Assembly (NCBI RefSeq): GCF_964355755.1
Contig: NC_092678.1
Coordinates: 3,426,422-3,490,421, forward strand
Length of the DNA stretch: 64,000 nt
Reading direction: 5' to 3'
DNA from: Antedon mediterranea
Lineage: Eukaryota > Animalia > Echinodermata
In this document: one piece after another, positions 1 through 64,000 of the stretch
Layout of the letters: each line of letters opens with the position of its first letter
Numbering within the stretch: position 1 is the stretch's first letter
The notes under the pieces: model-generated
Told to the model about the DNA's origin: nothing
Databases searched by the model: none
The model's input: only the letters and a program-made list of their open reading frames with translations
Made by a program: the position numbers and the translations under genes

Positions 1-96
1 TTCCAGTGCAATTGGATAAACCAATCTGTTGTATTATTTTTATCTTGATATTGTTTGACTAATCATTACATTATTCGTGTTCATGTTTGATTTTAG

Positions 97-3000
97 ATAA
101 CTTTAGATATACAGGAACTTCCTCCACTTACTGATGGCTCAAGTTATAGATGTGATTTTGACAAGGGCGCGTTTGAGTCGGAACTCGTAGTTGGGACGAC
201 CACCACGTGTTTATCACCTTCATTAGATAAAATACCAAACATACCTACTGATGAAGGTAAAAAAAAAGATTTTTAAGTAAAAACACCATGCCGCAAAATA
301 TAATTTATTAAAGTTAACAAAATAAGTTCATATCATCATGATAGTTTGTTTGTATATATATTAGATTTTGTTTTGTGCCTATATTATTATAATATTTTAC
401 GTATGTTGACATGTTTCTATGACAATTCTATTTAGTTTTAAATACCTGTATAAATATTATTTATTAAAGATTGATATGAACCCACAAAAGACAAAAAAAA
501 AGTAAAAAAATAACCTGTGCCTGATGAAATACCAAAAGGCAGGGTAATAATAATGAAATGCTATAATCGGGCCATTTTTTTGTAACAACCATAAACAAAT
601 AATCATTCTCACTGCACTTAATTACACATAATTCTGTACATGTCAACAGCAGACAATATTTAATGAAAAATAAAAGCCTATTTGTGTAATCCAATGAACA
701 AACATAGCCAATTTTTAAAACTATTAATTTATTTTTAACAAATATATTTTTAAAATTTCAGAATTCATTACAATTGAACTTGCTGTATATTCTTCAGAAA
801 CGAGAATTAATTTTTTAGAAACCGAATTTGTGTATTACAATTGTGGTAGATTTTCGACGTAAGTACAACAACTCATGAGAAAAAAAGAAAAAAACAGGGA
901 TGGTGGGGGTAGGGACACACACCAGGTTAAGAGATTCAACCATATGATAGACACAATTTGTGAAATAGTATAACATAAAGAATTTAAGAGATATAAACAA
1001 ATTGATTTAGTGTTAGTATGAATAGACAAATACAAATTTAGATTAGAATGAATAATTTATTGATAGTGAACAGGATATAAATCTGTATGGAGAAAGGATA
1101 AACAAACTCTATTGAAAAAGCCACAAAGGATTATGAGTAATGCTTTAATTGTTGGACTGATAGCAACAATTATAAGGAAACCATTCAATTGAAAACATGT
1201 AATTCAACTGTAAACTGCACAACTATCCTATTATTAAATGTCAATGATAAAGATCTCATGGCAAATTTTAGGTCCTGTCCTGTTTGTATTGTAATTTGCA
1301 AAATTATGAAGGGGGTCCCTGGGGCTGGCTTGGCCCAGGGGCTGGCTTGGCCCCGCCCCTTTGAGTCACGTATGATTGTTAGTATAAAAGGTAGCAAAAT
1401 TGGTTTTTAAAGGTGGAATTTAAGTTTAAGAATGTAGAGAGTGTGTGTAAAACAAATAACTGAAACTAACATCCAGAAGTTGTTTAAAAGTGGCTGAAAA
1501 CCACCCTATGTTTAAAAAACAATTTCTACTCAGATGGTAGACTGACCACTGCATTTATTATCATTAGACCTATACTTAAGATTTCTCACAATTATATTCA
1601 CTAAAATATTTATTTCTGTTGCAGAAACAGATGTTAAGTAGGTTGATGCAGCAAAGTGATATTAAATTTTCAGGAAACTCTTCTATTTCATTATCATAAT
1701 GATAAAAAGCATTTTTAATGTGCCATATATCCGATATAATTTCTCATATATAGTAGTACAGTGTAATAAAATAACATGTTAAATAGAACTGTAACTTCCT
1801 CATATTCTGCTTATATAAATAGGGTGATGATGATCTTTGAAATTCACCTCTATGACTTCACAATCATTTTTTAGTACCCATATGCTTCCTTGTTTGTATA
1901 CAGTAATACTATTTCCTGGTAGTACTCCGACCAGTTTAATCCACTACTAACCGGGTCAAAAAATGGTATTCTAATACATTCAGTTCTAGAAAATTTTATT
2001 GGTGTATTTTATATGAAACTTTAAATTAAATGACAATTAAGTTTGGAATGATCGACATTAATGAGGTTTTGGATATTAATTAAGTTTCTGAATAATTGGA
2101 TATTATTAATGCTCTATTGTATGGTTAGAATTACGCATAAAAAGAACAAAAAAAGGAAAATTCTGGAAAAAACAAACAAATATTGTTTACTTTACTGTCC
2201 TGTTTCTCAATTAATATATTATTATCCTCTTCCTTTATTTTTTCATTTCTTTCAAATTTAAATTCAAATTTATTTCCTTTCTTTTTTCTTATAAAATAAA
2301 ATTATAATATTAATAGTATTGGCATTTTTACCATAGAAAGAAGAAGCTAGAAAAAGTACATATCAAGTCCATCCCTATAACATAACAATAGTTACAATAT
2401 TGTAATAATAATAATTTTTTTTATTACTTTAGAATTTTATTAATCTTCTTTGTGATCTATTTGATATAGGCATCACCTCAGTAAAGCTATACATACAGGG
2501 TAGCTGTGAAGATAATCTAATTCAGCTTCAGGCTATTGTAGCACCTAACTACTCTAATTTTTCAATCTATATATTCAATAAATCATTGTATTTCATGGCT
2601 ATAGAAAAAGAAAATCAAGTGCTTTTAGATTTTTTGTTTTAAAAAATGTATAAACTTTCCCGATACCACATTGCACAATATTTTTAATCACTACTTCCGT
2701 TTACTTTTAACGTCGTCACGTAGACTATTTATTTGTAATCTCTACAATAGAATTAGGATCTTTGTCATATGTTGTTGAACATTATTTCTCCATATGGTTC
2801 CTGGTTTAACACCATTTGTTTCAATATATTTAATCTTTTGTAGGTCATATAACTATGAGGAAACATTTAAACTTATATATTTCTGTTCATTACAAACTGC
2901 TTTTTTAAAATCATCTAGAATAGGCCTAATTATGTTATTCTAACTTAGTTTCGATATTTTTTAGAAGCGTCGATCCTCTCTTTTTTGTTATTAAGTTTTA

Positions 3001-6000
3001 TTTTAAAATTATATAAACTTCTTTTTACTGTTTTATTCTAATTTAAAAAAAGATCAATAAAACTATTTTTCTCATGTTAAAACACTTTTTACACGAATTT
3101 ATTTAACACATTTTTGTATTTTTAAAACACAGATGCTCTGAATGTGTTAAGGGGTGGGAAGCATGTAGATGGTGTGTTGAAGATAATGTGTGCACTGATG
3201 CGGAACAATGTAGCGACCCCGATACAACTTTATTTGTGAAACAGGTAAAGTGGTATAGGAATCATGACAAAATCAGAAATTGATGTTTGTAAATGTATAT
3301 AAAATTAGTTATATCAAACCAATTACAAATTACGAAGTTTTTCATGAAAGGAGAAAAGAATTGTTAAGAAAGTACTTACCATCTATTTTCATAATTTGTA
3401 GTACCATTGATTTGATATAAAGAATTTTATACACATAAATTGATGTAGTGCCAAAGAAATATCACATTGGTGTGCTAATTTTCATGTTACCAATCGCTCC
3501 TTCCAGTATGCTCTTTCAAAATGATACAAAACATGCAAAAACACATCAGAAAGGGATCCTAAATGTAACGTTTGGTTCTTTTGATAAAATTGACCAATTA
3601 TCAAGCCCCATCCATGTGTTTAACTTGTTTTGTTTTCAGCATACCTCTGTTAATTAAAGCATTTTTATTCAAGGAAATGTTTCATCATTAAGTTATCTGC
3701 CTGTATTTACAAAGAAGAATTTTACTCTAACGTGTCAATAACCTAAAACTTTTACAATAGGAGATTTTTTTTCCTTTGTAAAAAATTTATACAGTTTATG
3801 TGCACATGTTTCATGTGAATATTTCCCTTATTTAGAACTTGTTTGCATTACCACAAATAATTTGTTTAATACGGTTGTAAACATCCTATATTTTAAATTG
3901 CCTTTTGTTTTTTTATCTGTAGAATCAAACTGAATGCCCTCAGATAATTTCCGTTGGTGTCAGTGAATTGGTTCCTGTCAACTTCCTTAGGGAGATTGTC
4001 ATTCCAACACGGAATGTACCACAAGGAAAGGTAGTGATATATTTCTTGCCAATTTCTAAAGTATGCAAAATTATTATCAAAAACATTTCTTAAGCTTTGT
4101 CTACAGTATCTCTATCACTAAACAAGTTTGACAATAAAAGTGTGATGTGCCCATATATGGCAGTGATATGATGTCATCGTGTTCATGAGCACATCAAATT
4201 TATTTGTCATATAAAGTTCGATTGTAGATAGAGCTTTACATTGTGTGTGTTTTGTAAAGAATGTGATTGTTTTCCCGATTCTGCACTTTTGCCCCTATTT
4301 CAAAATCTTATATCTGCCACTGATAACTCAGTTCGAACTGTAATAATAACAAATCAAATTAAACTGGTCATATTTAAATTTATTTCTAAATTTACTTCTA
4401 ATATTTATATTTAATTCATGGCGGACATGTTTTTCTTTTGTTATTACATCTTGAGCTTCTTTCTGTTAATCTTATTTTATTACTAAATTGTGATGTCACT
4501 TTTGGATCTTTCTCAATCTGTTACTAATACTGTTTAAAATTCAAGAATGGTTATCTTTTGTAAAATAATACAAGTCTAACTCCAATAAAGAGGCAGAACA
4601 CATCTATTTTCTTGCATAATGTCAATATAAAGTCAACTTAAAGCAAGTTTTTTTTCCTTAAATTTGACATCCTTAGTTGTACTATTTTAAGTTTTCTTTA
4701 TGTGAGGAAAAATGTGATGTGCCCATATATAGACATGATGATGTCATATCACTACCATATTTTGGCATATCACTACCATATTTGGACACACGTTTTCTGT
4801 CAAAATATTTTTTTATAGTGTAGACAGAGCTTAACACACTAATTACTTATTTGTTAATGTTTCCCTCAGACTTATGAATGTATCTTTGAGATTGAAGGAA
4901 AAATTGAGTCAGTTTCAGCTACACTAGATGAAAGTAATATTACCTGTGGCGCGTTTAAGGTAAGAATTAACTACACAAACTCTTGCAAAACTATGTTTTT
5001 GATTCCTATTTACTATTGAATAAGATCAATTACAATCAAGCAGGTTTGGTATGTGTACGTGTGTGTACAATACATGCAAATTTGTATGTAATAATATGTA
5101 CATTTCTTATTTATCCATCATTTCTTTTTATTAGATTTCCTTTCTTTGCTTTGATATTTACTCTGTTTTTTTCAATCCATTTGTCCTTAAGTTTAGGAAA
5201 ATTTCACCCTTGTTCTACAGAGATATTGTAGGTAGATTGTAGACTATAGATGTTATTACCTATGTATGTATTTCTCATCTTAGTATAATTTCATCGCTGA
5301 CGTTGACAAGATAAGTATCGAGATGCAAGTACAATGGAGTAGTAATGTCATTGACCAAGAATATGAATGTAAGTCAAACATTAAATGTGATTATTTCTTT
5401 TTGTCAAAATCTACAAAAAAAAAAATGTCTTTTAGAGTATCATACTTTATACATCCTGAAATCTTTTAACTCCCTCAACGTTTTGTTGTCTGTGAAACAT
5501 GTTTATTTATAGGTAGACCAAACCCAGTACCATTTTTAATTGTGATCATGCAGGAAATTACCTCACGACGAAATCTTTTAACTCCCTCAACGTTTTGTTT
5601 TGAAATATGTTTATTTAATTTTTTAATTTAGTGGATTTGTACAAATGTTCAGTGAATCGACCTGACTGCAGCCGATGCATGTCAAAGGTTATCACTCCCT
5701 CGATGTATGAGTGTGTATGGTGCGATACTTCCTGTGCATACACTGGCACTTGTAACAATGCAGTTGATGTTTGCGGACCACCAGAAATAAGAAATGTAAG
5801 TTCCCAGTTACAAATTCAGAATGAATTAATCGCTACATATATCTTGGCTACTTTGGTAAATCCTTTAAAAGAACATAAATTTCATTTTAGTCTAAAGAAT
5901 AGAGAGACTTATCCTATAAAAGCAGTAGTGTAACGGCTATGAGCGCTCACTGGCTAAACCCACCCAAGGGGCCCAGAGCATGAGCAGCCCAGTGTTGAAG

Positions 6001-9000
6001 GGCCCTTGCGTTGCACCACTTCCTATAAGATCTTATTGGAAGTGGAAGAGGTGCAGATTTAAGGTAGAATCTTCTTTTTTTCTGGTATTGTCTATAACTT
6101 GCTTATTTATATATGTATACAAAATTAATTATTGATCTGGGCATGTGCATTTTTTTGGCAGATCATACCACCAACTATTGCATTTGATGTAGGCATGGCA
6201 ACGACCCATGATATAATCAAAGTGTCTGCATACAATCTTGGACTTAACGAAAGCAACGTTTTGAGCATCAATGTTAACGAAAAACCATGTGACATCATCA
6301 GTGGTTCTTTTAATTTATATGATCAAAGGTATTATACATGAACTAATAAGTTTATATTGCACTAGAATATACCACAGTGCAATGTTGCACTTGTAATAGA
6401 GTATCCCACAATGCAATGTTGCCCTTGTAATAGAGTATCCCACAATGCATGGTTGCACTTGTAATAGAATATCCCACAATGTAATGTTTGAAAAAGAGTA
6501 TCCCACAATGCAATGTACATGATAGACATCTGCAATAAGCTTTTGCTCACTGTATAGATTGCAAATAAGATAGTTATTGTATTTTTTCTCTCTAGTATAA
6601 TGTGCGAGGCACCCAAATGCACAATTGACGAATGTACAGATGTTGGAGTGGTAATTATCTCTGAAGCGGGCAACAGCACTATCTCCAATAAGTTGTCTTA
6701 CCAGGTAGATTAAAAAAAATTTTCAGTGATGTATCTACAGTAATACTGTTTTACATACAGTTCCGATAATGGAAATAGTGTATGGTACCTATGTATAAAT
6801 GCTATTTACACATTTCCAAAGAGTGAAAGTTAATTGAGTACGAACAGATGCCTTCAGAAACATTTGTGACTAAAACACAGGTTGGAATAGCTTCTGGTAC
6901 TATCCCAAAGGCATGCTGTCACACATCAATATTGTAAAACTATGTGCCATGTAGTAGTTTTAATCAGTCTTTAAATTTAATTTTCATTTACAGAACCCAG
7001 AAATAACCAATTTCACACCAGAACTTGGAATACAAGCAGGAGGAACCACTGTTAACATTAATGGAAAACTATTAGGAACAGGTTCACATAGAAGTGTCAA
7101 AATAGGGGAAGCCGACTGTATTATTACTAGGTTTGTATACAATTATAGAGTCTAAGTGAAAGCTACACTAGCTTGACAAAGACAAACATTTTTTTTCTCA
7201 CATAAAGTTTCATAGTGTAGACAGGGCTTTACTGAGATTTACATCAGGATTGTCAGTGGTGCAGGTTTAAGAAATCATTCATTCATTCATTCTCATAAGC
7301 TTAAGTTCATTCACTATATACAAAACCACAACTGACAAAGTTGATCAGCTGTACAAAAAAAATTGAAAGTAATAAGTTTACCTATTATTATTGTTATTAC
7401 AAATACATTTCTTAATTGTTTTTAGTGAGACTGATACAACCATTATTTGTAGTACTACTGAATCTGCTAGTGAAGGGAGAGCCAATGTTACTGTATACTT
7501 TGGAAACACAACCAGGAAATCCTCTAAAATGTTTAATATTACCGCCAATCCAATGGTTACTCTCGGTCTTTCAAAAAAAAGTATATGCTCGTAAGTAACA
7601 GTTTTAGTAATATGAAACTAATGTTTGCATTGGTAGTATTCTTGTGTTATAATTATCTTGTTAAAATGTATCTAACGAAATTTGAATTGTTATATGTGCA
7701 GAACTACCAATTCCCCCTCTGAACCAAAGTGCATTGCTTTTACTTATATTTTATTCAAAGCTTTGATTATTACTTTGGTTTGTTTATAGTGGTGGCTTAG
7801 AAGTTACAATAATAGGAGAAAATTTTGATGCAGTCCAGGATGTAACTATGGTAATTCTACAAAATATTACTGAGGTAGGATACTAATAAATTTATATTTA
7901 ATACTTATGAAGAAAAGGAAATAAAGTTGCACCCACCTTTCATATTAAACACATTGAATAAACTCTAAAGAAACACCCAGAGCTCTACTATAGTACCATT
8001 CACAACGTTGACTAGAAAACCCCAGAGAGATCCAATTCATATCAATTCTGCAACACCAGAGCTGTGCAAAAAAACTTAAATATTACCTATCTATTGCTGT
8101 GGATGGTAAATATCAATAAATGTTCTGCTGAGGGTGGTGTCCTGGTCCTCAACAACACTGGTATTTAGAGTTAGTTTCGTTTCACCGTTGCATCCCAGTA
8201 AGTAAGTAAGTAAGTAAGCAGGTGTGTCCTTGGTGCGTTTCTTGGGCTGAGTGTATCCTGGTGTTCAACCGCAGTGTTTTGAATTCCATAATTACAAGAT
8301 GCATATTAAGATAATGAATAATATCTAAACATTTTTCCAGAATTGCACGATTGAACAAAATGTAGTTGTAGTTTGTAAGACGCCACGACTACCTAGTAGA
8401 CATTGTCCAACCAGTTGTGATGAAGATGAAGCCTTTAATGCTGATATGCAAGTGTTCTTCGATGGTTACGTATACAACATGAGTACGTTCAAGTATGTAT
8501 TGGATCCAATATATTTTACATTTGATGAGTCTGAGCATTATGATGACGTCAATGATGGAACTTTGCAACTTTTGTCAAATACACTGAGTTTAAAGGTATG
8601 TTTGAAAGCTTTTTTTAGCGTTACATATTTTATTGTTTGATAAAGGTCAGGTGAAGAAAGTCAAGTAGTATTGCTCAACCAGACATGAAAAGTCATAACA
8701 CACAAACTAATTAAAATTTAAAAAATGTAATTATTCAAGCCTCACAGGGCAGCTTTGTATTATGCTTCCAGGAGCGGATCCAAAGGAATAGTCCTGGGAT
8801 TGCATTCTCCCCCTCTGACAGCTAAAATTACATTAAGAACTACTTTTTGATATTAATATAGTATTAAGAAAATCCTGGATCTGCCCCTGGCATCTACACA
8901 TAATTGAATTATTTATAAGTGTATTCTTTTAACTATTCAGAATATTTGATATTTTTATTTTATTTTATATCTTTTAGGGAAAAAATCTGAAATGTGCAGG

Positions 9001-12000
9001 AAATGTTGAAAATGATGTTGAGGTTAAGGTTGGAGGTGAAATTTGTAAAGTTGTGTCACTGACTGAAATAATGCTGTCATGTACAATAATTCAAAGCTCA
9101 TTTTCAAATGAGTTAGCAACTGTAAGTAAACATCAAGAATTAAACAACGACAACGACAGCAACAATTCTTTCACTCTCTAGTTGGGTGTGCTCAATATTT
9201 CGAATCCTAAAACTTTATGTCAAGGCAGACGAGGCAGTTAGCTTGTTTGGGATTTTTAATTTTCACACAACTTGTATAATTTATATTAACAACGATATTT
9301 AAAACATCTTTGCTTCATCTATTTTTTACCTCTCGCTCAGCCATAATGTCCATGTATATAAATATAGAATCCACACTAGATAATCGTTTTTGAGGAATAA
9401 CTCTTGACCATGTTTTGTACTTAATTAATTAATGCTTGATACAGGTTACACAAGGAAATTACTATGTTGAACTTGGAAAAGTCAGTCTTAAAACTACCGA
9501 AATTTGGATTGAGCTCGGAGCTTGCCTTGGAACACTAGTTGTTCTTGTTGTAATAGTTATCTGTGTGTTAAAGAAACGTGAAAATAAGGCTAAAGAAGGT
9601 CACAAAAAAGTACTCTTAGAAATGGACAATATGGTAGAGGCTGTGCAAAGTCAAGCTCATGAAGGTAATCATTTAAATGGTCTTCAATGCCAAATTGGTT
9701 CTAAATTTATACCTCAACACAGTCAAAACTATTTATATTAGCTTTTTCTTGTTCGTGAGTTTTCCATCAAAAAGTGATGTGGGGAGGCATGTCTGTACCA
9801 GTGGTATAAACCACAATATTTGTTATATTGCATGTCATTTATTTAAACAAATAAATAAACATCATTTTAAGTTTGACAGCTCAATTAATTGATTGATTGA
9901 TTGACATTATGGTTCATCATGTGACTGATTGATTTACAGCTATTGCAGAAATGGCTCTGAACCTAGATGACCTGGAACAAGATCTTGATGGGCATGGCAT
10001 GCCTTTCAGAGGACCAAAGGAGTATGCAATGATTATGATGTTCTCGGCCTACGATGCTAGACCAACACAATTTGTAAGTGTCGATTTTTTTAATATTATG
10101 AAATGCCAAAAACGGTTCCTTTACATTATCCAGTTTGAGAGAACGAGGTTCACTTCTTGGTTTGTTTAAGCTCATCAGCAAACTCAGCAAGTTCTGAACT
10201 TAACCTAATGTCCTATCGTTTACATTGTAATTTACAACAATTAGAGACTTTTTCGATCCACATCTATGTGTTCATTTATAGGTCTGTATGACAATTAGAA
10301 ATTTCTAAATAATTAAAATACATTAGCAATCAACATAATATTTTTGTCTTTTTTTGTAGGATGCCAATGAACACATCGGGGATGGTCTGACAGAATTTTC
10401 AAGACTTCTTATGAACAGAGACTTCTTGCTTACGTTTGTTGAAGTTATTAACAATAGCAACAAGTTTAGTGTCAGAGAAAAGTAAGTTAAATCAACTGTG
10501 TTACAATATAGTGAGTTTTTATTGGCCTAACCTGGTCTAAATATGATGCAAGGTTGAGTGAGATACAATGCATGACAAGTGACTACATAGTGAAAAATTA
10601 GTAGCTGATTTTAATATAGAAAACTATGATTTGTTTTGTTGCAGATCAAATTTTGCCTCGTTGCTGGCAATTGAGATGGTGGTTGAGGACAAACTAAATT
10701 ATCTCACCAGGTAAGTATATACATTTACCTTATGCCACTTCTTTAGACTGCTAAAATCAGGAAAAAAAAAGCAAAAGAAAACCAGATCAAAGAAAATGGA
10801 AATTATGTGGAATATTGGGAGTGTTTTAACTGGAAGTTTTTTAACACCTTATATTAAAATAGGCCTACTTGCAAATGCCCAACTGTAAAATGTTTAGAGG
10901 TGATGTCCGATTAAATTTTCAAATGGTAATTAAAAGGGTCTTCTTCAAGTTATACACTGTCCGATAGTATACAAATAATGAATGTTTATGAGTGCAATGG
11001 TACAAATAATGGCACGAGGTGAATGATGAAAGGTTATATCAACGAGGCAAAGCCGAGTTGATATAACCTTTCATCATTCACCAAGTGCCATTATTTGTAC
11101 CATTACACGAATACAAAACATTCATTATTTGTTTTATATAACATCTAGACGTTTTTTTTTCGTACACAAAAATGTTTCAAAAAGTACTATTTAACGATCG
11201 TTGAATAGTGCGTACTATTGCACGCCATGTGACCCACATTCGTCCAATCAAATGACAGGAATTTATATAGGTGTTATATAAAATGACATATTTATTATGA
11301 ATTTTCAGCATTTTAGAGGCTCTAGTCAGACGCCATATTGAGCACATGGTTACAGAAAGGAAGGCTAAGCAAGTACTAAGAAGGTATTGTAACAAAACAT
11401 TTGTTTGTATGGAGAATGCTTGTGAAAGTCAACATCTATTGATTCTTCACTGAAACTGAAAATAGTAAAAAGCATTGACGAATTGAAAATAGGAAATTTA
11501 TCTTGGAGGTCAAGTAGTGACATTAACAATCACTGTATGTGATTAGAGTGTTGAAAAAACAAGTTTTAATGGTAACTTGTAATTTTCTTTCTTTCTTCAG
11601 AAATGAAGGTGTCACCGAAAAGCTTCTTTCTAACTGGGTGTGTCTTTGTATGTATTCTCACCTACAGGTAAACTTTCTTAATTTTTACTTAAATTGATAA
11701 GTGTGTTCTTAATATTAAATATATGTGCTAAATAAGTGTTTCCATTTATACTATATAACATGACTTTATGGAACTAGTATAGCATTTGTTTACTATGTAA
11801 CTTTTTACCATTCATTCGGAAAAAAATCAATTTCAATAACAATATACAAAAAAATATTACCAGCATTACACAAAAAATAGAAACATGGGATAAAAAAATA
11901 AAAAAATATATATTAACTATTCATAATATACCTCTTTAGGAGCATAATGCCCGCCCTCTATACCTGATGTACCAAGCTATTCGATGTTACGTAAACAAAG

Positions 12001-15000
12001 GTGCTGTCGACGCCATCACACACCACTCGCAGCATTCGCTGAGCTTGAACACACTCCTCAGTGTCAAATCCCTTTACGAGGAAATTGTAAGTTATTAAAG
12101 GATACTTTTTAATAATACGGGTGATGTCTACACTATCAGACTAGTAATATGGTATTGATATGATGTCATCATCTCCATATATGGGCACGTCACATTTTTT
12201 TTGATAGTGTAGACAGAGCTTTAGATATCTATCAACGGTCTTCACCAGTGTACACCCAATTTAGTAATATTCAACCATTATTATTAATAGACACATGCCA
12301 CTGTCTTAGTAACAAAATAAATGTATTTGTATGTTCTATGTTTAGACACTAGAGGTAATTAACTCTGAAGATGGTAGTACCTTACGAGTTAAAGTTCTGA
12401 GTTGTGACACCATCAACCAGGCAAAAGAAAAGATTTTGGATGCATTGTTTAAGAATAAACCGTATTCTAAAAGAAGGCCAGCCAGAGATGTTGATTTAGG
12501 TAAGTAACTGTATAACATTAAAAATAACTAGAATTTAATTCGTCACTTTGACGAATTATAGGTGATCATTTTTATCATTTTAATGAAATTAACATTTTTT
12601 AAACTTGCATGTACGTTAACATACGATCGTAAAAAGTTGATGTACGCCATCCTATGACATGATGCATATACACTTATAGTGCTGAGTTGTACCTATTATG
12701 TGTCATATACAATATGTACAGTATATACTGTATATCTCTATACAGTGTAGCATAGGTGAAATCACGGGACCCACATCGTGTTCTAATTTTTTGGTATGAT
12801 AGAATTATCAAAATAAACTTGAAGATGACAACTTCGAAAGATAATGAATTGAGCAAATAAATATAAGGATTGGAAGAGAATTTGACACGTAGAAGCGCAA
12901 AGCGCGCGCTTTGAAATTTGTATAACTTTGACTAAAGAAATTTAAAAACTACTTTTTAACTTCAACTGGCCATATGATAACATCACATCATCCGATAGGC
13001 TTAATTTTAGTTCACTAGGCTAAACTAATAATAGTCAAATCTTTCATTTACTCGCCCCCCTCTCCAGAGAATTTTGTTTTCCAATGAAATTGTTCTGAAG
13101 CTTTTTGAATTCATTCATTCAATCCATGATATCAACCATTTGCATCTTAGACTGGCAACATGGAGCTGCAGGTCATTTGGTTCTACGAGATTTGGATAAC
13201 ACGTCAAAGGTCAACGGAAACAAAAAACAACTAAACACCTTGGAACACTTTAAAGTAAGTTTCCATTATATCATACTCAAATTTGGACAAAATATTCTTA
13301 TTAAACAAAATGTAATACTGCTCTTACATAAACTAAACGGGCAATATCTATGGTGGGCAAAATGTGCCAAAAATAGGTTAAGAATATAAAATATATTTAT
13401 GTAATATTACTTTTTGTTTTATAGATAAAGAGTGGATACAGAATTGCCCTTGTGCCAAAACAGAAAGAAGCAAATGTTAGAATTAGTCAAGACATTAGTG
13501 GCTTAAATGGTATTTATTCATAATAAGTTGCAAGTCAAATGTATTCATTTTAAATCAAATTATGTTAAAATTTAATTTTGTTTTTCTTACAGGCCTAGAA
13601 AATTTAGCATTTAATGGCGGAGCCTTTGACCCAGAGTCTGTCATCTATGCTGATGAAATTGATTTGGAACTTGGATCTGCCGTTTACCATTTGGTTAGTT
13701 GAATCATTTGTTTTGCCTAAAAAGAAGAAGAATATTGTTGTATGTGTCGTCCGCACTTGTAGGCTGCTGGTCGTGGGTTACTCCCCACATTTACCCATTT
13801 AATGGCGTTAGTTTATACTAGAGACGCTTCCTGTCTTGCGCAGTAACACCCCAGAAAAAGGAAATTAAAAGAACATTTTTACAAATTATTAAATTGTAGA
13901 ATTAGAATTCCTTGCCACGGTCCTGTGCTTAAATTCTCTGATATACATTTTAAAACAAATAAATGTAGAATTAAAAATATAAATAAATATATTTACAGGT
14001 TGATGAACCGGAAGAAAATGCTGGTGGTAAAGTTAAACAGAAGAAGAGGAAAATAGATGAATTGTCTTTCCCCAGAGTGCTTTCAACAAAGGTAAGCAGG
14101 CAGAGCCAAAACCAGGGTGTTGGAAAAGTGGAGGTTAAGCAAGTGGTATGGGAAGGGAGGAGGGGGTAGCAAAGCCTATGGTATGTAGGTTTGAGCACTA
14201 AAAGTTAATGATGATCACAGGTACTGAATCACAACTGTTCTTTCCCTAATTTCTTTGGTCCAAATGGTAAGTAAAAGTTAGTAAAAGTGTCTAATACATT
14301 TGTACTGTTTTTAGCAAACCATCCTTGAGTATGTACAAACGATGTTCCAGTCCATACTACAGCCAGCATCAGACAGCCACAGTCTGCCATTGGCAATTCA
14401 ATACATGTTTGACCTGTTAGACCGTGAGCAGAGGAAGCATAAAGTTGGCCAAGATGTTCTGAAAGCCTGGAAAAATCAAAGGTATATTTGCATGTTTATT
14501 AAGTAAGCAATTTACCTTTAGGACGCACATTATTGTTTAGTAGCCATATACTATTCAATCCTAATACTAATTATAGTATATTATATAATAATCTATTCAA
14601 TCAATTCATTCTTGAATGGTTTAGGCCTTGGCCTAGCCTCTTGTTAAAAGTAGGAGTGTTATAAATTGAATAATAATAAATGAATATTTTATATTCGTGC
14701 AATGGGGCAAATAATTTCATTCAGTGAAAGATGAAACCATTCATCTTTCACATCATGAAATTATTTGCCCCATTGCACTCATAAACATTAAATGTTTGTA
14801 TAATATTGTCTTCTAATTCCACAGTTTATGCGAACGGTTTTGGGTTACAGTTATCAACAACCCTGAAAATCTATTTGACATTCCAAAGACCCATCAAGTT
14901 AAGGATGCCCTCTCTGTCATCTCTAATGCATTCACAGATTCATGTTCCACAAACCAGCTACACTATTCTAAGGTTTGAACATTTTTATTTAATGGTAACA

Positions 15001-16133
15001 AATATTTGGGGTTTAATGGTATGGCACCCACCCTGCCAGAGAGAGGTTAAAGGTTCAACTCCTGTCACATGACCTATACTTATGAATTTGAATGTTTTGT
15101 TTAAAATGTAGCAGGGTTTTCATTGTGTGTGCTTATGTATAAAAATATTACAAGACATAATGAATATATAAGTTAAAGTAAATATTTTCTATCTCTCAAC
15201 CAGCATACGGATGCACATCGATTGCTCTTTGCCAAAGAGATTCCAACATATCGCAATCTTGTGGATTCCTTCTACAAGAGTATTCAGAATATGCGGGAAT
15301 TGGATCACATGGAGATGGAAAGACAAATGAAAGAAACATCAAACGTAAGATTCAATATCAATTGAAACAATTTTTAAAGGATAAACAACTTCAACTGGAA
15401 AAATTAACTTAAAAAACACACATTTTTATTTTAAAGATGTAGTGTCCCCAAAAACATGAAAAATGAAGATTAATAAAATCAGACTTTGAAGAGGTTATTT
15501 TGTAATTTTATAAGGTTTATCATTTCCATAGAAACAAAAACAACAATAAAAAAGACAAAATAAATTGTTAACTTCAACCAAAATCACATTTGCTGGCAAC
15601 CAATTTACTATTTTTTTGTTTTAAATTACATTGTTTTCAGGTAAATATTTTTTTTAAAACCAATTTTTGTCAAAGTGTGTAACAATTATGTGACAATAAA
15701 ATAGCATATTCAATAACAATTTTTAAAGAATTATATTTTTTCAGGAGGACAATACATTTTTAACATTTTCTGCTTGTTTTTCCTTTGTAGAAATTTCAAA
15801 GTATCTTTAGTAAAAAGAGTATACTGGACCATTTGTATTCTTATGCTAAGAGTTGCAATACAGAGGTGAGTATAAAGACATTTACTTATTACTTTGTTGT
15901 GACACAAAGATGACCCCTGACACAAAGGTGACCCCTGAATAGGTGTTTTTCTGTATTACATATGTACAGTACAAGCTTACAATAAGAAATAAGAACATTG
16001 CATTCAAATTCGGTGACTAATTAATATTATGATTTGTTTTCAGTTAAGTAAGGCTGTGGAAAATGATGACTCGTGCAGTAGAAGTCGGATCGGGTTCAGA
16101 CTGGAGCAAATTCCTTCTATGATGGGTACATAA
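97..16133 (+). CDS. PLXN: Plexin (semaphorin receptor), 5'-partial, multi-exon: PSI/IPT ectodomain, TM helix, split RasGAP-like domain with RBD
   Basis: GT-AG exons (approx.): 97-256, 762-858, 3133-3244 (PSI CSECVKGWEACRWCVEDNVC), 3923-4030, 4870-4959, 5284-5368, 5632-5795 (PSI DCSRC..CVWC), 6162-6329, 6596-6704, 6994-7129 (IPT PELGIQAGGTTVNING), 7426-7590, 7790-7874, 8341-8595, 8978-9121, 9445-9664 (TM), 9940-10072, 10360-10481, 10645-10709, 11309-11382 and 11601-11667 (VLRR-NEGVTEKLLSNW), 11940-12086, 12346-12499 (RBD VKVLSCDTINQAKEKILD), 13151-13254, 13424-13509, 13593-13693, 13999-14091, 14315-14480, 14825-14972 (RFWVTVINNP), 15204-15344 (LLFAKEIP), 15791-15865, 16044-16133 (stop TAA). 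The Sema domain must lie upstream of the window. Subfamily not assigned. Confidence 0.95.
6362..6515. repeat. 34-bp minisatellite (about 4.5 copies) in a plexin intron
   Basis: gtaatagagtatcccacaatgcaatgttgcactt at 6393, 6427 and 6461. Confidence 0.85.
10968..11282. mobile_element. Long-palindrome repetitive element in a plexin intron
   Basis: About 80-bp arms centred on cgaggcaaagccgag (10968-11140); a degenerate relative lies at about 14665-14800. Confidence 0.7.
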
Positions 16134-16524
16134 TGCTCTACAATGTTGGAATTGTTGCAAAAGGTATCACAATGCATAGTAGTTTTTGAGCATGTGCAGA
16201 TATTTAATTATGCTTTTATAAAAGTTTAAAATAAAATTTGTATATGTGCTTAATATTGCAGTGGTAAATAAGAAATAATAATCATGGTAAAGTTGATACA
16301 AACCAAGAAAGAATTAGCACTTTTGAATAAAGATTTACAAAATAAACTAAATGCATAAGCAGTGTACGTTTATAGAATCAAGCAGGTTAATCAATAGATT
16401 TAAAAACACATTTTTAAATACTGCCAGAATTATTACATAAATTTATGTAAATTTGTTCAACAAAGTTTAAAATAAAATATTAGATAGTTATAGAATATTT
16501 CTTTATTAAAGTTAATATTACCAT

Positions 16525-16597
16525 GAAAATATTCATCCATGTAAGGAATTCATCCACTGTAAAATATTCATCCACTGTAAAATATTCATCCACTGTA
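16525..16597. repeat. About 19-bp tandem repeat in the plexin 3' region
   Basis: aaaatattcatccactgta, about 4 copies. Confidence 0.7.
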
Positions 16598-18136
16598 TAG
16601 ATACACTATAAAGGTGTATGAAAAATAGTTCTAATTACTAAATCATAGACATTGGTCTGCGAGTGACAAATAACTCTATTAAAGTGAATGAAATTGTATT
16701 GTTATGAACGTATATCTTTATAATGGAGAAGAAAATGCCAAAAAAGTCAAAAAAGTGTATTCTATGCATTCCAGAACAATAATGTAAATAAGCTATACAA
16801 TGTTACAATGGATTTGGTGTAGACTAAATTAAAACATGACCACTATAAACAGTTTTTATTACATTCCAACGAACTTAAAATATATTAATGAAAGATAAAG
16901 AAAGAGTGACCAGATGATCGGAATTTATTCAATTCACAATTCTGCTGCGCATGCCCATTTTTTAAGCTAATTTTTGCATTTATAAGTGGATTTTTTAAAC
17001 TGTTAAGCACATACAGTTTTTGTTTATTTTTTAACCTAATAAACCTTTTTGACCAGTATACAGTTTTGGAGAATCTATAATGTTCATTTTATTAGTAATA
17101 GTTTGTTTTATATTTTTATGTTGACATAATTTAACTAAATATATCTTTATAAATTATATGTAAACTATTTTTATACGTTGTCATAAGCAAGATAGGTTTG
17201 GTTTGATTTTTATTTTTCTAAATGCCTATTATAAAGATTGTATATAAAACAAGATTTAGTCATGCGTGTTCCAAAAGATGCCATTTATAAAGATTGTATA
17301 ATAATGGTATTTGTAGAGTCCATTATCCATCATGAAATATTATATTAACAATTTTATATATTTTATGATGATTTTTATATATTTTATCTAACTTGCAAAA
17401 TAAAGTTAATATTAAATAAGTAAATTTTGAGTTTCAGAACTTTATTTCACAATTATGCCCTCCCTCGGTCCCCTCCCCCTTCCCCTAATTAAAAATCCTG
17501 GATCCAATAACATTGATAGTTTTGTAAGACAGGGAACACTGCTCTTAATTAATCTCAATTTACTGTAATGGTAAAAAATATTTTCTTAGATAACAGCCAA
17601 CCAAAAGAAGATTTCAAGCGAAAAATCACATCTAAATAACAGTTAAGCGTGTAGGTGTTTCTTTGTTAAAAGACATGCCTCCTAAAATCGCGATGCCAAA
17701 TGAAAATAAAACGAAAGAATGAATCCAATTAAAAAGATGCACCGTCACTCCTGAGTTTGAAAACAATTGTAAACGATAATAATAAGATATCGAATAAAAC
17801 ATAACATGTTAGATTCACACGCCTACGTAAACTGGACATATCTTATTATTCATACAGTATATTTAAAGATACGTTCACACTGAGCATGATTAATTCGGGA
17901 TAGGTACATTTTGTACACAATCCGGGATGAATAAGTGTGAACTGTTCTAAAATTTGACGATTTTGATTGAAATCTGAGCTTATAGTGTGAACATACTGTA
18001 GTTTAAAATCCAAGACAGGAAAGCTTGGAACATATATTTTTTTTTTTTTGACAGGTAAAAATAAAAGAATATTTGTTTGACTGACAGTCAGCCTCTTCCT
18101 ATTGGAATTACTGTACTATTACTATACAACATTCCT

Positions 18137-18533
18137 AACGCTTGGTTCTCACTAGAACGTAACGTAACGCAACCTACGCAACGTAAGAAAATGCCCTTTA
18201 AATAGGGCCTACTTGTGTTTGCCCCCGCTTGCGTGAAATCAAACCGATGTTTGCAGAACTGTTGCGTCGTCGGTTCACATTTGTCTAAAGCTTGGTTCCC
18301 ACTAGAACGTAACGCAAGGACGTAAACGCAACGCAAGCGTTTTAACCAATGACAAGCGAAGTTATAGACAGTTAGCAATCACAAGCGAATAAGCCATCGC
18401 TTGTGATTGGTCAATTCACTTGCGTTGCGTTACGTCCTTGCGTTGCGTCGCTAGTGGGAACCACGCTTACGCAACACAGCACTTTGCGTCAATACGTTAA
18501 TATTGCGTTGCGTCGCTAGTGAGAACCATGCTT
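18137..18533. mobile_element. MITE family B (TIR aagcttggttcccactag): one element with a second nested inside it (18288-18468)
   Basis: Outer ends cttggttctcactag / ctagtgagaaccatg enclose inner ends cttggttcccactag / ctagtgggaaccacg. Confidence 0.85.
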
Positions 18534-18941
18534 AAATAAACGTGGTTGTTTTCTTTCATCAGGCCCGAAAGACAACATTTATATAACGATCATTGTCAAA
18601 TTATCCGAAAAAATTTCTTTCAAAGAATCAAACGATGTAAGATTTGAGAAAACAGGTACTATGTTTATGTAGTCATAATTCTCATAGTGGTTAAGAGGTA
18701 GGCCTATTCTTTACACATGGTGGCCCAATTGATTAATACTTTATTATACTAGGGCTTAACATCAAATAAAAAAGCATTTGTAATATAAAGAACTTTATGA
18801 TACTTTTACAATTTATCAAAATTGTTTATATCTTATACGAGGAATACTTTCCCCTTATTTGGTTACAGCGATGTGAGCTGCCCCTGCCCAGCATTTTTAT
18901 AATGTTGTATTGTAGACGGTCTTCGATGCCTTTTTGAGAAT

Positions 18942-19123
18942 AATGCTTGGTTCCCACTAGCGACGCAACACAAGGACGTAACGCAACGCAAGTGAATTGA
19001 CCAATCACAAGCGATGGCTTATTCGCTTGTGATTGCTAACTGTCTATAACTTCGCTTGTCATTGGTTAAAACGCTTGCGTTGCGTTTACGTCCTTGCGTT
19101 ACGTTCTAGTGGGAACCAAGCTT
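18942..19123. mobile_element. MITE family B copy, inverted relative to 18288-18468
   Basis: Near-identical to the reverse complement of the inner copy. Confidence 0.88.
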
Positions 19124-19313
19124 AAAGCGTTACACGGGCAATTAAGCAATGTAGACAGTAGCCTGATCAAATCTCTATTTTGTTTTACTGTGTACTGAAG
19201 CATAATAATAACCTTCGCTGTTCTATTTTGTAAGAGGTAAAATGGTCACAGTCACACTCCAACACAGTTTATCCTCTACGTCCCTACTGATAAAATAGGA
19301 TAGTCGATGTTGC

Positions 19314-19322
19314 TATATAAAT
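19314..19322 (+). promoter_or_regulatory. TATA box of the first secreted gene
   Basis: TATATAAA about 70 nt upstream of ATG 19386. The paralog has a similar catatataat at 27061, about 100 nt before its ATG. Confidence 0.55.
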
Positions 19323-19385
19323 GACGGATATGTAAACTTGTATTCATTTGTTGTAAAGCCAGTAAACCTTAAGAAAAGAGTGAAG

Positions 19386-22300
19386 ATGAACCGACTTGCA
19401 GTAATTGTCTTGGCTGTGGCAGTTTTTGCTACTCTCGCCGAAGCAAAGAAATTTGCTAAAAAGGAGGAGGAGGTAGGCTTAAGTTCTTATAATTATCTTT
19501 TTCATTACTCACATGAACCATTGTATAGAGCCTATACTTACTGTAATCATCCACAAGGTTGATTACTGATACATTTTATTAATGTTTTCCTTTTTTTGTT
19601 CAGGGCCTCTCGAATGAACACTTGTGTATTGTTGAATGTAAGTAGTAAACTGAATCTAATACCTGTAATAATCATAATGATTTTGATCGCTGTTGAATTT
19701 CATTAATATAAAACTTGCTAAACATCGGAAACATTGCATACAATGAAGGTATTGCAAACGCCGAGATTAATTTATATATGTATATATATAGTAATATTAA
19801 TCAATAAAATATTAAACGTCTATTATTTTAATATATTTCCACAAACAAAACAAGCACAAAGATACAGATACAAAATTGCTTGCTTGTAGAATTAAAACAA
19901 AATAGACACTGAAATTATACAGTATAAAGAATACAGGCACGGTGATACAGGAGTATGCCTATTAACTTTATCTTCCTTCTAATATAAATAATGTCTCTCG
20001 GCACTATATATCCATTTATAGATTTGGGTATATTAGTTAGTTAGTTATCTTTTTGATTATATTATAAGATGATGCCCGTCCATTGGACGGGTAAATACTA
20101 ATAGGCCTATATATTATAATAATGATGATATTGAAAATAATGATGATGTTGAAAATGATGCTGCTGATGACGACGAAGATGGTGATGCTGTAATAAATAC
20201 AAAAACTTAACAAGCAAGTTTACTTTTTATCCAAGGCATGTGTAATGTATTTGACGAAGACAATAACGATTATCCAGTCGATTGTATGCCAAATGCATGT
20301 GAATATTCTGAAACACCTGAAAATTGTTGTAATGAAGATGAAGCCAATGGCTGGTTTTTCTATATTTCTGCTACGGGGGTGTGTTTTGATATCAAATGTC
20401 AAGGAAGTAAGTTTAAACATGAATTGTTCCATGGTTTAAAGATGAATTTACATGAAACTCGAACAAATATATATATATTTTAATTGCTCATACCAAAGAA
20501 TTATTTCTTGATGTGTCTAAAACTGTTTCTTCTCCCAGAAATTAATAGTGTTCACAGCTTTAACCAGTGTTTTGAATAATTTAACGAGTAATGTTTGTTG
20601 TCTTTGTTTTGTTGTTCTCTAGATGCTGCTGGCTGGGAAGAAGCATGTGGTAGGTATTAGGTATTGTTGTCAATAATATTAAAAGTCACGAAAGAAAATT
20701 TACGTCTTAAACGCCCATTAAATGTGCATGCCAGTGTAACTCCATCTATCAGGTTCAATATACATACTCCGAACGCTTATGGAAGTGTATTAGGCCAACG
20801 GTGGGTCATTGCGTTGTTCTCTCATGGCCCCCTCACTCTTTTTTCGACGGAAAACCCCAGAACTTGTTATACGTATTCTGTAGTGTTGTTTATTACTTCG
20901 ATACTGTGTACGTAATAAAAGGTTCTACTTGGCCAAGAGCTATTATTAATCTTCTAAAAAACATTACCAGTAGGCCTATCATTCCATTTGTTTTTTATGA
21001 TGTTGGTGAGAAGAATAGGCCTAATTTAGTAGGAAATAGATATATATATATATATATTTTGATATCGCATAAGCGACCATAACTATATTAATGTACAGCA
21101 ACGCCTACACTAGCAGATTCTCTTCGGGTAGTGTTTTCGGTGATGGGAAATTCCTTCTAAAACATCATCATACCACAACGTAGTCGTGATATGCAAATGG
21201 TTAATTATTGCTGAGGGCCTAAAGCTGAAGATTTACTAAGGTTCATACGAAGTTTTTAGTCGCGTGCAACTCGACTCTACAGCCCACTATGTCAGTCGGT
21301 TGGTCGGTCGGTCGTTAAATTAAGCCTAATACATAACTTGATGGCTTCGGTTATGTAGATCTACAAACCATAGTTAAAGTAAGTTAATATGCATTAGATG
21401 ATGTATTAATGTAAACATGTATGAAACTACGCTGATCATAATTGATGAAATAAAAGTTTTGGAAAAATCACAATAAAAAAAAGCTGAAATTAAATTAAAA
21501 TCATATAACGATGGCCAATAGAGCGTTTTCAAGTATGAAACGTCCGTTATGTCAATTCATTGTGCGGGGATATTGGGACGGGCTTTGCTCATCCTACCTG
21601 AACACAGTTTTGACGGTGCGACATCGTTTGACCTGACCTAGTTACGTCATTGGTCGTCGCAAATCGCAAGGTTTACCTCCTCAATAAGTAATATTATAAA
21701 GATGTTTTCTTTTCAATTAAAATTATATTAGGCCTATTTCATAATGATATTGAGCTTTTCACAAGATGAATATACTGTTTTTATTTTTTAAAGAATGTAG
21801 GAATGACATTGTCAACGGCGCAAATGGTACGTATGCTTTTATTTTTGTTTAATTTTTTTAACATCAAGTATTAATGGTTTTTTGCCAGTGACATGGAGAC
21901 GAGCATGAAAATATTAATACATTAATTCAATTTCAATATTGATATCCGTATCATAAATTTAAAGAAACCTTTTGTTAAACTGATTGATTATATTTACTTG
22001 AAGAGTATATACTTAACATTTTACGGCATCTTATAATATTAAATTTGAGTGTATTGTGACTGGATTTTGTGTGTGTTTTACTGCTATAATAAATATATTT
22101 ATTATTGATTGTTATACTTTTTTAAAGAAGGTTACATTTTCATAACTTCATATTTATTTTTGCTTGTTTTTTTGTTGCTAAAAATAAAGGGAATGAATGC
22201 ATTTCAATGTAAATTAAATGAAAGCTTGTTTATACAACGTAGAATTACAATACTAAAATAAGGCATTCTATGCAATATTAACATTATTATGATTAACATT

Positions 22301-23311
22301 TTCAAATTTCCAGTACAGGGGCAAATTAAGAAGACAACAGAATACATACAGTTATTGTAGCCTAACATAGATTACTCCTCTACATACATAATGCAAACAA
22401 GAGAAATAAACTCTGAATCATGTAGATTAATACATATTGTTATTCATAATATGATAGTTATTGTATTTGTTTAACTTTTTGGAATAAAAGATATCCTCAG
22501 TGCAGGAGATGATGAACTTCAATGTGGAGAAGGACAGGCTGGTGAAGATGAAGCGGGAGAGACTGACGAAGATATTGGTAAGACATTACTTTGTTTAAAA
22601 TAAATCATCATAAATCGCCCATAGATGGACAAACAGAAACAAGGGAGAAGTATTATTCTTTTTCCTTGTTTTTGTTTAAGCTTGGTTCCCACTAGAACGC
22701 AACGCAATAGTGCTGCAAACATCGATGGTTTGATTTCACGCTGGCGGGGGCAAACACAATGATTGGAAGGGCATTTTCTTATGTTGCGTAGATTGCGTTA
22801 CGTTGCGTCGCTAGTGGGAACCACACTTTATACGCATGCGAGGAAGAGGACCTGGTAAGGGTTCCACCTTTAAGCTTGGTTCCCACTAGCGACGCAACGT
22901 ATCGCAATCTACGCAACGTAAGCAAATGCCCTTCTAATAATTGTGTTTGCCTCCGCCTGTGTGAAATCAAACCTGCGATGTTTGCAGCACTATTGCGTCG
23001 TCGGTTCCCACTTGTGATTACGCATTCCATCACTCTGCGTCGATACGTCGCAGCGTTGTGCTCTAGTGGGAGAACCACGCTTTATAGGGTTACAGGAATG
23101 CCTATTATTTAATATTAATTAAATCAATAATATATTAAAATCTACCTTATTATCTGAAATAGATGAGAAGACTGCTGCTACTGCTAAGCGGGTAATGGCC
23201 AAAAAGAAGCTGATGGCTGCTAGACGCAAAGCAATGGCTAGCAAGAAATCGATGGCTAAAGAAAAGAAGCTGAAAGGTTTCATAGAGGCTTTCAAAAAAA
23301 GAAACATCTAA
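19386..23311 (+). CDS. Secreted precursor (about 195 aa): signal peptide, acidic 12-Cys core, basic Lys/Ala/Met-rich C-terminal tail; unknown family
   Basis: Exons 19386-19472 (MNRLAVIVLAVAVFATLAEAKKFAKKEEE), 19604-19637, 20236-20406, 20623-20649, 21794-21826, 22491-22577, 23163-23311 all have AG/GT borders and join in one frame (588 nt including TAA). TATA box about 70 nt upstream. Confidence 0.85.
22678..23082. mobile_element. Two adjacent MITE family B copies (22678-22828, 22872-23082) in the last intron of the first secreted gene
   Basis: aagcttggttcccactag ... ctagtgggaacc termini. Further copies at about 26197-26426 and 40037-40215. Confidence 0.82.
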
Positions 23312-25270
23312 ATAAGAAAGGAAAATCATTGAAGGCTTTATGGAAAGAAAGTGCTTTGATCATAATATCTATGCATTGTTTTAATATATTTGGTGACGGG
23401 AAGCTACACAATATTTCATTATTATAATGATTAGTGGTTAACAAGCAAAATATTATCAATTCATGATTTGTAAGTGTGTTTTATCACTCATAAATCTGAA
23501 AAACTTTCTATTTTTTAAAAATATAATAAAAAAAAATATTGCAAGCAAATGTGTTTTAGGTTGTGTTTATTGTTTTTCCTTTTCCAAAAAGAACTGTTAT
23601 TATTTTGTTGTGAACCGGAGATTAAAGTTCTTTCTAGTAACTACTGAACTAATTTAGCCCTACGGTGTCATTCAACAAACTTTCGCCTTCTGGTGACGGA
23701 TGATGATAATGATAAGGGTGGCAATCAAATGACATGACAACGGTAACGCTGACGATGATGAAAATAATTTTGAAATTCCTGTTTGGTAGCAGCAAAGTGG
23801 ATGAGTTTGGTCGTTGATTACGGGACAAAAATACAGTCCCCATAAATGAACGGAACGGTGTATAGCGCTAGGGCTTCTACGCATGCGCAGATTATTATTT
23901 CTTATAGTACCGTCTCCTCCTGTGTACCGTTCAAAAGCTCGCTGTTGGTTATTCAGTACAACCAGAACTTCTGGGATGTAAATAACAACCTCGTTTTCAC
24001 GCAGCTGTCTATAGAATAAATCTCATTCTGCGCACGCTAAGAAATAATGAGCACGCACATGATTTTTTACTCAATAGTGAAAGCGTGTTGTGAAACCAAA
24101 AGATCGGTTAATAATGTGTACAGTTTATGTTAAAACGTTTGTTGGGAAGAAACAGAAACGAGAAAAAGTACCTTGTCATCGCTGAACAGAGGTGTTAAAG
24201 GCTAGGTCGTAATAACTTAATGAGACGACCTAAAACATATTTTATATGTAAGACACTAATTGTACCATTAAATTATTGAATAGGCATATAGACAAAAGTA
24301 TGTTATGTGTACCATATACCTGTTAAATCAATGGTCAAAAGTAACATCTATTTCTTAGATAAATCGTGTATAATACCACCAAAATTACAAGTGAGAATCA
24401 AAATCAAAAGGTAGGCCTATTTAATGAAAACTGTCTTGAAATCACTTGACAGTTTCAAAAAGCTATTCTCATCATCAGAACTGTAAATTCATATAAAATA
24501 TCTTCATATACAGTACAATAATTTGAGTAATTATATTAAGAGCCAACAAAGCAAATATTTTGATATGAGAGGCAGCTCACCAGAACAAGAAAAACAGGAC
24601 AACACGAGAAGCTGTAATGGAAACTAAAAGAAGAGTAAAATATAAAATACTGTAATTTATAAGGCACTATTGATGTGAACGTGAACGACCATTATCCCAG
24701 AGTGTTGGACAAGTAAACAGAATATTATTTAAATTGGTTTGCGCTCCGAGTTTTGTGGTTTTTTGATTTATTATTTGAATTATGATCAAAACTAAATAAA
24801 TTATCAAATTGAGATGCTGAGCTTTTCTATTCGCATGAATGAACGCGTCATAACTCATTCCCTGAGCTCTCATTGGTTGCGCATATTTGTTTTAGAAAAA
24901 AAAGTAGAAACTCACTGAATGAAAAATTTAAGGAACTAGAATTCGTCGCAAGAGGGATTAGGAAGATAGAACCATGAATACGCATGCGCATAATCTGACG
25001 TTTACACTATCATACTTTATGTGATGTGTCCACATATGGACATGATGATGTCATTACACTACCATCGTATGTAGGCACATCACACTAGTTTGATAATGTA
25101 GACAGAGCTTAAGATCAACTTATCCAAATCATAGAATGAAAATAAAAGAACTGATTGCTCTATCAAAAGATAAAGATCTGCTATTCATTACAGCATGTAT
25201 AGTCTGCTCATGTCGCCCATATAAACGATTTATTTGAAAAAAACAGTAGGCCTATGTTGTCCAATTTGTA

Positions 25271-25410
25271 AAGCTTTGTCTACACTATCAAGCTTTATGT
25301 GAAAAAGTGGTCATATATGGACATTATGATGTCATATCACTACCATATTTAAGCATATCACTACCATATTTGGGCACATCACACTTTTTTTGATAGTGTA
25401 GATAGAGCTT
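25271..25410. mobile_element. MITE family A copy
   Basis: aagctttgtctacactatca ... tgatagtgtagatagagctt. Confidence 0.85.
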
Positions 25411-26620
25411 AATAAGACGAACATCCTGATTATGGGTTTATTGAATGAAATATAAGATTTTTTTTTATAAAGTCATGATTATACAATTAATGCGAGTATC
25501 GATATAGTTAACTTCAATTATTGAGACATGGAATGAATAAACACCAAATCTACCTTTAACTAAGCTTATAACAAGTTACTATTTGTTGGAATGTGTTGGT
25601 TTATAATTGGTGTACGTTTTGAATGTATAAACACAGAGAAATTAGTATGGTAAATAATCTCTTTTGCTTGATTAATTCCAACAAGGAGTGTGCGTTTTCT
25701 TTAGGCCTACGTTGTTTCTTTTGACAACCACCAGTAAACGGATGCATAAAGTGGTTTATCATGCGTGCTAATATTAAGTGTTTTCAATTTTTCGGTTGAA
25801 ATAGGCCATATGTTGGTATGAATACATTGGAATGTGATTATATTTAGTTAGATAGTAATTTAATTTCGGTCAATTAATTCACAATATCATATCTGACTGT
25901 TTTCATTTGCCACACCTGTAATTTAATATAGGCTAGTGGATCTTGCCCAATCTGACATGAACCATGTATTGAATACTCATACTGGATGAAAACAAGAACA
26001 ATACACGTTTGGAAGAATTAATTTTAACGTTCAAATTTGCCCAAATATGAAAATGTTATGTCGGCCTACCACCCAACTAAATATGTTCTGTATTCAGTGT
26101 GACTCACCCTACACTGTGAAAACAAGCGTCTTTAAAAATGGACGCGTCACTGAAAATAAGAAAATACTATAAACCTATTACCTTGATTCCTACTAAAGCT
26201 TGGTTCCCACTAGAAACGCAACGTAAGTGCGTAACGCAACGTAAATTATTTGACCAATCACAAGCAATGAACATTCAAACTGTCGCTTGTCATTGGTCCA
26301 CTCGCAAGGACGTAAAGCGCAGCGCAAGGAATTTGACTAACCACGACGTAATGTAATTGAGTGTAAACTTAACTTAACTTGTGCTTACGTCATTGTGTTG
26401 CGTCTAACAAGTGGGGGAACCAGCTTAAATGTGTTCATGGCACTGTCTGTAACGTGGAGTACCAAGTTGTCTACACTCAACATACTTGGATTTCTTTTAT
26501 GTTAACTTGTTTACAGTGACAAACGTAAACATTTTTTATGTATATTATACAATTAATACGGTATATAATCTAGTATATGTATTAAAATACGGCGCTGATT
26601 CGCCTGTACAGCGTATGCTT

Positions 26621-26743
26621 AAGCTCTGTCTTCACTTTCAAACTAGTTTTACAAAATAATGTGCCCAAATATGGTAGTAATATGACATCATTATGTCCAT
26701 ATATGGGCACATCACATAAAGTTTGATAGTGTAGACAGAGCTT
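26621..26743. mobile_element. MITE family A copy
   Basis: aagctctgtcttcactttcaaact ... agtttgatagtgtagacagagctt. Confidence 0.85.
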
Positions 26744-27159
26744 TAGAATTCAAGTGTTAGAGAGCCTTTTTTTTTTTTCGTTTTATTTTTAAATTTTTGG
26801 AACTGTCATGTTAAATACTATGGGAAACGTTCACATAACTGTTGGTAATATAAGTTATTCTTTTGTTTGAAATTCTGAAAGAAATCTTCCGGATAATTTA
26901 AACTAAAAATATTGTTATTGAAATCACTACTTGTAGATAACAATGATGCAGCAGATTATTACATTTTATACATGGGTAAACAGGCAAGTTTAGTTTGTAA
27001 CGTAGACATTAATAACTCAATAAACATACCTATTCAATAATAGAATCACCTGACAAGAAACATATATAATATACGTGCGTAAGAAGTTTCAACGCTTTAG
27101 CATATTTTTACTTCTTGATATCAATAAGCAGACGCTTAGTGAAACAATAAAAAGTAAAG

Positions 27160-30100
27160 ATGAACCGAGTCGCAGTCGTTATCTTGGCTGTGGCAGTGAT
27201 TGCCACACTCATCGAAGCAAGACCAAATCTTGCTAACAAGTTAAAGGTGAGTTATCCTTCTATTTTTACCGTTAGTGGGAATATCTTTTCTGTCTTTTTT
27301 ATTTGTTTGTTTGTATTATGCATTACATCGTGATGTAAATCTAAACATTGATAATGTTACTCTATCATCTAAACAAATATCCTTTTCTCGCTAGCTACCT
27401 GCTGATTGTTAAAAGCGCTTTATTGATATGACTACATCAATAACATACTCGCATTTCTAGTGTATTGTATTAAATCATCAAAGTAATATTGATACTAAAC
27501 ATACAAAGTAAAATACGTGATTTCCGGATTTTGAAAAAACTAACGGGAAGCTTCGATTATATTCCGTACTATAATAGTTTGGTTCATCGAGTGCACTCTG
27601 TAGAATTTGTGTTTTGTGTTTAATATACACCGAGTGTAACCGATGGAGGAACTCTCACGCAAAGAAACATTACAAACTAGGAAGGTATAATGAGGCATTC
27701 TATATACAGGTGTAAACTGTCATGCCACTCAAAGAAAACCCAAATTTGTGACTGCTTTTCTTTCGGGAGGGTATACTGTATTTACAAAAAGATTTTATAA
27801 AATAAAGCAAACTATTTATGCTTATATTTTTTGTTTTCAGAGTAAACGTGGAAAGAAATTACTAGAAAGTAAGTTTTAACCAAAATGGCACCATTATCTT
27901 AAAATTAATGTTCATTAAACAACCTATTAATATTTAAATAAATCACAAGACTCTCTAATGGTAAAAATGTAACATCTGTATTTAGAAAGAAAATGTATAC
28001 TTGTCTCATTTTGAGGCATTAGGTTCTGTCTCATGACATAAATCAAGATTTACCAATGCCCTGTTGACTGTAAAACAAACAACTTAACAATTTCTACGAT
28101 GAAATTAATTGATAAAACATTTTTAAATAAAAGGTTTATAAAAGATTCCAATACAAATACAACAAATAATGATGAAAAATATTATTTTAATAAGCTACCT
28201 TCTTGGAAATATTTTGGAGGCCACTAGAAATAAAATCACTAAATTATGTAACAACTATAGTAAAAATCTAAACATTTACATATTATTAAAAAAGGAATTG
28301 ACAATTTTTTTCTCAGTAATAAAGACCCCATTTTCTTTGATCTTAAATCCAATGATGTCTATCTATTAAATTCTGAGAACTGTGACGCCTCTAACGTCGA
28401 GGAAACTTCGCGACATCTAAAGATAAGAATCCATAAGAGTAGGGATTAAAATACACATATAGTACAAAGATATTAATTAGTAATAATAGAGAATTGTCTA
28501 GATCACAAAATACTTACCTGTATAAAAATGTAAGACCGTATTTCATTGCAGTGATGATGTTATTCGGCGTAACAACGAAACATTTTTGCTAACATTTTGT
28601 CATAACTCAAGTTTTCTTTTAATGTTGCTATGCTTTCGAAAGTTCGGAAACATTATTTTACATTACTTTAAACACTTCGGTGTCAATCAAAGACTTACAA
28701 ATGTTGGAAAAGCTCTTGAAAATCAAGTAAAAGCAGCTGATGTAAAATACATTCAAATAAATATTGTTATTGTTTTTTTTATAGTTTCTCAGAGAAAGAA
28801 AGAATGTAAGTATACAAAAATAGTTACCTTCAATTCAGTTTGCATTGAAGAATGCACCAATAATGATTTTCAAAAGCAGCATAAAACTGAATTAGTTAAA
28901 GACATATACAATCTTGTTATATTATTAATTGTTAATATTTTTTAATTTGTTATAATAATAATTATTAATTTCGCTAAACTAAACAATGAATTTTCTTCAC
29001 GTTTCTTGAATGCTGAACTATAAATTATTCTGATACTTAATGATTTGATTATTTTTTTTAAAACTTAAAGTAGCCGAGAAAAAAGATGTTTGTAAGTATA
29101 TCTTCTTTTTATTTATTGTTCTTATACAATCCGCAAAAATCAGAATAATAAACAATAATAAGCTTTATTTATTCATGGACACTTAACTCAACTAAAAGTT
29201 GTTTTTCAGTATGTAATAGAATGGTATACATCAACTTTTTGCGCTCGTATTTTAACGTACGTGCATGTTGCGTTTGCGTGGATTTTTAAAATTTAAATGT
29301 CTGTGAAATTTTATTTATCACAAAGGTCATCTATAATTCATGACGAAATTAATTTTAGCTTGAAAGTAAAGTTATTTGTGATTATTTTTATTTTGATTCT
29401 TTTAAGAATGTTTCCAACCTAGGCCTAGTTGTTTAGTATTTTTGAAGTTTATAATTTAAAAAAAAAAAATGTATGTGACATTTAAAGGATGATAAGGCTA
29501 ATTTAAAATAAAACGTGCTTTTTATGGTGTTAAATATAGGCTAAACATTGATTGTTTGGTGTCGTTTGTTAACACACTTTTATAGTGAATAAAAGAATAA
29601 ATAATATTATCAAAGAACTTATGATATTATCTACTTGCATGGGCAAGTGATCTGTTATTGTATTGTCAAATTCTATCTTAGCATTGGATCTACTGTATTA
29701 TACTGATTATTTTTACTGGAAGTTTTTTTAGACGGCCCTTGACAAATGTTCGAATTTCCACGCCACAAGCCGTGAAACCCCCAGGACTTATGACACAAAT
29801 TATGATAACATGTTTTGATTATGAAATTTAAAATTAAATTTGATTATGATTATTTTCACAGGGAGCGATGACGACTTCGATCTTGGTAAGTCTTTAACAC
29901 ATTTCCACAATGTTTATTTAAATCTATATGAAGTAGGGTAAAAGAATGCACAATAATAAAGTTACTTTAAAATAAAAACGTGTTTTATATTATTTCCAAA
30001 GATGACAAAAAATAAGTTTATTAACTCAAATTTCATAGTGATAATTAATTATAATAATTAACCTGCAAGTGATGCTACCGTATTGTTGAATAGATGAAAA

Positions 30101-33100
30101 TTATAAATATTGTGGAATGATGAATTTTATTAAAGGTAAACGTTCTTCCTAGATGGCGTATGGTATAACAATCACAAACAATTTCATGATAAATAAATTA
30201 GGCATAAACATTAAAAAAATATATTGTTAATAATAACTTACTTCGTATACCATATCCATAGAGTTATTTCTTTATCATCAAACTCATTCCAAAATTTTGG
30301 GATATTGTTGGATAGTGACATTTAAAGGATGATAAGGCTAATTTAAAATAAAACGTGCTTTTTATGGTGTTAAATATAGGCTAAACATTGATTGTTTGGT
30401 GTCGTTTGTTAACACACTTTTATAGTGAATAAAAGAATAAATAATATTATCAAAGAACTTATGATATTATCTACTTGCATGGGCAAGTGATCTGTTATTG
30501 TATTGTCAAATTCTATCTTAGCATTGGATCTACTGTATTATACTGATTATTTTTACTGGAAGTTTTTTTAGACGGCCCTTGACAAATGTTCGAATTTCCA
30601 CGCCACAAGCCGTGAAACCCCCAGGACTTATGACACAAATTATGATAACATGTTTTGATTATGAAATTTAAAATTAAATTTGATTATGATTATTTTCACA
30701 GGGAGCAATGAAGACTTCGATCTTGGTAAGTCTTTAACACATTTCCACAATGTTTATTTAAATCTATATGAAGTAGGGTAAAAGAATGCACAATAATAAA
30801 GTTACTTTAAAATAAAAACGTGTTTTATATTATTTCCAAAGATGACAAAAAATAAGTTTATTAACTCAAATTTCATAGTGATAATTAATTATAATAATTA
30901 ACCTGCAAGTGATGCTACCGTATTGTTGAATAGATGAAAATTATAAATATTGTGGAATGATGAATTTTATTAAAGGTAAACGTTCTTCCTAGATGGCGTA
31001 TGGTATAACAATCACAAACAATTTCATGATAAATAAATTAGGCATAAACATTAAAAAAATATATTGTTAATAATAACTTACTTCGTATACCATATCCATA
31101 GAGTTATTTCTTTATCATCAAACTCATTCCAAAATTTTGGGATATTGTTGGATAGTGACATTTAAAGGATGATAAGGCTAATTTAAAATAAAACGTGCTT
31201 TTTATGGTGTTAAATATAGGCTAAACATTGATTGTTTGGTGTCGTTTGTTAACACACTTTTATAGTGAATAAAAGAATAAATAATATTATCAAAGAACTT
31301 ATGATATTATCTACTTGCATGGGCAAGTGATCTGTTATTGTATTGTCAAATTCTATCTTAGCATTGGATCTACTGTATTATACTGATTATTTTTACTGGA
31401 AGTTTTTTTAGACGGCCCTTGACAAATGTTCGAATTTCCACGCCACAAGCCGTGAAACCCCCAGGACTTATGACACAAATTATGATAACATGTTTTGATT
31501 ATGAAATTTAAAATTAAATTTGATTATGATTATTTTCACAGGGAGCGATGACGACTTCGATCTTGGTAAGTCTTTAACACATTTCCACAATGTTTATTTA
31601 AATCTATATGAAGTAGGGTAAAAGAATGCACAATAATAAAGTTACTTTAAAATAAAAACGTGTTTTATATTATTTCCAAAGATGACAAAAAATAAGTTTA
31701 TTAACTCAAATTTCATAGTGATAATTAATTATAATAATTAACCTGCAAGTGATGCTACCGTATTGTTGAATAGATGAAAATTATAAATATTGTGGAATGA
31801 TGAATTTTATTAAAGGTAAACGTTCTTCCTAGATGGCGTATGGTATAACAATCACAAACAATTTCATGATAAATAAATTAGGCATAAACATTAAAAAAAT
31901 ATATTGTTAATAATAACTTACTTCGTATACCATATCCATAGAGTTATTTCTTTATCATCAAACTCATTCCAAAATTTTGGGATATTGTTGGATAACGTTT
32001 TTAAATTTAAACTTTTCAATATTTTCTGGTATTATGCGGTAATTAATATTTAATTGTGTTATCGACAAAACAACATTTTTTCTATGCTTATACCTTTTAA
32101 ATAAAAAATCCAATACTGTTCAATCGAATTAAAAGATGGGCCATATATAACGATTATACAATAATTATAAAACGTAATGATATAAGTTAATTTGAATTGT
32201 TTATGATTATTTTCACAGGATCGTTGTCCGATATTCCCGGTAAGTCAGATTTTTATTGTATCTAAATTAGGTCTATCTATACAACCACAACAGCGACATT
32301 TAGCAAAGTTTATGTCAAATAACTGCCAGACACATTCTTTGTAAAATGATCGGGTTAACGATACATTCACCCACGGAAATGGAAGAAACTATGATTACTT
32401 TCACATATTTTCCGTCACATATGTCATAACGTAGCTTAAGCAAAAAAACAAAAAAAATGTTAGTGTACCATTTTTATGCATATTAGGATATACTGATAAT
32501 AAAATTATTTATTTAGGTTCTTTCAAAGATGTTTAAACTGTCAATAACTTACTAAGATTAGTTGTATGTACTTAATTGTGTTAAACTACTGTGGAGTAAC
32601 TATGCGTCAGGGAGTTAATTTGTAAATACATTGAGAACAAGTTGTTCTTCGGTTGGACGCAAACCCACGACCTCCAGTGTTCTCAATGTACTTAGTATGT
32701 ATTTCAATGTTTATTGAGAGACCTCTAATAAATTTATCAGCATCTTTCAATTTGTTTAATAATAATAATATCATGGATTTATATAGCGATATATATATAA
32801 ACCAAATCGAAGTAAGGGGATACGCATTCGTCGCTAACCAGGGATCGGTCTAATTGAACTCCGGTTTAAAGGACCTAGATCTAAATTAGAATAACGATCG
32901 TTTTGAGGCAAATCAGTAAAGTAACAGTAAAACTGTACATGGAGTTAATTTTTATTAATTATTTAAATAAAGACTACTGTTGCACACATAATTGTAGCAC
33001 GCAGACGGCTATGTTTGTTGTAATATTCAATTGACTTTTCAGTGACGTGCATCCATTACATTATAATCGTGTTATGTTGTTCAATACGACCATTACTTAT

Positions 33101-33803
33101 TATCATTTTCTCTCTATGTTATTATGTTATGTAATACATCTATCGAATCAAAATTTGTTAAACCATTGAGAAAAACTATTTGTTTTTTCTCCATGGTAAA
33201 CGCAACGTGAACTTATGGACAAGATGAGTTTGCATATTGTTTACAGTGACAATAAATCCATATACTTGAAAAGCATCAATAGATTTTTAAAAGATAGCAA
33301 AACTGATTAGTTTGAGACATGCGTATACAATCTTTCGTTATAGGCAGCATATATTGCTAATTTTATTTTTGTTTGATTAATCACTGTTAATTTATATATA
33401 TACATTATCTTCACGTTTTAAAAGCTGAAATTTACATTATATTTTTACGTAATAAAAGTCATTAATATAATAATCTGATAAAATTGGTTTATGATTTTAC
33501 AGAAAATGCTTTGAGGCAGTCGCGAAGTCAGCCATTGTATTTAAAAAAAAAATTTTTGTGCCACTGTCGCCAATAATTAACAACGTTCGATTAAGTATAT
33601 AATTTTCCATTACTTATGAAACCGCCGGCGTGTGAATGTAGATTTTACTATTTATTTAAAAAATAACTACTGTTTGTTTGTTCGTTAGAAAATTCCCATT
33701 TATAAAATAGCAACTGTTAAACCACCATGTGATAAAGTTAATTAAAATAAGAAATTTCAGGGCCGTGGATGAACGTAATGTAGGCAAAAAATGAAATGTA
33801 TCC

Positions 33804-33835
<32 letters not shown>

Positions 33836-34544
33836 GTATTAGTGTTATTATTATTATTATTATTATTGAGGGGCACATTCATTGAAATAAGAAAATGAAT
33901 TGAAAGTGTTAAAAGTTAATTTGTAATAAATGTTTTTTATATTACTTTCACAGGTAAGTATTTCAGTATGTCCATACTGTAGTGTAAGCAACATGAAATG
34001 AAATGTAACTATCTCTTATGCCTATTATAGATTTTTAAAAAGTTTTAAAATGTCGTGTAGCCTATTAATATTATTAATATTATTAAGGGACCTATTCATT
34101 GAAATAAAAAATTATTGAAAGTCATAAAAGTTAATTTGTAATAAATGTTGTTTATATTACTTTCACAGGTGAGCAGTCGTACTCGTGTAAGTATTCCACG
34201 CATTTCCATACTGTAGTTTAAGCAATACGAAATGATATGTTACTATCGCTTATGCCTATTATAGATAAAAAAAAGAAGTTTGAAACGCAATGAAATGTTG
34301 GGTATCCTATTATTATTATTATTATTATTATTATTCTGGGGCCTATTCATTGAAATAAAAAATGAATTGAAAGTGATAAAAGTTAATTAACTATACCAAC
34401 TGAACAGCTAGGCTCCTCTTATATTATTTAATTGATTAATTCCTGTCACCCATTGATGTTTCTTCGTTTCGTATTGTTTATTTGACCAGCATATTTTAAT
34501 AGATCATTTCATTGAAAATGAATATGACACATAATACTCATAGC

Positions 34545-34611
<67 letters not shown>

Positions 34612-37600
34612 CGAGGGGCCTAACAATTATGGATGAATCTTCGAACTGTGATTGTGATTGGTGAATTCACTTACACGCATGCTAAAGCTTTAAAGTTTTA
34701 CCGAAAAATTACACAATAATTTATAATAATCAGAAAATCAAATAATCGTCCAATCAAATTACAGATTAGTCATGCGTCATAATAAATAGATACAATTGTT
34801 TTCATGTTGTATATTGATCTGTCAACTGATGAGTAAACAATAATGAAATATCATTAGATCGTTAATAATACGACTTGGGGCAAGCTTAACGCAAATGAGC
34901 CAGTTGAACCCCTCATGTTAAATAAAAACATAAAAAAGGAAAACAAAAGTAATTAATAAAATAAATTTAAAAAATGTAATTTCTGACTTTGTACTATTCC
35001 ATCATTTGTTCTTGAAAATGGATCCATTTTTTTATTATATTGTAGGCCTAAATGTTTTGTATTATTATATCTATGAAATCAAAATCTGATAAAATTGGTT
35101 TATGATTTTACAAAAAATACTTTGAGGCAGTCGTGAAAACATTTTTGTGGCACTTTCGCGAATAATTACAACAAATGAGTTTCTATTACTTATCAAACCG
35201 GCGCCATGTGAATGCATTTTGCTATTTATTTAAAAAATATTAAATTTATTAATATATGTAATACTATTTTTGGTTCGTTAGAAAATTCCCCTTTGTTTTA
35301 AAATTTTTATTATCGTTTTGATAATGATTTACCTTCAATAATTCAGGTTGCATATTGTTTACAGTGAAAGTAAATCCAGATACTTGAAAAGCATCAATAT
35401 GATTTTGAAAAGCTAGCAAAACTGATTTGTCTTGGACATGCGTATATAATCTTTCATTAGAGCGGCATAAAGCCTACTGCTAATTTTATTTTTATTTAAT
35501 TAATAATTTTAATTACCAGTTTCACTGTTAAAAAACATTTATATACATTGTCTTCACGTTTTTGAAAGCTGAAATTGACGGTACATTATATTTTTACGTA
35601 ATAAAAAAGAGTCATTAATATATATTTTTTACATACAGTAGCCGAGGACAAGAAGACCTGTAAGTATAGTCTATTTTATTGTGGCTTTATATGAACATTA
35701 AAACTTTGTTTGAATGTAAAATTTTTGTAGGCCTAACATTTTTAACTAAATTTTGAACTAAATATATATAATTTAACTTTCACATGGTCGTCATCCTGTT
35801 CTTAGTATTTTAAGTCATGTTTTAAGGGTCTTTCATACCTATTTCGGCACAGTTCCGGTAAGTATTTCACGCATGTCCATACTGTAATGTAAGCAATACA
35901 AATGAAATGTAACTATCTCGTATGCCTAGTAGTATAGATAAGTTTAAAAAGTAATGTCGAGTATCCTGTTATTATTAAGGGGCCTATTCATTGAAATAGT
36001 AAATGAATTGAAAGTGATAAAAGTTAATTTGTAATAAATGTTGTTTATATTCTTTTCACAGTGGGCTTGGTGTGGTTGTGTAAGTATTTCACACATTTCC
36101 ATACTGTAGAGTAAGCAATACGAAATGTAGGCTAACTATCTCTTATGCCTATTATAGATAACAAAGTTTAAGACGTAATGTCGAGTATCCTATTATTATT
36201 GAGGGGCATATTCATTGAAATAGAAAATGAATTGAAAGTGATAAAAGTTAATTTGTAATCGATTTTGTTTATATTACTTTCACAGTTGACTCGTACTTTT
36301 CGTCATGGTTGTGTAAGTATTTCACGCATTTTAATACTGTAGTGTAAGCAATATGAAATGAAATGTAACTATCTCTTAGTATAGATAAAAAAGTTTAAAA
36401 AGTAATTTCGAGTATCCTATTATTATTGAGGGGCCTATTCATTGAAATAGAAAATTAATTGAAAGTGTTAAAAGTTAATTTGTAATAAATGTTTTTTATA
36501 TTACTTTCACAGTAATACTGTAGTGTAAGCAATATGAAATGTTATTGTTACTATCTCGTATGCCTATTATAGATAAAAAAAGTTTGAAACGAAATGAAAT
36601 GTTGAGTATCCTATTATTATTATTATTATTATTGAGGGGCCTATTCATTGAAATAAAAAAATATTCAAAGTGATATGTAACTATCTCATATGCCTATTAT
36701 AGATAAAAGCGTACAATGATTTAAAATAAAATGGGGTTTATATTATTTTCATAATAATTAATTTATGGAATTCGGACTAATGAGATTATAATTAAATTAT
36801 TAACCTGTATGGGAGATTGATCCATATTGTCAAATTATAACTTAGCAATTGTTACCGATTATTTTTTACTAACGGTTCCATTTCTTACGAGGCCTTTTGA
36901 TAATTGTTTTGGCTTCTGCCACTGTAACCTATGAAATCTCCTGAATTTTCTACACAAATAAACTTGTGAAAAATATCATAACATTTTTGATAAGGAATAA
37001 TTTGAAATAAGTTGTTTTATGATTTTTTTCCACAGCGGAACAGCCTCCTGTCCGTAAGTTTTTAACACAACAAAAGTGACATTTTATCATGGTTCTAAAA
37101 TAACGTAAAATGAAAATGGGGTTTATTTTATTTTCATAGAATAATTAATTTATGAAATTCGGCCTAATGAGATATAATTAAATTATTAACAACTTGCATA
37201 GGCGATTGATCCATATTGTCAAATTATAACTTAGCAATTGTTACCGATTATTTTTTACTAACGGTTCCCTTTCTTACGGGGCCTTTTGATAATTGTTTTG
37301 GCTTCTGCCACTGTAACCTATGAAATCTCCTGAATTTTCTACACAAATAAACTTGTGAAAAATATCATAACATTTTTGATAAGGAATAATTTGAAATAAG
37401 TTGTTTTATGATTTTTTTCACAGCGGAACAGCCTCCTGTCCGTAAGTTTTTAACACAACAAAAGTGACATTTTACCATGGTTCTAAAATGAACGTACAAT
37501 GAAAATGGGGTTTACATTATTTTCATAGAATAATTAATTTATGGAATTCGGCCTAATGAGATATAATTAAATTATTAACAACCTGCATGGGCGATTGATC

Positions 37601-40600
37601 CCTATTGTCAAATTATAACTTAGCAATTGTTACCGATTATTTGTTACTAACGGTTCCCTTTCTTACGGGGCCTTTTGATACTTGTTTTGGCTTGTGCCAC
37701 TGTAACCTATGAAATCCCCTGAATTTTCTACACAAATGAACTTGTGAAAAATATCATAACATTTTAGATATGGAATAATTTGAAATAAGTTGTTTTATGA
37801 TTTTTTCCACAGCGGAACAGCCTCCTGGCGGTAAGTTTTTAACACAACAAAAGTGACATTTTACAATGCTTCTAAAATAACGTACAATGATTTAAAACAA
37901 AATAGGGTTTATATTATTTTCATAGAATAATTAATTTATGGAATTCGGCCTAATGAGATATAATTAAATTATTAACAACCTGGGCGAGTGATCCATATTG
38001 TCAAATTATAACTTAGTAATTGTTACCGATTACTTTTTACTAACGGTTCCCTTTCTTATGGGCCCTTTGATAATTGTTTTGGGTCTATCGAATAAAAACC
38101 TGTTAAACCATGGAAGACAAAAATCTTATGATTGATGAATTCACTTACGCGCAAGCTCAAGTTTTATCGAAAAATGACATAATAATTAATAACTATTATT
38201 GTTGTATTAAAAAAAAAAAGGTTTTTAAACAAAGTTATAATAATACTATATTATCATAATATTAATATTTTCTTTTTACAGTTCCGAACAAGAGGAATGA
38301 TGGAGGTAGGTTCACCGCGTTTATAAATATAAACTATTTTTCTTCCATGTTATTATGTAATACATCTATCGATTAAAAATCTGTTAAACCATTGAAGTAA
38401 AACATATTTTACTCCAGTATTTTTTACTGTCCTAGTCAAACATTAACGGAACTTATTTAAACTTCAGAAAATTAAAAAAAAGTAACAGATTAATCATTCA
38501 CGATAAATATATACTATTATTTTCATGTTGTATAATTGTTCTGTCAACTGATAATGTAAACAATAATGAAATATCATTAGTTTGTCAATACTCATGTAAT
38601 ATTTATCATAATTCATAATCAGTAAAATGATAATAATTCATTTTGAATTTTTTTTATATACGAGAAAACTTAAACTGCATAAGGCATTATGGTAAAATGA
38701 TAATAATTCATTTTGAATTTTCTTTATATACGAGAAAACTTAAACTGTATGAGGCGTATAATAATGATAATTATTACACTTTTGTTTACAGGTTTTGTTT
38801 ACGAAGGCAGCGGCGATGGTAAGTTGACGTTTTTACTGTTCTTCTGTTCATGAACCGCTTCCTAACTTATTTTCTGAAACATATTTTATCAACTGATAAA
38901 AAAATATAATAAATTACTTATAAATGTGATTTTTTAAATGTTGTGGGGAAAGCATCATTATGTTTGAATATAATTAATAATACAGGCTGAATAAATTAAA
39001 ATAAAATAAATTTGATTATATTGTAAACAAGTTATTAGAAAAATCACAGATTTATTACTTTAACTATATACAAACTTAAAACAGATTTTAAAGAAACCTT
39101 ATTATTAATAAATCCAATTACAAGATGCGCATGCGTCATATAATATATACTGTTATAATCACTTAACAATTACAAGATTGCTAATGTAAGTGTAATTCAA
39201 TATATTTTCGTAATACCATTACAGTATTAAGTTTTACTATAATAAATAATACAGGTTTAGTACTGTAATAATAATTTATTAAAAATCAAATCAATAAAAT
39301 ATAAAATAAATTGTACCTGCAATGTATGTATTATCATATCATGTTATATATCTTTTTATATACGAGAAACTTAAACTGCACGACGCATAATAATAATTAT
39401 TAAACTGTTGTTTACGAAAGCAGCAGTTGCTGTTCTTCTTTTCATTATTCCGGCTTAGTCCTGTTACTAACAGTACTAACAGTAAATTTATAATTAATAC
39501 ATTTAAAATATAACACAATTATGCTTGAACTTGAAACACAGAAATGTGTGGATACAAAATTATCTTGTAATATGTTGTATTATTACCATTACCTATTGAA
39601 TAAATCTTATTGAACTTTAGAACATTGAACCAATACCTCATACCTCATTGCTAATGTAATATAATATAAATAAAATATTTTTGTAATAGTATCATTATAT
39701 TTGACATAATTACTAGTTCAGTATAGTAATAATAATTTTTTATTGTTCTCATAAAAAAATTAAATATACCTGAAATTGATGTATTATTAATAGCATGTTA
39801 TTTTAATTATAATTCTTTCACACACTATTTTTTTTTTTACAGTTTTTGTTGATGAAGGTAAGTTTTAAAACAGAATTTATCCCCAGCTTCATGAACAGTT
39901 TTTGTTTTGAATGAGTTATACGATTGAAATAACAAACAAAATGGTATTTGGCACTGTTTATGCACTGATTCTGCTTACTGTAGGCTTATTTCACGCTTGG
40001 TCGCAATGCAAAGACGTAAGCGCGCCGCAAGTAATTAAGCGTGGTACCCACTAGCGACGCAACGCAAGGACGTAACGCAATGCAAGTGAATTGACCAATC
40101 ACAAGCGATGGCTTATTCGCTTGTCATTGCTAACTGTCTATAACTTCGCTTGTCATTGGTTAAAACGCTTGCGTTGCGTTTACGTCCTTGCATTACGTTC
40201 TAGTGGGAACCAAGCTTTAAGGGATGGATATTGTTTGCATGTGACTTTTATTTATCCATAAGAAAGAATTACCAAGTATAAAAACATCAATATGACAGAA
40301 TGAAATATGAACATAAAGGAAGGCGAGAAAAACTACATGCCTATCGAGCTCAACTTCCAAAATTAAAAAAAAAAGAAATGACATTTCTTTTAGAATATAT
40401 CAAGCAAATCATGTAAGAATTAATTAATATCAAAGTGCAGTAGTTATTGAGTATAATGCTTTATTTTTTTTAACTTTTTAGATGTTCGAGATGGTTCTGG
40501 CATGGGTAAGTTAAAAACTTTATTAATACTATAAAATGTTTATTGTAGTTTTTTTTGTCTTGTGTGAGTTCATCTCACGTTTATTTAAATTCTCATTGAT

Positions 40601-42964
40601 GAATATATTATATACATATAGGTAAGTTTTATTGTAGTTAGTGATAATTCATTATTAATCAAAGTAAATCGTAAGTACGAATATTTAGCAATTTGTACGC
40701 CCTGCATCCACTCCACATCCAGTAGGCTTATAAACAGTTCCATTAAACTGTTTTAAACTTTATTGATATCTATCATGTTTATAATTAGGCCTAAAATAAT
40801 TGTGTGTGTTAAAAGCTTTAACAAAATCAACAAAATCAAATTACAAGCTGCGCCGTATAGATACTATATAATAGTCATGTTTTCTTGTAATTTATTTTTT
40901 GCTGGTGGTATGGTACTATACTTTTACTTCTAAAATATACACTTTTTAAATTATTATTACCAATAAAAAAGAGAAGTGGGTGTTTCTTTTTCAGGAAGTT
41001 GACATATATGATTTATCTGATAATGATACAGTCAAATAATAATGTTAATAATTGTGTTGAATTGACATTATCATAATATAACCATGTTATTTGTTTTTTA
41101 TTATAGGTGATATGGAGGAGAGGGATGATGGTAGGTTTATGTTTTTTTTATTACAGTATATAGTTTTAGACGGTTTTGGGGTTTTTTCTTCTTATAAATA
41201 CTATTTGTTATCATGTTGTAAAATTGCTCTTTAACTGATAAGGTAAACAAGAATAAAATATTATTAGTTTGTCAATACTAATATTTACCATAATTATTCA
41301 ATTAAAAATCAATTTTATTTCATTTCCACATAGTTTTTGTATACTAATTTGTAGATGCAGTTTAAATAATGTAGTTGACTAATGTTTCATAAAGTAGTAA
41401 TGATTTTGAGAGTTTATTATTTTCGTATTTTAACAAAGAAAACAGATTGAAAACTATTGATATCAAATATATTTAATGTTTAAATTTAGAAAAGATTGGT
41501 TTGGTATGGGCTCGATAAGTTGATTTAAAACAAATACGAAGCGCTTTTTTCTGTAATTTAAAAAGATGGTCCAACTTTGTAGTTACCGTAGTAGTCCATG
41601 GCCATTGGAAATGTTTATTTGTAACAGTTCCCCATAACAAGTTACAATACGACAAATACGGAAAGAACCATGGTATTATAATGAAAAAAGAATATTTGTT
41701 GTTAAACTATATTTTTCTCATTGCTCCAATATTTCTTGATTTTTAGTTAATTGCTGTTTCAAGTTAAATTGGGTGTCAATTGTGATTCTAAGAAAATTTA
41801 AATGTTGTTTTTCTTTAATTAAAAGATTATCAATTTTGATTTTAAATTATTATTCCCTCGGACGTGTCTTCTGTCACTTAAAAAATATAAACGTTTGTTT
41901 ACAGGCAACGTTTCCACTGGCGACGACGCGGATAGTCACGGCAAGTTTGATTTTTTTAACTGTTTTTCTTTTCCCGAGCCACTTATGAACTTCTGAAATA
42001 TAAATTGTATTTTACCAAAAATAACTGTAATTTTCAATATATTTTCGCGATTGTATATTTAGGTTTGAATAATATTATAACTTAAAAACCCAAGTAAATC
42101 CAACTTCCAATTTATATTCTGTATTTTATTTACTCATTTGTTTTTGAGAATGGTTCCATGATGGTTCCGAAACGTCGATCTTTTTTCATAATTCCGGTTC
42201 AGTTCTGTAATAATAATTTTGAATTGTTGATTTGTATGCCCACCTCCACCAACAACAGGTTTCAATTTTTGCAAGTTAAATTTTACCTTAAATTGTTTTT
42301 ATTACTTGGGTAAAATGTTATATATATTATCAAAATATACAAACAGAAACAGTTCAATGAACATACTTGGCCGAGATTAAATGTTAGTTGCCATGTGCGT
42401 CATAATAAATTAATATTGACCAATCACAAACTGAACTGTTGCTTGTGATTCGTCAACTCATATTGTGTTTTGCCTACCTCATTGAGTTGCGTCCAGTTAT
42501 ATGTAAGCGTTAACAGCTCATCAATTAAAAAAATGTTGCTTGTAATTTGTGTCAAATATGACAAAAAAACATCGTGAAAAATAAAATTGTCGGTAACTTA
42601 TATTTTCATTTCAAATTAAAAATAATCCTTCGATTTATTTTGAATATTACAAAATTATAATTTTAAACATCTTTAATAAACAATTAAGTTTATTAGGACA
42701 TCGATTGATTTAGATTGGGTGGAAAGTGTAATATTGTCACATTATTGTAAGAGGTTACGTTATTTATTTGTATACTTATACTTGATATTAATAGGCAATG
42801 TAATAGGCAACAAGAAGACAAAGAAGGTTGCTCGTATGTTGGCGGCTAAGAAGATGATGGCGGCTAAGAAGATGATGGCGGCCAAAAAGGCGTTGGCTTC
42901 AAAGAACTTGCTGAAAGAGTTGGCTAAGAAGCGAGCCATGACCAAAGCCCTCAAGAAAAACTAA
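27160..42964 (+). CDS. Microexon-built secreted protein (about 235 aa if all exons are used), paralog of the 19386-23311 gene
   Basis: Exon 1 27160-27246 (MNRVAVVILAVAVIATLIEARPNLANKLK) and exon 2 27841-27868. Then 19 phase-1 exons, all multiples of 3: 28785-28805, 29071-29091, 29862-29885, 30702-30725, 31542-31565, 32219-32239, 34169-34186, 35639-35659, 36062-36079, 36286-36312, 37036-37053, 37424-37441, 37813-37830, 38282-38305, 38792-38818, 39843-39857, 40482-40505, 41107-41130, 41905-41940 (GC donor). Last exon 42795-42964 (KKVARMLAAKKMMAAKKMMAAKK...). The full join has no stop codon. Confidence 0.82.
29475..31994 (+). repeat. Three tandem 840-bp copies, each carrying one 24-nt microexon
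   Basis: Line-by-line identity at period 840; the only differences I found are at 30707 and 30712. Confidence 0.95.
33780..36705 (+). repeat. Family of about 225-bp intronic units (ggggcctattcattgaaat...ttactttcacag [exon] gtaagtatttcac...) in two clusters, with interspersed (ATT)n microsatellites
   Basis: Units recur near 33870, 34087, 34338, 35978, 36202, 36429 and 36635; (ATT)n tracts at about 33805, 34311 and 34547-34610. Confidence 0.85.
36710..38085 (+). repeat. About 3.5 tandem copies of an approximately 388-bp unit carrying the 18-nt EQPP(V/G) microexon
   Basis: Exons at 37036, 37424 and 37813 (spacings 388 and 389); the flanks are nearly identical. Confidence 0.92.
40037..40215. 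mobile_element. MITE family B copy in an intron of the microexon gene
   Basis: aagcgtggtacccactagcgacgc ... ctagtgggaaccaagctt. Confidence 0.85.
41400..41760 (-). mobile_element. Degenerate LINE (L2/CR1-group) reverse-transcriptase C-terminal fragment
   Basis: PYLSYCNLLWG...LFKLQKKALRIC..YRAHTKPIFSK is typical of the end of non-LTR ORF2; it is frameshifted. Confidence 0.75.
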
Positions 42965-43379
42965 AAGGGCATTAATAGCAAAGATACAAGAATAAAGTGT
43001 ATTTGATTGATATATGTTTAATCATTGGTGAATGGTGATGGGACCTTTAATATATAGGCCTACATTTATTCTGGCCACATTCGATATTCTTTCATCCTTA
43101 AGATAATATTTAACAACTTACATGTTTTAAATTGAGTTTATTTTTACAAAGTGTATTCATTATACACAGAAAGAGTGATATTCATGGAAACTTGTGAAAA
43201 TAACAATAAGAATAAAAACAACATTTTTAAATATGTACTATCTTATCTTTTAATAAACTTTATGCAGGCATTAATACTTTGTGTATATTGTTTTTCTAAA
43301 TTATGTGTACAATAGAACGACTTACAAATTGTGTATTTAAAGAGCAGGCAAAAAAATGTGCATGTTTGAGGGTGGGGAA

Positions 43380-43497
43380 GAAGACCCTGGGCAGAGGACC
43401 CTGGGCAGAAGACCCTGGGCAGAAGACCCTAGGCAAAATACCCTGGGCAGAAGACCCTGGGCAGAAGACCCTGGCCAGAGGACCCTGGCCAGAGGAA
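43380..43497. repeat. 14-bp GC-rich minisatellite (agaagaccctgggc), about 8 copies
   Basis: Direct reading; it explains the overlapping spurious ORFs at 43296-43591. Confidence 0.9.
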
Positions 43498-43966
43498 GAG
43501 TGTAGTAATATAATGACATCCTGATGATGTAGGTAATGACGATGATAAGACTGTAAAGACAATTTTCCACTAGGCGAATTTGTTGGCGCAAATTGAAAGC
43601 ATCATATTATACGCATGCATATTCACACTTTCGTTTCCTGCAAACAAATATGGCTAGTGGAAAATCGGCTTAACACCAGTGGCAGTATTCATCAATCAAG
43701 AAAAACAACAGCATAAAATAAAAAAAAAACATCCTATCTATTGTGAAATAGGCCTTAAAGGAAATATTTCCTTGACACTGGTGAATATGACGACTGGTTC
43801 AAAATCACTTTCTTGGTGAACAATATCAGGAGACTAAAGCTCTGTCTACACTATCAAACTTTATGTGTCAAAAAAATGTGATGTGCCATATATTGACATG
43901 ATGATGTCATATCACTACCATATTTGGGCACTGAGTACTCCATTTTAGCTGATCATTCCAAACAAA

Positions 43967-46427
43967 TCATAAATAATCTCGGTCTCTGGGTGGGTTCGGA
44001 TTCTTCAAATTCCTTCTTCGAATTCCACTGAAAATGAAATTTGTGGTTGAATTTGTGGTTGAATTTGAGGAAATGCAGATCAGTGAATTTTAAATAAACA
44101 CGTACATTAAACAATGTTTGTACTTACACTGGATACCATCTATGCTTTGTCGTATAATAAGTCTGGCTTAAATCGGAAATGCTAGGTCCTCTTTTCTCCA
44201 TTTCATAATGGTCAAATTGAAGTTTACTTTTTAGTATACTCTCAGTGCTGTGCTGTACAAATAATAAAAACAGAAATATCATTTTGATAATGAAGCCAAA
44301 GCAAAACAAAATGCCCATCAAAAAAAAAAAAAGGAATAGCAAAATCTTGATATAACTTACATGCATGTCTGGATTAACTGGGTCTTGTCGCGTTATCGGC
44401 TAAAAGATAAAAAACAAAACAAATATTGCTTTTGATATTGCCATCAAAAAGATACAAAAATGTATCTGGTTATCTATGTGGTTTAACAAATAGTAAAAAA
44501 AGAATTGAGTAAGAAAGAGTTGATAAGTTAATCTATAGTGATTGATGTACTGTATTTGAATATAACTACAATTGCAAGCCTTTTCTTTTAAGGCGAGCGA
44601 GTGCGATCACTCACCTAACACACTTCTAAACTGCCCTTGGGGAGTGCGATTTACAACACGCTTAAATTTGGTAAACTTCCACACACCAAAATACAAACAG
44701 CACACCTACAGCACCCCTAATGTATTGAGGAGTGCAATTTGTAGCACAGTTATAATATTCAAAAGACAAGGCCTGCAATTGATTATCAAACTGTTAGTAG
44801 TTGAACTTTCAACACTAGAAGCTCATAGCTAAAGGGCTTTCACACCTGTTCCGGCACGGTTCCAGTCCCGCGAATCGAACATCAATGTTTTGTTGCCAAT
44901 CGATATGCGCGTAGCCGCGTGAAAACGAAACATTGACGTTCAATTGGATTTTCCGGCGCCGGACTGGAACCGTGCCGGAACAGGTGTGAAAGCCTCTTAT
45001 GATAGTATGAGATTTTACATTCTAAAAGGTTACCTTTGTGTGTTCATACGGAAAATCGTTTGCAGGATGGTAACAAACAAACATTGAACCATCTGATGTT
45101 TCTGTCCATTGCTTACTAAAAAGAAGAAAACAAAGATGTTTTTTTAACAGAATGGAGGAGGTCATCATGACACTGGGAACATGTATAAGTACTTTTGTAG
45201 ACAAAATATGGTATACACAAATAAAAATAGTTCTTCAGGTTGAAGATGAGGGAATTGTAATACAGTTGACTTTCCCAATACCAAACTCTCTGAAAACCAA
45301 AAACCAGACTTTTCTTGAGGTGCAATTCATTTTTGCCAGTAAAAAACATTCCGAATACCAGATTTTCTAAAAAAACTAGACATATTAGGTCGGCCCAAAG
45401 GTGTCTGGTATTGAAAGAGTTGACTGTAGTAAAGTAGATAGTGATACTGTAAAGTCTTGAATGAAAGTAAAGAATTGTTTTGCTACAGAAAAAAAAATCT
45501 TTTGAACCTAAAAAAAAGTGTATAAACTATTTACTATACTATTTAAAATATCCTTGAGGTGCAGGATAACATTTCACAAAATTATATAATTAAATTCAAT
45601 TTGATTGATTGATTTGAAGGCAAGCAAAAAAATAAACAGCATCGGACCTTTTAAAACCAATGTCTCCTAAAAAAGGCAGAGTTAACATAATATATATATT
45701 TGTTTAATCAAATTACTCACCTGTGTATGGTTCCAGAGGAAAATATGCGTCGTGACATTTCATTTAAATCTAAACAAATTAAAAATTAAAAACAAGCAGT
45801 TTTATTTATAAAGGAAGATTTGATACAAGTTGGTAATGTATGCATGCTTCACTTCATATAAGTATGACAAAATTGATTGTATGTCATGATTAAAAAAATG
45901 TCATTAAATAATTTTATAATAATAATTCTAAAAAAAATAAGAATTATTTAAAAAAAGAAGAGAAGAAATTTCAACTAATATTAATAATGGGCTGAAACAT
46001 CCTGATTGGCCTCTCTAGGACTAGTTAGGCCCTAGATTATCACATATGTTAGGAGGGCTGGATTGGTAGTAGTTAGGCAAGGCTTAGCTAGCCTAGATCG
46101 ACTACTAGGCTCCACCGTGGCACTTGTCAGCCAAGCAGACGGCGAGGCCTACCTTGGCTACTACTAGAAGGTAGGCAAGTCAGCCTTGCTAGGCCTATCT
46201 TGGTCTAGTAGGCTAGGCCTAGCTAGCTAGCTAGTAGGGTTAGCTAGCTAGTAGTAGGTCTAGCTAGGCTAACTTGGTCAGCCCATACCTAAATTATTAA
46301 ATAAACCTAAACCACTTTTGATATAACGCCTCTGATAGAAATTTTAATTCAATGTGAACTTACTTTTCAGAAATATCAACTTTAATCGAGAAAAGTGCTG
46401 AAATGTGTATCTCATGGACGCAGCCAT
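43967..46427 (-). CDS. MRPL42: Mitochondrial ribosomal protein mL42 (MRPL42/MRPS32), 6 exons, 139 aa
   Basis: Exons 46427-46364, 45769-45721, 45115-45034 (TSDGSMFVCYHPANDFPYEHTK), 44399-44361, 44252-44128 (YYTTKHRWYP), 44027-43967 (RRNLKNPNPPRDR). The motifs match vertebrate MRPL42 (CYHP..PYEHTKP; TTKHRWYP; NPPKDR), and the N-terminus resembles a basic transit peptide. Confidence 0.93.
44832..44998. mobile_element. MITE family D (TIR ggctttcacacctgttccggcacggttccagtcc) in an MRPL42 intron
   Basis: About 32-bp perfect inverted repeats, TA-flanked. Confidence 0.85.
45261..45428. mobile_element. TA-flanked CAGT...ACTG MITE (Tc1/mariner-like); second copy at about 54803-54990
   Basis: Shared sequence ctttcccaatacc...cccaaaggtgtctggtattg...actgta. 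Confidence 0.65.
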
Positions 46428-47360
46428 GTTGTTTTTATGTCGCCCTCTATATAACGTAAAAAAGTAAACATTTCTGAGGAATATTTGGTGGTACATATTA
46501 CGTACCCAAAATATACCTCTTATATTTGGTGCAGACGATTGCGATGACGTCGTACGTAGGCCTACGACGTCGAACGAAAAAAAGGCTAGGCTAGGCAAGG
46601 TTTTTAATTACGTTTAATTAACTAACTAACTAACCAATGATTGGTTCTGAAGTGCTGGATTGGGACTCTATGAAGGTATGAACTTCATATATCTTTCAGA
46701 TGAAGAGAATGTAATATAAAAAAAGGCCTCTAGGCCTAGGCCTAGGCTAGCTAGGCCCTACTAGTACTATGCTAGTAGGCCTAGCCGCCTAGCCTTAGTT
46801 AGGTAGCCAGGCTAGCCTAGGCATATAGGCCTAGGCCTACTAGCCTAGAGGCCTAGCCTAGCTAGAGGCTAGGCTACTAGGCCTAGGGCCTAGGCTGCTA
46901 AATAAAGAAAGGTTTCTCTAGTTCTGCAGTCTCCAGCAGAGCCAGGGCCGGGAGAGTCGTGCTGCTGCATGCAGACAGAGGGCCAGCAATGACAATGTAA
47001 GCGGTTGTTGTGCAGATGGATCGATGGTGTAGCTAGGCCTAGGCGTAGTAGAGGCGGGTGGGGGCAGGCGGGGTAATTGGCATATGACCGTTTCGGCCAC
47101 ATACAGTTTCGGCCACAACATATTTCTATGGCGCGCCATTCACGCATATATATTAGACCGTGCTATTGTTTTTGATATTATTAGTTATCGCATCGCATGA
47201 GCGATTTCAAACGTGACTTAATAATAATATTAAAAAAAAACTTTTTTGTTTTTTAGTTTAAGGCTAGGCCTAGGATAGGCCTAAATAGTAGGGTAGGCCT
47301 AGCTAGTCCCTAGAGCTAGTAGAGGGCTAATTAAGTTTAATTTATGGTAGGCCTATATAG

Positions 47361-48032
47361 CCGTACTGACGCGGGTATAAGCCCATACTCGGGTATAAGC
47401 CCACCCCCAACTTTCGACTAATTTTCATGAAAAATGAGGCACTCGGGTATAAGCCCACCCATTAATTCGAAGATCTACAGTGTGTGTCGTAATACATTAT
47501 TTTGTATTTGGCGACGTCCATACACCGAATACACCTACCTTTGATCATAACCAAGCTAGGCTAATATACGCTAGGCCATATGAGGCCTAGCGGTCCTGTT
47601 TTGTTTACACTCCATCGCGGTCGAAGATCGCTTCACACACGACGCTACAAGTCGCCAAAACGGAAAACCACTATTTGGTATCGGCTGCCATAAACAAGCT
47701 TATTAAATTTCTTTGGTACATTTCTATTTAACGAACATTGTATACTTGCTTTTCTGCTTGATAAATTCTTATTAAATTGATGTTTAAAATAAGATATTTT
47801 ACGATAAATTACACGAACTATAAACTTAATTTTCCGACACTCTACACCTCGTGTATTTAGAGGCAACGTCGTACACGTGAGGGCGCTCGCTCGCATGGTG
47901 GATCTGAATACACAGTGTACATGTGCTGTTTTTGACGATCTGCATTTTTGGATCCTCGGGTATAAGCCCACCCCCCAAACTTGACGTGATTTCATGTTCG
48001 AGGGGGGTGGGCTTATACCCGCGTCAGTACGG
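47361..48032. mobile_element. Non-autonomous DNA transposon, probably Tc1/mariner-pogo type (TIR ccgtactgacgcgggtataagccca)
   Basis: 25-bp perfect TIRs and subterminal repeats ctcgggtataagcccacc; no transposase ORF. Confidence 0.82.
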
Positions 48033-48149
48033 TAGATAAAAGTCTGGGGAAACACTCATTTAACATTTGAATCAAAGACTTTTAATTCATAAAATGTTTG
48101 TTCGATGTGCTACTTTTTTCTGATTTTGCATCACCTTCTGCGCCTCTGT

Positions 48150-48710
48150 GTGCAAGCAAATTAATATTTTAGATGTTTATAAGTTATATGAATTATGTAT
48201 GTATTAAAATTTGTTTCTGATTTTTTTATCGTAGATTACCACATATCATAAACTCAACTAATGCTTCCTCAGTTTTGTTTCTCACTTGCCCATAAAAATA
48301 TTAATATTATCAAGGCTCAAAACTATGGAATAATTTACCGTATGATTTAAGAATGATCTCATAAAAAAAAAATTAAGCAATTTTTTTTGTTAAGCAATAT
48401 TTACTTTCCAAATATTAATTATTTTTACTATTCATCAGTTCTATTACTACACAGTGATTATGATATTTTTATTTATTTTTTATTTTAAATGTGTTTTAAT
48501 TATTATTTAATTTGTATTACTATTAATGTAAATTTCTATATTCATTTTTAACTATAAATAATTACTTCATTTAAAAGGCCAAATTCAGATAAGCGAAAGC
48601 TTTGTTATTGGTCTTTTTGTCAAATAAGTTGAGCAATGTAATTATTCTTATAATTATTATATACCGGTATTATTATTTTGACAATAAAGAGATTGTATAA
48701 AATTAATAAA
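48150..48710 (+). mobile_element. Degenerate LINE 3' end
   Basis: A GSKLWNNLPYDLR-like remnant at 48314 is followed by an AT-rich tail and aataaa. Confidence 0.5.
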
Positions 48711-48751
48711 ACTTAAATTAAAAGGTTAGGAAAGCAATGGCCTAAAATAAT

Positions 48752-49655
48752 TGCCTCTTGTTCATCCTTTTTCTTTTCATTCCATGTTTTTGATGGTCTG
48801 CCTCCTCTTCTTTTTTTTTCATTCCATGTTTTTGATGATCTGCCACCTCCTTCTTTTCTTTTCATTCCATGTTTTTGATGGTCTGCCTCCTCTTCTTTTC
48901 TTTTCATTCTATGTTTTTGATGGTCTGCCTCCTCTTCTTTTCTTTTCATTCCATGTTTTTCATGGTCTGCCTCCTCTTCTTTTCTTTTCATTCCATGTTT
49001 TTCATGGTCTGCCTCCTCTTCTTTTCTTTTCATTCCATGTTTTTGATGGTCTGCCTCCTCTTCTTTTCTTTTCATTCCATGTTTTTGATGGTCTGCCTCC
49101 TCTTCTTTTCTTTTCATTCCATGTTTTTGATGGTCTGCCTTCTCTTCTTTTATTTTCATTCCATGTTTTTCATGGTCTGCCTCCTCTTCTTTTCTTTTCA
49201 TTCCATGTTTTTCATGGTCTGCCTCCTCTTCTTTTCTTTTCATTCCATGTTTTTGATGGTCTGCCTCCTCTTCTTTTCTTTTCATTCCAAGTTTTTCATG
49301 GTCTGCCTCCTCTTCTTTTCTTTTCATTCTATGTTTTTGATAGTTTGCCTCTTGTTCATCCCTTTTCTTTTCATTCCATGTTTTTCATCGTCTGCCTCCT
49401 CTTCATCCCTTTTCTTTTCATTCAATGTGTTTCATAGTCTGCTAGGCCCCTTCATTCCTTTTCTTGTCATTCCATCTTTTTCATGGTCTGCCTCTCCTTG
49501 TTCATTCCTTTTTTTTTCATTCCATGTTTTTCATGGTCTGCCAACCTCTTCTACATTCCTTTTCCTTTCATTCCATATTTTTCATGGTCTGCCTCTCCTT
49601 TGTCCATTTTCTTTTCATTCCAAGTTTGTTATGGCCTGCCTCTTCTTCGTCCCTT
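48752..49655. repeat. 42-bp minisatellite, about 20 copies with degenerate ends
   Basis: Unit ttttcattccatgtttttgatggtctgcctcctcttcttttc; it generates the MKRKEEEADHQKHG and PPLLFFSFHVFDGL ORFs. Confidence 0.95.
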
Positions 49656-50385
49656 TTTCAGATTCCAGAGACAGATAATTATCAATGATTTTATGCAAAT
49701 GTATTTGGAAATATCCCACAAGAGGAAAAATAATGCATTTTGTCATAAAGATATAGGCAACCTATATCATAGTTCCTTGACCTTTATTTAGTTAGACATG
49801 TGGTTTGTTTGTTTTAGGCATGTGTCTTCCCCTTCTTAGGGATATTCCACACTTGCACTCAGTATTTTTTATTTAACCAAGTCAATTTCCTATTTTTCGC
49901 TGTTTAATCCATATAATTATAACTCACAAATTTATTTTGTGCCACTGAAATTATATGATGGTTATGGTTATTACAGTATTAATAATTTGGTTTTTATTTT
50001 AAACATGTTTGTTTTATAGTATAGCCACACCTAGAATTTATATGCATGATTATTATTCAGGATATAAACAATTTCCAGTGTTTACCATTAATTCTGACCA
50101 ACTAATTAGACTTATTTGTTATTTAATTTGTATGTGTACTACCGATGTTTTGCAACTTACAACTTAGAACATAAATGCAACAATACCACACCCACTCCAT
50201 CAATTAATGATCAGAAACAAATAAATGAAAAAGTATCCAGAAAAGATTGGTTGGCTATATTTTTCATTTAAATTTGCTGACAAAGTGTCATGTATTGTAA
50301 CTTTACGTTTATACTAGTACTTCATAGTATTTGATTTTATGAAATTTATTTGATAGCATGATTATAATTTTTGTTGGTTTTATTT

Positions 50386-50723
50386 GCATGTATTGTCCCC
50401 CAAAAACATGAAAAATTAAGATTTTAATTAAATCAGACTTTGAATAGGTTATTTTGTAGTTTTAATAAAGTTTTTAAAGTTAAATAATATAATGTTTTTT
50501 CATATAAAATGACAAATAAATGGTCAAATTCAACCAAAAACCTTTTGACTGGCAGCCAATTTGACTATTTTTTTGCTTCAAATTTCAGTTAAAATTAAAT
50601 ACAGTAATTTTTTTTGGGATTTAATTTTTGTTCAAAGTGGATAACTAAATCATGACATTAAAATGGCATATTCAACAACAAAAATGTAAACAAATATTTT
50701 TTCGGGGGACAATACATCTTTAA
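50386..50723. mobile_element. About 335-bp non-autonomous element (ends tgtattgtcccc / ggggacaataca); second copy at 15431-15762
   Basis: Both copies share cccaaaaacatgaaaa..aatcagactttgaa..ggttattttgta and have inverted ends adjoining TTAA-like sites. Confidence 0.7.
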
Positions 50724-53700
50724 TTATTTATTTTGAATGGTATTTAAAACAGGAAGTATATTGGGTAAAATTATAAAATACAGTACAGTTGACTATTTGA
50801 GTAGGTGGAATAAAGAAATCCAAGTGTTGGTATGAATGCATTGTGTTTGGTTACTAAAGGAAGTAATTGTCTACAAATTGATAGTTCATCATGTCACGTT
50901 TAATAATATTAATATTACAGTATATAACAATTTAATGTAAGTTTTCAAGTTTTTTTTATTACACGACAGAGCGTAGCGATTCTATGGAAACGCTAGAATT
51001 TATCGGGGATCTAGTACGCGAGCGCTAAATATTCTTTGGTACGCGTATACAATTCATCGCCGACAAAATCGGCAAAGTTGAACATGGTTGAACTTTGCCG
51101 ATTTGACTGTGATGCCATCCCGATTGCGTCGGCGACATCTGCGCGTGTAGCGATTTTAATGGAAACGCTGTATCGATTTTAATGGAAACCAGGCTTTAAA
51201 ACGGCAATAGTACATTGATGATACTATATCTCTTGTATGTTACATACGGTAGGTATATTTTTTGCTACCTGCATTTCTCTCTCATATTATAACTGTTCTG
51301 AACGCATGCTAATACAGTGTACTAATGTCATTCATTAATTTTCACCAAGGAAGAAATCCACCATAACTAGATTTAAAGCTCAGGTACAAGCATGAATTTT
51401 AAATATAATATTTGGTTAATTGTACATAAATCAAATATTTGTAACAGAAATCAAGACGAAAAAACATGAATTTTCCTTAATATGGTCAAATACAAAATTT
51501 GGCAAAATTCTTCCATAAAAACCAGGAAGACTTTTTTTCAGTAGTTAGGTAGTAAACCTAATGTAATAACATGTCTGGTGACTCCCTAGAAGGTGAAAAA
51601 AGATGGTGGATATACAGTGGATAATTTTTGCTATAGCATGAAAATAAAAATCTGAAGTTGAATAAAAATACCAGAAATGTAATATTCAAGTTATATTACC
51701 TATATTTAGTCATCTGACAACATTTTTTACCACACTGTTTATTTTTCATAGCTTTTTAAAATTCTTCTCTATTTACACAATTTGTGTACAAAAGAATAGA
51801 GATTTTACTGTGTAATTTAAACTATCCCCCCACTGATAAGAAAGTGCTTATTTTCAACAAGCTTGTGTAACACAAATTAAATGCCAAAAATCATGAAACA
51901 TATGGGAAACTATAGATCGATAATTATTGGAATGTATGATCAATAGAAATTTTTTGCCCGCACCTGGCCTTTAAAAGGACACTTGCTTTAACCATGGAGC
52001 TATAAAATTGAATTATAATTAGCTAATTATATCTCAACCGTAGTAGTCGTAGCAAATAACGATTATTTTATTTACCTGATGTTTCTATTACTATTACGGT
52101 TGAGATATAATTCACTATTATAATTTATTTCCAATACCAACCGAATGAATCTTTTTAATGAGCTATAAAATTAGTTTAATTTTATAGCTCCAATGCTTTA
52201 ACGCTTTTTTTTTCTCAACCTAACCTGAGATTATAAAGCTTAAGTTTTTAGGGGATAAAGCACAATCGTATTTAATATCCTGGTCATGTACTGACATTGT
52301 TGTGTTATGAGTACTATACAACTACAATATATCAGTTTATCTAAAATTTCTTATTTTACTAATTCTTAATTTTGTTTTGTGAGGATCTGATTGAGACAAG
52401 TTTTTTACTTTTAAACCAGATCCTAACCAAAATAAGGAGAAAATATTATGTTAAAATGTATGTTTTAAATAAAATATGTACTATTTTGGTTGAATAAATA
52501 TAACGAAACGAAAAAAACAATTTTTTGATTGTTATAGCACATGATAAAGTTCATCATCAGCATACAACCAACTTGATACTAATATAAATGTAATGTCAAA
52601 CAAGTTTGTAACTTTTTAAACATACTGTATTTCACATTTTTTAAAGATACAGTAGTCACATTATATAACATGCAGTACAACATCTTCTCAGATCCAGTTT
52701 TCTATACTTTTATGACATCATTTTTTTCTAAATGTTCAGTCACGTATTTGGTCTGAGGTTATTACTACGTCAGTTAGAAAATGTGTTCGTTCGCTCGGTC
52801 AGAATATGTGTTCTGTGGCTAATGTGGCAATACTCTAATTTCGTCCTTCATTAAAATGTATACATTTCCTATGTCATTATCAGTCGGATATCTACTAGAC
52901 TTTTTCCATATAAGGGAAGACTTCTTCCATATAAGGGGAGACTTCTTCCATATAAAGTAATACTTGCTAGGTTAAAAAATCTCAATGTTTCACCGATTGT
53001 TAACTTTACATTTATCTCATAAAATCTGATTACAATTGTAATCTTGATTGATAAAACCACTGCAGTAGTCTAAGAGTCAAGGAAAAAATATATGGCAAGG
53101 TGGTGGTGAATTAACATTATAGAACACTCAGTGTTTGAAGCAGCTTGTTTGTCAAAAGCGCTTTGATAATAACAGTGAAAAAATTTAGTACAACAATAAG
53201 CAAATGTTTTCTTTGCCTATCACTTTAAATGGGAACTGTGACACTAGAAATAATGTAAAATTGGCAGGCAGCCAGTAAACAATAGGAACCTACTATAGGA
53301 GAATTGGACCATGAAAGAGAGAATATATATTATCACATTGGTGCAATCCTCCTCCTCCCACCAAAACCCATCCACACGCCTGACAAATCTGGAATTGTTT
53401 TCCTCAATATTATAATTAATAAATATCTAATTTTGATCAACCTGACAAACATATTAGACTAGCTTTCTGGTATTGAGGGAGTTTACTCTGTATACATTTC
53501 GTTTTTACATCCCTAAGGCCCTTTCTGCCCCTTGTATTGTGGATTTGCAGCTGTACAGTAATTAGCCTTAATTGTAATTAAATTATTTTATTTATTGTAG
53601 AGATTACAAAACTTTAAGATCTAGCAGATTCTTCAATATTAATACAATTTAAACAAAACACTTAGACTATTTATTTAAAAGTAATGTCATAAGATGAGGT

Positions 53701-54158
53701 AATTGTACTGATAAAATTTTATTAAACTTTTCCTGTACAAATAAAGCATTAAATTGTTTAATTTTTTCACCTTTTGCCTTCTAACAGGATGTTAAACTAC
53801 CATGCTACATCACATCAAGTCTGTTTGTGATTGGTTGAATTGTGAAGTTTACTCATTGATGCGCGACTCTAATTTATGAACTTTGAGCATTAAATGCTGT
53901 GCAGAATGTATTTTTGTTTGACAATACTTTGAAAATACTGCTATATTTGGTTTACCGGTTTGATATGCATTTGTAAGACGTGATTTGAGATACTGTACAT
54001 ACTGCAACCAGAATACATTGTCGCTATTGTGTGAACAATTTTGAGCGATTTTTATTTCACATGGCTGACAACTTTTAAATTTGCACGGGTTCCTGCATCC
54101 AAGTGTTCTCATCGAAATACTATCTGTTTCTTTCGCATGATAAATAACACTAAAGGTA

Positions 54159-57100
54159 ATGTTTGAAAAAATGAAACGCATCTTGGGTAAAGCATTAAAC
54201 GATAACATCGGACCGCCGATTCCGCCACGGCCGGACATCCCAACGGTTTCGATACCTATATCTCCCGAAAGAAAGCACAATAAGGAAACACGGAATTCAC
54301 ACGATAAAAATCCAGATCGTAATGGTTTACAAAACCTTTGGTGGTCAGAAGATTTAAAAACCATCAATTGTTATTATGACATAGTCGAATATAGTGAGGT
54401 AAATATTGCATGCTTCTTATTTATATTAATAATAATACTGTAGTTAATAGATTAGAGTACAGGTTAGACAGTATGACCTGGTCGCTCCTAGTCAGGTTTT
54501 ACCTGGCTAAATACTAAAAACTAAAATATTATTAAATGTTTATTATAATCAATATTTTTATTGTTTCTTTTTGTTTTTGTTTTTTTTGTTATTGTTTTTT
54601 AATTGCAAAATTAATGATAATACTGTAGTATTTTTATTTTTAGTTGGTAAAGATGATGAACCCACACATTCATCAAACAGGTGCGTACCTCATACGAAGA
54701 AGCAACTCCAGTCCATACGCTCTTACAATTTCTGTTGTGTAAGTATAAACCTAGACCTATTACTCTTGCTATTAGGAATAACATGATGTACCACAAACCT
54801 AAATACAAACAACTTTCCCAATACCGGACTTTTTGAAAACTAGAAACTTTCCCAAAACCAGACTTTCTCGAAGTTCAAAAGGTCCCAATTTCCTCTTTAT
54901 CAATAAAAGCACATTCTAAACATACCAGATTATCCGGAAAACTAGGCATATTTGGTCTGCCCAAAGGTGTCTGGTATTGTGACAACTGTACATGTTTTAG
55001 ATTTGTGGTACGTAATGTTATTTCTAAAAGCAAGAGGTAATGTTGAGAATGTTTTGATTGTTTTACATACTAATAATAATTATATCCTTGATTTATAAAG
55101 CGCCTAATGTTGTGAAACCTCTAAGCACTCTAAATTATTATATTACCCTGATCATTTTTGGATCAAACATGTATGGAAATATACTTCCATAATGCAGCTA
55201 ATAATCACCGAAAATAGTGTTTTGACCTTACCGAATACCCATTTGCGAATTTGGGTAGAGAGAGGCAAATGTAAGTAATCCTAAGGATACAAGCAATGCA
55301 ACTAGTGTTGGTATCGACCCCATGATCTCACAATCAGTAGTCCAACGTCCACACACTACGCAGCCACCCTCATAATAATATGTATGGTCACTCCTCTGAG
55401 GCAGACATATACTCGCGCTTTAATTTCTCTATGTAATATTCGAAGATAAAGAGCTGATTTGATTAAATCATAGGTTCTAAAATAGAGTTTGCTTGCATTG
55501 AACCTTGAGGTTCATCAAGGTAAAAAAGTTCATAAATAACCAAAGCATCCTAAGCTTCAGGCCATTAACCTTAAATTAAAAGTTTCCTTTTCTGAACGTG
55601 TCTATGAAATTTTTAAAATCATTTAATTATCATTGATTGATATTAAGTTAGATTCCTAGAATTTCCCAAGAAATTAGTGGAGTCTGTACAGTAGTTTTTT
55701 GTTAACATTAACTAGTACGTTAATAAGGTTTATTGTTGTTTAGGAGATTTTCTTTAATTTTGACCATAGTCTAAAGCTCTGTCTACACTAGAAAAAAATG
55801 TGAGGTGATGATGTCATATCACTACCATATTTGTGTATATCACTACCATATTTGGGCACATCACACTTGTTTTATCAACATTTTGGAAAATAGTCTGAAA
55901 AACAATGAGCCCTTTCGTCTGGCGCAAACAAATCGGCACAGAAAACAAACACAAACAGTTTGTCACAAGGCGTTGTCTAGCGGATGATTGTCATTTAAGT
56001 AGAGGATATCCAACTTATAATGCATCAATTACCAATTCCATCAAAAAGTATCTTTTCTTCAAATTGAGTCGGTATTATTCCAGTAAAACCACCAAGGTCG
56101 AAATAATGTCCGTCATTAAGTGATCTTCTTCCTGTATTAGGTAACAAATAAGTGGGTGAATCTAATTATCAATACGATAATTGAAGCAATAATGTAAAAA
56201 ATTGTTTTTACAAAACTGTTTAATATCAATTTTAATTTATTCATTACAGAATAAAATCTAATTAAGTGCATCATTTTCAAACTTAATTTTTGGGCGGGGT
56301 CAAGTATTCATTATGGTGTAACGAAGCAGAAATCTGAAATAATGATACATAATGGGAGGGACACTGTCATAATTGATATGAATTTTACAGTTATTTTTGT
56401 TTAATTATTGTTTCAATGATTGTGAATAATTATTATTAAGGGATGGAGGCAATAAAGAAAACAGCTGAACCCCCCTTTTTGGGACATTAAGACACCTACC
56501 TCTATTGATGGGACACCATCCTCAGATATGTTATAACACTATGTCCAATCCCTATTCTTGTGACAACATTGATGTCATATCAGTTATTTTTATATAAATT
56601 AAAAAAGCATTCACAATAGCAATACAGAAGAACCCTATTAAGCCGATTTTCCACTAGGCAAATTTGTTCGCGCGAATCGAAGGCGTCAGCTAATACGCAT
56701 GCGTAGAGAAGGATCTGGAAGATGTAAACATGAATACACATGCGTGCAAGCTGGCGCTTTCGATTCGCGCGAACAAATTCGCCTAGTGGAAAATCGGCTT
56801 TAAGGAGACATCTTTGGGACCCAAAAAAGTGACCCCTTAATAAGCATGTCCCAAAGGAGAGATTCTACTTTATAGTTTCAGTTCATTCAGATTTACTCAT
56901 TTAGTTCTGTATACCGTACAAGAGTCATGTGACACTTTGAATTGTAACTGTTTTTGTTCGTTTTTTATTTATCGGTTTTTGTATATCTTAAATATCGCAA
57001 ACATAATTTCTATGTATATTTTATATTATTATATATTATATTATATTATTTTAATGACAATAAATGACAATAATTTTCCACTGATGAATGAATGAATGAA

Positions 57101-57771
57101 TTGCAGTAATAATAATAAATAAATTTTTTTTTTCTAGGCACACAAGATTGAATATATATCACTTCAAAGTGATGCCACAAAACGACAGGTACGAAGTCAC
57201 AAAGAATCTAAGGTTTCCAACAATACAAGAAGTTATTGACTATTTTATGGATCATGACATTCCCGGAAGCCAAATCACAGACCTGAAGCTGACAATGCCC
57301 ATAGATAAACCAAAAATTGTGCGAACTGCTCGTTCTGTTGAATTACAAATGAAACGACGTGTGCCGCGTATGCGAAGGGTGAGTGAGCCTGATCCGATAG
57401 CAGTTCAACAACCGTTGCCGATAGAGGCTCGCCCGCCATTACCTACCCCTCCTGTGGATGACCCAGTTTATCAAGAGGTCACTGATAATCATGATGTATC
57501 AAAATTTGTAATGGATATGTGTGCGATACAAGATCAACAACAAAGGCGACAAAAATGCAAATGCGGACTGTACTATGACGAATCTCTTCTGATTGACAAT
57601 TGGATGATGCATCGAAGCATGGCAAGCGAAAACCTGGGCAGACTCTTTTTTGTTAATGATTTATCGCAAAAGGCAATGTGGACACTACCGCAACAAGTTC
57701 AAAGTAAACTAAAAAGGGTCGACCCTTCTCGATATTTGATTTTTCAACGTTTGCAAAGAGAGTGTCAATAG
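54159..57771 (+). CDS. SH2-domain adaptor with Pro-rich linker and C-terminal WW-like domain (about 322 aa)
   Basis: Exons 54159-54398, 54644-54738 (GAYLIRRSNSSPYALTISV, containing the SH2 FLVR-type Arg) and 57138-57771 (IYHFKV...FPTIQEVIDYF) splice in frame. Also present: PPIPPRP, RPPLPTPP, DDPVYQEV and W-x-GRLFFVN-x-WTLP. Confidence 0.88.
55075..55368 (-). mobile_element. tRNA-derived SINE
   Basis: Minus strand shows a tRNA-like head (ggtggctgcgtagtg...ggggtcgatacc), a central gtatcctt...ctctctacccaa...aaatgggta segment, and a tail aggcgctttataaa followed by (att)n. Confidence 0.65.
56641..56800. mobile_element. MITE family C (TIR aagccgattttccactagg)
   Basis: About 50-bp near-perfect inverted termini; a degenerate copy lies at about 43557-43672. 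Confidence 0.85.
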
Positions 57772-58249
57772 CCTTTCTTGGTGACATTTTTTATACTATT
57801 GACAATGTACAAATAAATATTATTATAATACAATATTATACAGATATTGCCTGCTTAGAGGTTAAATATAAGATTTGACATCCCCGAGGGAATGATATTT
57901 TGTTGGAATACACATTTCCCGAAGCGCTAGCTGAGGGAAATATATATTCCCCGAGAACATAATATCATTCCCAAGTCATTCCAATTCCAATGTCATCGTA
58001 CTCGAGGATATATACGATTTACGATCCTCGCAGCAGTAGTCATGTGAATCACTTTCAATCAATCATGTTCATTGCAGTAATGATGACGTTCATGTATTTA
58101 CATAGGCTATGTAGTAATATCTAAATGTAGTAATATATAACAGTCTCAGCCAGGTCAGTATTGGAGAATTTGTGTTCAGTTGTTCAATTATAAGTCATCA
58201 TGTATCATATTGTATAGATTTGTGAAAATGAATATGGATATGATATGTT

Positions 58250-58413
58250 AAGCTCCGTCTACACTATCAAACTTTATGTGATAACAAAATTGTGATATGC
58301 CCATATATGGAGATGAAGATGTCATATCACTACCATATATAAGTATATTACCACCATATTCGGGCACATCACACTTTTTTTGTCAAACTAGTTTGATAGT
58401 GTAGACAAAGCTT
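58250..58413. mobile_element. MITE family A (TIR aagctctgtctacactatcaaact), representative copy
   Basis: Terminal inverted repeats around a tgtgatgtgcccatatatgg / atcactaccatatt core. Other copies at about 4092-4236, 4710-4832, 12125-12221, 25002-25110, 25271-25410, 26621-26743, 43837-43931, 55773-55870, 62598-62758 and 63550-63630. Confidence 0.88.
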
Positions 58414-59248
58414 TCAGGTATGGTAGTCTCATCAGAGTATTCAGTACACAACAGCAGCAGTTGTTTCAGCCTCAATGGCATAAATCCATAAGTTCATCTC
58501 AGAAGATTTTTTTTACTCTAAAGATATTTCCTCAAGGACATTAAAAATGGCATCAAATAAAATCCACTGCATACTATTGGGGAAATAATTCCTCTATCTC
58601 CCTGTCATAATGATAAACATTGGTTTGTAATTAATTGTATGCTCAGGCAATTTTATTTGTTTTAAGAATAGTATATAAGTATATATTTGTATATTTAAGT
58701 AGTTATATTTTTAATTGATGTATTCAACATATTATATATTTAAATAAGTAAGTTCATAGTTTAAACTTTGTTTGAAACTCTATGGGTAGGCATATGGTAC
58801 TAGCTTTCTGGCTGCTGTACTTGTATACATATTTCATCCTTGTAATAGAATTGTAAAATATGTACATCGTTGTATTTACAATAATTTACATAAAATTACT
58901 GCATACATATACAGATTGATTGAGATGATTGAGTGTATTTTACCTAAACATAATGTTTCTAAAAAAGACAACACGATCTTTATTTCCCCCTATTTCTTCA
59001 GGGAGAAATGGGCACTTGGTATCTTCAGAATTATGGACGCTACTATAGTTAAACTTTCATTTTGTTTACACGATGGAACCAAATAATTTACTTTGTAGGC
59101 CTACAAGAGAAAATATATTTTGATATTTGGTGTTCTTGAAATCTATGTTTTTATTGCGTGTTCTTGTGAATATAAACGGATTTAAAAAAATGGAAACTTG
59201 TATCGCGCTAAAAAATATTGGTTAAAGTCGAAACAAGAAGGAAAACCA

Positions 59249-59450
59249 GTGGCCGTATTCACCAATCACACTTAAGTGAGATATTTCCCTTAAATCCTAA
59301 GGATTTCCCTTAAATCAACAAAATATTAAGGGTTTCACTTAAGTGGTATTCACAAAGGGTTTAAGGTTAAGGGAAACCCTTAACTTGGTCTATTTTCCCC
59401 TTAACTTTTAAGGGACCTCAGAGGTCCCTTAAAAGTTCCCTTAACTCTAT
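59249..59450. mobile_element. Probable DNA-transposon terminus with ccttaa/ttaagg repeats and an internal palindrome
   Basis: Starts ggccgtattcac, with repeated ttcccttaa and the palindrome aacttttaagggacctc-a-gaggtcccttaaaagtt. I did not find a matching second end. Confidence 0.45.
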
Positions 59451-60721
59451 TCGTACCTTGGTTTTGCTGACGATTCTGCAAGTGCGAGTGCTAAGTTAAC
59501 CAGCCTAGGATTCATAATATTTCTCAATACAGACAGGTTTGGCCTAACTACACAGAAGTTTGGTTTGTAAGTAGTTCAAGCCACCGATAAATTGACGTCA
59601 TCGCATCGAGCTACAGAGTGACGCCATCGTATCGCGCTACAGTGACGCCATCGTATCGAGTGATGCGCCGCTTGCTATGTGTTTTTTTGTTGGTGTCCAA
59701 CACTTGCTATTGAATTATCAATTTTTATTATTCTATGAATACAAAATACAGTGCAACTACAGTGTGTGTGTTTGTCGTATTGCGCTACTATGCGCGCGCG
59801 TAGAACGCTTGCGATGTATTTTGTGATCGCGTATGCGGGTGTCCAACGCTGACTATTAAATCATCTCTTTATATTTTTCTATGAATACAATAAAATGCAA
59901 CGAAATCAATAAATAAATAGTCTGTGTAAATATTGCCTTTTAGATTTCCTTGTAGGGTTAAGTTATGATCTCGTCTATGTATTGTTGTGGTCCAAATGTT
60001 ACCTCTATTGTCATTGTATATTTTCAAGGTACCCCTAAATGGAAACCTTTGTTCAAGTTGTTGCCGTGGCTACTGAAACAGGATGTTTTAAACAATATTT
60101 TACGTCATCAAAAAGCAAATAAACTATTTTTAGTTATACAGAGAATGATTGATATTTCCAGTCATCAGTGATTAAAATTTAGACGTTTCCTCGAAACCTC
60201 TAGAATCTAAAAACGCCCCCAATAATGTAAATCTGTATTATGTAATGTAATGTAACGAATACTATAATGGGCATTTGAAGTTGTAGTAACTGGTTGAAAT
60301 GTGTTGGTTTACACAAATAATCCGTATGCAACTGACTGCATAACCTTCCCTATTTAAAACCTATTTAAAAATGCTCGTGTTCTGTTTGCTAACAGAAACT
60401 TGATGTTACACAAGGAGGAGTTGGCGTCTCCTACATCTGAGACGTACAGAGTAAATAATATAATGAGACCCATTTAAACCAATCTATTTTAATTTTTTTC
60501 TGAATATATATTAACCAATCAAAGTATTGCATATAAACATTATTAATAATACGTTTTATTTTAAATTAATTGTCATTCATTGTATCTATTCTATAACAAT
60601 ATATTATGAACTTCCACTTGCATTCTTCGTTACTGTTTTACCAATGTAACAAATGTCGCATCTATTAAAATAATAAAGCAATACAATATTATCGAGAAAT
60701 TTCATATAATTATACGATCAC

Positions 60722-61428
60722 CATCATCATCAACATCAACAACAACCACCATATCCTCCTTCTCCTCATCATCATTAACATCAACAACAACCACCATATC
60801 CTCCCTCCTCCTCATCATCATTAACATCAATAACAACCACCATATCCTCCCTCCTCCTCATCATTATTAACATCAACAACAACCACCATATCCTCCCTCC
60901 TCCTCATCATTATCAACATCAACAACAACCACCATATCCTCCCTCCTCCTCATCATCATCAACATCAACAACAACCACCATATCCTCCCTCCTCCTCATC
61001 ATCATTAACATCAATAACAACCACCATATCCTTTCTCCTCCTCATCATTATCAACATCAACAACAACCACCATATCCTCCCTCCTCCTCATCATCATTAA
61101 CATCAATAACAACCACCATATCCTTTCTCCTCCTCATCATTATCAACATCAACAACAACCACCATATCCTCCCTCCTCCTCATCATCATTAACATCAATA
61201 ACAACCACCATATCCTTTCTCCTCCTCATCATTATCAACATCAACAACAACCACCATATCCTCCCTCCTCCTCATCATCATCAACAACAACCACCATATC
61301 CTCCCTCCTCCTCATCATTATCAACATCAACAACAACCACCATATACTCCCTCCTCCTCCTCCTCATCATCATTAACATCAACAACAACCACCATATCCT
61401 CCCTCCTCCTCATCATCATTAACATTAA
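60722..61428. repeat. About 46-bp minisatellite, about 15 copies, downstream of the Kazal gene
   Basis: Unit acatcaacaacaaccaccatatcctccctcctcctcatcatcatta; its length is not a multiple of 3. Confidence 0.92.
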
Positions 61429-61608
61429 CCATTGCAAACTCAAAATATGACAACATAGTCTCATCTTGTCATCGAAATTACCATTCCGATACCAATCTTG
61501 TGTTGAGTGGTCACTATACGTTTCCTTAATAGACCAGACCACATTTATACCATCTCATTCAACCAATTTTTGTCTCTACAAATATTATTACCTTATTGGG
61601 TGCTGTAC

Positions 61609-63089
61609 TCATGGCACGTTAGTAGTGGCTTTTTCCAAGCAGCTGCCACGGTGTGCGACCGTCGTATTCAAACTGACGTCCTTGCAGACGATAGCCTCGA
61701 AGACACACAGAGAGGGGTACGTAACGTCGTCTGTGCCACACACAGGGTCAAACTCCAGAGGACAAGTGCTTGGACAGACGACCTCCTTCGTCGTTTTGGT
61801 TGAAGTTGTTGGGTTCTCTATAATATAACAATATTTGATTGTAATTCTTTTCGTTTTATATTAGTTTCGTTTACATTCTTTTGTGCCGAATTTGATTTTG
61901 ATTACTGTGTACGTCTAATAAAACCAAAACTGGTTGGAACAAATGATAACGTACTATTGTCATACCGTCCTAATTTCCGACATGAAGAGGAGAGAGAGCG
62001 ACACAAAAAGAAAGGAACTGAATCACCATGGAACACATTATATCTGATGATTATCGTTGTTAGTATTAAGTGGAGTTGAAACATTCAAAGGCTTGAAAAC
62101 ATTGTAGAACCACAGGGGCCATATCTAGCATAATTATGCTATCTAGCGTAATTTTGACTCATTTGGCATTTCTAATTTTAGAAAATCTACATAATCTGGC
62201 ATATTTCTGAAAAACCAATTTTTCCGATGATCTAGCAGTTTTGCTAGTATTTTTTCGAAACAATCTAGCATAATTGTAACCAAATCTAGCATAGTTCGGT
62301 CAAAATCCTTATTCATAAATTCATATACCGTCCTCTGATACAATGCCATTTGTTCATAATCTTGTGCTGCCACCTAGCATTATTTTGTTTCCATCGCTGC
62401 CCATACATTTGTACTTACTTCCTCCGACTTGTGGTATATTGATTCCTACCCCGTTATCGGTTTCGTTGACGTTACCGCTTTCTTCTACTTCTGGTGCTGC
62501 AGTTGTTACCATTAGTGCTGGATCCCCAAGGGAAGACTCTATTCCCATTACTACTGATGACAAATCTGAAAGTAATACAATAAGTGTGTCTTGTTTTAAG
62601 CTCTGTCTACACTATCAAACTTTATGTGACAAAAAAAAAAAAAAACCTGTGATGTGCCCATGTATGGACATGAAGATGTCATATCACCACCATATTTTGG
62701 CTCATAGATAAATCACTTTTTTTTGTGTCAAACTAGTTTGATAGTGTAGATAGAGCTTTAGATTGTTCTTTCTTTTGTCAGATATTTTACGGTTATTTAA
62801 ATACCATACTATGATTCTTTTATCATTATCTAATGTTAAGTAGTCCAAAAATGAGTTTGTTTTATTTAGTGAAACTTACCTGATAACTGTGGTGGATCTA
62901 TTTCCAATACAGATCCATCCTGTGTTTCTCCTCCTCCTCCTTCTTCTTCTTCTTCACTACTACTGCTGCTATCTTCTGTATTCTGTTGTTGTTGTTGTTG
63001 TTGTTGTCTCTGCCTCTGCATTTTCTGTCGTAAATTTCTAAACCCATTAGGTCGTCTATATTCTTCACTGTCTGCGTCTCGAAGTTCTC
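61609..63089 (-). CDS. 5'-partial gene: Gln/Glu/Ser-rich low-complexity region ending in one Kazal-type serine protease inhibitor domain
   Basis: Phase-1 exons 63089-62880, 62565-62419 and 61817-61609 join in frame. The last exon encodes CPSTCPLEFDPVCGTDDVTYPSLCVFEAIVCKDVSLNTTVAHRGSC (6-Cys Kazal with PVCGTD..TY), then TGA. Confidence 0.88.
62598..62758. mobile_element. MITE family A copy in a Kazal gene intron
   Basis: aagctctgtctacactatcaaact ... agtttgatagtgtagatagagctt. Confidence 0.88.
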
Positions 63090-64000
63090 CTGAAAGTAAA
63101 TAAGTCATATTTAGTGATATTGCCCATGCTAGTTCGCACACACACATACAGCGCCATATCTCGATTAGTCTAACCTATCTCATAATTAAGGCTTCGTTGG
63201 TAGCTGGGCTGCATTATTTTTTTCCTATCAGGTTAAGGCAGAAGTCATGAATACACGAACCAAATTGGGCCCTATGGCAATTGAAAGAAGTTTTGAAATA
63301 TATTTGTCCAAAGTTGTTTTATATTGATAATTTGTCGTCTACCATTCATAATTAACTTTTAGATTGATTTGATTTTTTTTACCAAACAATACAACAAAAT
63401 AAATTAAAAAATAGTATTTTTTATTAAAATATTGTTCAAAAAAGTGATTATCTATACTATACCATTAGCAGTTCAAAAGTTCATAAATTAATTTCCATAT
63501 ATTTTTTATAGAACAAATATTCTGACTAATTCAATACAAACCTTCTCTTAAGCTCTGTCTACTGCGCTATCAAACGTTATGTGACAAAAATGTGATGTGC
63601 CCATAGGCCTATATGGATATGATGATGTCACACTCATTTTGTAAAACTAACTAGCTTTTCCATAATAGTATATCTACAGGCAGTTTTCATACATGGTTAC
63701 CATGGTGAATTGATATTTATTATTTTTTACATTGGTGAAATTAATAATTATACATTGTAATGTTTTTGTTTGGTAATGCAATGTATATAAAAAGATTGAA
63801 AAAAAAAAATCCAAAAAACTTCGTAGTTCAAATGCTAACAAATTAATGTTCATACAACACTTGTACTTGTATTATTTATAGTAATTGTTAAAGAAATCCC
63901 CTTCCAACACATGCAGCCTTGGTTTATTATTTCAAATTTCGCAGGCTATGATTTAAAAAAAGTGGTATGATTCAGATATTAATTTTACATGCGTCGTAGG

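Follow-up and report, generated by a model that had tools for sequence, protein, structure and literature searches.

The window analysed here is a stretch of 64,000 nucleotides of the Antedon mediterranea contig NC_092678.1 (positions 3,426,422 to 3,490,421), and it contains two tandem genes that share their ends and have entirely different middles. Transcript support comes from contigs of one run (X1) of one study, which we guess to be RNA and read for splice joints only. The model of gene 1 is identical to the RefSeq protein XP_071960554.1 (P0001 of the protein collection searched) and fits one spliced X1 contig. Its features are as follows:

19314..19320, + strand: putative TATA-like box 5' of gene 1, from a motif scan
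19386..19472, + strand: coding part of exon 1 (87 nt, phase 0), for the predicted signal peptide and a short arm with two KK pairs; equals P0001/XP_071960554.1
19604..19637, + strand: exon 2, 34 nt, phase 0 to 1, with the first Cys; length agrees with the X1 contig
20236..20406, + strand: exon 3 of 171 nt (phase 1-1), which encodes the core of the 12-Cys acidic domain; a single piece of the spliced X1 record 1
20623..20649, + strand: exon 4, 27 nt, phase 1-1; X1 record 1
21794..21826, + strand: exon 5, 33 nt, phase 1-1; X1 record 1
22491..22577, + strand: exon 6, 87 nt, phase 1-1, strongly acidic, with the last Cys; X1 record 1
23163..23311, + strand: last exon coding part, basic tail; X1 contig

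A gap of 147 nt in X1 record 1 corresponds exactly to exons 4 to 6 (27+33+87), and the stop codon (23309-23311) is followed by a poly(A) signal at 23525. The middle is, as first described, an acidic 12-Cys domain (12 Cys, 31 D/E, 2 K/R), covering residues 27-154 with no dibasic site inside, and the predicted mature part has a net charge of about -14. The cysteines are irregularly spaced, in a way that may resemble VWC/pacifastin domains. The tail has 18 K/R in 48 residues, with basic pairs recurring at a periodicity of six residues. No match to the gene 1 protein was found in Pfam up to E=1 or by sequence search of the PDB under E=1 (a PDB match at E=1.2 was dropped), and the ESM Atlas gave no feature match; its structure matches were discarded, the underlying model having a pLDDT of only 0.41. 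An AlphaFold model of exon 3 alone was also poor (pLDDT 50).

Gene 2 seems to have been missed by standard annotation, so more members of the family may be hidden. Splicing support from X1 covers its 3' end, and the exons upstream of 39843 are predicted:

27063..27069, + strand: putative TATA-like box 5' of gene 2, from a motif scan
27160..27246, + strand: coding part of exon 1 (87 nt, phase 0), for the predicted signal peptide and a short basic arm; predicted
27841..27868, + strand: exon 2, 28 nt, phase 0 to 1, with a KRG motif in common with PCNP14 exon 2 (see below); predicted
28785-28805 and 29071-29091, + strand: basic microexons of 21 nt each; predicted, the splice-site scan recovering only the first
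29475..31994, + strand: three tandem 840-bp intron-exon units, with predicted 24-nt acidic microexons at 29862, 30702 and 31542
32219..32239, + strand: microexon, 21 nt; predicted
33775..36708, + strand: series of about 220-bp intron-exon units, with candidate microexons 34169-34186, 36062-36079 and 36286-36312
35639-35659, + strand: microexon (paralogue of 29071) interrupting the 220-bp series; predicted
36710..38082, + strand: tandem array of three units, each about 388 bp, with predicted 18-nt Pro-rich microexons at 37036, 37424 and 37813
38282-38305 and 38792-38818, + strand: predicted microexons, the second with Ser-Gly between acidic residues
39843..39857, + strand: microexon, 15 nt; its letters stand in a loose X1 contig end, directly before 40482
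40482..40505, + strand: microexon, 24 nt, with the second Ser-Gly site; GT..AG joint to 41107 in X1
41107..41130, + strand: acidic microexon, 24 nt; X1 GT..AG joints on either side
41905..41940, + strand: 36-nt candidate exon, in frame and with a donor of the GC type; the X1 contig leaves it out (an alternative exon or a dead one)
42795..42964, + strand: coding part of the last exon, for the basic tail; supported in X1 record 8 by coverage and by the 41130>42795 joint

At the position of the 38282-38818 microexons, the X1 transcript is different and has an AGC-repeat end. An acceptor at 42807 for the last exon was ruled out by the X1 joint at 42795. Exons of 36 nt or less make up 16 of the 18 in gene 2 and 58-62% of its coding bases, most of them predicted, compared with 16% in gene 1. 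The description of the gene 2 middle as Cys-free held for the core model (0 Cys), but the middle is not uniformly acidic: it has 33 D/E but also 15 K/R, its first part is basic, some microexons are Pro-rich, and there are internal dibasic sites. The tail has 19 K/R in 55 residues, with (M/L)AAKK repeated. Pfam gave no match for the last exon, and a TrbK match on exon 1, below the cut-off, was dismissed as hydrophobic noise.

The common plan proposed for the pair in the preliminary description was largely confirmed. Both genes start with the 87-nt phase-0 coding exon, whose hydrophobic N-terminus reads as a predicted signal peptide, followed by the short second exon moving from phase 0 to phase 1 and by internal exons that are all symmetric phase 1 (4/4 in gene 1, 15/15 in the core model of gene 2). 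The terminal exons align significantly. In exon 1, 15 of 29 residues are identical (15/20 within the signal part), a level equalled by none of 2000 shuffles (DNA z=30), and the last exons align with z=4.9 as protein, a conservation that is partly compositional (1/2000 shuffles as good), and with z=3.8-6.4 as DNA under four scorings. The middles do not align beyond chance (z=0.7, a score that 446 of 2000 shuffles match). Both tails are basic, although the exact MAAKK motif that had been attributed to the pair is confined to gene 2, gene 1 having variants, and the reported 3' UTR likeness proved marginal (z between -0.7 and 3.1 in eight tests). No similarity between the two genes was seen in their 5' flanks, in intron 1 or at the acceptor of the last intron. 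Of 11 four-fold degenerate sites in the signal region, 7 are identical, too few for dating the duplication.

Charge is distributed in blocks, an acidic middle being followed by a tail of about +5 per 15 residues, and dibasic sites, mostly KK, stand on both sides of the middle in both genes. Convertases cut KK less well than KR. In an alternative reading, the active product is the basic tail, as a cationic antimicrobial peptide, while the middle is its acidic, neutralising pro-piece, free to drift; the roles that the preliminary description gave to cargo and scaffold would then be reversed. The tail would then be the conserved mature part, and its pI is above 11. However, the hydrophobic moment of both tails is lower than the shuffle mean, the observed value being reached by 962 and 818 of 1000 of their own shuffles, so that neither looks like the amphipathic helix of a cationic antimicrobial precursor; this is in keeping with a polycation, or with a segment destined for cleavage, and not with a membrane-active helix. 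Basic pairs interrupt the tails about every six residues, the conservation that singles them out is in part the compositional one noted above, and a 12-Cys domain would be a costly spacer. We consider this arrangement unlikely.

A third gene of this design is found in another crinoid. PCNP14 of Anneissia japonica (XP_033113992.1, LOC117114436), from the supplement of Aleotti et al. 2022 (PMC9793003), is recorded as "isoform X2", and the supplement header gives an exon plan of 87, 154, 45, 45, 45 and 134 nt. By arithmetic, its phases match those of genes 1 and 2, with a 0-to-1 second exon and then symmetric phase-1 exons. Counted by eye, its exon 1 has 16/29 residues as in gene 2 and 15/29 as in gene 1; the first exon of both Antedon genes likewise has 87 nt, phase 0 and the MNR(V/L)AV-type signal typical of the family. 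All three genes have a basic Lys/Ala-rich last exon, which in PCNP14 contains 14 K/R and no D/E in 44 residues (by eye) and has its first 7 bases in common with the last exon of gene 2. PCNP14 also resembles gene 2 in having tandem copies of its own, an internal exon triplication. Its middle, in contrast, is unlike both Antedon middles, being Gly/Ser/Trp-rich with three 15-residue Trp-rich repeats. Judged by sequence and exon plan, genes 1 and 2 are relatives of PCNP14, and the tie of both to it as one crinoid family of three members is new. It links a published orphan to two Antedon genes that were uncharacterised: in PMC9793003, PCNP14 is treated as a single predicted neuropeptide precursor, A. 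mediterranea and Florometra both having the entry N/A, and the sections of that paper bearing on it make no mention of a family or of variable middles.

If that annotation were right, the family would be neuropeptide precursors, each releasing a short amidated peptide from between dibasic sites. PCNP14 has a predicted signal peptide by the criteria given in PMC9793003, and a predicted signal peptide with dibasic sites, as found here, is what those criteria ask for. However, neither Antedon gene contains the peptide predicted from PCNP14, whereas such precursors conserve the mature peptide, the opposite of the pattern found here. Gly-dibasic amidation sites are also lacking in gene 1, and the single one in gene 2 lies behind a KR pair. 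In the portion of PMC9793003 concerned, its authors themselves call the PCNPs unconfirmed. Since the predicted peptide is precisely the part that has not been kept, the neuropeptide label of PCNP14 is probably mistaken, and we regard a neuropeptide function for the family as barely credible.

Searches for further relatives returned little. With gene 1 exon 3 as query, the protein search found only its own protein (1/1 candidate), and the gene 2 last exon, in a query starting 4 codons inside the exon, gave 0/400 candidates; a two-sequence profile of exon 1 retrieved only P0001 (1/491 candidates), as did phmmer with the gene 1 protein over 1.84 billion representatives. These blanks are weak for such short and biased queries, because the relative PCNP14 was itself not returned. 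Scans of viral, prokaryote and metagenome sequences gave 19, 314 and 600 pattern matches, respectively, none of them confirmed. The four supplementary files of the Anneissia genome paper (PMC7351957) contained none of the terms sought, the exact motifs and accessions of these genes had no match in the main text of the literature, and no description of a gene 1/gene 2/PCNP14 family was found there, subscription journals and bioRxiv supplements being outside the search.

Gene 2 is a clear single-gene record of microexons being born, changed and lost: it documents the local birth and death of phase-1 microexons through tandem duplication and deletion. Its 14.9 kb contain 17 frame-preserving open microexon cassettes of 3n length, compared with one in 81.7 kb of controls, and in an unbiased splice-site scan 20 of its 23 cassettes were of 3n length. 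In the 840-bp array, copy 1 is identical to copy 3, and copy 2 differs from them at two sites, both exonic and both residue-changing (2/24 exon sites versus 0/816 intron sites, P=0.0008). Exons also changed more than introns in the 220-bp series (6/18 versus 23/195, P=0.02; 8/18 versus 26/192, P=0.003), but the difference was not significant in the 388-bp series (2/18 versus 11/250, P=0.21). This exon-faster-than-intron signal is built on few changes, and gene conversion homogenising the introns would look alike. Losses are seen in the 220-bp series as a zero-length copy, with the acceptor abutting the donor (33953/33954), and a donor-less copy at 36513. The array might instead be neutral clutter, tandem duplications having accumulated in a gene under weak constraint with most copies not spliced in, or it might in part be an assembly artefact: two of the 840-bp copies are identical, dead copies are present, one in-frame cassette is skipped in X1, and searches of the protein collection did not return the product of gene 2. 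But intact cassettes of 3n length with an open frame are far more frequent than in controls, X1 shows three microexons spliced in, and an artefact would not put both differences inside an exon, which makes this explanation very improbable.

What the family does can be proposed from these features. We picture a fixed frame, made of the predicted signal exon, the short exon shifting to phase 1 and the lysine-rich last exon, around a turned-over middle of frame-neutral phase-1 exons, which in gene 2 have been copied and deleted repeatedly. The protein would be secreted and cleaved at paired basic residues, releasing the variable middle as the working product, and the basic tail may be a pro-piece that neutralises and packs it. 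Pressure to vary could come from an outward-facing job, such as defence or recognition at the body surface, and the repeated copying and losing of tiny exons is likely a fast way to vary a secreted product. We give this reading about an even chance; the charges of gene 1, which do not balance given its strongly negative mature part, speak against it, as do the dibasic sites within the gene 2 middle and the predominance of KK among the sites. The modular scaffold with interchangeable cargo suggested at the outset gains from the third middle of PCNP14 as far as conserved ends and a variable middle are concerned, but there is no sign of cargo swapped in from elsewhere.

The proteins might also remain uncut and serve as structural polyampholytes in glue, mucus, brood cement or connective-tissue/skeletal matrix, the tail binding the acidic middle or a polyanionic matrix and the middle tuning the material. 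Growth of repeats via exon duplication is common among structural proteins, and the block-wise charge would suit this role. Gene 2 could carry glycosaminoglycan, as its model has two Ser-Gly sites beside acidic residues that agree with a loose rule for attachment (in the relevant part of PMC7570499), and PCNP14 has a similar site together with its Trp-rich repeats. Gene 1, however, has no such site and has an irregular 12-Cys domain, residue-changing differences clustered in young exon copies are unexpected for filler, and dibasic sites are plentiful at both ends of the middle. A structural role is possible but, in our view, rather doubtful.

Going beyond the secreted, processed precursor favoured above, we propose tentatively, as a rather doubtful possibility, that this is a diversity-generating crinoid family in which the signal exon and polycationic packing tail enclose cargoes as different as a new 12-Cys fold, a Trp-rich repeat and a polymorphic microexon array, alternatively spliced and under positive selection, convergent on the micro-exon genes (MEGs) of schistosomes and used in defence or self/non-self recognition. 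The likeness to toxin and antimicrobial precursors drawn in the preliminary description stands only as an analogy; no toxin or antimicrobial family matched the gene 1 protein (Pfam, PDB, phmmer over the representatives given above) or the first and last exons of gene 2 (Pfam). Conotoxin and frog-skin precursors have a conserved signal exon, a variable cargo and exons outrunning introns in young copies, as here, in the order signal, pro-piece and C-terminal mature peptide. In the crinoid genes, by contrast, the variable part is acidic, multi-exon and placed between two conserved ends, and a conserved basic exon closes the protein. Hydra periculin-1 and arminin, as summarised in part of a review (PMC11767717), have an anionic N-terminal and a cationic C-terminal part, similar to the acidic region and cationic C-terminus of the predicted secreted precursors described here; periculin-1, however, has its eight Cys in the cationic part, while here it is the acidic part that contains the Cys, and the tail has none and lacks amphipathicity. 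The portion of that review devoted to echinoderms names antimicrobial peptides of sea stars, sea urchins and sea cucumbers and none of crinoids, so the PCNP14-like family offers candidates.

The closest parallel to gene 2 is with the schistosome MEGs, characterised in the parts of PMC4350168 and PMC8293314 drawn on here by a signal peptide, numerous symmetric exons no longer than 36 nt, duplicated exons and a fast-changing mature region, and described there as restricted to schistosomes or flatworms. Gene 2 is alike in its exon duplication and fast-changing middle, and would be so in its predicted signal peptide and its mostly predicted symmetric microexons. However, these are crinoid genes, the gene 1 protein had no relatives among the representatives searched, gene 1, with few microexon bases, and PCNP14, with none, do not fit, and a conserved basic last exon is not among the MEG features listed in those parts. 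MEGs also produce a pool of splice variants, compared here with one in-frame cassette skipped in one contig and the isoform label of PCNP14. Gene 2 works like a schistosome MEG but is not a member of that group. If the secreted micro-exon design holds in a crinoid, it arose twice and is not a flatworm speciality, and if the diversity-generating reading were true, a free-living deuterostome would have reached a micro-exon-gene system by convergence with schistosomes.

Two neighbouring paralogs, here called gene 1 and gene 2, share their ends (the signal exon 1 and a basic last exon, the tail) and differ in the exons between. The tandem pair outlined in the preliminary description is real and was correctly seen. 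Of the 29 residues encoded by exon 1, 15 are identical (15/20 in the signal part; 0/2000 shuffles; DNA z=30), and the last exons also align, both as protein (z=4.9, 1/2000 shuffles) and as DNA (z=3.8-6.4). The middles do not align (z=0.7, 446/2000 shuffles), being acidic with 12 Cys in gene 1 and Cys-free in the core model of gene 2. Similarity between the introns and 5' flanks of the two genes was sought and none was found. The proposed resemblance of the 3' UTRs turned out to be marginal (z from -0.7 to 3.1 across eight tests), and the analogy with conotoxins and frog skin peptides fits only in part.

Coding exons of gene 1 and first exons of gene 2 (window positions)
19386-19472, 19604-19637, 20236-20406, 20623-20649, 21794-21826, 22491-22577 and 23163-23311, + strand: the seven coding exons of gene 1
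27160-27246, + strand: exon 1 of gene 2, predicted
27841-27868, + strand: exon 2 of gene 2 (28 nt, phase 0 to 1), predicted

A protein search with gene 1 exon 3 gave a single match, a RefSeq protein of 195 aa (XP_071960554.1, a cluster of one) that NCBI labels 'uncharacterized protein [Antedon mediterranea]' and that is letter-for-letter identical to the joined gene 1 translation. Exon 1 is in phase 0 and exon 2 goes from 0 to 1; the four exons that follow are symmetric phase 1, and every intron is GT-AG. In a 675-nt record from X1 (one sequencing run in contig form, RNA by guess), positions 130-300 match exon 3 and the match to the last exon starts at 447. The segment lengths lend support: the intervening 147 nt are the sum 27+33+87, and the leading 129 nt fit 34+87 plus an 8-nt leader. 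The gene 1 middle holds 12 Cys (spacing 3, 1, 13, 4, 8, 0, 17, 4, 10, 1, 20), 31 D/E and 2 K/R, and the tail 18 K/R per 48 aa. Protein, Pfam, PDB and ESM Atlas searches found no relative of the 171-nt Cys exon beyond XP_071960554.1; it may have been recruited from elsewhere, or may be an old exon lost in other members.

For gene 2 we scanned for short acceptor-donor pairs (cassettes), with one rule for the gene and its controls alike. The 14.9 kb from exon 2 to the last exon contain 23 cassettes (two acceptors were entered twice, each with a second donor), 20 of them of a length divisible by three and 17 both so and open in phase 1. The 81.7 kb of controls (opposite strand, intergenic DNA, plexin) yielded 15 cassettes, only one of them divisible by three and open, and we regard neutral clutter or artefact as a very improbable account. 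The core model, mostly predicted, has 15 internal microexons (short phase-1 cassettes of 15-27 nt) and encodes 202 aa with 0 Cys; four further candidate exons bring it to 235 aa with the frame still open. X1 record 8 (701 nt) has the GT..AG joints 40505>41107 and 41130>42795 and leaves out the in-frame cassette 41905-41940 (GC donor). At its loose end, exon 39843-39857 is followed by an AGC-repeat end unlike window exon 38792-38818, so the X1 animal has another allele or exon; exons upstream of 39843 are predicted. At 39390-39430 lies a copy of microexon 38792 without acceptor and donor, whose AGC run resembles this variant end. The locus is polymorphic between animals, given that a 26-nt insertion and several small changes in the 3' UTR (43145-43264), together with one base in the tail (42936) that alters the residue, set X1 apart from the window. 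Two protein searches expected to find such an entry (last-exon query; exon 1 profile) returned no annotated gene 2 protein, and the gene may be unannotated.

Gene 2 contains three sets of tandem intron-exon units. In an 840-bp triple, the first and third copies are identical; the second departs from them at two sites, both within the 24-nt exon and both residue-changing (P=0.0008, at the copy number given by the assembly). In a series of units of about 220 bp, the introns are 11-16% different, and comparisons among the three intact exons show 6-11 mismatches in 18 aligned sites plus a 9-nt difference in length; from one copy the exon has been removed precisely, leaving acceptor on donor, and another lacks exon and donor. 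The exon excess over intron is not significant in a 388-bp triple (P=0.21), and homogenisation of introns by gene conversion might account for some of the faster exon change. These differences and the dead copies indicate that microexons arise through local duplication, diverge rapidly and are lost by deletion, each gain or loss being frame-neutral under the phase-1 rule. Local turnover of this kind suffices to make the two middles unrecognisable as relatives, with no swap from another locus. Protein growth through tandem symmetric exons is a known process (PMC3632108). One dead copy (33946-33960) joins acceptor straight to donor; this zero-length exon is shaped like a recursive splice site, a role it might still fill.

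By sequence and exon plan, both genes belong with PCNP14 of Anneissia japonica (XP_033113992.1), a predicted neuropeptide precursor whose coding exons, in the accessible part of PMC9793003, measure 87, 154, 45, 45, 45 and 134 nt. Arithmetic from these lengths gives the phases of the Antedon genes. By eye, exon 1 matches gene 2 at 16/29 residues and gene 1 at 15/29, exon 2 shares a KRG motif with gene 2 exon 2, and the last exon is equally basic and begins with the same seven bases as that of gene 2. The PCNP14 middle represents a third type: a Gly/Ser-rich stretch followed by three 15-aa Trp-rich exons in tandem copies. The candidate gene 2 microexon 36286-36312 reads like a shortened Trp-rich repeat, a very short match by which the two middles may be not wholly unrelated. 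That source (Aleotti et al. 2022) records PCNP14 as not found in A. mediterranea and proposes it as the origin of a five-residue amidated neuropeptide; the predicted peptide is missing from gene 1 and gene 2, and a neuropeptide precursor is the reading to which we give least credence. In the open literature (subscription journals and closed supplements being outside this scope) we found neither the family nor the two Antedon genes, nor any account of the three unrelated middles.

We are confident that this is a family with exon turnover; the whole reading, a secreted precursor whose tail serves in packing and is cut off, we hold to be evenly poised. The N-terminus is a predicted signal peptide of about 20 residues, and basic pairs stand on both sides of the middle in both genes, with none in gene 1 residues 27-154 of the joined translation. 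The tail would bind the acidic middle during packing and then be removed; the charge balance is imperfect (gene 1 near -14, gene 2 near neutral). A tail acting as the active peptide, by analogy with the cationic part of Hydra periculin-1 or arminin (PMC11767717, in part), is unlikely: basic pairs recur about every six residues along the tails, whose amphipathicity falls below that of their shuffles. Such a tail speaks against a classical antimicrobial helix and suits the polycation of the packing reading. The main rival, an uncut structural polyampholyte, is doubtful but deserves more weight; two gene 2 Ser-Gly sites lie next to acidic residues, as in the loose rule for glycosaminoglycan attachment (Ser-Gly beside acidic residues) in the accessible text of PMC7570499.

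The window, which comes from a feather star (crinoid), has a G+C of 31.6%. The 3' part of a multi-exon plexin gene (1-16130, + strand; Pfam Plexin_cytopl match in one tested exon) ends about 3.2 kb upstream of gene 1 and can anchor synteny comparisons with other crinoids. A short inverted-repeat (MITE-like) element with nested copies (18120-18480, 18940-19125, 22675-23080, 26190-26425, 39990-40220) sits 5' of both genes and within late introns of both; at 22677-23123 the contigs are thousands of times deeper than over unique DNA, which makes this a very abundant family. At 48716-49384 (- strand), a 223-codon open frame is a 48-bp tandem repeat with 16-residue units rich in Lys/Glu/His/Met, a candidate gene or satellite. 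Another gene (+ strand) has exons in 54644-57768; exon 54644-54738 is presumably SH2-like, judged by eye, and Pfam gave no match for the long last exon. The gene at 61600-63089 (- strand) has one exon with poly-Gln/poly-Ser/poly-Glu and another (~61640-61800) with a Kazal-type Cys pattern by eye.

Micro-exon genes (MEGs) are described, in the accessible parts of PMC4350168 and PMC8293314, as restricted to schistosomes or flatworms. Gene 2 would resemble them in its predicted signal peptide, in its mostly predicted set of symmetric exons no longer than 36 nt, and in exon duplication and a fast mature region. However, it is not a member of that group, showing no homology in searches with gene 1 and with the end exons of gene 2, with a microexon content of 58-62% and with relatives that have no array.

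Follow-up and report, generated by a model that had tools for sequence, protein, structure and literature searches.

Among the closest described systems are the micro-exon genes (MEGs) of schistosomes, which are stated to "appear to be restricted to platyhelminths". As they are described (PMC4350168; bioRxiv 10.1101/2023.06.21.545858), most of the MEG coding region consists of very small symmetric exons, 10–20 of them, and the genes present a signal peptide, tandem paralogues, and a mature part that changes faster than the signal; alternative splicing and gland expression have been demonstrated for them. This architecture is usually explained as the parasite's answer to host immunity. Vertebrate SCPP genes are a second comparable group; their products are described as secreted, acidic, and modular, and the genes combine a signal exon that is conserved with short symmetric exons that are repeated (PMC9122587, PMC3632108). 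Among crinoids, the relevant published gene is PCNP14 of Anneissia japonica (XP_033113992.1, LOC117114436, labelled isoform X2), filed as a predicted neuropeptide precursor by Aleotti et al. 2022 (PMC9793003). There, it passed signal-peptide filtering, it is marked N/A for Antedon and Florometra, the supplement gives its exons as 87/154/45/45/45/134 nt, and the text on PCNP14 names the putative peptide only, without discussion of exons.

In the genome of the crinoid Antedon mediterranea, the 64-kb stretch of DNA that we analyzed (the window) contains a gene predicted to consist of an 87-nt signal exon, a 28-nt phase 0-1 exon, 19 microexons (m1–m19), and a basic last exon (Table 1). Each microexon is 15–36 nt long, a multiple of three, and of phase 1-1. 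The joined frame comprises 235 codons with no stop, 20 of the 21 introns are in phase 1, and the microexons account for 423 of the 705 coding nucleotides (64% if exon 2 is counted in). A preliminary description of this DNA, made from the sequence, had proposed 19 tiny segments with an AG acceptor and a strong donor, mostly GTAAGT. We found all of them at the proposed positions, with 15 CAG, three TAG, and one AAG acceptors, and with 16 GTAAGT, two GTAGGT, and one GCAAGT donors; the proposed symmetry and stop-free joining were likewise recovered. Two details needed revision: the nineteenth exon exists but has the boundaries and the GC donor given in Table 1, and exon 2, being of phase 0-1, falls outside the symmetric set, while the 19 others are symmetric.

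When exon 2 and each exon after it are joined with every later one (210 junctions), only two joins create a stop (m1-m6 and m2-m6, both TGA), which is the exception that had been foreseen for the exon starting at 32219. The other 208 joins indicate the possibility of skipping only, with up to 499,712 computed stop-free subsets of the 19 microexons. Several microexons hold stops in other frames, and the G+C content is 51% in the microexons versus 27% in the introns.

An untrained scan for microexons (exact GTAAGT or GCAAGT donor, at least 12 pyrimidines) was used to assess whether this arrangement exceeds chance. In the strict scan, lengths divisible by three were presented by 10/11 candidates inside the gene on the + strand and by 1/7 elsewhere (0/1 on the − strand of the gene interval, 0/3 and 1/3 outside the gene), and in the loosest scan by 28/49 inside the gene versus 1/13 on the − strand of the gene interval and 24/70 and 19/49 outside, with the tandem copies, which are not independent, included in these counts.

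Table 1. Positions of the predicted exons, exon copies, and neighboring features in the window
Feature	Position	Strand	Remarks
Exon 1, 87 nt, phase 0	27160..27246	+	Likely signal peptide (residues 1-20), basic start; paralogue and PCNP14 of Anneissia also have an 87-nt first exon
Exon 2, 28 nt, phase 0-1 adaptor	27841..27868	+	Phases shared with paralogue (34 nt) and PCNP14 (154 nt)
m1, 21 nt	28785..28805	+	
m2, 21 nt, AAG acceptor (weaker)	29071..29091	+	Old copy pair with m8
m3, 24 nt	29862..29885	+	Within 840-bp unit 1
m4, 24 nt	30702..30725	+	Within 840-bp unit 2
m5, 24 nt	31542..31565	+	Within 840-bp unit 3
m6, 21 nt	32219..32239	+	Starts with GA, giving TGA after m1 or m2
Zero-length copy, 227-bp family	33954..33959	+	CAG acceptor followed at once by GTAAGT donor; either dead or a possible site of recursive splicing
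m7, 18 nt	34169..34186	+	227-bp family
m8, 21 nt	35639..35659	+	
5-nt candidate ahead of 227-bp-family donor	35853..35857	+	Use would shift the frame, with a stop at codon 184; likely relic
m9, 18 nt	36062..36079	+	227-bp family
m10, 27 nt	36286..36312	+	227-bp family; Ser/Tyr/Trp motif resembling Anneissia 45-nt exons (by eye)
Acceptor-only copy, 227-bp family	36495..36524	+	Without exon core and donor
m11, 18 nt	37036..37053	+	389-bp family
m12, 18 nt	37424..37441	+	389-bp family
m13, 18 nt	37813..37830	+	389-bp family
m14, 24 nt, GTAGGT donor	38282..38305	+	
m15, 27 nt	38792..38818	+	Ser-Gly flanked by acidic residues
Decayed copy of m15 unit	39350..39470	+	Deletions disrupt acceptor and donor
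m16, 15 nt	39843..39857	+	
m17, 24 nt	40482..40505	+	Second Ser-Gly
m18, 24 nt, GTAGGT donor	41107..41130	+	
m19, 36 nt, GC donor	41905..41940	+	
Last coding exon	42795..42964	+	Tail rich in Lys, Ala, and Met (net +18), predicted to form a single helix; X1 contig matches from 42794 on
Likely 3' untranslated region	42965..43340	+	Covered by X1 contig, which extends 48 letters further
Tandem paralogue XP_071960554.1	19386..23311	+	12-Cys acidic middle; exon set reproduces RefSeq protein exactly

The gene is not alone in the window, and the preliminary description had overlooked both its paralogue and the four dead exon copies described below. Four kb upstream lies a tandem paralogue annotated in RefSeq as an uncharacterized protein, and no further family member was found in the 64 kb. 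Its exons (19386-19472, 19604-19637, 20236-20406, 20623-20649, 21794-21826, 22491-22577, and 23163-23311; 87/34/171/27/33/87/149 nt) include only four middle exons, among which are phase 1-1 exons of 27 and 33 nt, and its product has 12 cysteines and a net charge of −13. The first 20 amino acids of gene and paralogue are identical at 15 positions and the basic tails at about 46% over 39 amino acids, whereas the middles do not align, and the local alignment of the two reaches an E value of 7.9 only. Anneissia PCNP14, as published, shares with the gene the 87-nt phase-0 signal exon, the phase 0-1 exon 2, tandem phase 1-1 middle exons, and the basic last exon, which opens with Gly-Asn-Val in both (compared by eye); 14 of the first 20 amino acids are identical. 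The middle differs, with three 45-nt Trp-rich exons in Anneissia versus 19 exons of 15–36 nt in Antedon. Judging from sequence and exon structure, the gene can thus be placed in a small crinoid PCNP14-like family with one published member, in which the two relatives share signal exon, intron phases, and basic tail, and the middles are largely unrelated.

The Schistosoma-type layout suggested in the preliminary description is borne out by the signal exon and the 19 symmetric microexons, the number of exons and the tandem paralogue match those reported for MEGs, and a mature part evolving faster than the signal is visible both in the paralogue (15/20 identical residues in the signal versus non-aligning middles) and in the exon repeats described below. 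On the other hand, the Antedon gene is known from its sequence, the host is a free-living deuterostome, and the family has a conserved basic helical last exon, unlike MEGs as described. We found no sequence relation to MEG families, in searches that are weak for such a family, and the crinoid host supports the independent origin that had been proposed. The gene is a real, convergent MEG-like cassette gene, outside the flatworm MEG families. Membership of the SCPP group was considered and rejected: SCPP genes are described as having mostly phase 0 introns and many Ser-x-Glu sites, whereas the introns here are almost all in phase 1 and the product has one Ser-x-Glu site.

The expectation that standard annotation would miss the gene agrees with its apparent absence from the protein collection, although the evidence is weak. 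A last-exon query had no match among proteins of 98–2000 aa; a full-length copy would score an E value of about 1e-17 in a local test, although such a match could be lost in the word filter. The paralogue, queried against 1.84 billion representatives, retrieved only itself, in a search that would miss the microexon gene (E 7.9). Pfam gave no family and ESM Atlas no usable match. Judged by title or abstract start, no paper found under the hyphenated spelling "micro-exon" describes MEG-like genes in echinoderms.

The middle of the gene likely grew through tandem copying of intron-exon units. Three families of such copies are present (840-bp, in three units, 227-bp, and 389-bp), together with four dead exon copies (at 33954, 35853, 36495, and 39350). 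No difference separates units 1 and 3 of the 840-bp repeat; unit 2 has two, both in the 24-nt m4 and both amino-acid changing. Both lie at CpG sites, so that the chance of this placement is ~0.04 if changes are CpG-limited, versus 0.0008 otherwise. In the 227-bp family, identity is 88–89% in the flanks and 39–67% in the exon cores, although the pairs are not independent, the contrast is alignment-dependent, and intron gene conversion could also have produced it. In the 389-bp family, 0, 2, and 2 of 18 exon positions differ against 2.6–4.7% in the flanks, with no clear excess. In two of the three repeat families, the exon cores have thus changed more quickly than their flanks. The variation that can be demonstrated arose in evolution, as exons were born, died, and diverged fast, and is seen within one genome sequence. 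All stages of exon turnover are found together at this locus, from near-identical copies and diverged cores in conserved introns to a zero-length copy and decayed copies, and it offers a compact setting in which to study microexon birth, recognition, and selection.

The product is likely secreted, with a likely signal peptide (hydrophobic residues 4–20, judged by inspection and homology) that is kept in the paralogue and PCNP14. It is predicted to be mostly disordered, and its charge is arranged in blocks of +8, −28, and +18 (net −2). An amphipathic cationic helix behind an acidic spacer is a hallmark of antimicrobial peptide precursors. We rejected this function: the tail is predicted as a helix, but its hydrophobic moment is reached by 803/1000 shuffles (972/1000 for the paralogue).

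A hint on transcripts comes from run X1, guessed to be RNA. A 701-nt contig of this run matches 42794–43340 and leaves 84 letters over at the last acceptor, whereas contigs of runs X2, X3, and X5 continue through the intron before the last exon. The one-base overlap fits m3–m6, m13, m15, m17, m18, or m19 as the partner, and not exon 1 or 2. In this single contig from one run, the upstream partner of the last exon would thus be a microexon, not exon 1 or 2; no microexon junction and no second isoform of the gene were seen. The 85 upstream letters equal the summed length of m19, m18, and m17 plus one.

Our main reading, to which we assign a probability of roughly 0.55, is a likely secreted protein with a fixed frame, whose microexon middle likely arose by tandem copying and loses some of its exons, probably, through skipping in part of the transcripts. 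Signal exon, adaptor exon, and basic helical last exon would form the fixed frame, and the middle a replaceable cassette: with symmetric exons throughout the middle, the reading frame should survive the duplication, loss, or skipping of any unit. Polyanions, for instance sulfated glycans in mucus, in matrix, or on microbes, would be what the basic helix attaches the product to, leaving the middle to present short motifs that vary. It is very probable that we are dealing with a real gene whose transcripts are spliced through its microexons. The opposite possibility, that most of them are splice-like motifs, due to chance or dead, which intronic tandem repeats have spread, and that the real mRNA joins exons 1 and 2 to the last exon, could appeal to the 94-aa short form, which is open and below the 98-aa limit of the protein search, to the dead copies, and to the near-identity of the 840-bp units, which recent or mis-assembled repeats would also show. 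It is nevertheless very improbable given the enrichment of lengths divisible by three over the controls, the G+C-rich cores, a frame open over 19 exons of which several have stops in other frames, the symmetric middle exons of both relatives, and an X1 contig end that does not fit exon 2 as partner.

Skipping of some microexons in transcripts is, on sequence grounds, probable, even though nearly all donors match the consensus perfectly, which would favor constant inclusion. Such inclusion of all exons would yield a single protein of low complexity, located in matrix or granules and possibly forming the core of a small proteoglycan, with symmetry being only what duplications that survive leave behind. 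Acid-flanked Ser-Gly is the glycosaminoglycan-site consensus, and the full exon set gives a nearly charge-balanced chain with two such sites; tandem duplication alone yields symmetric exons, and the length of the X1 contig end agrees as well. We consider this alternative unlikely but serious, as fast change of exon cores is unexpected for a plain spacer and the Anneissia relative bears its isoform X2 label, whatever the nature of the isoform difference. A quickly diversifying gamete-recognition or other reproductive secreted protein, by analogy with bindins, would use the basic tail to bind sulfated egg glycans; fast exon divergence, the polybasic tail, and lineage-specific middles would suit it, but no sequence match to a known family was found, and we consider it highly improbable. 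Only marginally better placed is the view that the product, like PCNP14 as filed, serves as a precursor of neuropeptides or peptide hormones and is cleaved at paired basic residues. The product does hold 14 dibasic positions, but they lie mostly in the basic ends and not around repeated peptides, the middles of the three family members are largely unrelated, the proposed PCNP14 peptide (SGPNG-amide) is missing from gene and paralogue, with no counterpart in exon 2 of either, and the authors of PMC9793003 state that precursor status needs testing. The gene suggests instead that PCNP14 is no neuropeptide precursor and that further genes of this kind are overlooked in crinoid annotations.

For the fixed-frame protein with a microexon middle, a role in a secreted surface coat, at the interface between animal and environment, is the function that we tentatively regard as most likely. 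A bolder and doubtful proposal is that crinoids independently evolved a MEG-type system, with a fixed signal and a polybasic anchor and with a middle reshuffled in each animal by combinatorial skipping and renewed by exon birth and death and positive selection, with recognition or defence on the outside of the body as its purpose. If a free-living echinoderm provided a clean case, the MEG layout would be shown to be a general route to variable secreted proteins.

Run X1 reaches a read depth of 70.5 over the last exon and stays below 1 in several of the intron bins. The m19 bin has a depth of 10.6, below the 14.5 needed if the contig of 70.5-fold depth also covered it, and the m18 bin, at 10.2, fits the 9.7 needed. 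We did not count these depth values as evidence, since they depend on stretches that have no cover. They might reflect skipping of m19, yet dispersed repeats raise the depth of the m18 bin in DNA-like runs too, and the 85 letters of the contig end equal a sum of exon lengths that includes m19.

The main gene (27160-42964, plus strand) is predicted from genomic sequence to include 19 microexons (m1-m19) between exon 2 and the last exon, with lengths of 15-36 nt that are multiples of three in 19/19 cases. Splicing its exons in silico gave 235 codons and no stops, with 423 of the 705 coding bases in the microexons; the G+C content was 51% in the microexons vs 27% in the introns. The donors were GTAAGT (16), GTAGGT (2), and GCAAGT (1), and the acceptors CAG (15), TAG (3), and AAG (1). 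The stop-free series of 19 tiny segments with AG acceptors and mostly GTAAGT donors, reported in the preliminary description, was thus confirmed. The claim that nearly any exon subset stays in frame, except where a T-ending exon is joined to the exon at 32219 (m6), also held: 2/210 pairwise joins create a stop, both with m6 as the downstream exon.

Features of the main gene and of the surrounding sequence
Feature	Position	Strand	Description
Plexin-like multi-exon gene	~1000-15400	+	lies 5' of the paralogue; Plexin-B PSI domain match in one exon
Tandem paralogue XP_071960554.1	19386-23311	+	4 kb upstream of the main gene; 7 exons, 87/34/171/27/33/87/149 nt
Exon 1	27160-27246	+	87 nt, phase 0
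Exon 2	27841-27868	+	28 nt, phase 0-1
Zero-length copy, 227-bp family	33954	+	dead copy in the longest intron; CAG acceptor abuts perfect GTAAGT donor
5-nt candidate exon	35853	+	dead copy; inclusion would shift frame
Acceptor-only copy, 227-bp family	36513	+	dead copy
Decayed copy of the m15 unit	near 39400	+	dead copy
m19 (19th microexon)	41905-41940	+	GC donor
Last exon	42795-42964	+	main gene
Tandem array, 42 bp x20	48769-49652		long low-complexity open frames; probably non-coding minisatellite
SH2-domain gene, XP_071961566.1	~53800-57771	+	RefSeq match
Tandem array, 46 bp x15	60722-61429		long low-complexity open frames; probably non-coding minisatellite
Exon with Kazal protease-inhibitor domain	61612-61860	-	domain match

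A microexon scanner, based on generic rules and without training on the main gene's exons, returned 11 strong candidates on the plus strand inside the gene: 10/11 were multiples of three, and 10/11 were listed exons. The corresponding multiple-of-three counts were 0/1 on the minus strand of the same interval, and 0/3 and 1/3 outside both the main gene and its paralogue. At the loosest setting, they were 28/49 inside the gene vs 1/13, 24/70, and 19/49 in the controls. The contrast stands, though tandem copies inflate the inside count.

Five sequencing runs contained the 3' end of the main gene, none of them recorded as RNA and one (X1) only guessed to be RNA; contigs from four were aligned on 38100-43340. 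The X1 contig (701 nt) matched 42794-43340, and its 84 unmatched letters began exactly at the last acceptor, while contigs of X2, X3, and X5 ran on through the last intron to 42157. For this one contig, from a run guessed to be RNA, such an end fits a spliced transcript. The match reaches 1 base into the acceptor: if the aligner end is exact, m3-m6, m13, m15, m17, m18, and m19 are compatible partners, and exon 1, exon 2, and the other ten microexons are not.

The middle of the gene contains intron-exon units copied in tandem: an 840-bp unit present three times (m3-m5), a 227-bp family (m7, m9, and m10), and a 389-bp family (m11-m13), with m2 and m8 as an older copy pair. Dead copies are also present; the zero-length one at 33954 is shaped like a recursive splice site. 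Two intronic repeats (33480-33530 and 35090-35140) have an acceptor-like tract, with the AG intact in the first and altered in the second, and no good donor downstream; they are possibly older exon relics.

In two of the three families (840-bp and 227-bp), exon cores diverge faster than their flanks. Within the 840-bp repeat, unit 1 has the same sequence as unit 3, and the two differences of unit 2 both fall inside the 24-nt exon and change amino acids; the chance of this is 0.0008 under uniform mutation, and about 0.04 if only CpG sites mutate (both are CpG sites). In the 227-bp family, identity was 39-67% in the cores vs 88-89% in the flanks (Fisher p 5e-6, 0.002, and 0.018, for non-independent pairs). 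The 389-bp family showed no clear excess (0, 2, and 2 differences per 18-nt exon vs 2.6-4.7% in the flanks). The simplest reading of these alignments is selection on the cores; gene conversion among introns is a possible source of the same contrast.

The seven exons of the paralogue reproduced RefSeq XP_071960554.1 exactly, a protein for which searches returned no Pfam family and no relative. It matches the main gene in first-exon length (87 nt), phases, 15/20 signal residues, and a related basic tail, and differs in its middle, which is acidic with 12 cysteines. XP_071960554.1 is a possible precursor of a disulfide-rich secreted peptide. A further relative is PCNP14 of Anneissia japonica (XP_033113992.1, labelled isoform X2), a predicted neuropeptide precursor listed with exons of 87/154/45/45/45/134 nt in the supplementary data of Aleotti et al. 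2022 (PMC9793003), whose PCNP14 listing includes no Antedon or Florometra member. By eye, 14 of the first 20 residues are identical, the phase pattern is common to both, and the last exon is Lys/Ala-rich and starts with Gly-Asn-Val as in the main gene; the three exons of 45 nt repeat one another in tandem, and their Ser/Tyr/Trp motif resembles m10. Judging from these sequences, the main gene is no orphan but one of three known family members with a common frame and almost wholly different middles. The neuropeptide label is made less likely by the lack of conservation of the peptide proposed for PCNP14. The Anneissia homologue, LOC117114436, carries the RefSeq name "transcription elongation factor SPT6 homolog," likely a low-complexity misnomer (PMC9793003, supplement 3); its 1-7 kb introns might conceal unannotated microexons.

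Schistosome micro-exon genes (MEGs) are described as having 10-20 exons, most of them symmetric and very small, together with a signal peptide and a fast-evolving mature part (PMC4350168; bioRxiv 10.1101/2023.06.21.545858), and they appear confined to flatworms (PMC4350168). The layout of the main gene fits this description, but the gene belongs to a crinoid, and no relation to MEGs was detected at the sequence level; as far as sequence tells, it is MEG-like in structure and not a MEG. Overall, the preliminary interpretation gained partial support. Its secreted-protein part agrees with residues 1-20, which by inspection and homology look like a signal peptide. The vertebrate SCPP genes are a second analogue, although they are described as mostly phase 0 and Ser-x-Glu-rich, unlike the main gene. 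A search of the literature on the hyphenated spelling "micro-exon" found no paper that paired it with "crinoid." That a free-living deuterostome has a combinatorial system of secreted-protein diversification is a tentative proposal, to which we give a probability of roughly 0.3.

The mature chain has charge blocks of +8, -28, and +18 (net -2). Its tail is predicted as a single helix (pLDDT 86.5, single-sequence model); because this helix is non-amphipathic, the tail looks like a candidate polyanion-binding anchor, and a membrane-lytic role is disfavoured. Two acid-flanked Ser-Gly sites could, going by the consensus, bear glycosaminoglycan. We infer that the product may be a secreted coat or matrix protein with a constant anchor and a varied displayed middle, the latter varied certainly over evolution and probably also by exon skipping. 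Skipping would additionally adjust the net charge, since single microexons bear +2 to -4. As the rapid change of the cores would suggest an interface under antagonistic pressure, a role in a body-surface coat is favoured.

In the rest of the window, the open frame at 57100-57768 was 100% identical to a RefSeq Antedon mediterranea protein, which places the window in a crinoid genome. A small, very high-copy, MITE-like inverted-repeat element lies at ~40020-40220, with copies near 18140-18520, 18940-19125, 22680-23080, and 26195-26420, inside and around both the main gene and the paralogue; its summed run depth is thousands of times the single-copy level.

Follow-up and report, generated by a model that had tools for sequence, protein, structure and literature searches.

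The 64,000-nucleotide stretch of DNA analyzed here (the window), which comes from the feather star Antedon mediterranea, a crinoid, contains an unannotated gene, gene B, in which an 840-bp unit consisting of a 24-nt micro-exon and intronic sequence occurs three times in tandem, and the copies differ from one another only within the micro-exon. On balance, we lean toward a young tandem duplication of micro-exon and intron in a gene whose product is predicted to be secreted, with the exon-only differences having arisen through what is likely diversifying selection. Micro-exon genes are regarded as a device by which parasitic flatworms vary their secreted proteins. If our reading is true, gene B would be a convergent case in a free-living deuterostome, the design would be a general one, and annotation would be missing it: the neighboring gene A has a RefSeq protein, whereas gene B was not found in our searches.

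The triplicated unit

Self-comparison places the three copies on the forward strand at 29475 to 30314, 30315 to 31154, and 31155 to 31994, and a lone 840-nt contig from run X1 has the same ends as copy 1. Copies 1 and 3 are identical at 840 of 840 nt, and a comparison at lag 840 breaks solely at 29867/29872 and 30707/30712. The initial annotation had described copies alike across about 816 intronic nt each and two non-synonymous variants in the middle exon. The alignment bears this out, with 0 intronic differences per 816 nt and hence nothing comparable to the exonic ones, a G>A change at 30707 (GAT>AAT, D>N), and a C>A change at 30712 (GAC>GAA, D>E). Both changes fall inside the predicted micro-exon 6 (30702 to 30725, 24 nt, SNEDFDL), which is bordered by ttttcacag and gtaagt and whose Glu codon also occurs in run X8 and in the related organism B (see below). 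Micro-exon 5 (29862 to 29885, 24 nt, phase 1), which has a spliced homolog in X8, and the predicted micro-exon 7 (31542 to 31565, 24 nt) both encode SDDDFDL in the gene model. The exon pattern occurs exactly three times in the window.

If mutation is uniform, the probability that both differences would fall in the exon is 8e-4; it rises to 5e-3 when CpG bases are given a 10-fold higher rate and to 0.01 at a 20-fold higher rate. The probability of an exonic location is 0.029 if the two differences are one event. All of these values are post hoc, for a case picked from a scan, and carry no correction for that scan. The earlier proposal that the exon's share of the differences is improbable by chance thus holds even at 20-fold CpG weight. 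That both copy-2 differences are non-synonymous was likewise correct, but it is weak evidence, because 60 of the 72 possible single changes in the 24-nt exon (83%) are non-synonymous. A stretch of 24 nt is also too short to yield a synonymous rate.

A neutral explanation, which we consider unlikely, is that young, redundant exons have lost constraint and that chance, together with methylated CpGs in a GC-rich exon set in an AT-rich intron, places the changes there. The unit has 14 CpGs, 3 of them in the exon and every one of those variable; the variable sites number no more than three, and in the copy-1 form each belongs to a CpG dinucleotide. CpG divergence is also 1.4 to 6 times faster in five array pairs of the window, and the post hoc choice of case favors this account too. 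Against it stand the P value of 0.01 that remains at 20-fold CpG weight and the outgroup polarity, by which a CpG was gained, not destroyed, in two of the three changes.

Architecture of gene B

Gene B extends from 27160 to 42964 on the forward strand, where our model has 22 exons and an open frame of 235 aa, laid out as a predicted signal peptide, an acidic variable middle, and a Lys/Ala tail. Exon 1 (27160 to 27246, 87 nt, phase 0) encodes the predicted signal peptide and a basic start; the signal peptide, assigned by eye, has Met-Asn-Arg, a hydrophobic run, and an Ala site in common with gene A and the Anneissia protein PCNP14. The 28-nt exon 2 (27841 to 27868) sets phase 1, and 19 predicted micro-exons of 15 to 36 nt follow, all symmetric in phase 1. 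Micro-exons 3 (28785 to 28805) and 4 (29071 to 29091), each 21 nt, have joints in the X8 contig, as do exons 1 and 2. Downstream of the triplication, the model places a 21-nt micro-exon at 32219 to 32239, with an acceptor region like that of the triplicated exon, and, beyond the two further arrays described below, six symmetric micro-exons between 38282 and 41940 (starting at 38282, 38792, 39843, 40482, 41107, and 41905, of which the one at 41905 has a GC donor). The last exon (42795 to 42964) carries the Lys/Ala/Met-rich basic tail and the stop, with AATAAA at 42991.

Strong short-exon candidates number 20 in 14.1 kb, against 1.9 expected, and a length divisible by three is found in 18 of the 20, compared with 4 of 15 candidates elsewhere, although copies made by duplication do not count as independent. 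Only 2 of the 210 possible skip junctions in the model create a stop. Several candidates were left out of the model: 33503 to 33526 for its weak donor, 35853 for its ambiguous frame, 36513 for the stop it contains, and 39984 and 40394 for not being multiples of three. Exons of up to 36 nt, the 28-nt exon 2 included, hold 451 of 708 coding nt (64%), and gene B would miss the 75% cut that DeMarco reportedly set for micro-exon genes in 2010. Of the published definitions, the model agrees with the operational rule of PMC7653826, with 19 of its 22 exons being consecutive micro-exons (exons 3, 4, and 5 are consecutive in X8). It also agrees with PMC4350168 and PMC4699917, in which the larger part of the coding region consists of symmetric exons of 6 to 36 nt.

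Another individual, a related organism, and read contigs

The evidence from reads consists of contigs, not raw reads, from four of the eight runs on record plus X5, with X3, X4, and X7 left out. The contigs compared cover 26900 to 30360 and 27080 to 29200 only, so that copies 2 and 3 and exons 6 to 22 lie outside them. A contig from X8, another individual, joins exons 1 to 5 in frame, through three GT..AG joints with exon 5 next. This run was typed as RNA by a tool's guess, which the three joints back, and its intronic contigs have a depth of 2 to 3. The 24-nt piece is thus a genuine exon, as had been supposed.

After exon 5, the X8 contig continues for 7 letters that fit neither the second copy nor 32219; their best fit is the exon at 41107, with 1 mismatch, and this jump may represent skipping or a shorter allele. 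No second isoform was seen.

Exon 5 of X8 encodes SDEDFNL and differs from the window at 2 of 24 letters. By comparison, coding exons 1 to 4 show no difference in 157 letters (P = 0.017), and intronic sequence shows 4 in 455 (P = 0.032). Organism B has A at 29872 and 29879, as X8 does, so the two match at both sites listed; its letter at 29867 was inferred from the absence of that position among the variants listed. Its exon differs from that of the window at 2 of 24 letters and its intron at 30 of 582, an exon excess that is not significant (P = 0.37). Because X8 and organism B carry the same state, the copy-2 Glu would be ancestral and real, and because the outgroup states split the two copy-2 differences, these would come from separate branches. 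A single multinucleotide mutation for 30707 and 30712 is ruled out by the same split. The shared exon states of X8 and organism B also suggest constraint before the duplication, which fits the neutral explanation.

Organism B passes once through the 840-bp unit, which looks likely to be single copy there. This bears on the proposal that the copies are old and that gene conversion has homogenized their introns while selection kept the exons distinct, as in SmPoMuc of Schistosoma mansoni, where, in the sections available, such concerted evolution is documented for a 27-nt exon repeated with about 1 kb of intron. The X-Y-X order of the copies does require conversion or crossover with an X-X allele, and concerted evolution could account for the 227-bp array described below. 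Yet the apparently single unit in organism B and the single ancestral-type exon spliced in X8 speak against it, and homogenization is not strong in gene B, because introns in the 227- and 389-bp arrays have diverged by 3 to 13%. Long-standing intron homogenization of old copies, one of the three original proposals, is accordingly disfavored, and we regard it as improbable.

An assembly artifact, in which the assembler strung alleles together or copy 2 carries consensus errors, is the least probable of the explanations weighed. The copy-2 exon is missing from the X1 and X2 contigs, which hold only the copy-1 form, and A at 30707 appears in no run, contigs being apt to drop variants. The unit contig, however, is 2.8 to 3.6 times as deep as single-copy contigs in X1 and 3.9 to 4.6 times in X2, where it also has a 30-nt wrap. 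This depth of about three to four times supports a genuine tandem array and, together with contig ends that coincide with the borders of the unit, upholds the earlier argument against a simple assembly duplication. For two alleles with an intron divergence like that seen in X8, the chance of finding no difference over 816 nt would be about 0.0015 (0.09 to 0.2 if allele divergence were 0.2 to 0.3%), and X8 and organism B both have the A found at 30712.

Other exon-intron arrays in gene B

Two further arrays lie downstream on the forward strand. Between 33846 and 36675, the repeat search found units of about 227 bp, with predicted exons at 34169 to 34186, 36062 to 36079, and 36286 to 36312 and exon-less copies at 33954 and 36513; the predicted exon at 35639 to 35659 lies inside this span and is unlike the units. 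Pairwise, the exons differ at 11/18, 8/18, and 6/18 positions and the introns at 16/159, 21/158, and 18/161 (Fisher P = 2e-6, 0.003, and 0.019; the pairs are not independent), so that the predicted exons are 3 to 6 times more diverged than their own introns. The second array (36728 to 38082) has 3.5 copies of a 389-bp unit, with predicted 18-nt exons at 37036, 37424, and 37813, and shows no exon excess (0/18, 2/18, and 2/18 against 3 to 6% in introns, P = 0.24 to 1). Intron divergence in gene B is thus 0% in the 840-bp array, 3 to 6% in the 389-bp array, and 10 to 13% in the 227-bp array.

Diversifying selection remains the best of the three original proposals. The 227-bp array backs it, while the 389-bp array, lacking an exon excess, does not and is instead a point for the neutral explanation. 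Lost constraint, for its part, cannot push a rate past that of the intron, and yet the 227-bp exons exceed theirs. It is possible that the predicted 227-bp exons are unused and drifting, because splice evidence ends at exon 5 and X8 then exits elsewhere.

The remaining proposal, mutation aimed at micro-exons (RNA-templated conversion or splice-site-bounded repair) that rewrites exons and spares introns, strikes us as highly improbable. It would explain why the changes end at exon borders, why the copy at 33954 has a precise zero-length exon, and why near-random exon sequence stands between 60-nt flanks that are 85 to 93% identical. The zero-length exon could nonetheless be a product of slippage, between the donor and the GT.AG that opens an exon resembling the one at 34169; exons 1 and 2 of the 389-bp array are identical despite 3% intron divergence; and no machinery was seen.

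Our preferred reading, selection on a young duplication, would work as follows. Gene B gains and loses exons by tandem duplication, since it holds three separate arrays and several dead copies, presumably through unequal crossing-over. With all internal exons predicted to be phase 1-1, the frame should survive duplication, loss, or skipping, leaving the signal peptide and basic tail fixed and the acidic middle variable. The introns would be too young to differ, and selection would favor new exon variants. By the outgroup states, this haplotype may have undergone three amino acid changes within 24 nt: N>D, which all copies have; E>D, found in copies 1 and 3; and D>N, found in copy 2. Their source would be either new mutation together with selection or short tracts of gene conversion whose donors were alleles already diversified by selection. 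Because the arrays of gene B differ in age, they also provide a built-in time series on which selection, conversion, and mutation bias can be compared as causes of exons outrunning introns.

Relationship to known micro-exon systems

The closest parallel is SmPoMuc, in which, in the portion of PMC2576457 available, a 27-nt exon and introns form tandem units of about 1 kb, introns are more alike than exons, and copy number differs between individuals. Gene B shares the short exon repeated with its intron (24 nt here) and the greater likeness of introns. SmPoMuc alone, as described there, has up to 20 units, more than 93% identity across genes and chromosomes, GA microsatellites between the units, ribozymes, and a mucin product. 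Gene B alone has three to four young units that no microsatellite separates, and it combines several arrays unrelated to one another. An old concerted repeat of the SmPoMuc type was rejected, as the 840-bp unit junctions have no microsatellite spacer and the unit is likely single in organism B. The same source mentions modular spider silk genes, with tandem exon-intron repeats and more homogenized introns; in its account, these repeats, unlike those of gene B, are large, structural, under purifying selection, and not micro-exons.

According to PMC4350168, PMC4699917, and PMC7653826, schistosome and tapeworm micro-exon genes (MEGs) share with gene B a signal peptide (predicted here) and a long run of symmetric exons of up to 36 nt, as well as exon duplication, tandem paralogs, and fast protein change (see also 10.1101/2023.06.21.545858). 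In the same sources, MEGs differ from gene B, which has a free-living deuterostome host, a conserved basic tail exon, and one known spliced form, and they are apparently confined to platyhelminths (PMC4350168). The literature searched, which covered few subscription papers, yielded no micro-exons in echinoderms among the entries listed, nothing on gene B, and a single paper naming PCNP14. No homology to schistosome MEGs or SmPoMuc is suggested, the host being a crinoid and searches with gene A and the last exon of gene B giving no such relative; the resemblance would thus be convergence.

More tentatively, crinoids may have evolved their own schistosome-style diversification of a secreted family, in which the signal and basic tail stay fixed and the acidic middle is remodeled by exon birth, death, skipping, and rapid exon-only substitution. 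Differences between individuals would then be expected, as would a role as an immune, allorecognition, or gamete-recognition effector, and the triplication would show exon divergence at its very outset.

A crinoid family of predicted secreted proteins

By sequence, gene B is homologous to its tandem paralog gene A (19386 to 23311, forward strand; seven exons with a Cys-rich middle, our model being identical to XP_071960554.1) and to PCNP14 of Anneissia japonica (XP_033113992.1). Exon 1 of genes A and B agrees at 15 of 29 residues, and the first 22 residues of PCNP14 have 15 identical by eye. The features of a PCNP14-like crinoid family, with the PCNP14 protein compared by eye, are all present in gene B: a predicted signal peptide, an 87-nt phase-0 exon 1, phase-1 symmetric tandem internal exons (three of 45 nt in PCNP14), and a basic last exon that starts with Gly-Asn-Val and leads into a Lys/Ala tail. 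PCNP14 differs in having 6 exons against 22, and the middles align without conviction.

Searches with 11 pieces gave no Pfam family for any of the four internal or last exons of genes A and B and a weak match for one exon 1. For the last exon of gene B, none of 667 longer candidates and none of 92 of similar length matched at E ≤ 10, and gene A matched only itself among 1.84 billion representatives; its atlas model is poor (pLDDT 0.41), with no usable feature match. An amphipathic cationic antimicrobial tail was rejected on a helical hydrophobic moment of 0.06 to 0.27 in seven of seven windows of the last exon.

The gene B protein looks disordered, and its product could quite possibly be a secreted, largely disordered protein of basic, acidic, and basic charge blocks acting in surface defense or recognition, as opposed to a classical neuropeptide precursor. 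In the part of PMC9793003 available, PCNP14 is listed as a neuropeptide precursor with a proposed SGPNG-amide, with no Antedon sequence for it and no discussion of micro-exons. Neither gene A nor gene B contains that peptide, so we rejected the label for them; dibasic sites are frequent solely because the ends of the protein are Lys-rich. These comparisons suggest that PCNP14 itself is not a neuropeptide precursor and instead belongs to a crinoid family of secreted proteins that evolve fast.

Exon-confined differences in a real triplication

The unannotated gene B, a 22-exon model at 27160-42964 on the + strand, carries three tandem copies of an 840-nt unit (29475-30314, 30315-31154, and 31155-31994, + strand). 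Pairwise comparison bore out the report of the initial annotation that these copies differ only inside a 24-nt exon: copies 1 and 3 are fully identical, and copy 2 departs from them solely at 30707 and 30712, both within a 24-nt segment whose acceptor is strong and whose donor reads gtaagt (exon starts at 29862, 30702, and 31542), with zero differences among copies across 816 intronic nucleotides. In phase 1, copies 1, 2, and 3 translate as SDDDFDL, SNEDFDL, and SDDDFDL. The further claim that two such hits are unlikely by chance holds for their position (post hoc, p=8e-4 if 24 of the 840 nt took both hits independently, rising to p=5e-3 when CpG bases get a 10x weight and to 0.01 at 20x); it does not extend to their non-synonymous status, which is expected because 60 of the 72 possible single changes in the exon are non-synonymous. 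By themselves, two substitutions are thin evidence; it is the setting, a likely convergent crinoid micro-exon gene family with arrays of three ages, that merits follow-up.

The triplication is a real feature, and the earlier argument against a simple assembly duplication stands. In sequencing runs X1 and X2, which come from one sample containing 91 to 95% of the window's words, the unit assembles as a single contig ending exactly at the unit borders, and the X2 contig has 30 extra letters, as a head-to-tail junction predicts. Its depth relative to single-copy contigs, a rough proxy for copy number, is 2.8 to 3.6x in X1 and 3.9 to 4.6x in X2, which roughly fits 3 to 5 copies. Both runs' unit contigs carry only the copy-1 exon form and, as variants are lost when contigs are built, leave the A at 30707 unconfirmed. 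Run X8 (a separate sample under the same species label, presumed to be RNA) and a related organism, organism B (run X6), share the A at 30712, which is thus a real allele state, unlikely to be an error. To an artefact we give hardly any credence.

Polarity and rates of exon change

A 1534-nt contig of organism B traverses the unit once, at single-copy depth, and has 32 substitutions relative to the window in about 606 nt, A at 29872 and 29879 included; none at 29867 is among the matches listed. (At 29316-29709, 13 letters in organism B replace 392 nt of the window, an interval containing the unit's left border.) Because of the organism B and X8 states, the ancestral exon was likely SDEDFNL. 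Given that ancestor, N>D would be common to all three copies, copies 1 and 3 would have gained E>D, and copy 2 would have gained D>N, making three replacements within 24 nt, with the two copy differences on separate branches. Neutral CpG-driven change following redundancy is an unlikely explanation: in the copy-1 form each of the three sites lies in a CpG, but a CpG was created, not lost, in two of the three changes.

Between X8 and the window, mismatches number 2 in the 24 letters of the triplicated exon, 0 in the 157 of coding exons 1 to 4, and 4 in 455 intronic letters (contigs of depth 2 to 3), an exon excess with p=0.017 and p=0.032, respectively. When organism B is compared with the window, divergence in the exon does not significantly exceed that in the intron (p=0.37). 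In a 227-bp family of gene B, three predicted exons differ pairwise at 11/18, 8/18, and 6/18 positions (best single in-frame gap) and the introns outside splice signals by 10 to 13% (p=2e-6, 0.003, and 0.019, from non-independent pairs and exons that are predicted only). A mutator targeting exons would be another source of such excess, and in our judgment a very improbable one. In a 389-bp array of the gene the excess is absent (0/18, 2/18, and 2/18 versus 3 to 6% intron difference).

Several repeat copies on the + strand look dead. At 33954 the acceptor is followed directly by the donor, leaving a zero-length exon and possibly a recursive splice site; at 36513 exon and donor are deleted; and acceptors are lost near 35110 and 39400. 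Read from the sequence, these dead copies show that exons are both born and lost. At 33503-33526 (+) lies a candidate 24-nt exon whose donor is weak, with an acceptorless copy at 35083-35137 (+), and a decayed copy of the exon at 38792 lies at about 39400 (+).

We lean toward reading gene B as a frame-safe cassette. Modules would be added by tandem duplication of exon-plus-intron units, and selection favoring new acidic-middle variants, arising from new mutation or from short conversion tracts from diversified alleles, would drive exons ahead of introns.

Architecture, splicing, and possible function

In a 14.1-kb part of the + strand, a splice-site scan found 20 strong candidates for short exons where the other 114 kb would predict 1.9; the lengths of 18 of these are multiples of three, versus 4 of 15 elsewhere. 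The resulting model, open over 235 residues from ATG 27160 to the stop at 42964, comprises an 87-nt exon likely encoding a signal peptide, a 28-nt exon setting phase 1, 19 symmetric exons of 15 to 36 nt, and a last exon of 170 nt. When exons are joined in order, a stop (TGA) arises at only 2 of 210 junctions, namely 28805 or 29091 into 32219, both skipping all three triplicated exons.

A 472-nt X8 contig links exons 1-2, 2-3, and 3-4, all at GT..AG ends, and its loose end past exon 4 carries the 24-nt exon as SDEDFNL. The seven letters that follow match neither a second copy nor exon 32219; the sole downstream acceptor with at most one mismatch to them is 41107, which weakly suggests either skipping of 14 modeled exons or a shorter allele, and the length is in keeping with this (253 of 259 nt). 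Exons 6 to 21 are predictions.

Net charge along the predicted mature chain runs +8, -28, +18; windows of the last exon gave no amphipathic basic tail, and the protein had no match in the collection searched. Exons 38792 and 40482 hold two acidic Ser-Gly motifs that look similar to glycosaminoglycan attachment sites. Tentatively, the product may be secreted and disordered, built of charge blocks, and act in defense or recognition at the surface of the animal.

Relatives and known micro-exon systems

Gene A (19386-23311, +), 4 kb upstream, is a paralogue sharing exon 1 (15/29 residues) and the Lys/Ala tail (18/39); signal exon and basic tail are alike, but its middle, with 12 cysteines, is unlike that of gene B. 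Letter for letter, our gene A model equals RefSeq XP_071960554.1, a protein of the crinoid Antedon mediterranea; this identifies the organism and checks the modeling. No relative of gene A was found among 1.84 billion representatives. A text search of the PMC9793003 supplements found PCNP14 of Anneissia japonica (XP_033113992.1), which matches gene B at 15 of the first 22 residues (counted by eye), in exon phases, and in its 87-nt first exon, and has three tandem 45-nt exons. That paper labels the PCNPs unverified, and the peptide proposed there is absent from genes A and B; we rejected a neuropeptide reading.

As modeled, gene B falls under the operational micro-exon gene (MEG) rule of PMC7653826 and the MEG description in PMC4699917. 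The evolutionary pattern of the gene B array is already described for the Schistosoma mansoni SmPoMuc genes (PMC2576457), which have a 27-nt exon plus introns in 1-kb repeats of over 93% identity with differing exons. Homogenization of old copies, of the SmPoMuc type, is nevertheless quite unlikely here. MEGs are seemingly confined to platyhelminths and fast-evolving (PMC4350168), and we found no report of one in echinoderms in the literature searched, whose scope left out most subscription papers. Gene B works like a MEG and is not a homologous member of the schistosome families; the crinoid family is likely convergent.

Other features of the window

Palindromic MITE-like elements, three copies of which are 96 to 98% identical, lie within genes A and B and in their surroundings (18286-18469, 18941-19124, 40036-40219, 22702-22998, and 26194-26269). 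A multi-exon gene at about 760-16050 (+) looks plexin-like by eye; two tested exons gave no plexin family in Pfam. A 223-codon open frame at 57100-57771 (+) has no Pfam match. Tandem arrays occupy 48769-49648 (42 bp x20) and 60722-61429 (46 bp x15), and a Kazal-domain exon lies at 61612-61860 on the - strand (Pfam E 9e-12).

Follow-up and report, generated by a model that had tools for sequence, protein, structure and literature searches.

Micro-exon genes with repeated cassettes are known mainly from parasites and plant-feeding insects, and host conflict is their accepted driver. In the SmPoMuc genes of Schistosoma mansoni, as described, genomic repeats of ~1 kb, arranged in tandem, each comprise a 27-nt exon together with the adjoining introns; the introns are >93% identical and the exon types differ, which the authors explained by gene conversion of introns together with selection preserving the exon differences (PMC2576457). 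The schistosome micro-exon genes (MEGs) are described as encoding a signal peptide, containing 10-20 very short symmetric exons between long introns, occurring in paralog clusters, showing high dN/dS, and generating variants through exon skipping (PMC4350168, PMC10526429), and are apparently restricted to platyhelminths according to one account (PMC4350168). The present study describes a predicted gene of this design, already known from parasitic flatworms, in a crinoid, suggesting a general, repeatedly evolved design for varying secreted proteins. The window analysed, i.e., the whole stretch of DNA, comprises 64,000 nt of Antedon mediterranea (contig NC_092678.1 of GCF_964355755.1, positions 3,426,422-3,490,421, forward strand).

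The predicted crinoid gene and its counterparts

Both the 840-bp and 388-bp cassette arrays lie within one predicted gene (Table 1), for which a model was built by hand from AG..GT/GC boundaries; the same method also recovered the neighbouring RefSeq paralog. The frame of the model was open with no internal stops. All internal exons (19/19) were multiples of 3 in phase 1 and 15-36 nt long, so that cassette duplication, loss, or skipping would keep the frame, and only 2 of 210 exon-skip junctions computed on the model created a stop. Very small symmetric exons accounted for at least 421 of 708 coding nt (~60%), in line with MEG architecture, where such exons make up most of the coding sequence. 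With exon 2 set aside, an automatic scan returned 19 candidate exons from 28785 to 41107; every one was a multiple of 3 in length, as compared with 4 of 15 outside the gene, and two of the 19 had in-frame stops and were excluded from the model. Alternative exons at 33954-33983 and 36513-36524 were both ruled out by in-frame stops. The predicted product has a signal-peptide-like start, a basic N-terminal part, an Asp/Glu-rich acidic core, and a basic tail, contains no cysteine, and is likely extracellular.

Table 1. Features of the predicted micro-exon gene and its paralog (positions within the window).
Feature	Position	Strand	Remarks
Predicted micro-exon gene, 22 exons, 235 aa	27160..42964	+	hand-built model
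Exon 1, hydrophobic signal-peptide-like segment after short basic start	27160..27246	+	phase 0; judged by eye
Exon 2, 28 nt	27841..27868	+	phase 0 to 1
Micro-exon E3, 21 nt, basic	28785..28805	+	
Micro-exon E4, 21 nt, E10 paralogue	29071..29091	+	hand-added; acceptor tract weak
840-bp array, 3 copies	29475..31994	+	E5 29862-29885, E6 30702-30725, E7 31542-31565
Micro-exon E8, 21 nt	32219..32239	+	only last ~26 acceptor bases common with 840-bp cassette
227-bp family, first cluster	33775..34388	+	zero-length cassette and E9 34169-34186 (18 nt)
Micro-exon E10, 21 nt, E4 paralogue	35639..35659	+	divergence no higher than flanks
227-bp family, second cluster	35858..36675	+	E11 36062-36079 (18 nt), E12 36286-36312 (27 nt)
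388-bp array, 3.5 copies	36710..38082	+	E13 37036-37053, E14 37424-37441, E15 37813-37830 (V>G)
Micro-exon E16, 24 nt	38282..38305	+	
Micro-exon E17, 27 nt, acidic Ser-Gly motif	38792..38818	+	
Micro-exon E18, 15 nt	39843..39857	+	related to 5' part of E17, shuffle P = 0.004
Micro-exon E19, 24 nt, second acidic Ser-Gly motif	40482..40505	+	joint to E20 in run X5 40504>41106; joint in organism B contig lacking E19 40448>40895
Micro-exon E20, 24 nt	41107..41130	+	joined to E19 and last exon, run X5
Candidate micro-exon E21, 36 nt, GC donor	41905..41940	+	hand-added; apparently absent from X5 contig
Last coding exon, Lys/Ala/Met-rich basic tail	42795..42964	+	
Tandem paralog, 7 exons, 195 aa	19386..23311	+	RefSeq XP_071960554.1, uncharacterized

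The likeness to SmPoMuc is one of architecture, and a relation in sequence is not expected. Tandem repeats of micro-exon plus intron occur in both, and an intron identity above 93% is found in the 840-bp array (100% between copies) and the 388-bp array (93-96%), the 227-bp family being lower (76-91% in the flanks); differing exon types amid similar introns are seen in the 227-bp family and the 840-bp array, but not in the 388-bp array. Whereas SmPoMuc is described as one cassette type with up to about 20 repeats in a multigene family of a parasite (PMC2576457), the Antedon gene comes from a free-living echinoderm and by itself unites four or more cassette families that differ in age, and its exons vary in length (27, 18, and 0 nt) to the point of becoming unalignable and encode an Asp/Glu-rich core. 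With MEGs it has in common the short symmetric exons, the long introns, and a paralog nearby, and the signal-peptide-like start, as judged by eye, would be a further likeness; systematic skipping and high dN/dS are described for the MEGs. The probable duplication of exon-plus-intron units in tandem, with episodic diversification of exons, is of the same kind as in the Schistosoma SmPoMuc and MEG genes, probably by independent origin.

Other systems are alike in part. The aphid bicycle genes, with many micro-exons, secreted products, and very fast coding change, number in the hundreds and bear CYC motifs (PMC9168663), in contrast to the cysteine-free Antedon gene. The MaSp2 silk genes of Argiope likewise have repeated, homogenised introns within one gene, but their exons are large and homogenised too (PMC9779670). 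Moreover, in a multigene system with a conserved fold, intron segments are highly similar among copies and exon segments distinctly different, as here, although those segments lie inside ordinary exons of separate genes rather than being whole micro-exons of one gene.

Relationship among the cassettes

The common ancestry of the 840-bp and 388-bp cassettes, proposed in the earlier note on the basis of shared intron sequence next to unrelated exons, is supported by alignment. About 230 bp of upstream intron could be aligned, and after removal of the generic last 30 nt the upstream flanks gave local scores of 47, 49, and 39 against the three 388-bp copies, compared with means of 21-22 and maxima of 34-37 in dinucleotide shuffles (500 per test). 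Since 0/500 shuffles reached the flank score in each test, AT content, the objection set beforehand, is not the cause of the similarity. Approximately 76% of aligned positions matched in these flanks (58-59% of columns counting gaps), as did 15 of the 16 nt that follow the donor. Between the exons, the global alignment score was -14, no different from that of shuffles (P = 0.68 and 0.77). All 12 motifs quoted in the earlier note were present where expected, and the six from the 388-bp series form a composite of several copies, found in no single copy. The same acceptor context had also been ascribed to the exon at 32219, which was borne out for the last ~26 nt and for no further flank: upstream without the acceptor, the score of 20 was reached by 318/500 shuffles, and the downstream score by 237/500. 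Its homology to the 840-bp and 388-bp cassettes is weak because only those acceptor nucleotides match.

Each 840-bp unit is itself dimeric, made up of two ancestral units of ~400 bp, and the first half lacks an exon. In the 227-bp family, the zero-length cassette has the acceptor AG followed directly by a GTAAGT donor (33953/33954), and the second cluster includes a further cassette at 36513 that has lost both exon and donor. Across the gene, the flanks of the cassettes are identical to the extent of 100%, ~95%, ~85%, or ~75%, and dead copies are present as well.

Exon change relative to introns

The further proposal of a sustained faster evolution of exons is supported in part: an exon excess was strong in the 227-bp family, borderline in the quoted 840/388 pair, and absent in the 388-bp array and the E4/E10 pair. 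In a flank-calibrated simulation with CpG/GC classes and indels, the exon excess in the 227-bp family reached P = 0.0002-0.024 (0.0002-0.0005 or lower for E9 versus E11), and every exon pair fell below all 118-130 flank windows of the same width. The 227-bp family is absent from the earlier note; its flank tree lacked resolution (support 50/74). For the 840/388 pair, 12-15% of same-width flank windows matched as poorly as the exon (simulated P = 0.013-0.077). In the 388-bp array, the V>G change reported for the third exon was present and gave no exon excess (variable columns 2/18 in the exon versus 29/365 in the intron, P = 0.44), nor did the E4/E10 pair (29071/35639; simulated P = 0.29-0.60).

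An exon excess in the 840-bp array is suggestive. The only sites at which the copies differ, 30707 (D>N) and 30712 (D>E), are CpG sites in the 24-nt exon E6, and each difference alters the amino acid, giving P = 0.0008-0.010 as two events and, the changes being 5 nt apart, 0.03-0.10 when counted as one; neither change was carried by any contig among those listed. The five comparisons combined gave P = 0.0009, and 0.066 without the 227-bp family. As the excess was clear in the 227-bp family and missing in some of the other comparisons, exon change appears episodic rather than sustained. Taken alone, the sequences would fit fast exons, homogenised introns, or constrained introns alike.

The reading preferred here, with a probability of roughly 0.55, is that homologous exon-plus-intron cassettes have multiplied by tandem duplication and that some exons have outpaced their flanks, selection promoting new exon sequence and recombination homogenising the introns. 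Unequal crossing-over would make and remove cassettes, leaving young (840), middle (388 and 227), and old (840 versus 388) stages together. Recombination among repeats likely keeps the introns alike, and selection likely favours variety in the predicted secreted protein, such that exon change would come in selection-driven episodes and range from amino-acid replacements through in-frame indels to the loss of the whole exon.

It is unlikely that the flanks are instead merely slow, the 100-230 bp around the micro-exons holding splicing signals under purifying selection and the exons of a disordered protein drifting nearly neutrally with the frame kept. Conserved flanks are a general feature of micro-exons, which counts for this explanation, and the 840/388 homology is strongest beside the exon: against the 388-bp intron, the exon-bearing half of the 840-bp unit scored 134 (58-60%) and the exon-less half 82 (51-53% of 255 shared columns; shuffle maximum 60). 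However, the exon-less half could stem simply from an earlier duplication (60% against the other half), the upstream flanks of dead 227-bp cassettes are as alike as those of live cassettes (per ~99 nt, 5-12 mismatches in 10/10 pairs), and flank divergence is 9-24% among copies and about 5% relative to organism B, a second species, indels being frequent.

Rather improbable is the replacement of exons in single events, through gene conversion or recombination that draws on other cassettes or on copies of the gene elsewhere in the genome; a few events would then mimic many substitutions, and selection need only tolerate them. Exon exchange between clusters was proposed by the SmPoMuc authors (PMC2576457), and several mosaic features point the same way: one part of E12 is similar to E9 and its last 7 nt to E11, E8 combines an acceptor of the 840 type with unrelated flanks, a 227-type donor flank begins at 35858 after unrelated DNA, and the two E6 changes are close together. 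On the other hand, none of the cassette exons has a donor copy in the 64-kb window apart from members of its own family, and the neighbouring paralog has only the first and last exons in common with the gene. Finally, chance with mutation bias, in which GC/CpG-rich exons of 18-27 nt mutate faster than AT-rich introns and the samples are few, small, and post hoc, is improbable, since despite flank difference rates of 0.23 at CpG sites, 0.14 at other G/C, and 0.075 at A/T, exons of mostly 41-72% GC against 26% in the 840-bp intron, and no excess in 2/5 comparisons, the class-calibrated simulation still gave the low E9/E11 and combined P values above.

Duplication with selection on exons and homogenisation of introns could be taken further, to a free-living echinoderm that independently evolved a schistosome-style diversity generator with hypervariable micro-exon slots set in reusable intron frames of a single gene, combinatorial skipping, and a variable secreted recognition protein, although this is doubtful. 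If true, a slot could be rewritten, resized, or shrunk to zero length with both splice sites surviving, the cassette families of differing age would form a time series of exon turnover in a single gene, and candidate roles would include immunity, symbiont contact, and gamete recognition. With a second assembly, fast exons versus homogenised introns becomes directly testable at one locus.

Product, paralog, and sequence coverage

Tentatively, the product may be secreted and for the most part unstructured, belonging to a matrix or surface coat, with its two acidic Ser-Gly sites as possible carriers of glycosaminoglycan and the variable exons adjusting what it binds, a reading backed by no homolog, family, or structure in the searches. 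Proteoglycan core proteins are described as having Ser-Gly in acidic surroundings (PMC2134808), and E17 and E19 provide two sites of this kind (D/E-x-S-G). Nothing in the gene points to a toxin role. An antimicrobial amphipathic helix in the basic tail was rejected (best 18-residue hydrophobic moment 0.35 versus 0.44 in shuffles, P = 0.81), and a casein/SCPP comparison was left unused because no literature was found for it.

The paralog has the same first exon (79% identity, hydrophobic segment common to both) and basic tail, with a Cys-rich acidic middle. A search of longer proteins with the basic tail found 0/667 candidates at E <= 0.001 and 0/667 at E <= 10, which is weak evidence because the tail is of low complexity. 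Judging from this search and the crinoid host, descent from the MEG families is improbable. No Pfam family exceeded the cut-off with the paralog or with four exon peptides, Atlas gave no usable match, and Rfam 0 matches in 27000-43300; the Cys-rich exon of the paralog had the paralog itself as its sole match among 1.84 billion representatives. Short peptide terms had 0 matches in the main text of a crinoid neuropeptide paper (PMC9793003).

An assembly artefact behind the 840-bp array is unlikely, as run X1 contained a single exact contig of 840 nt whose depth was 4.0 times that of seven unique contigs, although depth does not measure copy number and X1 could be the very sample that was assembled. 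In organism B, 30246-30786 was without cover and one contig spanned the right end of the array (31389-32783), which would fit a single cassette, missing cover proving nothing; the same applies to the last exon, without cover in run X6. Among the differences listed for organism B, no exon excess was found in exon 1 (2 changes in 87 nt, 20 elsewhere on a 448-nt piece) or in E20 (1 in 24 nt, 22 elsewhere on a 436-nt piece).

Splicing evidence covers two micro-exons, E19 and E20, and the cassette exons remain predicted. One contig of run X5, which is RNA by guess only, joins 40505>41107 and 41130>42795 at GT..AG, and a run X1 contig passes unjoined through 40591-41480. From E20 the X5 contig continues to the last exon with a bin depth of 9.0, versus 26.2 expected with E21 included. 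E19 was skipped by an organism B contig.

Homologous flanks and unrelated exons

The 840-bp and 388-bp cassettes, each a micro-exon copied together with its surrounding intron, had been described as sharing ancestral intron sequence while carrying unrelated exons, and this observation is confirmed. The window is animal DNA of ~30% GC, and an ORF near the gene is identical to an NCBI protein assigned to the feather star Antedon mediterranea. All 12 of the 12 motifs quoted for the observation were found in the window. The upstream flanks, with the last 30 nt before the exon excluded, scored 39-49 against shuffle maxima of 34-37; in all three comparisons, none of 500 dinucleotide shuffles scored as high. 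Approximately 76% of aligned positions were identical over ~230 bp, and 15/16 nt also matched past the donor; thus, homologous DNA lies on both sides of the exon. The exons themselves aligned no better than shuffled sequence (p 0.68, 0.77). Moreover, the 840-bp unit consists of two 388-like halves, only one of which has an exon (score 82 vs a shuffle maximum of 60). As for the exon at 32219 (E8), said to share the same acceptor context, ~26 acceptor bases were in common but nothing beyond them.

Divergence of exons and flanks

Exon and flank divergence were simulated with A/T, G/C, and CpG rates calibrated on the flanks and with indels included. Between the 840-bp and 388-bp cassettes, 12-15% of flank windows of equal width matched as badly as the exon, and the simulated P of the exon excess was 0.013-0.077. 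The 840-bp array copies showed 2 differences in 840 nt, both inside E6, at CpG, and changing the amino acid (P 0.0008-0.010 if two events, 0.03-0.10 if one); neither was present in the contigs listed. In the 388-bp array, variable columns made up 2/18 of the exon vs 29/365 of the intron (p 0.44); the two letters of its third exon recurred in a contig of sequencing run X5 placed on the second copy, while runs X6 and X8 carried one of them. The paralogous pair E4/E10 was likewise even, with 0.62 in the exon vs 0.63 in the flank (P 0.29-0.60). The 227-bp family, not mentioned in the earlier note, comprised five cassettes with an acceptor: four hold exons of 0, 18, 18, and 27 nt, and the fifth has lost its exon together with the donor. 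All three exon pairs, which are mutually dependent, matched worse than every one of 118-130 flank windows (simulated P 0.0002-0.024).

Fisher's combination of the five comparisons, using conservative values, gave 0.0009, and 0.066 once the 227-bp family was removed. Among the differences listed for organism B, a second species, no exon excess was found at exon 1 or E20; one of its contigs skips 446 nt, E19 included. Taken together, the exon excess is real in one family (227-bp), suggestive in two of the five comparisons, and absent in two. The proposal of sustained faster evolution in exons than in introns is therefore supported in part, by the 227-bp family but not by the 388-bp array or E4/E10.

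Episodic selection on exon sequence, with the flanks kept alike by recombination, is favored as the explanation (probability roughly 0.55). Constraint on the flanks while the exons drift is unlikely, and replacement of exons in single events is slightly more doubtful still. Chance plus CpG bias is the least probable. Symmetric exons allow cassettes to be gained or lost with the frame intact, and unequal crossing-over is the process suggested by the tandem arrays, the dimeric unit, and the dead cassettes.

The predicted gene, its product, and known systems

All 19/19 internal exons of the predicted gene were 15-36 nt long, multiples of 3, and in phase 1, and only 2/210 exon-skip junctions yielded a stop. 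In an automatic exon scan, multiples of 3 accounted for 19/19 candidates at 28785-41107 vs 4/15 outside the gene; the gene model drops 2 of these 19 candidates owing to in-frame stops and includes E4 and E21 as manual additions. One contig of X5 (a run guessed to be RNA, from a different sample of organism A) contained GT..AG joins from E19 to E20 and from E20 to the last exon, the only two joints placed. Since ~140 more letters of this contig fall outside the placed part, the splicing evidence stops short of the cassette exons, which are predicted exons. Unlike the X5 contig, an X1 contig crosses E20 without any join. In addition, an X8 contig (organism B) differs in the letters before the E16 donor, which suggests a changed E16-like exon in that species.

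Features located in the window
Feature	Positions	Remarks
Predicted gene with 840-bp and 388-bp arrays	27160-42964	22 exons, 235 codons, 0 internal stops
E16	38282-38305	
Zero-length exon	33953/33954	227-bp cassette; intact acceptor, then at once intact donor
E8-like site	33503-33523	E8-like acceptor, donor one base short, unrelated 21-nt stretch between
Decayed E17 copy	39405-39445	no acceptor or donor
Tandem paralog	19386-23311	first and last exons common with the micro-exon gene
Cys-rich domain of paralog	20236-20406	
MITE-like inverted repeats	40035-40221, 18285-18469, 18939-19127	~185 bp, near-identical
Plexin-like gene	1-16200	multi-exon; by eye, from ORF translations
42-bp repeat	48713-49680	open 223-aa charged frame, minus strand
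46-bp tandem array	60722-61429	

The zero-length exon could serve as a recursive splice point. The E8-like site, whose flanks resemble those of E8 over a short distance, is possibly a dead relative of that exon. The beginning of E17 looks like the acceptor tract that precedes it, which would fit an origin by short local duplication.

The predicted protein carried 12 K/R vs 4 D/E after a signal-like segment, 34 D/E vs 6 K/R in a 127-residue core, and 19 K/R vs 1 D/E in the tail, together with two acidic Ser-Gly sites (acidic-setting criterion from excerpts of PMC2134808). From composition alone, the product would be a secreted polyampholyte, with a role in the matrix or surface coat the most likely; family, homolog, and fold searches returned nothing in support of this predicted function.

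In excerpts of PMC2576457, SmPoMuc is described with a micro-exon within tandem repeats, its introns >93% identical and its exons differing, similar to the repeated cassettes with alike introns and unlike exons of the crinoid gene. The MEGs also have an architecture in common with it (PMC4350168, PMC10526429, in part) and, according to PMC4350168, are apparently confined to platyhelminths. Looser parallels, likewise from excerpts, are ASSET (PMC2474615), Argiope MaSp2 (PMC9779670), and bicycle genes (PMC9168663). By analogy, the crinoid gene would work like these five systems, a likeness of design rather than demonstrated kinship. No report of an echinoderm gene of such design was found in the open-access literature searched.

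Tandem paralog and repeats

In RefSeq the tandem paralog is XP_071960554.1, uncharacterized and a singleton, and its sequence agrees with a hand-made seven-exon reading; searches with its novel Cys-rich domain returned no relative. The MITE-like element was present at very high copy in all four sequencing runs compared, and its copy at 40035-40221 sits within an intron of the micro-exon gene.

Follow-up and report, generated by a model that had tools for sequence, protein, structure and literature searches.

The window analysed here spans 64,000 nt of Antedon mediterranea NC_092678.1 (3,426,422-3,490,421, forward strand), and all coordinates below refer to it. A predicted gene of about 16 kb lies at 27160-42964 on the plus strand, in which 22 exons with 708 nt in total encode 235 aa. 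A predicted signal-peptide exon and a phase-shifting exon 2 are followed by 19 symmetric phase-1 micro-exons of 15-36 nt and by a basic last exon. The features of this gene outside its cassette array, together with its upstream paralogue, are as follows:

19386..23311, plus strand: upstream paralogue XP_071960554.1 (P0001), a RefSeq uncharacterised protein of 195 aa in 7 exons
27160..27246, plus strand: exon 1, 87 nt, phase 0, predicted signal peptide and short basic stretch
27841..27868, plus strand: exon 2, 28 nt, phase 0 to phase 1
28785-28805 and 29071-29091, plus strand: two 21-nt phase-1 micro-exons, copied in an older duplication to about 35320-35659
29475..31994, plus strand: three 840-bp exon-plus-intron units with 24-nt exons at 29862-85, 30702-25 and 31542-65
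32219..32239, plus strand: 21-nt micro-exon, with 8 substitutions in organism B and the frame kept
35639..35659, plus strand: 21-nt micro-exon AEDKKT, paralogue of 29071-29091
36728..38082, plus strand: 389-bp tandem units (3.5 copies) with 18-nt exons at 37036-53, 37424-41 and 37813-30 (EQPPV, EQPPV, EQPPG)
38282..41940, plus strand: six phase-1 micro-exons of 24, 27, 15, 24, 24 and 36 nt, acidic and Gly-rich
42795..42964, plus strand: last coding exon, Lys/Ala/Met-rich tail of net charge +18

The gene model is our own, since no protein record matches the last exon, which as a query found no match in Pfam, protein databases or the atlas. Once the exons of array units U2, U4 and U5 (see below) are included, its frame is open over 235 aa. 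The 19 internal exons contain no stop in phase 1, as against 2 and 9 in phases 0 and 2, and all 19 that follow exon 2 are of phase 1-1. Twenty of the 22 exons do not exceed 36 nt and 19 are symmetric, with micro-exons making up 451 of the 708 coding nt (64%, or 73% counted after exon 1). An unsupervised acceptor-donor scan returned multiples of 3 in 15 of 18 pairs within the gene and in 6 of 18 elsewhere in the window (Fisher p=0.006, the duplicated units not being independent). The initial annotation had noticed that length changes in the array stay multiples of 3; this regularity extends to the entire gene, of which the array is one sector, a context that it had overlooked. The 36-nt exon predicted at 41905-41941 requires a GC-AG intron (donor GCAAGT).

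Hydropathy peaks at 3.7 in the hydrophobic core of exon 1, and the predicted protein falls into charge blocks of +8, -28 and +18. The gene product is likely a secreted, disordered crinoid protein. An amphipathic antimicrobial tail was considered and rejected, the best moment of the basic tail being reached by 1648 of 2000 shuffles, and this want of amphipathicity weakens an antimicrobial-helix role. A 701-nt contig from X8 matches 42794-43388 and, past the last 3' splice site, carries 84 further letters that do not follow the intron; at a guess this contig is probably RNA, and its departure at that site hints at a spliced transcript. No micro-exon was matched by a contig, a result that is uninformative either way, as exons of 15-36 nt probably offer too little sequence for a match to start from.

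The upstream paralogue is related to the micro-exon gene in its signal peptide (exon 1 is identical at 15 of 29 positions) and in its basic tail, and has a Cys-rich, acidic core. It carries three short phase-1 exons, is a singleton in the protein collection and has no Pfam match. Elsewhere in the window, a plexin-A2-like gene occupies 1-16130 on the plus strand, with a RefSeq match for the exon at 14315-14479. A high-copy palindromic MITE is present at 40033-40221, 18286-18469, 18939-19127 and 26194-26269 in copies that are 95-98% identical, and other MITE families lie at 26615-26749 and 44825-45000. A 42-nt tandem repeat of 20 copies at 48769-49652 on the minus strand appears to encode a charged 14-aa repeat of a separate gene, and a 46-nt minisatellite of 15 copies with strong C-rich strand skew lies at 60722-61429.

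Units of the cassette array

Two blocks, 33868-34388 and 35766-36712, make up the array. Its six units (U1-U6) each measure about 220-250 nt, and two truncated units (34338-34388 and 36635-36712) accompany them. Together with a site upstream of the second block, they are arranged as follows:

33868..34062, plus strand: U1, acceptor abutting donor (zero-length), the exon precisely deleted at 33953/33954
34085..34310, plus strand: U2, 18-nt exon 34169-34186 encoding EQSYS in phase 1
35320..35323, plus strand: lost-exon site, where organism B has 40 extra letters comprising an intact AG, a 21-nt exon and GTAAGT
35766..35970, plus strand: U3, donor 35858 intact, acceptor side replaced
35978..36193, plus strand: U4, 18-nt exon 36062-36079 encoding GLVWL, conserved in organism B
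36202..36422, plus strand: U5, 27-nt exon 36286-36312 encoding DSYFSSWL
36429..36614, plus strand: U6, exon and donor deleted after 36512, flanks mosaic
36635..36712, plus strand: U7 (truncated), internal deletion of acceptor, exon and donor

The 64-nt flanks upstream of the AG are 86-98% identical and the 50-nt flanks downstream of the GT 82-88%, which is far above chance, and TRF reports a period of 227 nt at 35858-36513. Donor flanks of the 840-bp units are 75-86% alike to those of the array (family D18). Such conserved flanks had been described in the initial annotation around five cassettes, and its inserts are exact to the letter: 0 nt at 33953/4, 18 nt at 34169-34186 and 36062-36079, 27 nt at 36286-36312, and the exon and donor missing after 36512. 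The disrupted U3 was absent from its list as the sixth unit. Same-sample sequencing runs contain 87-93% of the window's words and a same-sample contig reproduces 34620-36030 without a difference; neither is independent support, and U1 and U6 are not bridged by the contig.

Damage to the units takes several forms. The acceptor and donor of U1 both obtain scores like those of genuine sites in this gene, on a splice-site matrix in which one training donor was mispositioned, as was the test site near 33503, whose score was ignored. On the acceptor side of U3, a dead CAT at 35785 is followed by a transposon-end-like fragment, which differs by 8 substitutions in 39 columns from the inverted-repeat end at 44950-45000 of the transposon at 44825-45000. 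The upstream flank of U6 is U1-like and its downstream flank first U5-like, then U2-like; U1 and U6 share the closest upstream flanks (63/64). Such a mosaic is what unequal exchange would give, which means that two separate losses are not required to explain U1 and U6.

The related species termed organism B provides an outside view of these changes. Its extra 21-nt exon at 35320..35323 resembles the 28785-28805 exon (16/21, counted by eye), and since this exon is found both in organism B and in a paralogous unit, it was lost in the Antedon mediterranea lineage. Organism B also has 237 extra letters at 35766/7, about the length of one unit. Its contigs at 90% likeness do not cover 33250-33426, 33604-33957 (with U1) or the bin of U6, by which absence is not proven. 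Within X8 data, labelled organism A and stemming from another study, a single contig of depth 8 joins 36706 to 35940, which implies a different arrangement of the array. Two 85-nt X8 contigs (36209-36285 and 36435-36512, depth below 5) end unmatched 7 letters past an array-type acceptor and possibly stem from another individual in which such a unit carries an exon of its own.

Exon birth and death had both been claimed to be visible in progress. Death is borne out by U1, U3, U6 and the lost 21-nt exon; birth is not, as the sole candidate for a new exon, the cryptic 12 nt after 36512 (36513-36524), runs into a stop in the gene frame. The 27-mer of U5 had likewise been read as a mosaic of the two 18-mers. 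The shared 7-mers do exist, while a mosaic origin gains little from them (longest common substring p=0.018 and 0.066, 5000 shuffles). The U4 exon aligns to the 27-mer with 12/18 matches and one 9-nt gap (shuffle p=0.015), and the U2 exon with 10/18 and one 9-nt gap (p=0.034), so that in-frame shortening is simpler than a mosaic. No internal tandem duplication was seen in the 27-mer. It is more likely that a 27-nt-like exon was ancestral and that both 18-mers are shortened derivatives of it. As the array exons are alignable relatives, the unit duplicates together with its exon; of the proposal that the splice-signal cassette is the unit of duplication, the tandem, splice-signal-bearing units stand, and the empty cassette without an exon is not supported.

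An older, rearranged duplicate of an intron block is found at 33227-33665 versus 35083-35622 (72-78% identical). It includes what may be a dead acceptor near 33502, for which the AG is missing from the copy at about 35112. A resemblance between the U2 exon and 35123-35134 was dismissed on a shuffle test (75 of 300).

Exon and intron divergence

Alignment of the units showed that exons diverge more than their flanks. Between the U2 and U4 paralogues, 11 of 18 exon sites differ as compared with 15 of 114 flank sites (p=3e-5), and between U4 and U5, 6 of 18 as compared with 21 of 192 (p=0.016). Among the three 840-bp units there are two differences only, both within the 24-nt exon (p about 8e-4) and both nonsynonymous when read by hand, with 816 intronic nt identical.

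The comparison with organism B rests on one single-copy contig over 31480-32783, in which 69 substitutions are distributed as 8 in the 32219 exon, 2 in the 31542 exon and 59 in introns. The 32219 exon thus differs at 8 of 21 sites and the introns at 59 of 1259 (Fisher p=4e-6), and a 21-nt window as dense as this was reached anywhere in 31 of 20000 shuffles. Codons of organism B were read by hand from the difference rows, 40 of the 136 being listed. All ten listed exon substitutions change amino acids and none gives a stop, and in the 32219 exon all six full codons are changed; taken alone, 8/8 nonsynonymous has a p of about 0.1. This exon may hide small indels (12 of 35 indel rows listed), and its excess may reflect local conversion or a complex mutation. 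Signals of selection are strongest in these neighbours of the array (29862-32239) rather than in U1-U6 themselves. Over 36023-36107, 85 nt covered by a contig of organism B, there are 3 differences, and for this reason the U4 exon is not considered hypervariable between species. The exon had been described as a hypervariable slot; greater divergence than in the flanks is confirmed, whereas U4 speaks against uniform hypervariability.

It is conceivable, though unlikely, that the coding gene is real but its middle is a weakly constrained linker, in which duplication and decay of units are neutral. Exons would then merely look divergent, as splice-proximal intron sequence would be conserved or homogenised by gene conversion. 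This would agree with the damage in 3 of 6 array units, with the background rate of U4 divergence between species, with the low-complexity composition and with the mosaic flanks, which conversion predicts. Relaxed constraint, however, predicts rates equal to those of introns rather than higher ones, and divergence in the 32219 exon is 8-fold that of 1.26 kb of intron, which is single-copy and mostly deep. In the 840-bp units, too, it is the exon that varies, with 816 intronic nt unchanged.

Proposed mechanism and further alternatives

Repeated units, phase 1-1 symmetry, an open frame of 235 aa, three damaged units and an exon lost relative to the related species are all observed. What probably underlies them is a micro-exon gene whose exon-plus-intron units were duplicated, with exons driven apart by diversifying selection and some of them deleted, a reading that draws on genomic sequence and that we hold with reasonable confidence. 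Copy number would be altered by unequal crossing-over or conversion between units, to which the mosaic flanks of U6 point. Because all internal exons are phase-1 multiples of 3, the reading frame is always preserved when one is gained, lost or skipped. Exons would be removed by short deletions and transposon insertions; in particular, the U2 exon begins with GTGAG and its donor is GTAAG, and microhomology of this kind may permit the exact excision of a U2-type exon, which would leave U1. Selection would favour amino-acid change in the middle of the polyampholyte, and the protein most likely acts at the animal surface or in secretions, in recognition or defence.

It has also to be considered that U1 and the start of the U2 exon, where the acceptor doubles as CAG/GTGAG, are recursive or zero-length sites that steer exon skipping and thereby generate isoforms. 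U1 matches the Drosophila recursive splice-site consensus (Y)nNCAG/GTAAGT, in which 3' and 5' splice consensus are adjacent (PMC5126111), and both its sites score like real ones; only three such motifs occur over both strands of the window, two of them in the array. Nevertheless, the motif follows automatically from precise deletion of the exon in a duplicated unit, recursive sites are described for long introns whereas this intron measures 1.9 kb, and organism B has no cover at U1, which does not prove absence there. Such a role is considered highly improbable. A second zero-length acceptor-donor motif, at 28517/28518 on the minus strand and antisense of intron 2, is probably due to chance.

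Least probable of all is the original proposal of an empty splice-signal slot in which new exons are born and the 27-mer was recombined from two 18-mers, which would suit the large excess of exon over flank differences, the shared 7-mers and the two low-depth X8 contigs, but is at odds with the alignment of the exons to the 27-mer as relatives shortened in frame, with weak mosaic statistics, with polarised change that is loss and not gain, and with the stop in the only new exon candidate.

Returning to duplicated units under diversifying selection, a bolder extension may be entertained, tentatively and with some doubt: that crinoids independently evolved a schistosome-style micro-exon diversifier, a gene for a secreted protein with frame-neutral units that are duplicated, positively selected, deleted, combinatorially skipped and variable between individuals, with precisely deleted exons persisting as zero-length splice sites. 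If true, crinoids, which are sister to the remaining living echinoderms, would possess a variable family of recognition or defence proteins that has not been described before. Stages of exon turnover are present together at this locus, namely a near-identical triplet, a diverged sextet, an exact deletion and a loss polarised by a sister species, which makes the multiplication, divergence and death of frame-neutral micro-exons testable.

Relatives and known systems

Outside Antedon, the ends of the gene resemble those of Anneissia japonica PCNP14 (XP_033113992.1), predicted crinoid neuropeptide precursor 14, which was chosen for its predicted signal peptide, named on one proposed amidated SGPNG peptide and listed in the supplement as N/A for Antedon (PMC9793003). 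Its exons, read by eye from the supplement, measure 87/154/45/45/45/134 nt with phase 1 after exon 2. Like the Antedon gene it has an 87-nt phase-0 exon 1 (16/29 identical, by eye), phase-1 internal exons and a last exon that opens with GNV..NKK and continues as a Lys/Ala-rich tail. A homologous signal-peptide exon, a basic last exon and the same phases are therefore common to both genes, as judged by eye. Tandem near-repeated, Ser/Trp-rich exons, three of them of 45 nt, are found in PCNP14, and tandem phase-1 exons also in Antedon, where the U5 peptide DSYFSSWL resembles the PCNP14 repeat exons, a likeness that is no more than suggestive because the sequence is of low complexity and sits elsewhere in the gene. 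PCNP14 differs in having 6 exons rather than 22. Neuropeptide precursors are recognised by a conserved peptide between dibasic sites, often with Gly for amidation; the one proposed for PCNP14, SGPNG, is absent from the 235-aa Antedon model. The accessible part of the source does not discuss PCNP14 gene structure or exon turnover (PMC9793003). The locus suggests that PCNP14 is not a neuropeptide precursor and belongs instead to a family of secreted proteins that evolves fast.

In schistosome micro-exon genes (MEGs), about 80% of the coding region lies in short (6-36 bp) symmetric exons behind a signal peptide (PMC5825161), and these genes evolve fast and are apparently restricted to platyhelminths (PMC4350168). 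The Antedon gene shares with them mostly tiny symmetric exons (19/19 of the micro-exons), a tandem paralogue, exon patterns duplicated within the gene, of the kind known from MEG-26, and transposon fragments in introns. It probably has a signal peptide as well, to judge by the hydrophobic core of exon 1 and by the likeness to PCNP14, and in part fast amino-acid change: by simple counts, accelerated nonsynonymous change was seen in the exons at 29862-32239 and not in U4. Unlike MEGs, it belongs to a free-living deuterostome and has a long basic last exon, and while MEGs produce protein variants by alternative splicing of micro-exons, such variants are hypothetical for the Antedon gene. No homology to platyhelminth MEGs was found with the last exon as the only query, and none would be expected. 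Because micro-exons account for 64% of its coding region, below the level of about 80%, and no homology was detected, the gene is not filed as a MEG. A search of the open literature, with subscription papers and bioRxiv supplements outside its scope, returned no micro-exon gene architecture described for crinoids or echinoderms.

Conotoxins and snake-venom PLA2 also combine a conserved signal exon with a hypervariable middle and have introns that are better conserved than exons. Their variable unit is the whole mature-peptide exon across gene copies, whereas in Antedon exons of 5-12 codons vary inside one gene. MEG architecture is explained by host immune pressure; had it arisen convergently in a free-living echinoderm, it would be uncoupled from parasitism. 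Duplicated exons and rapidly changing exons are both familiar phenomena; what appears new is that they occur together in a MEG-like gene of a deuterostome that is free-living, alongside losses that are polarised.
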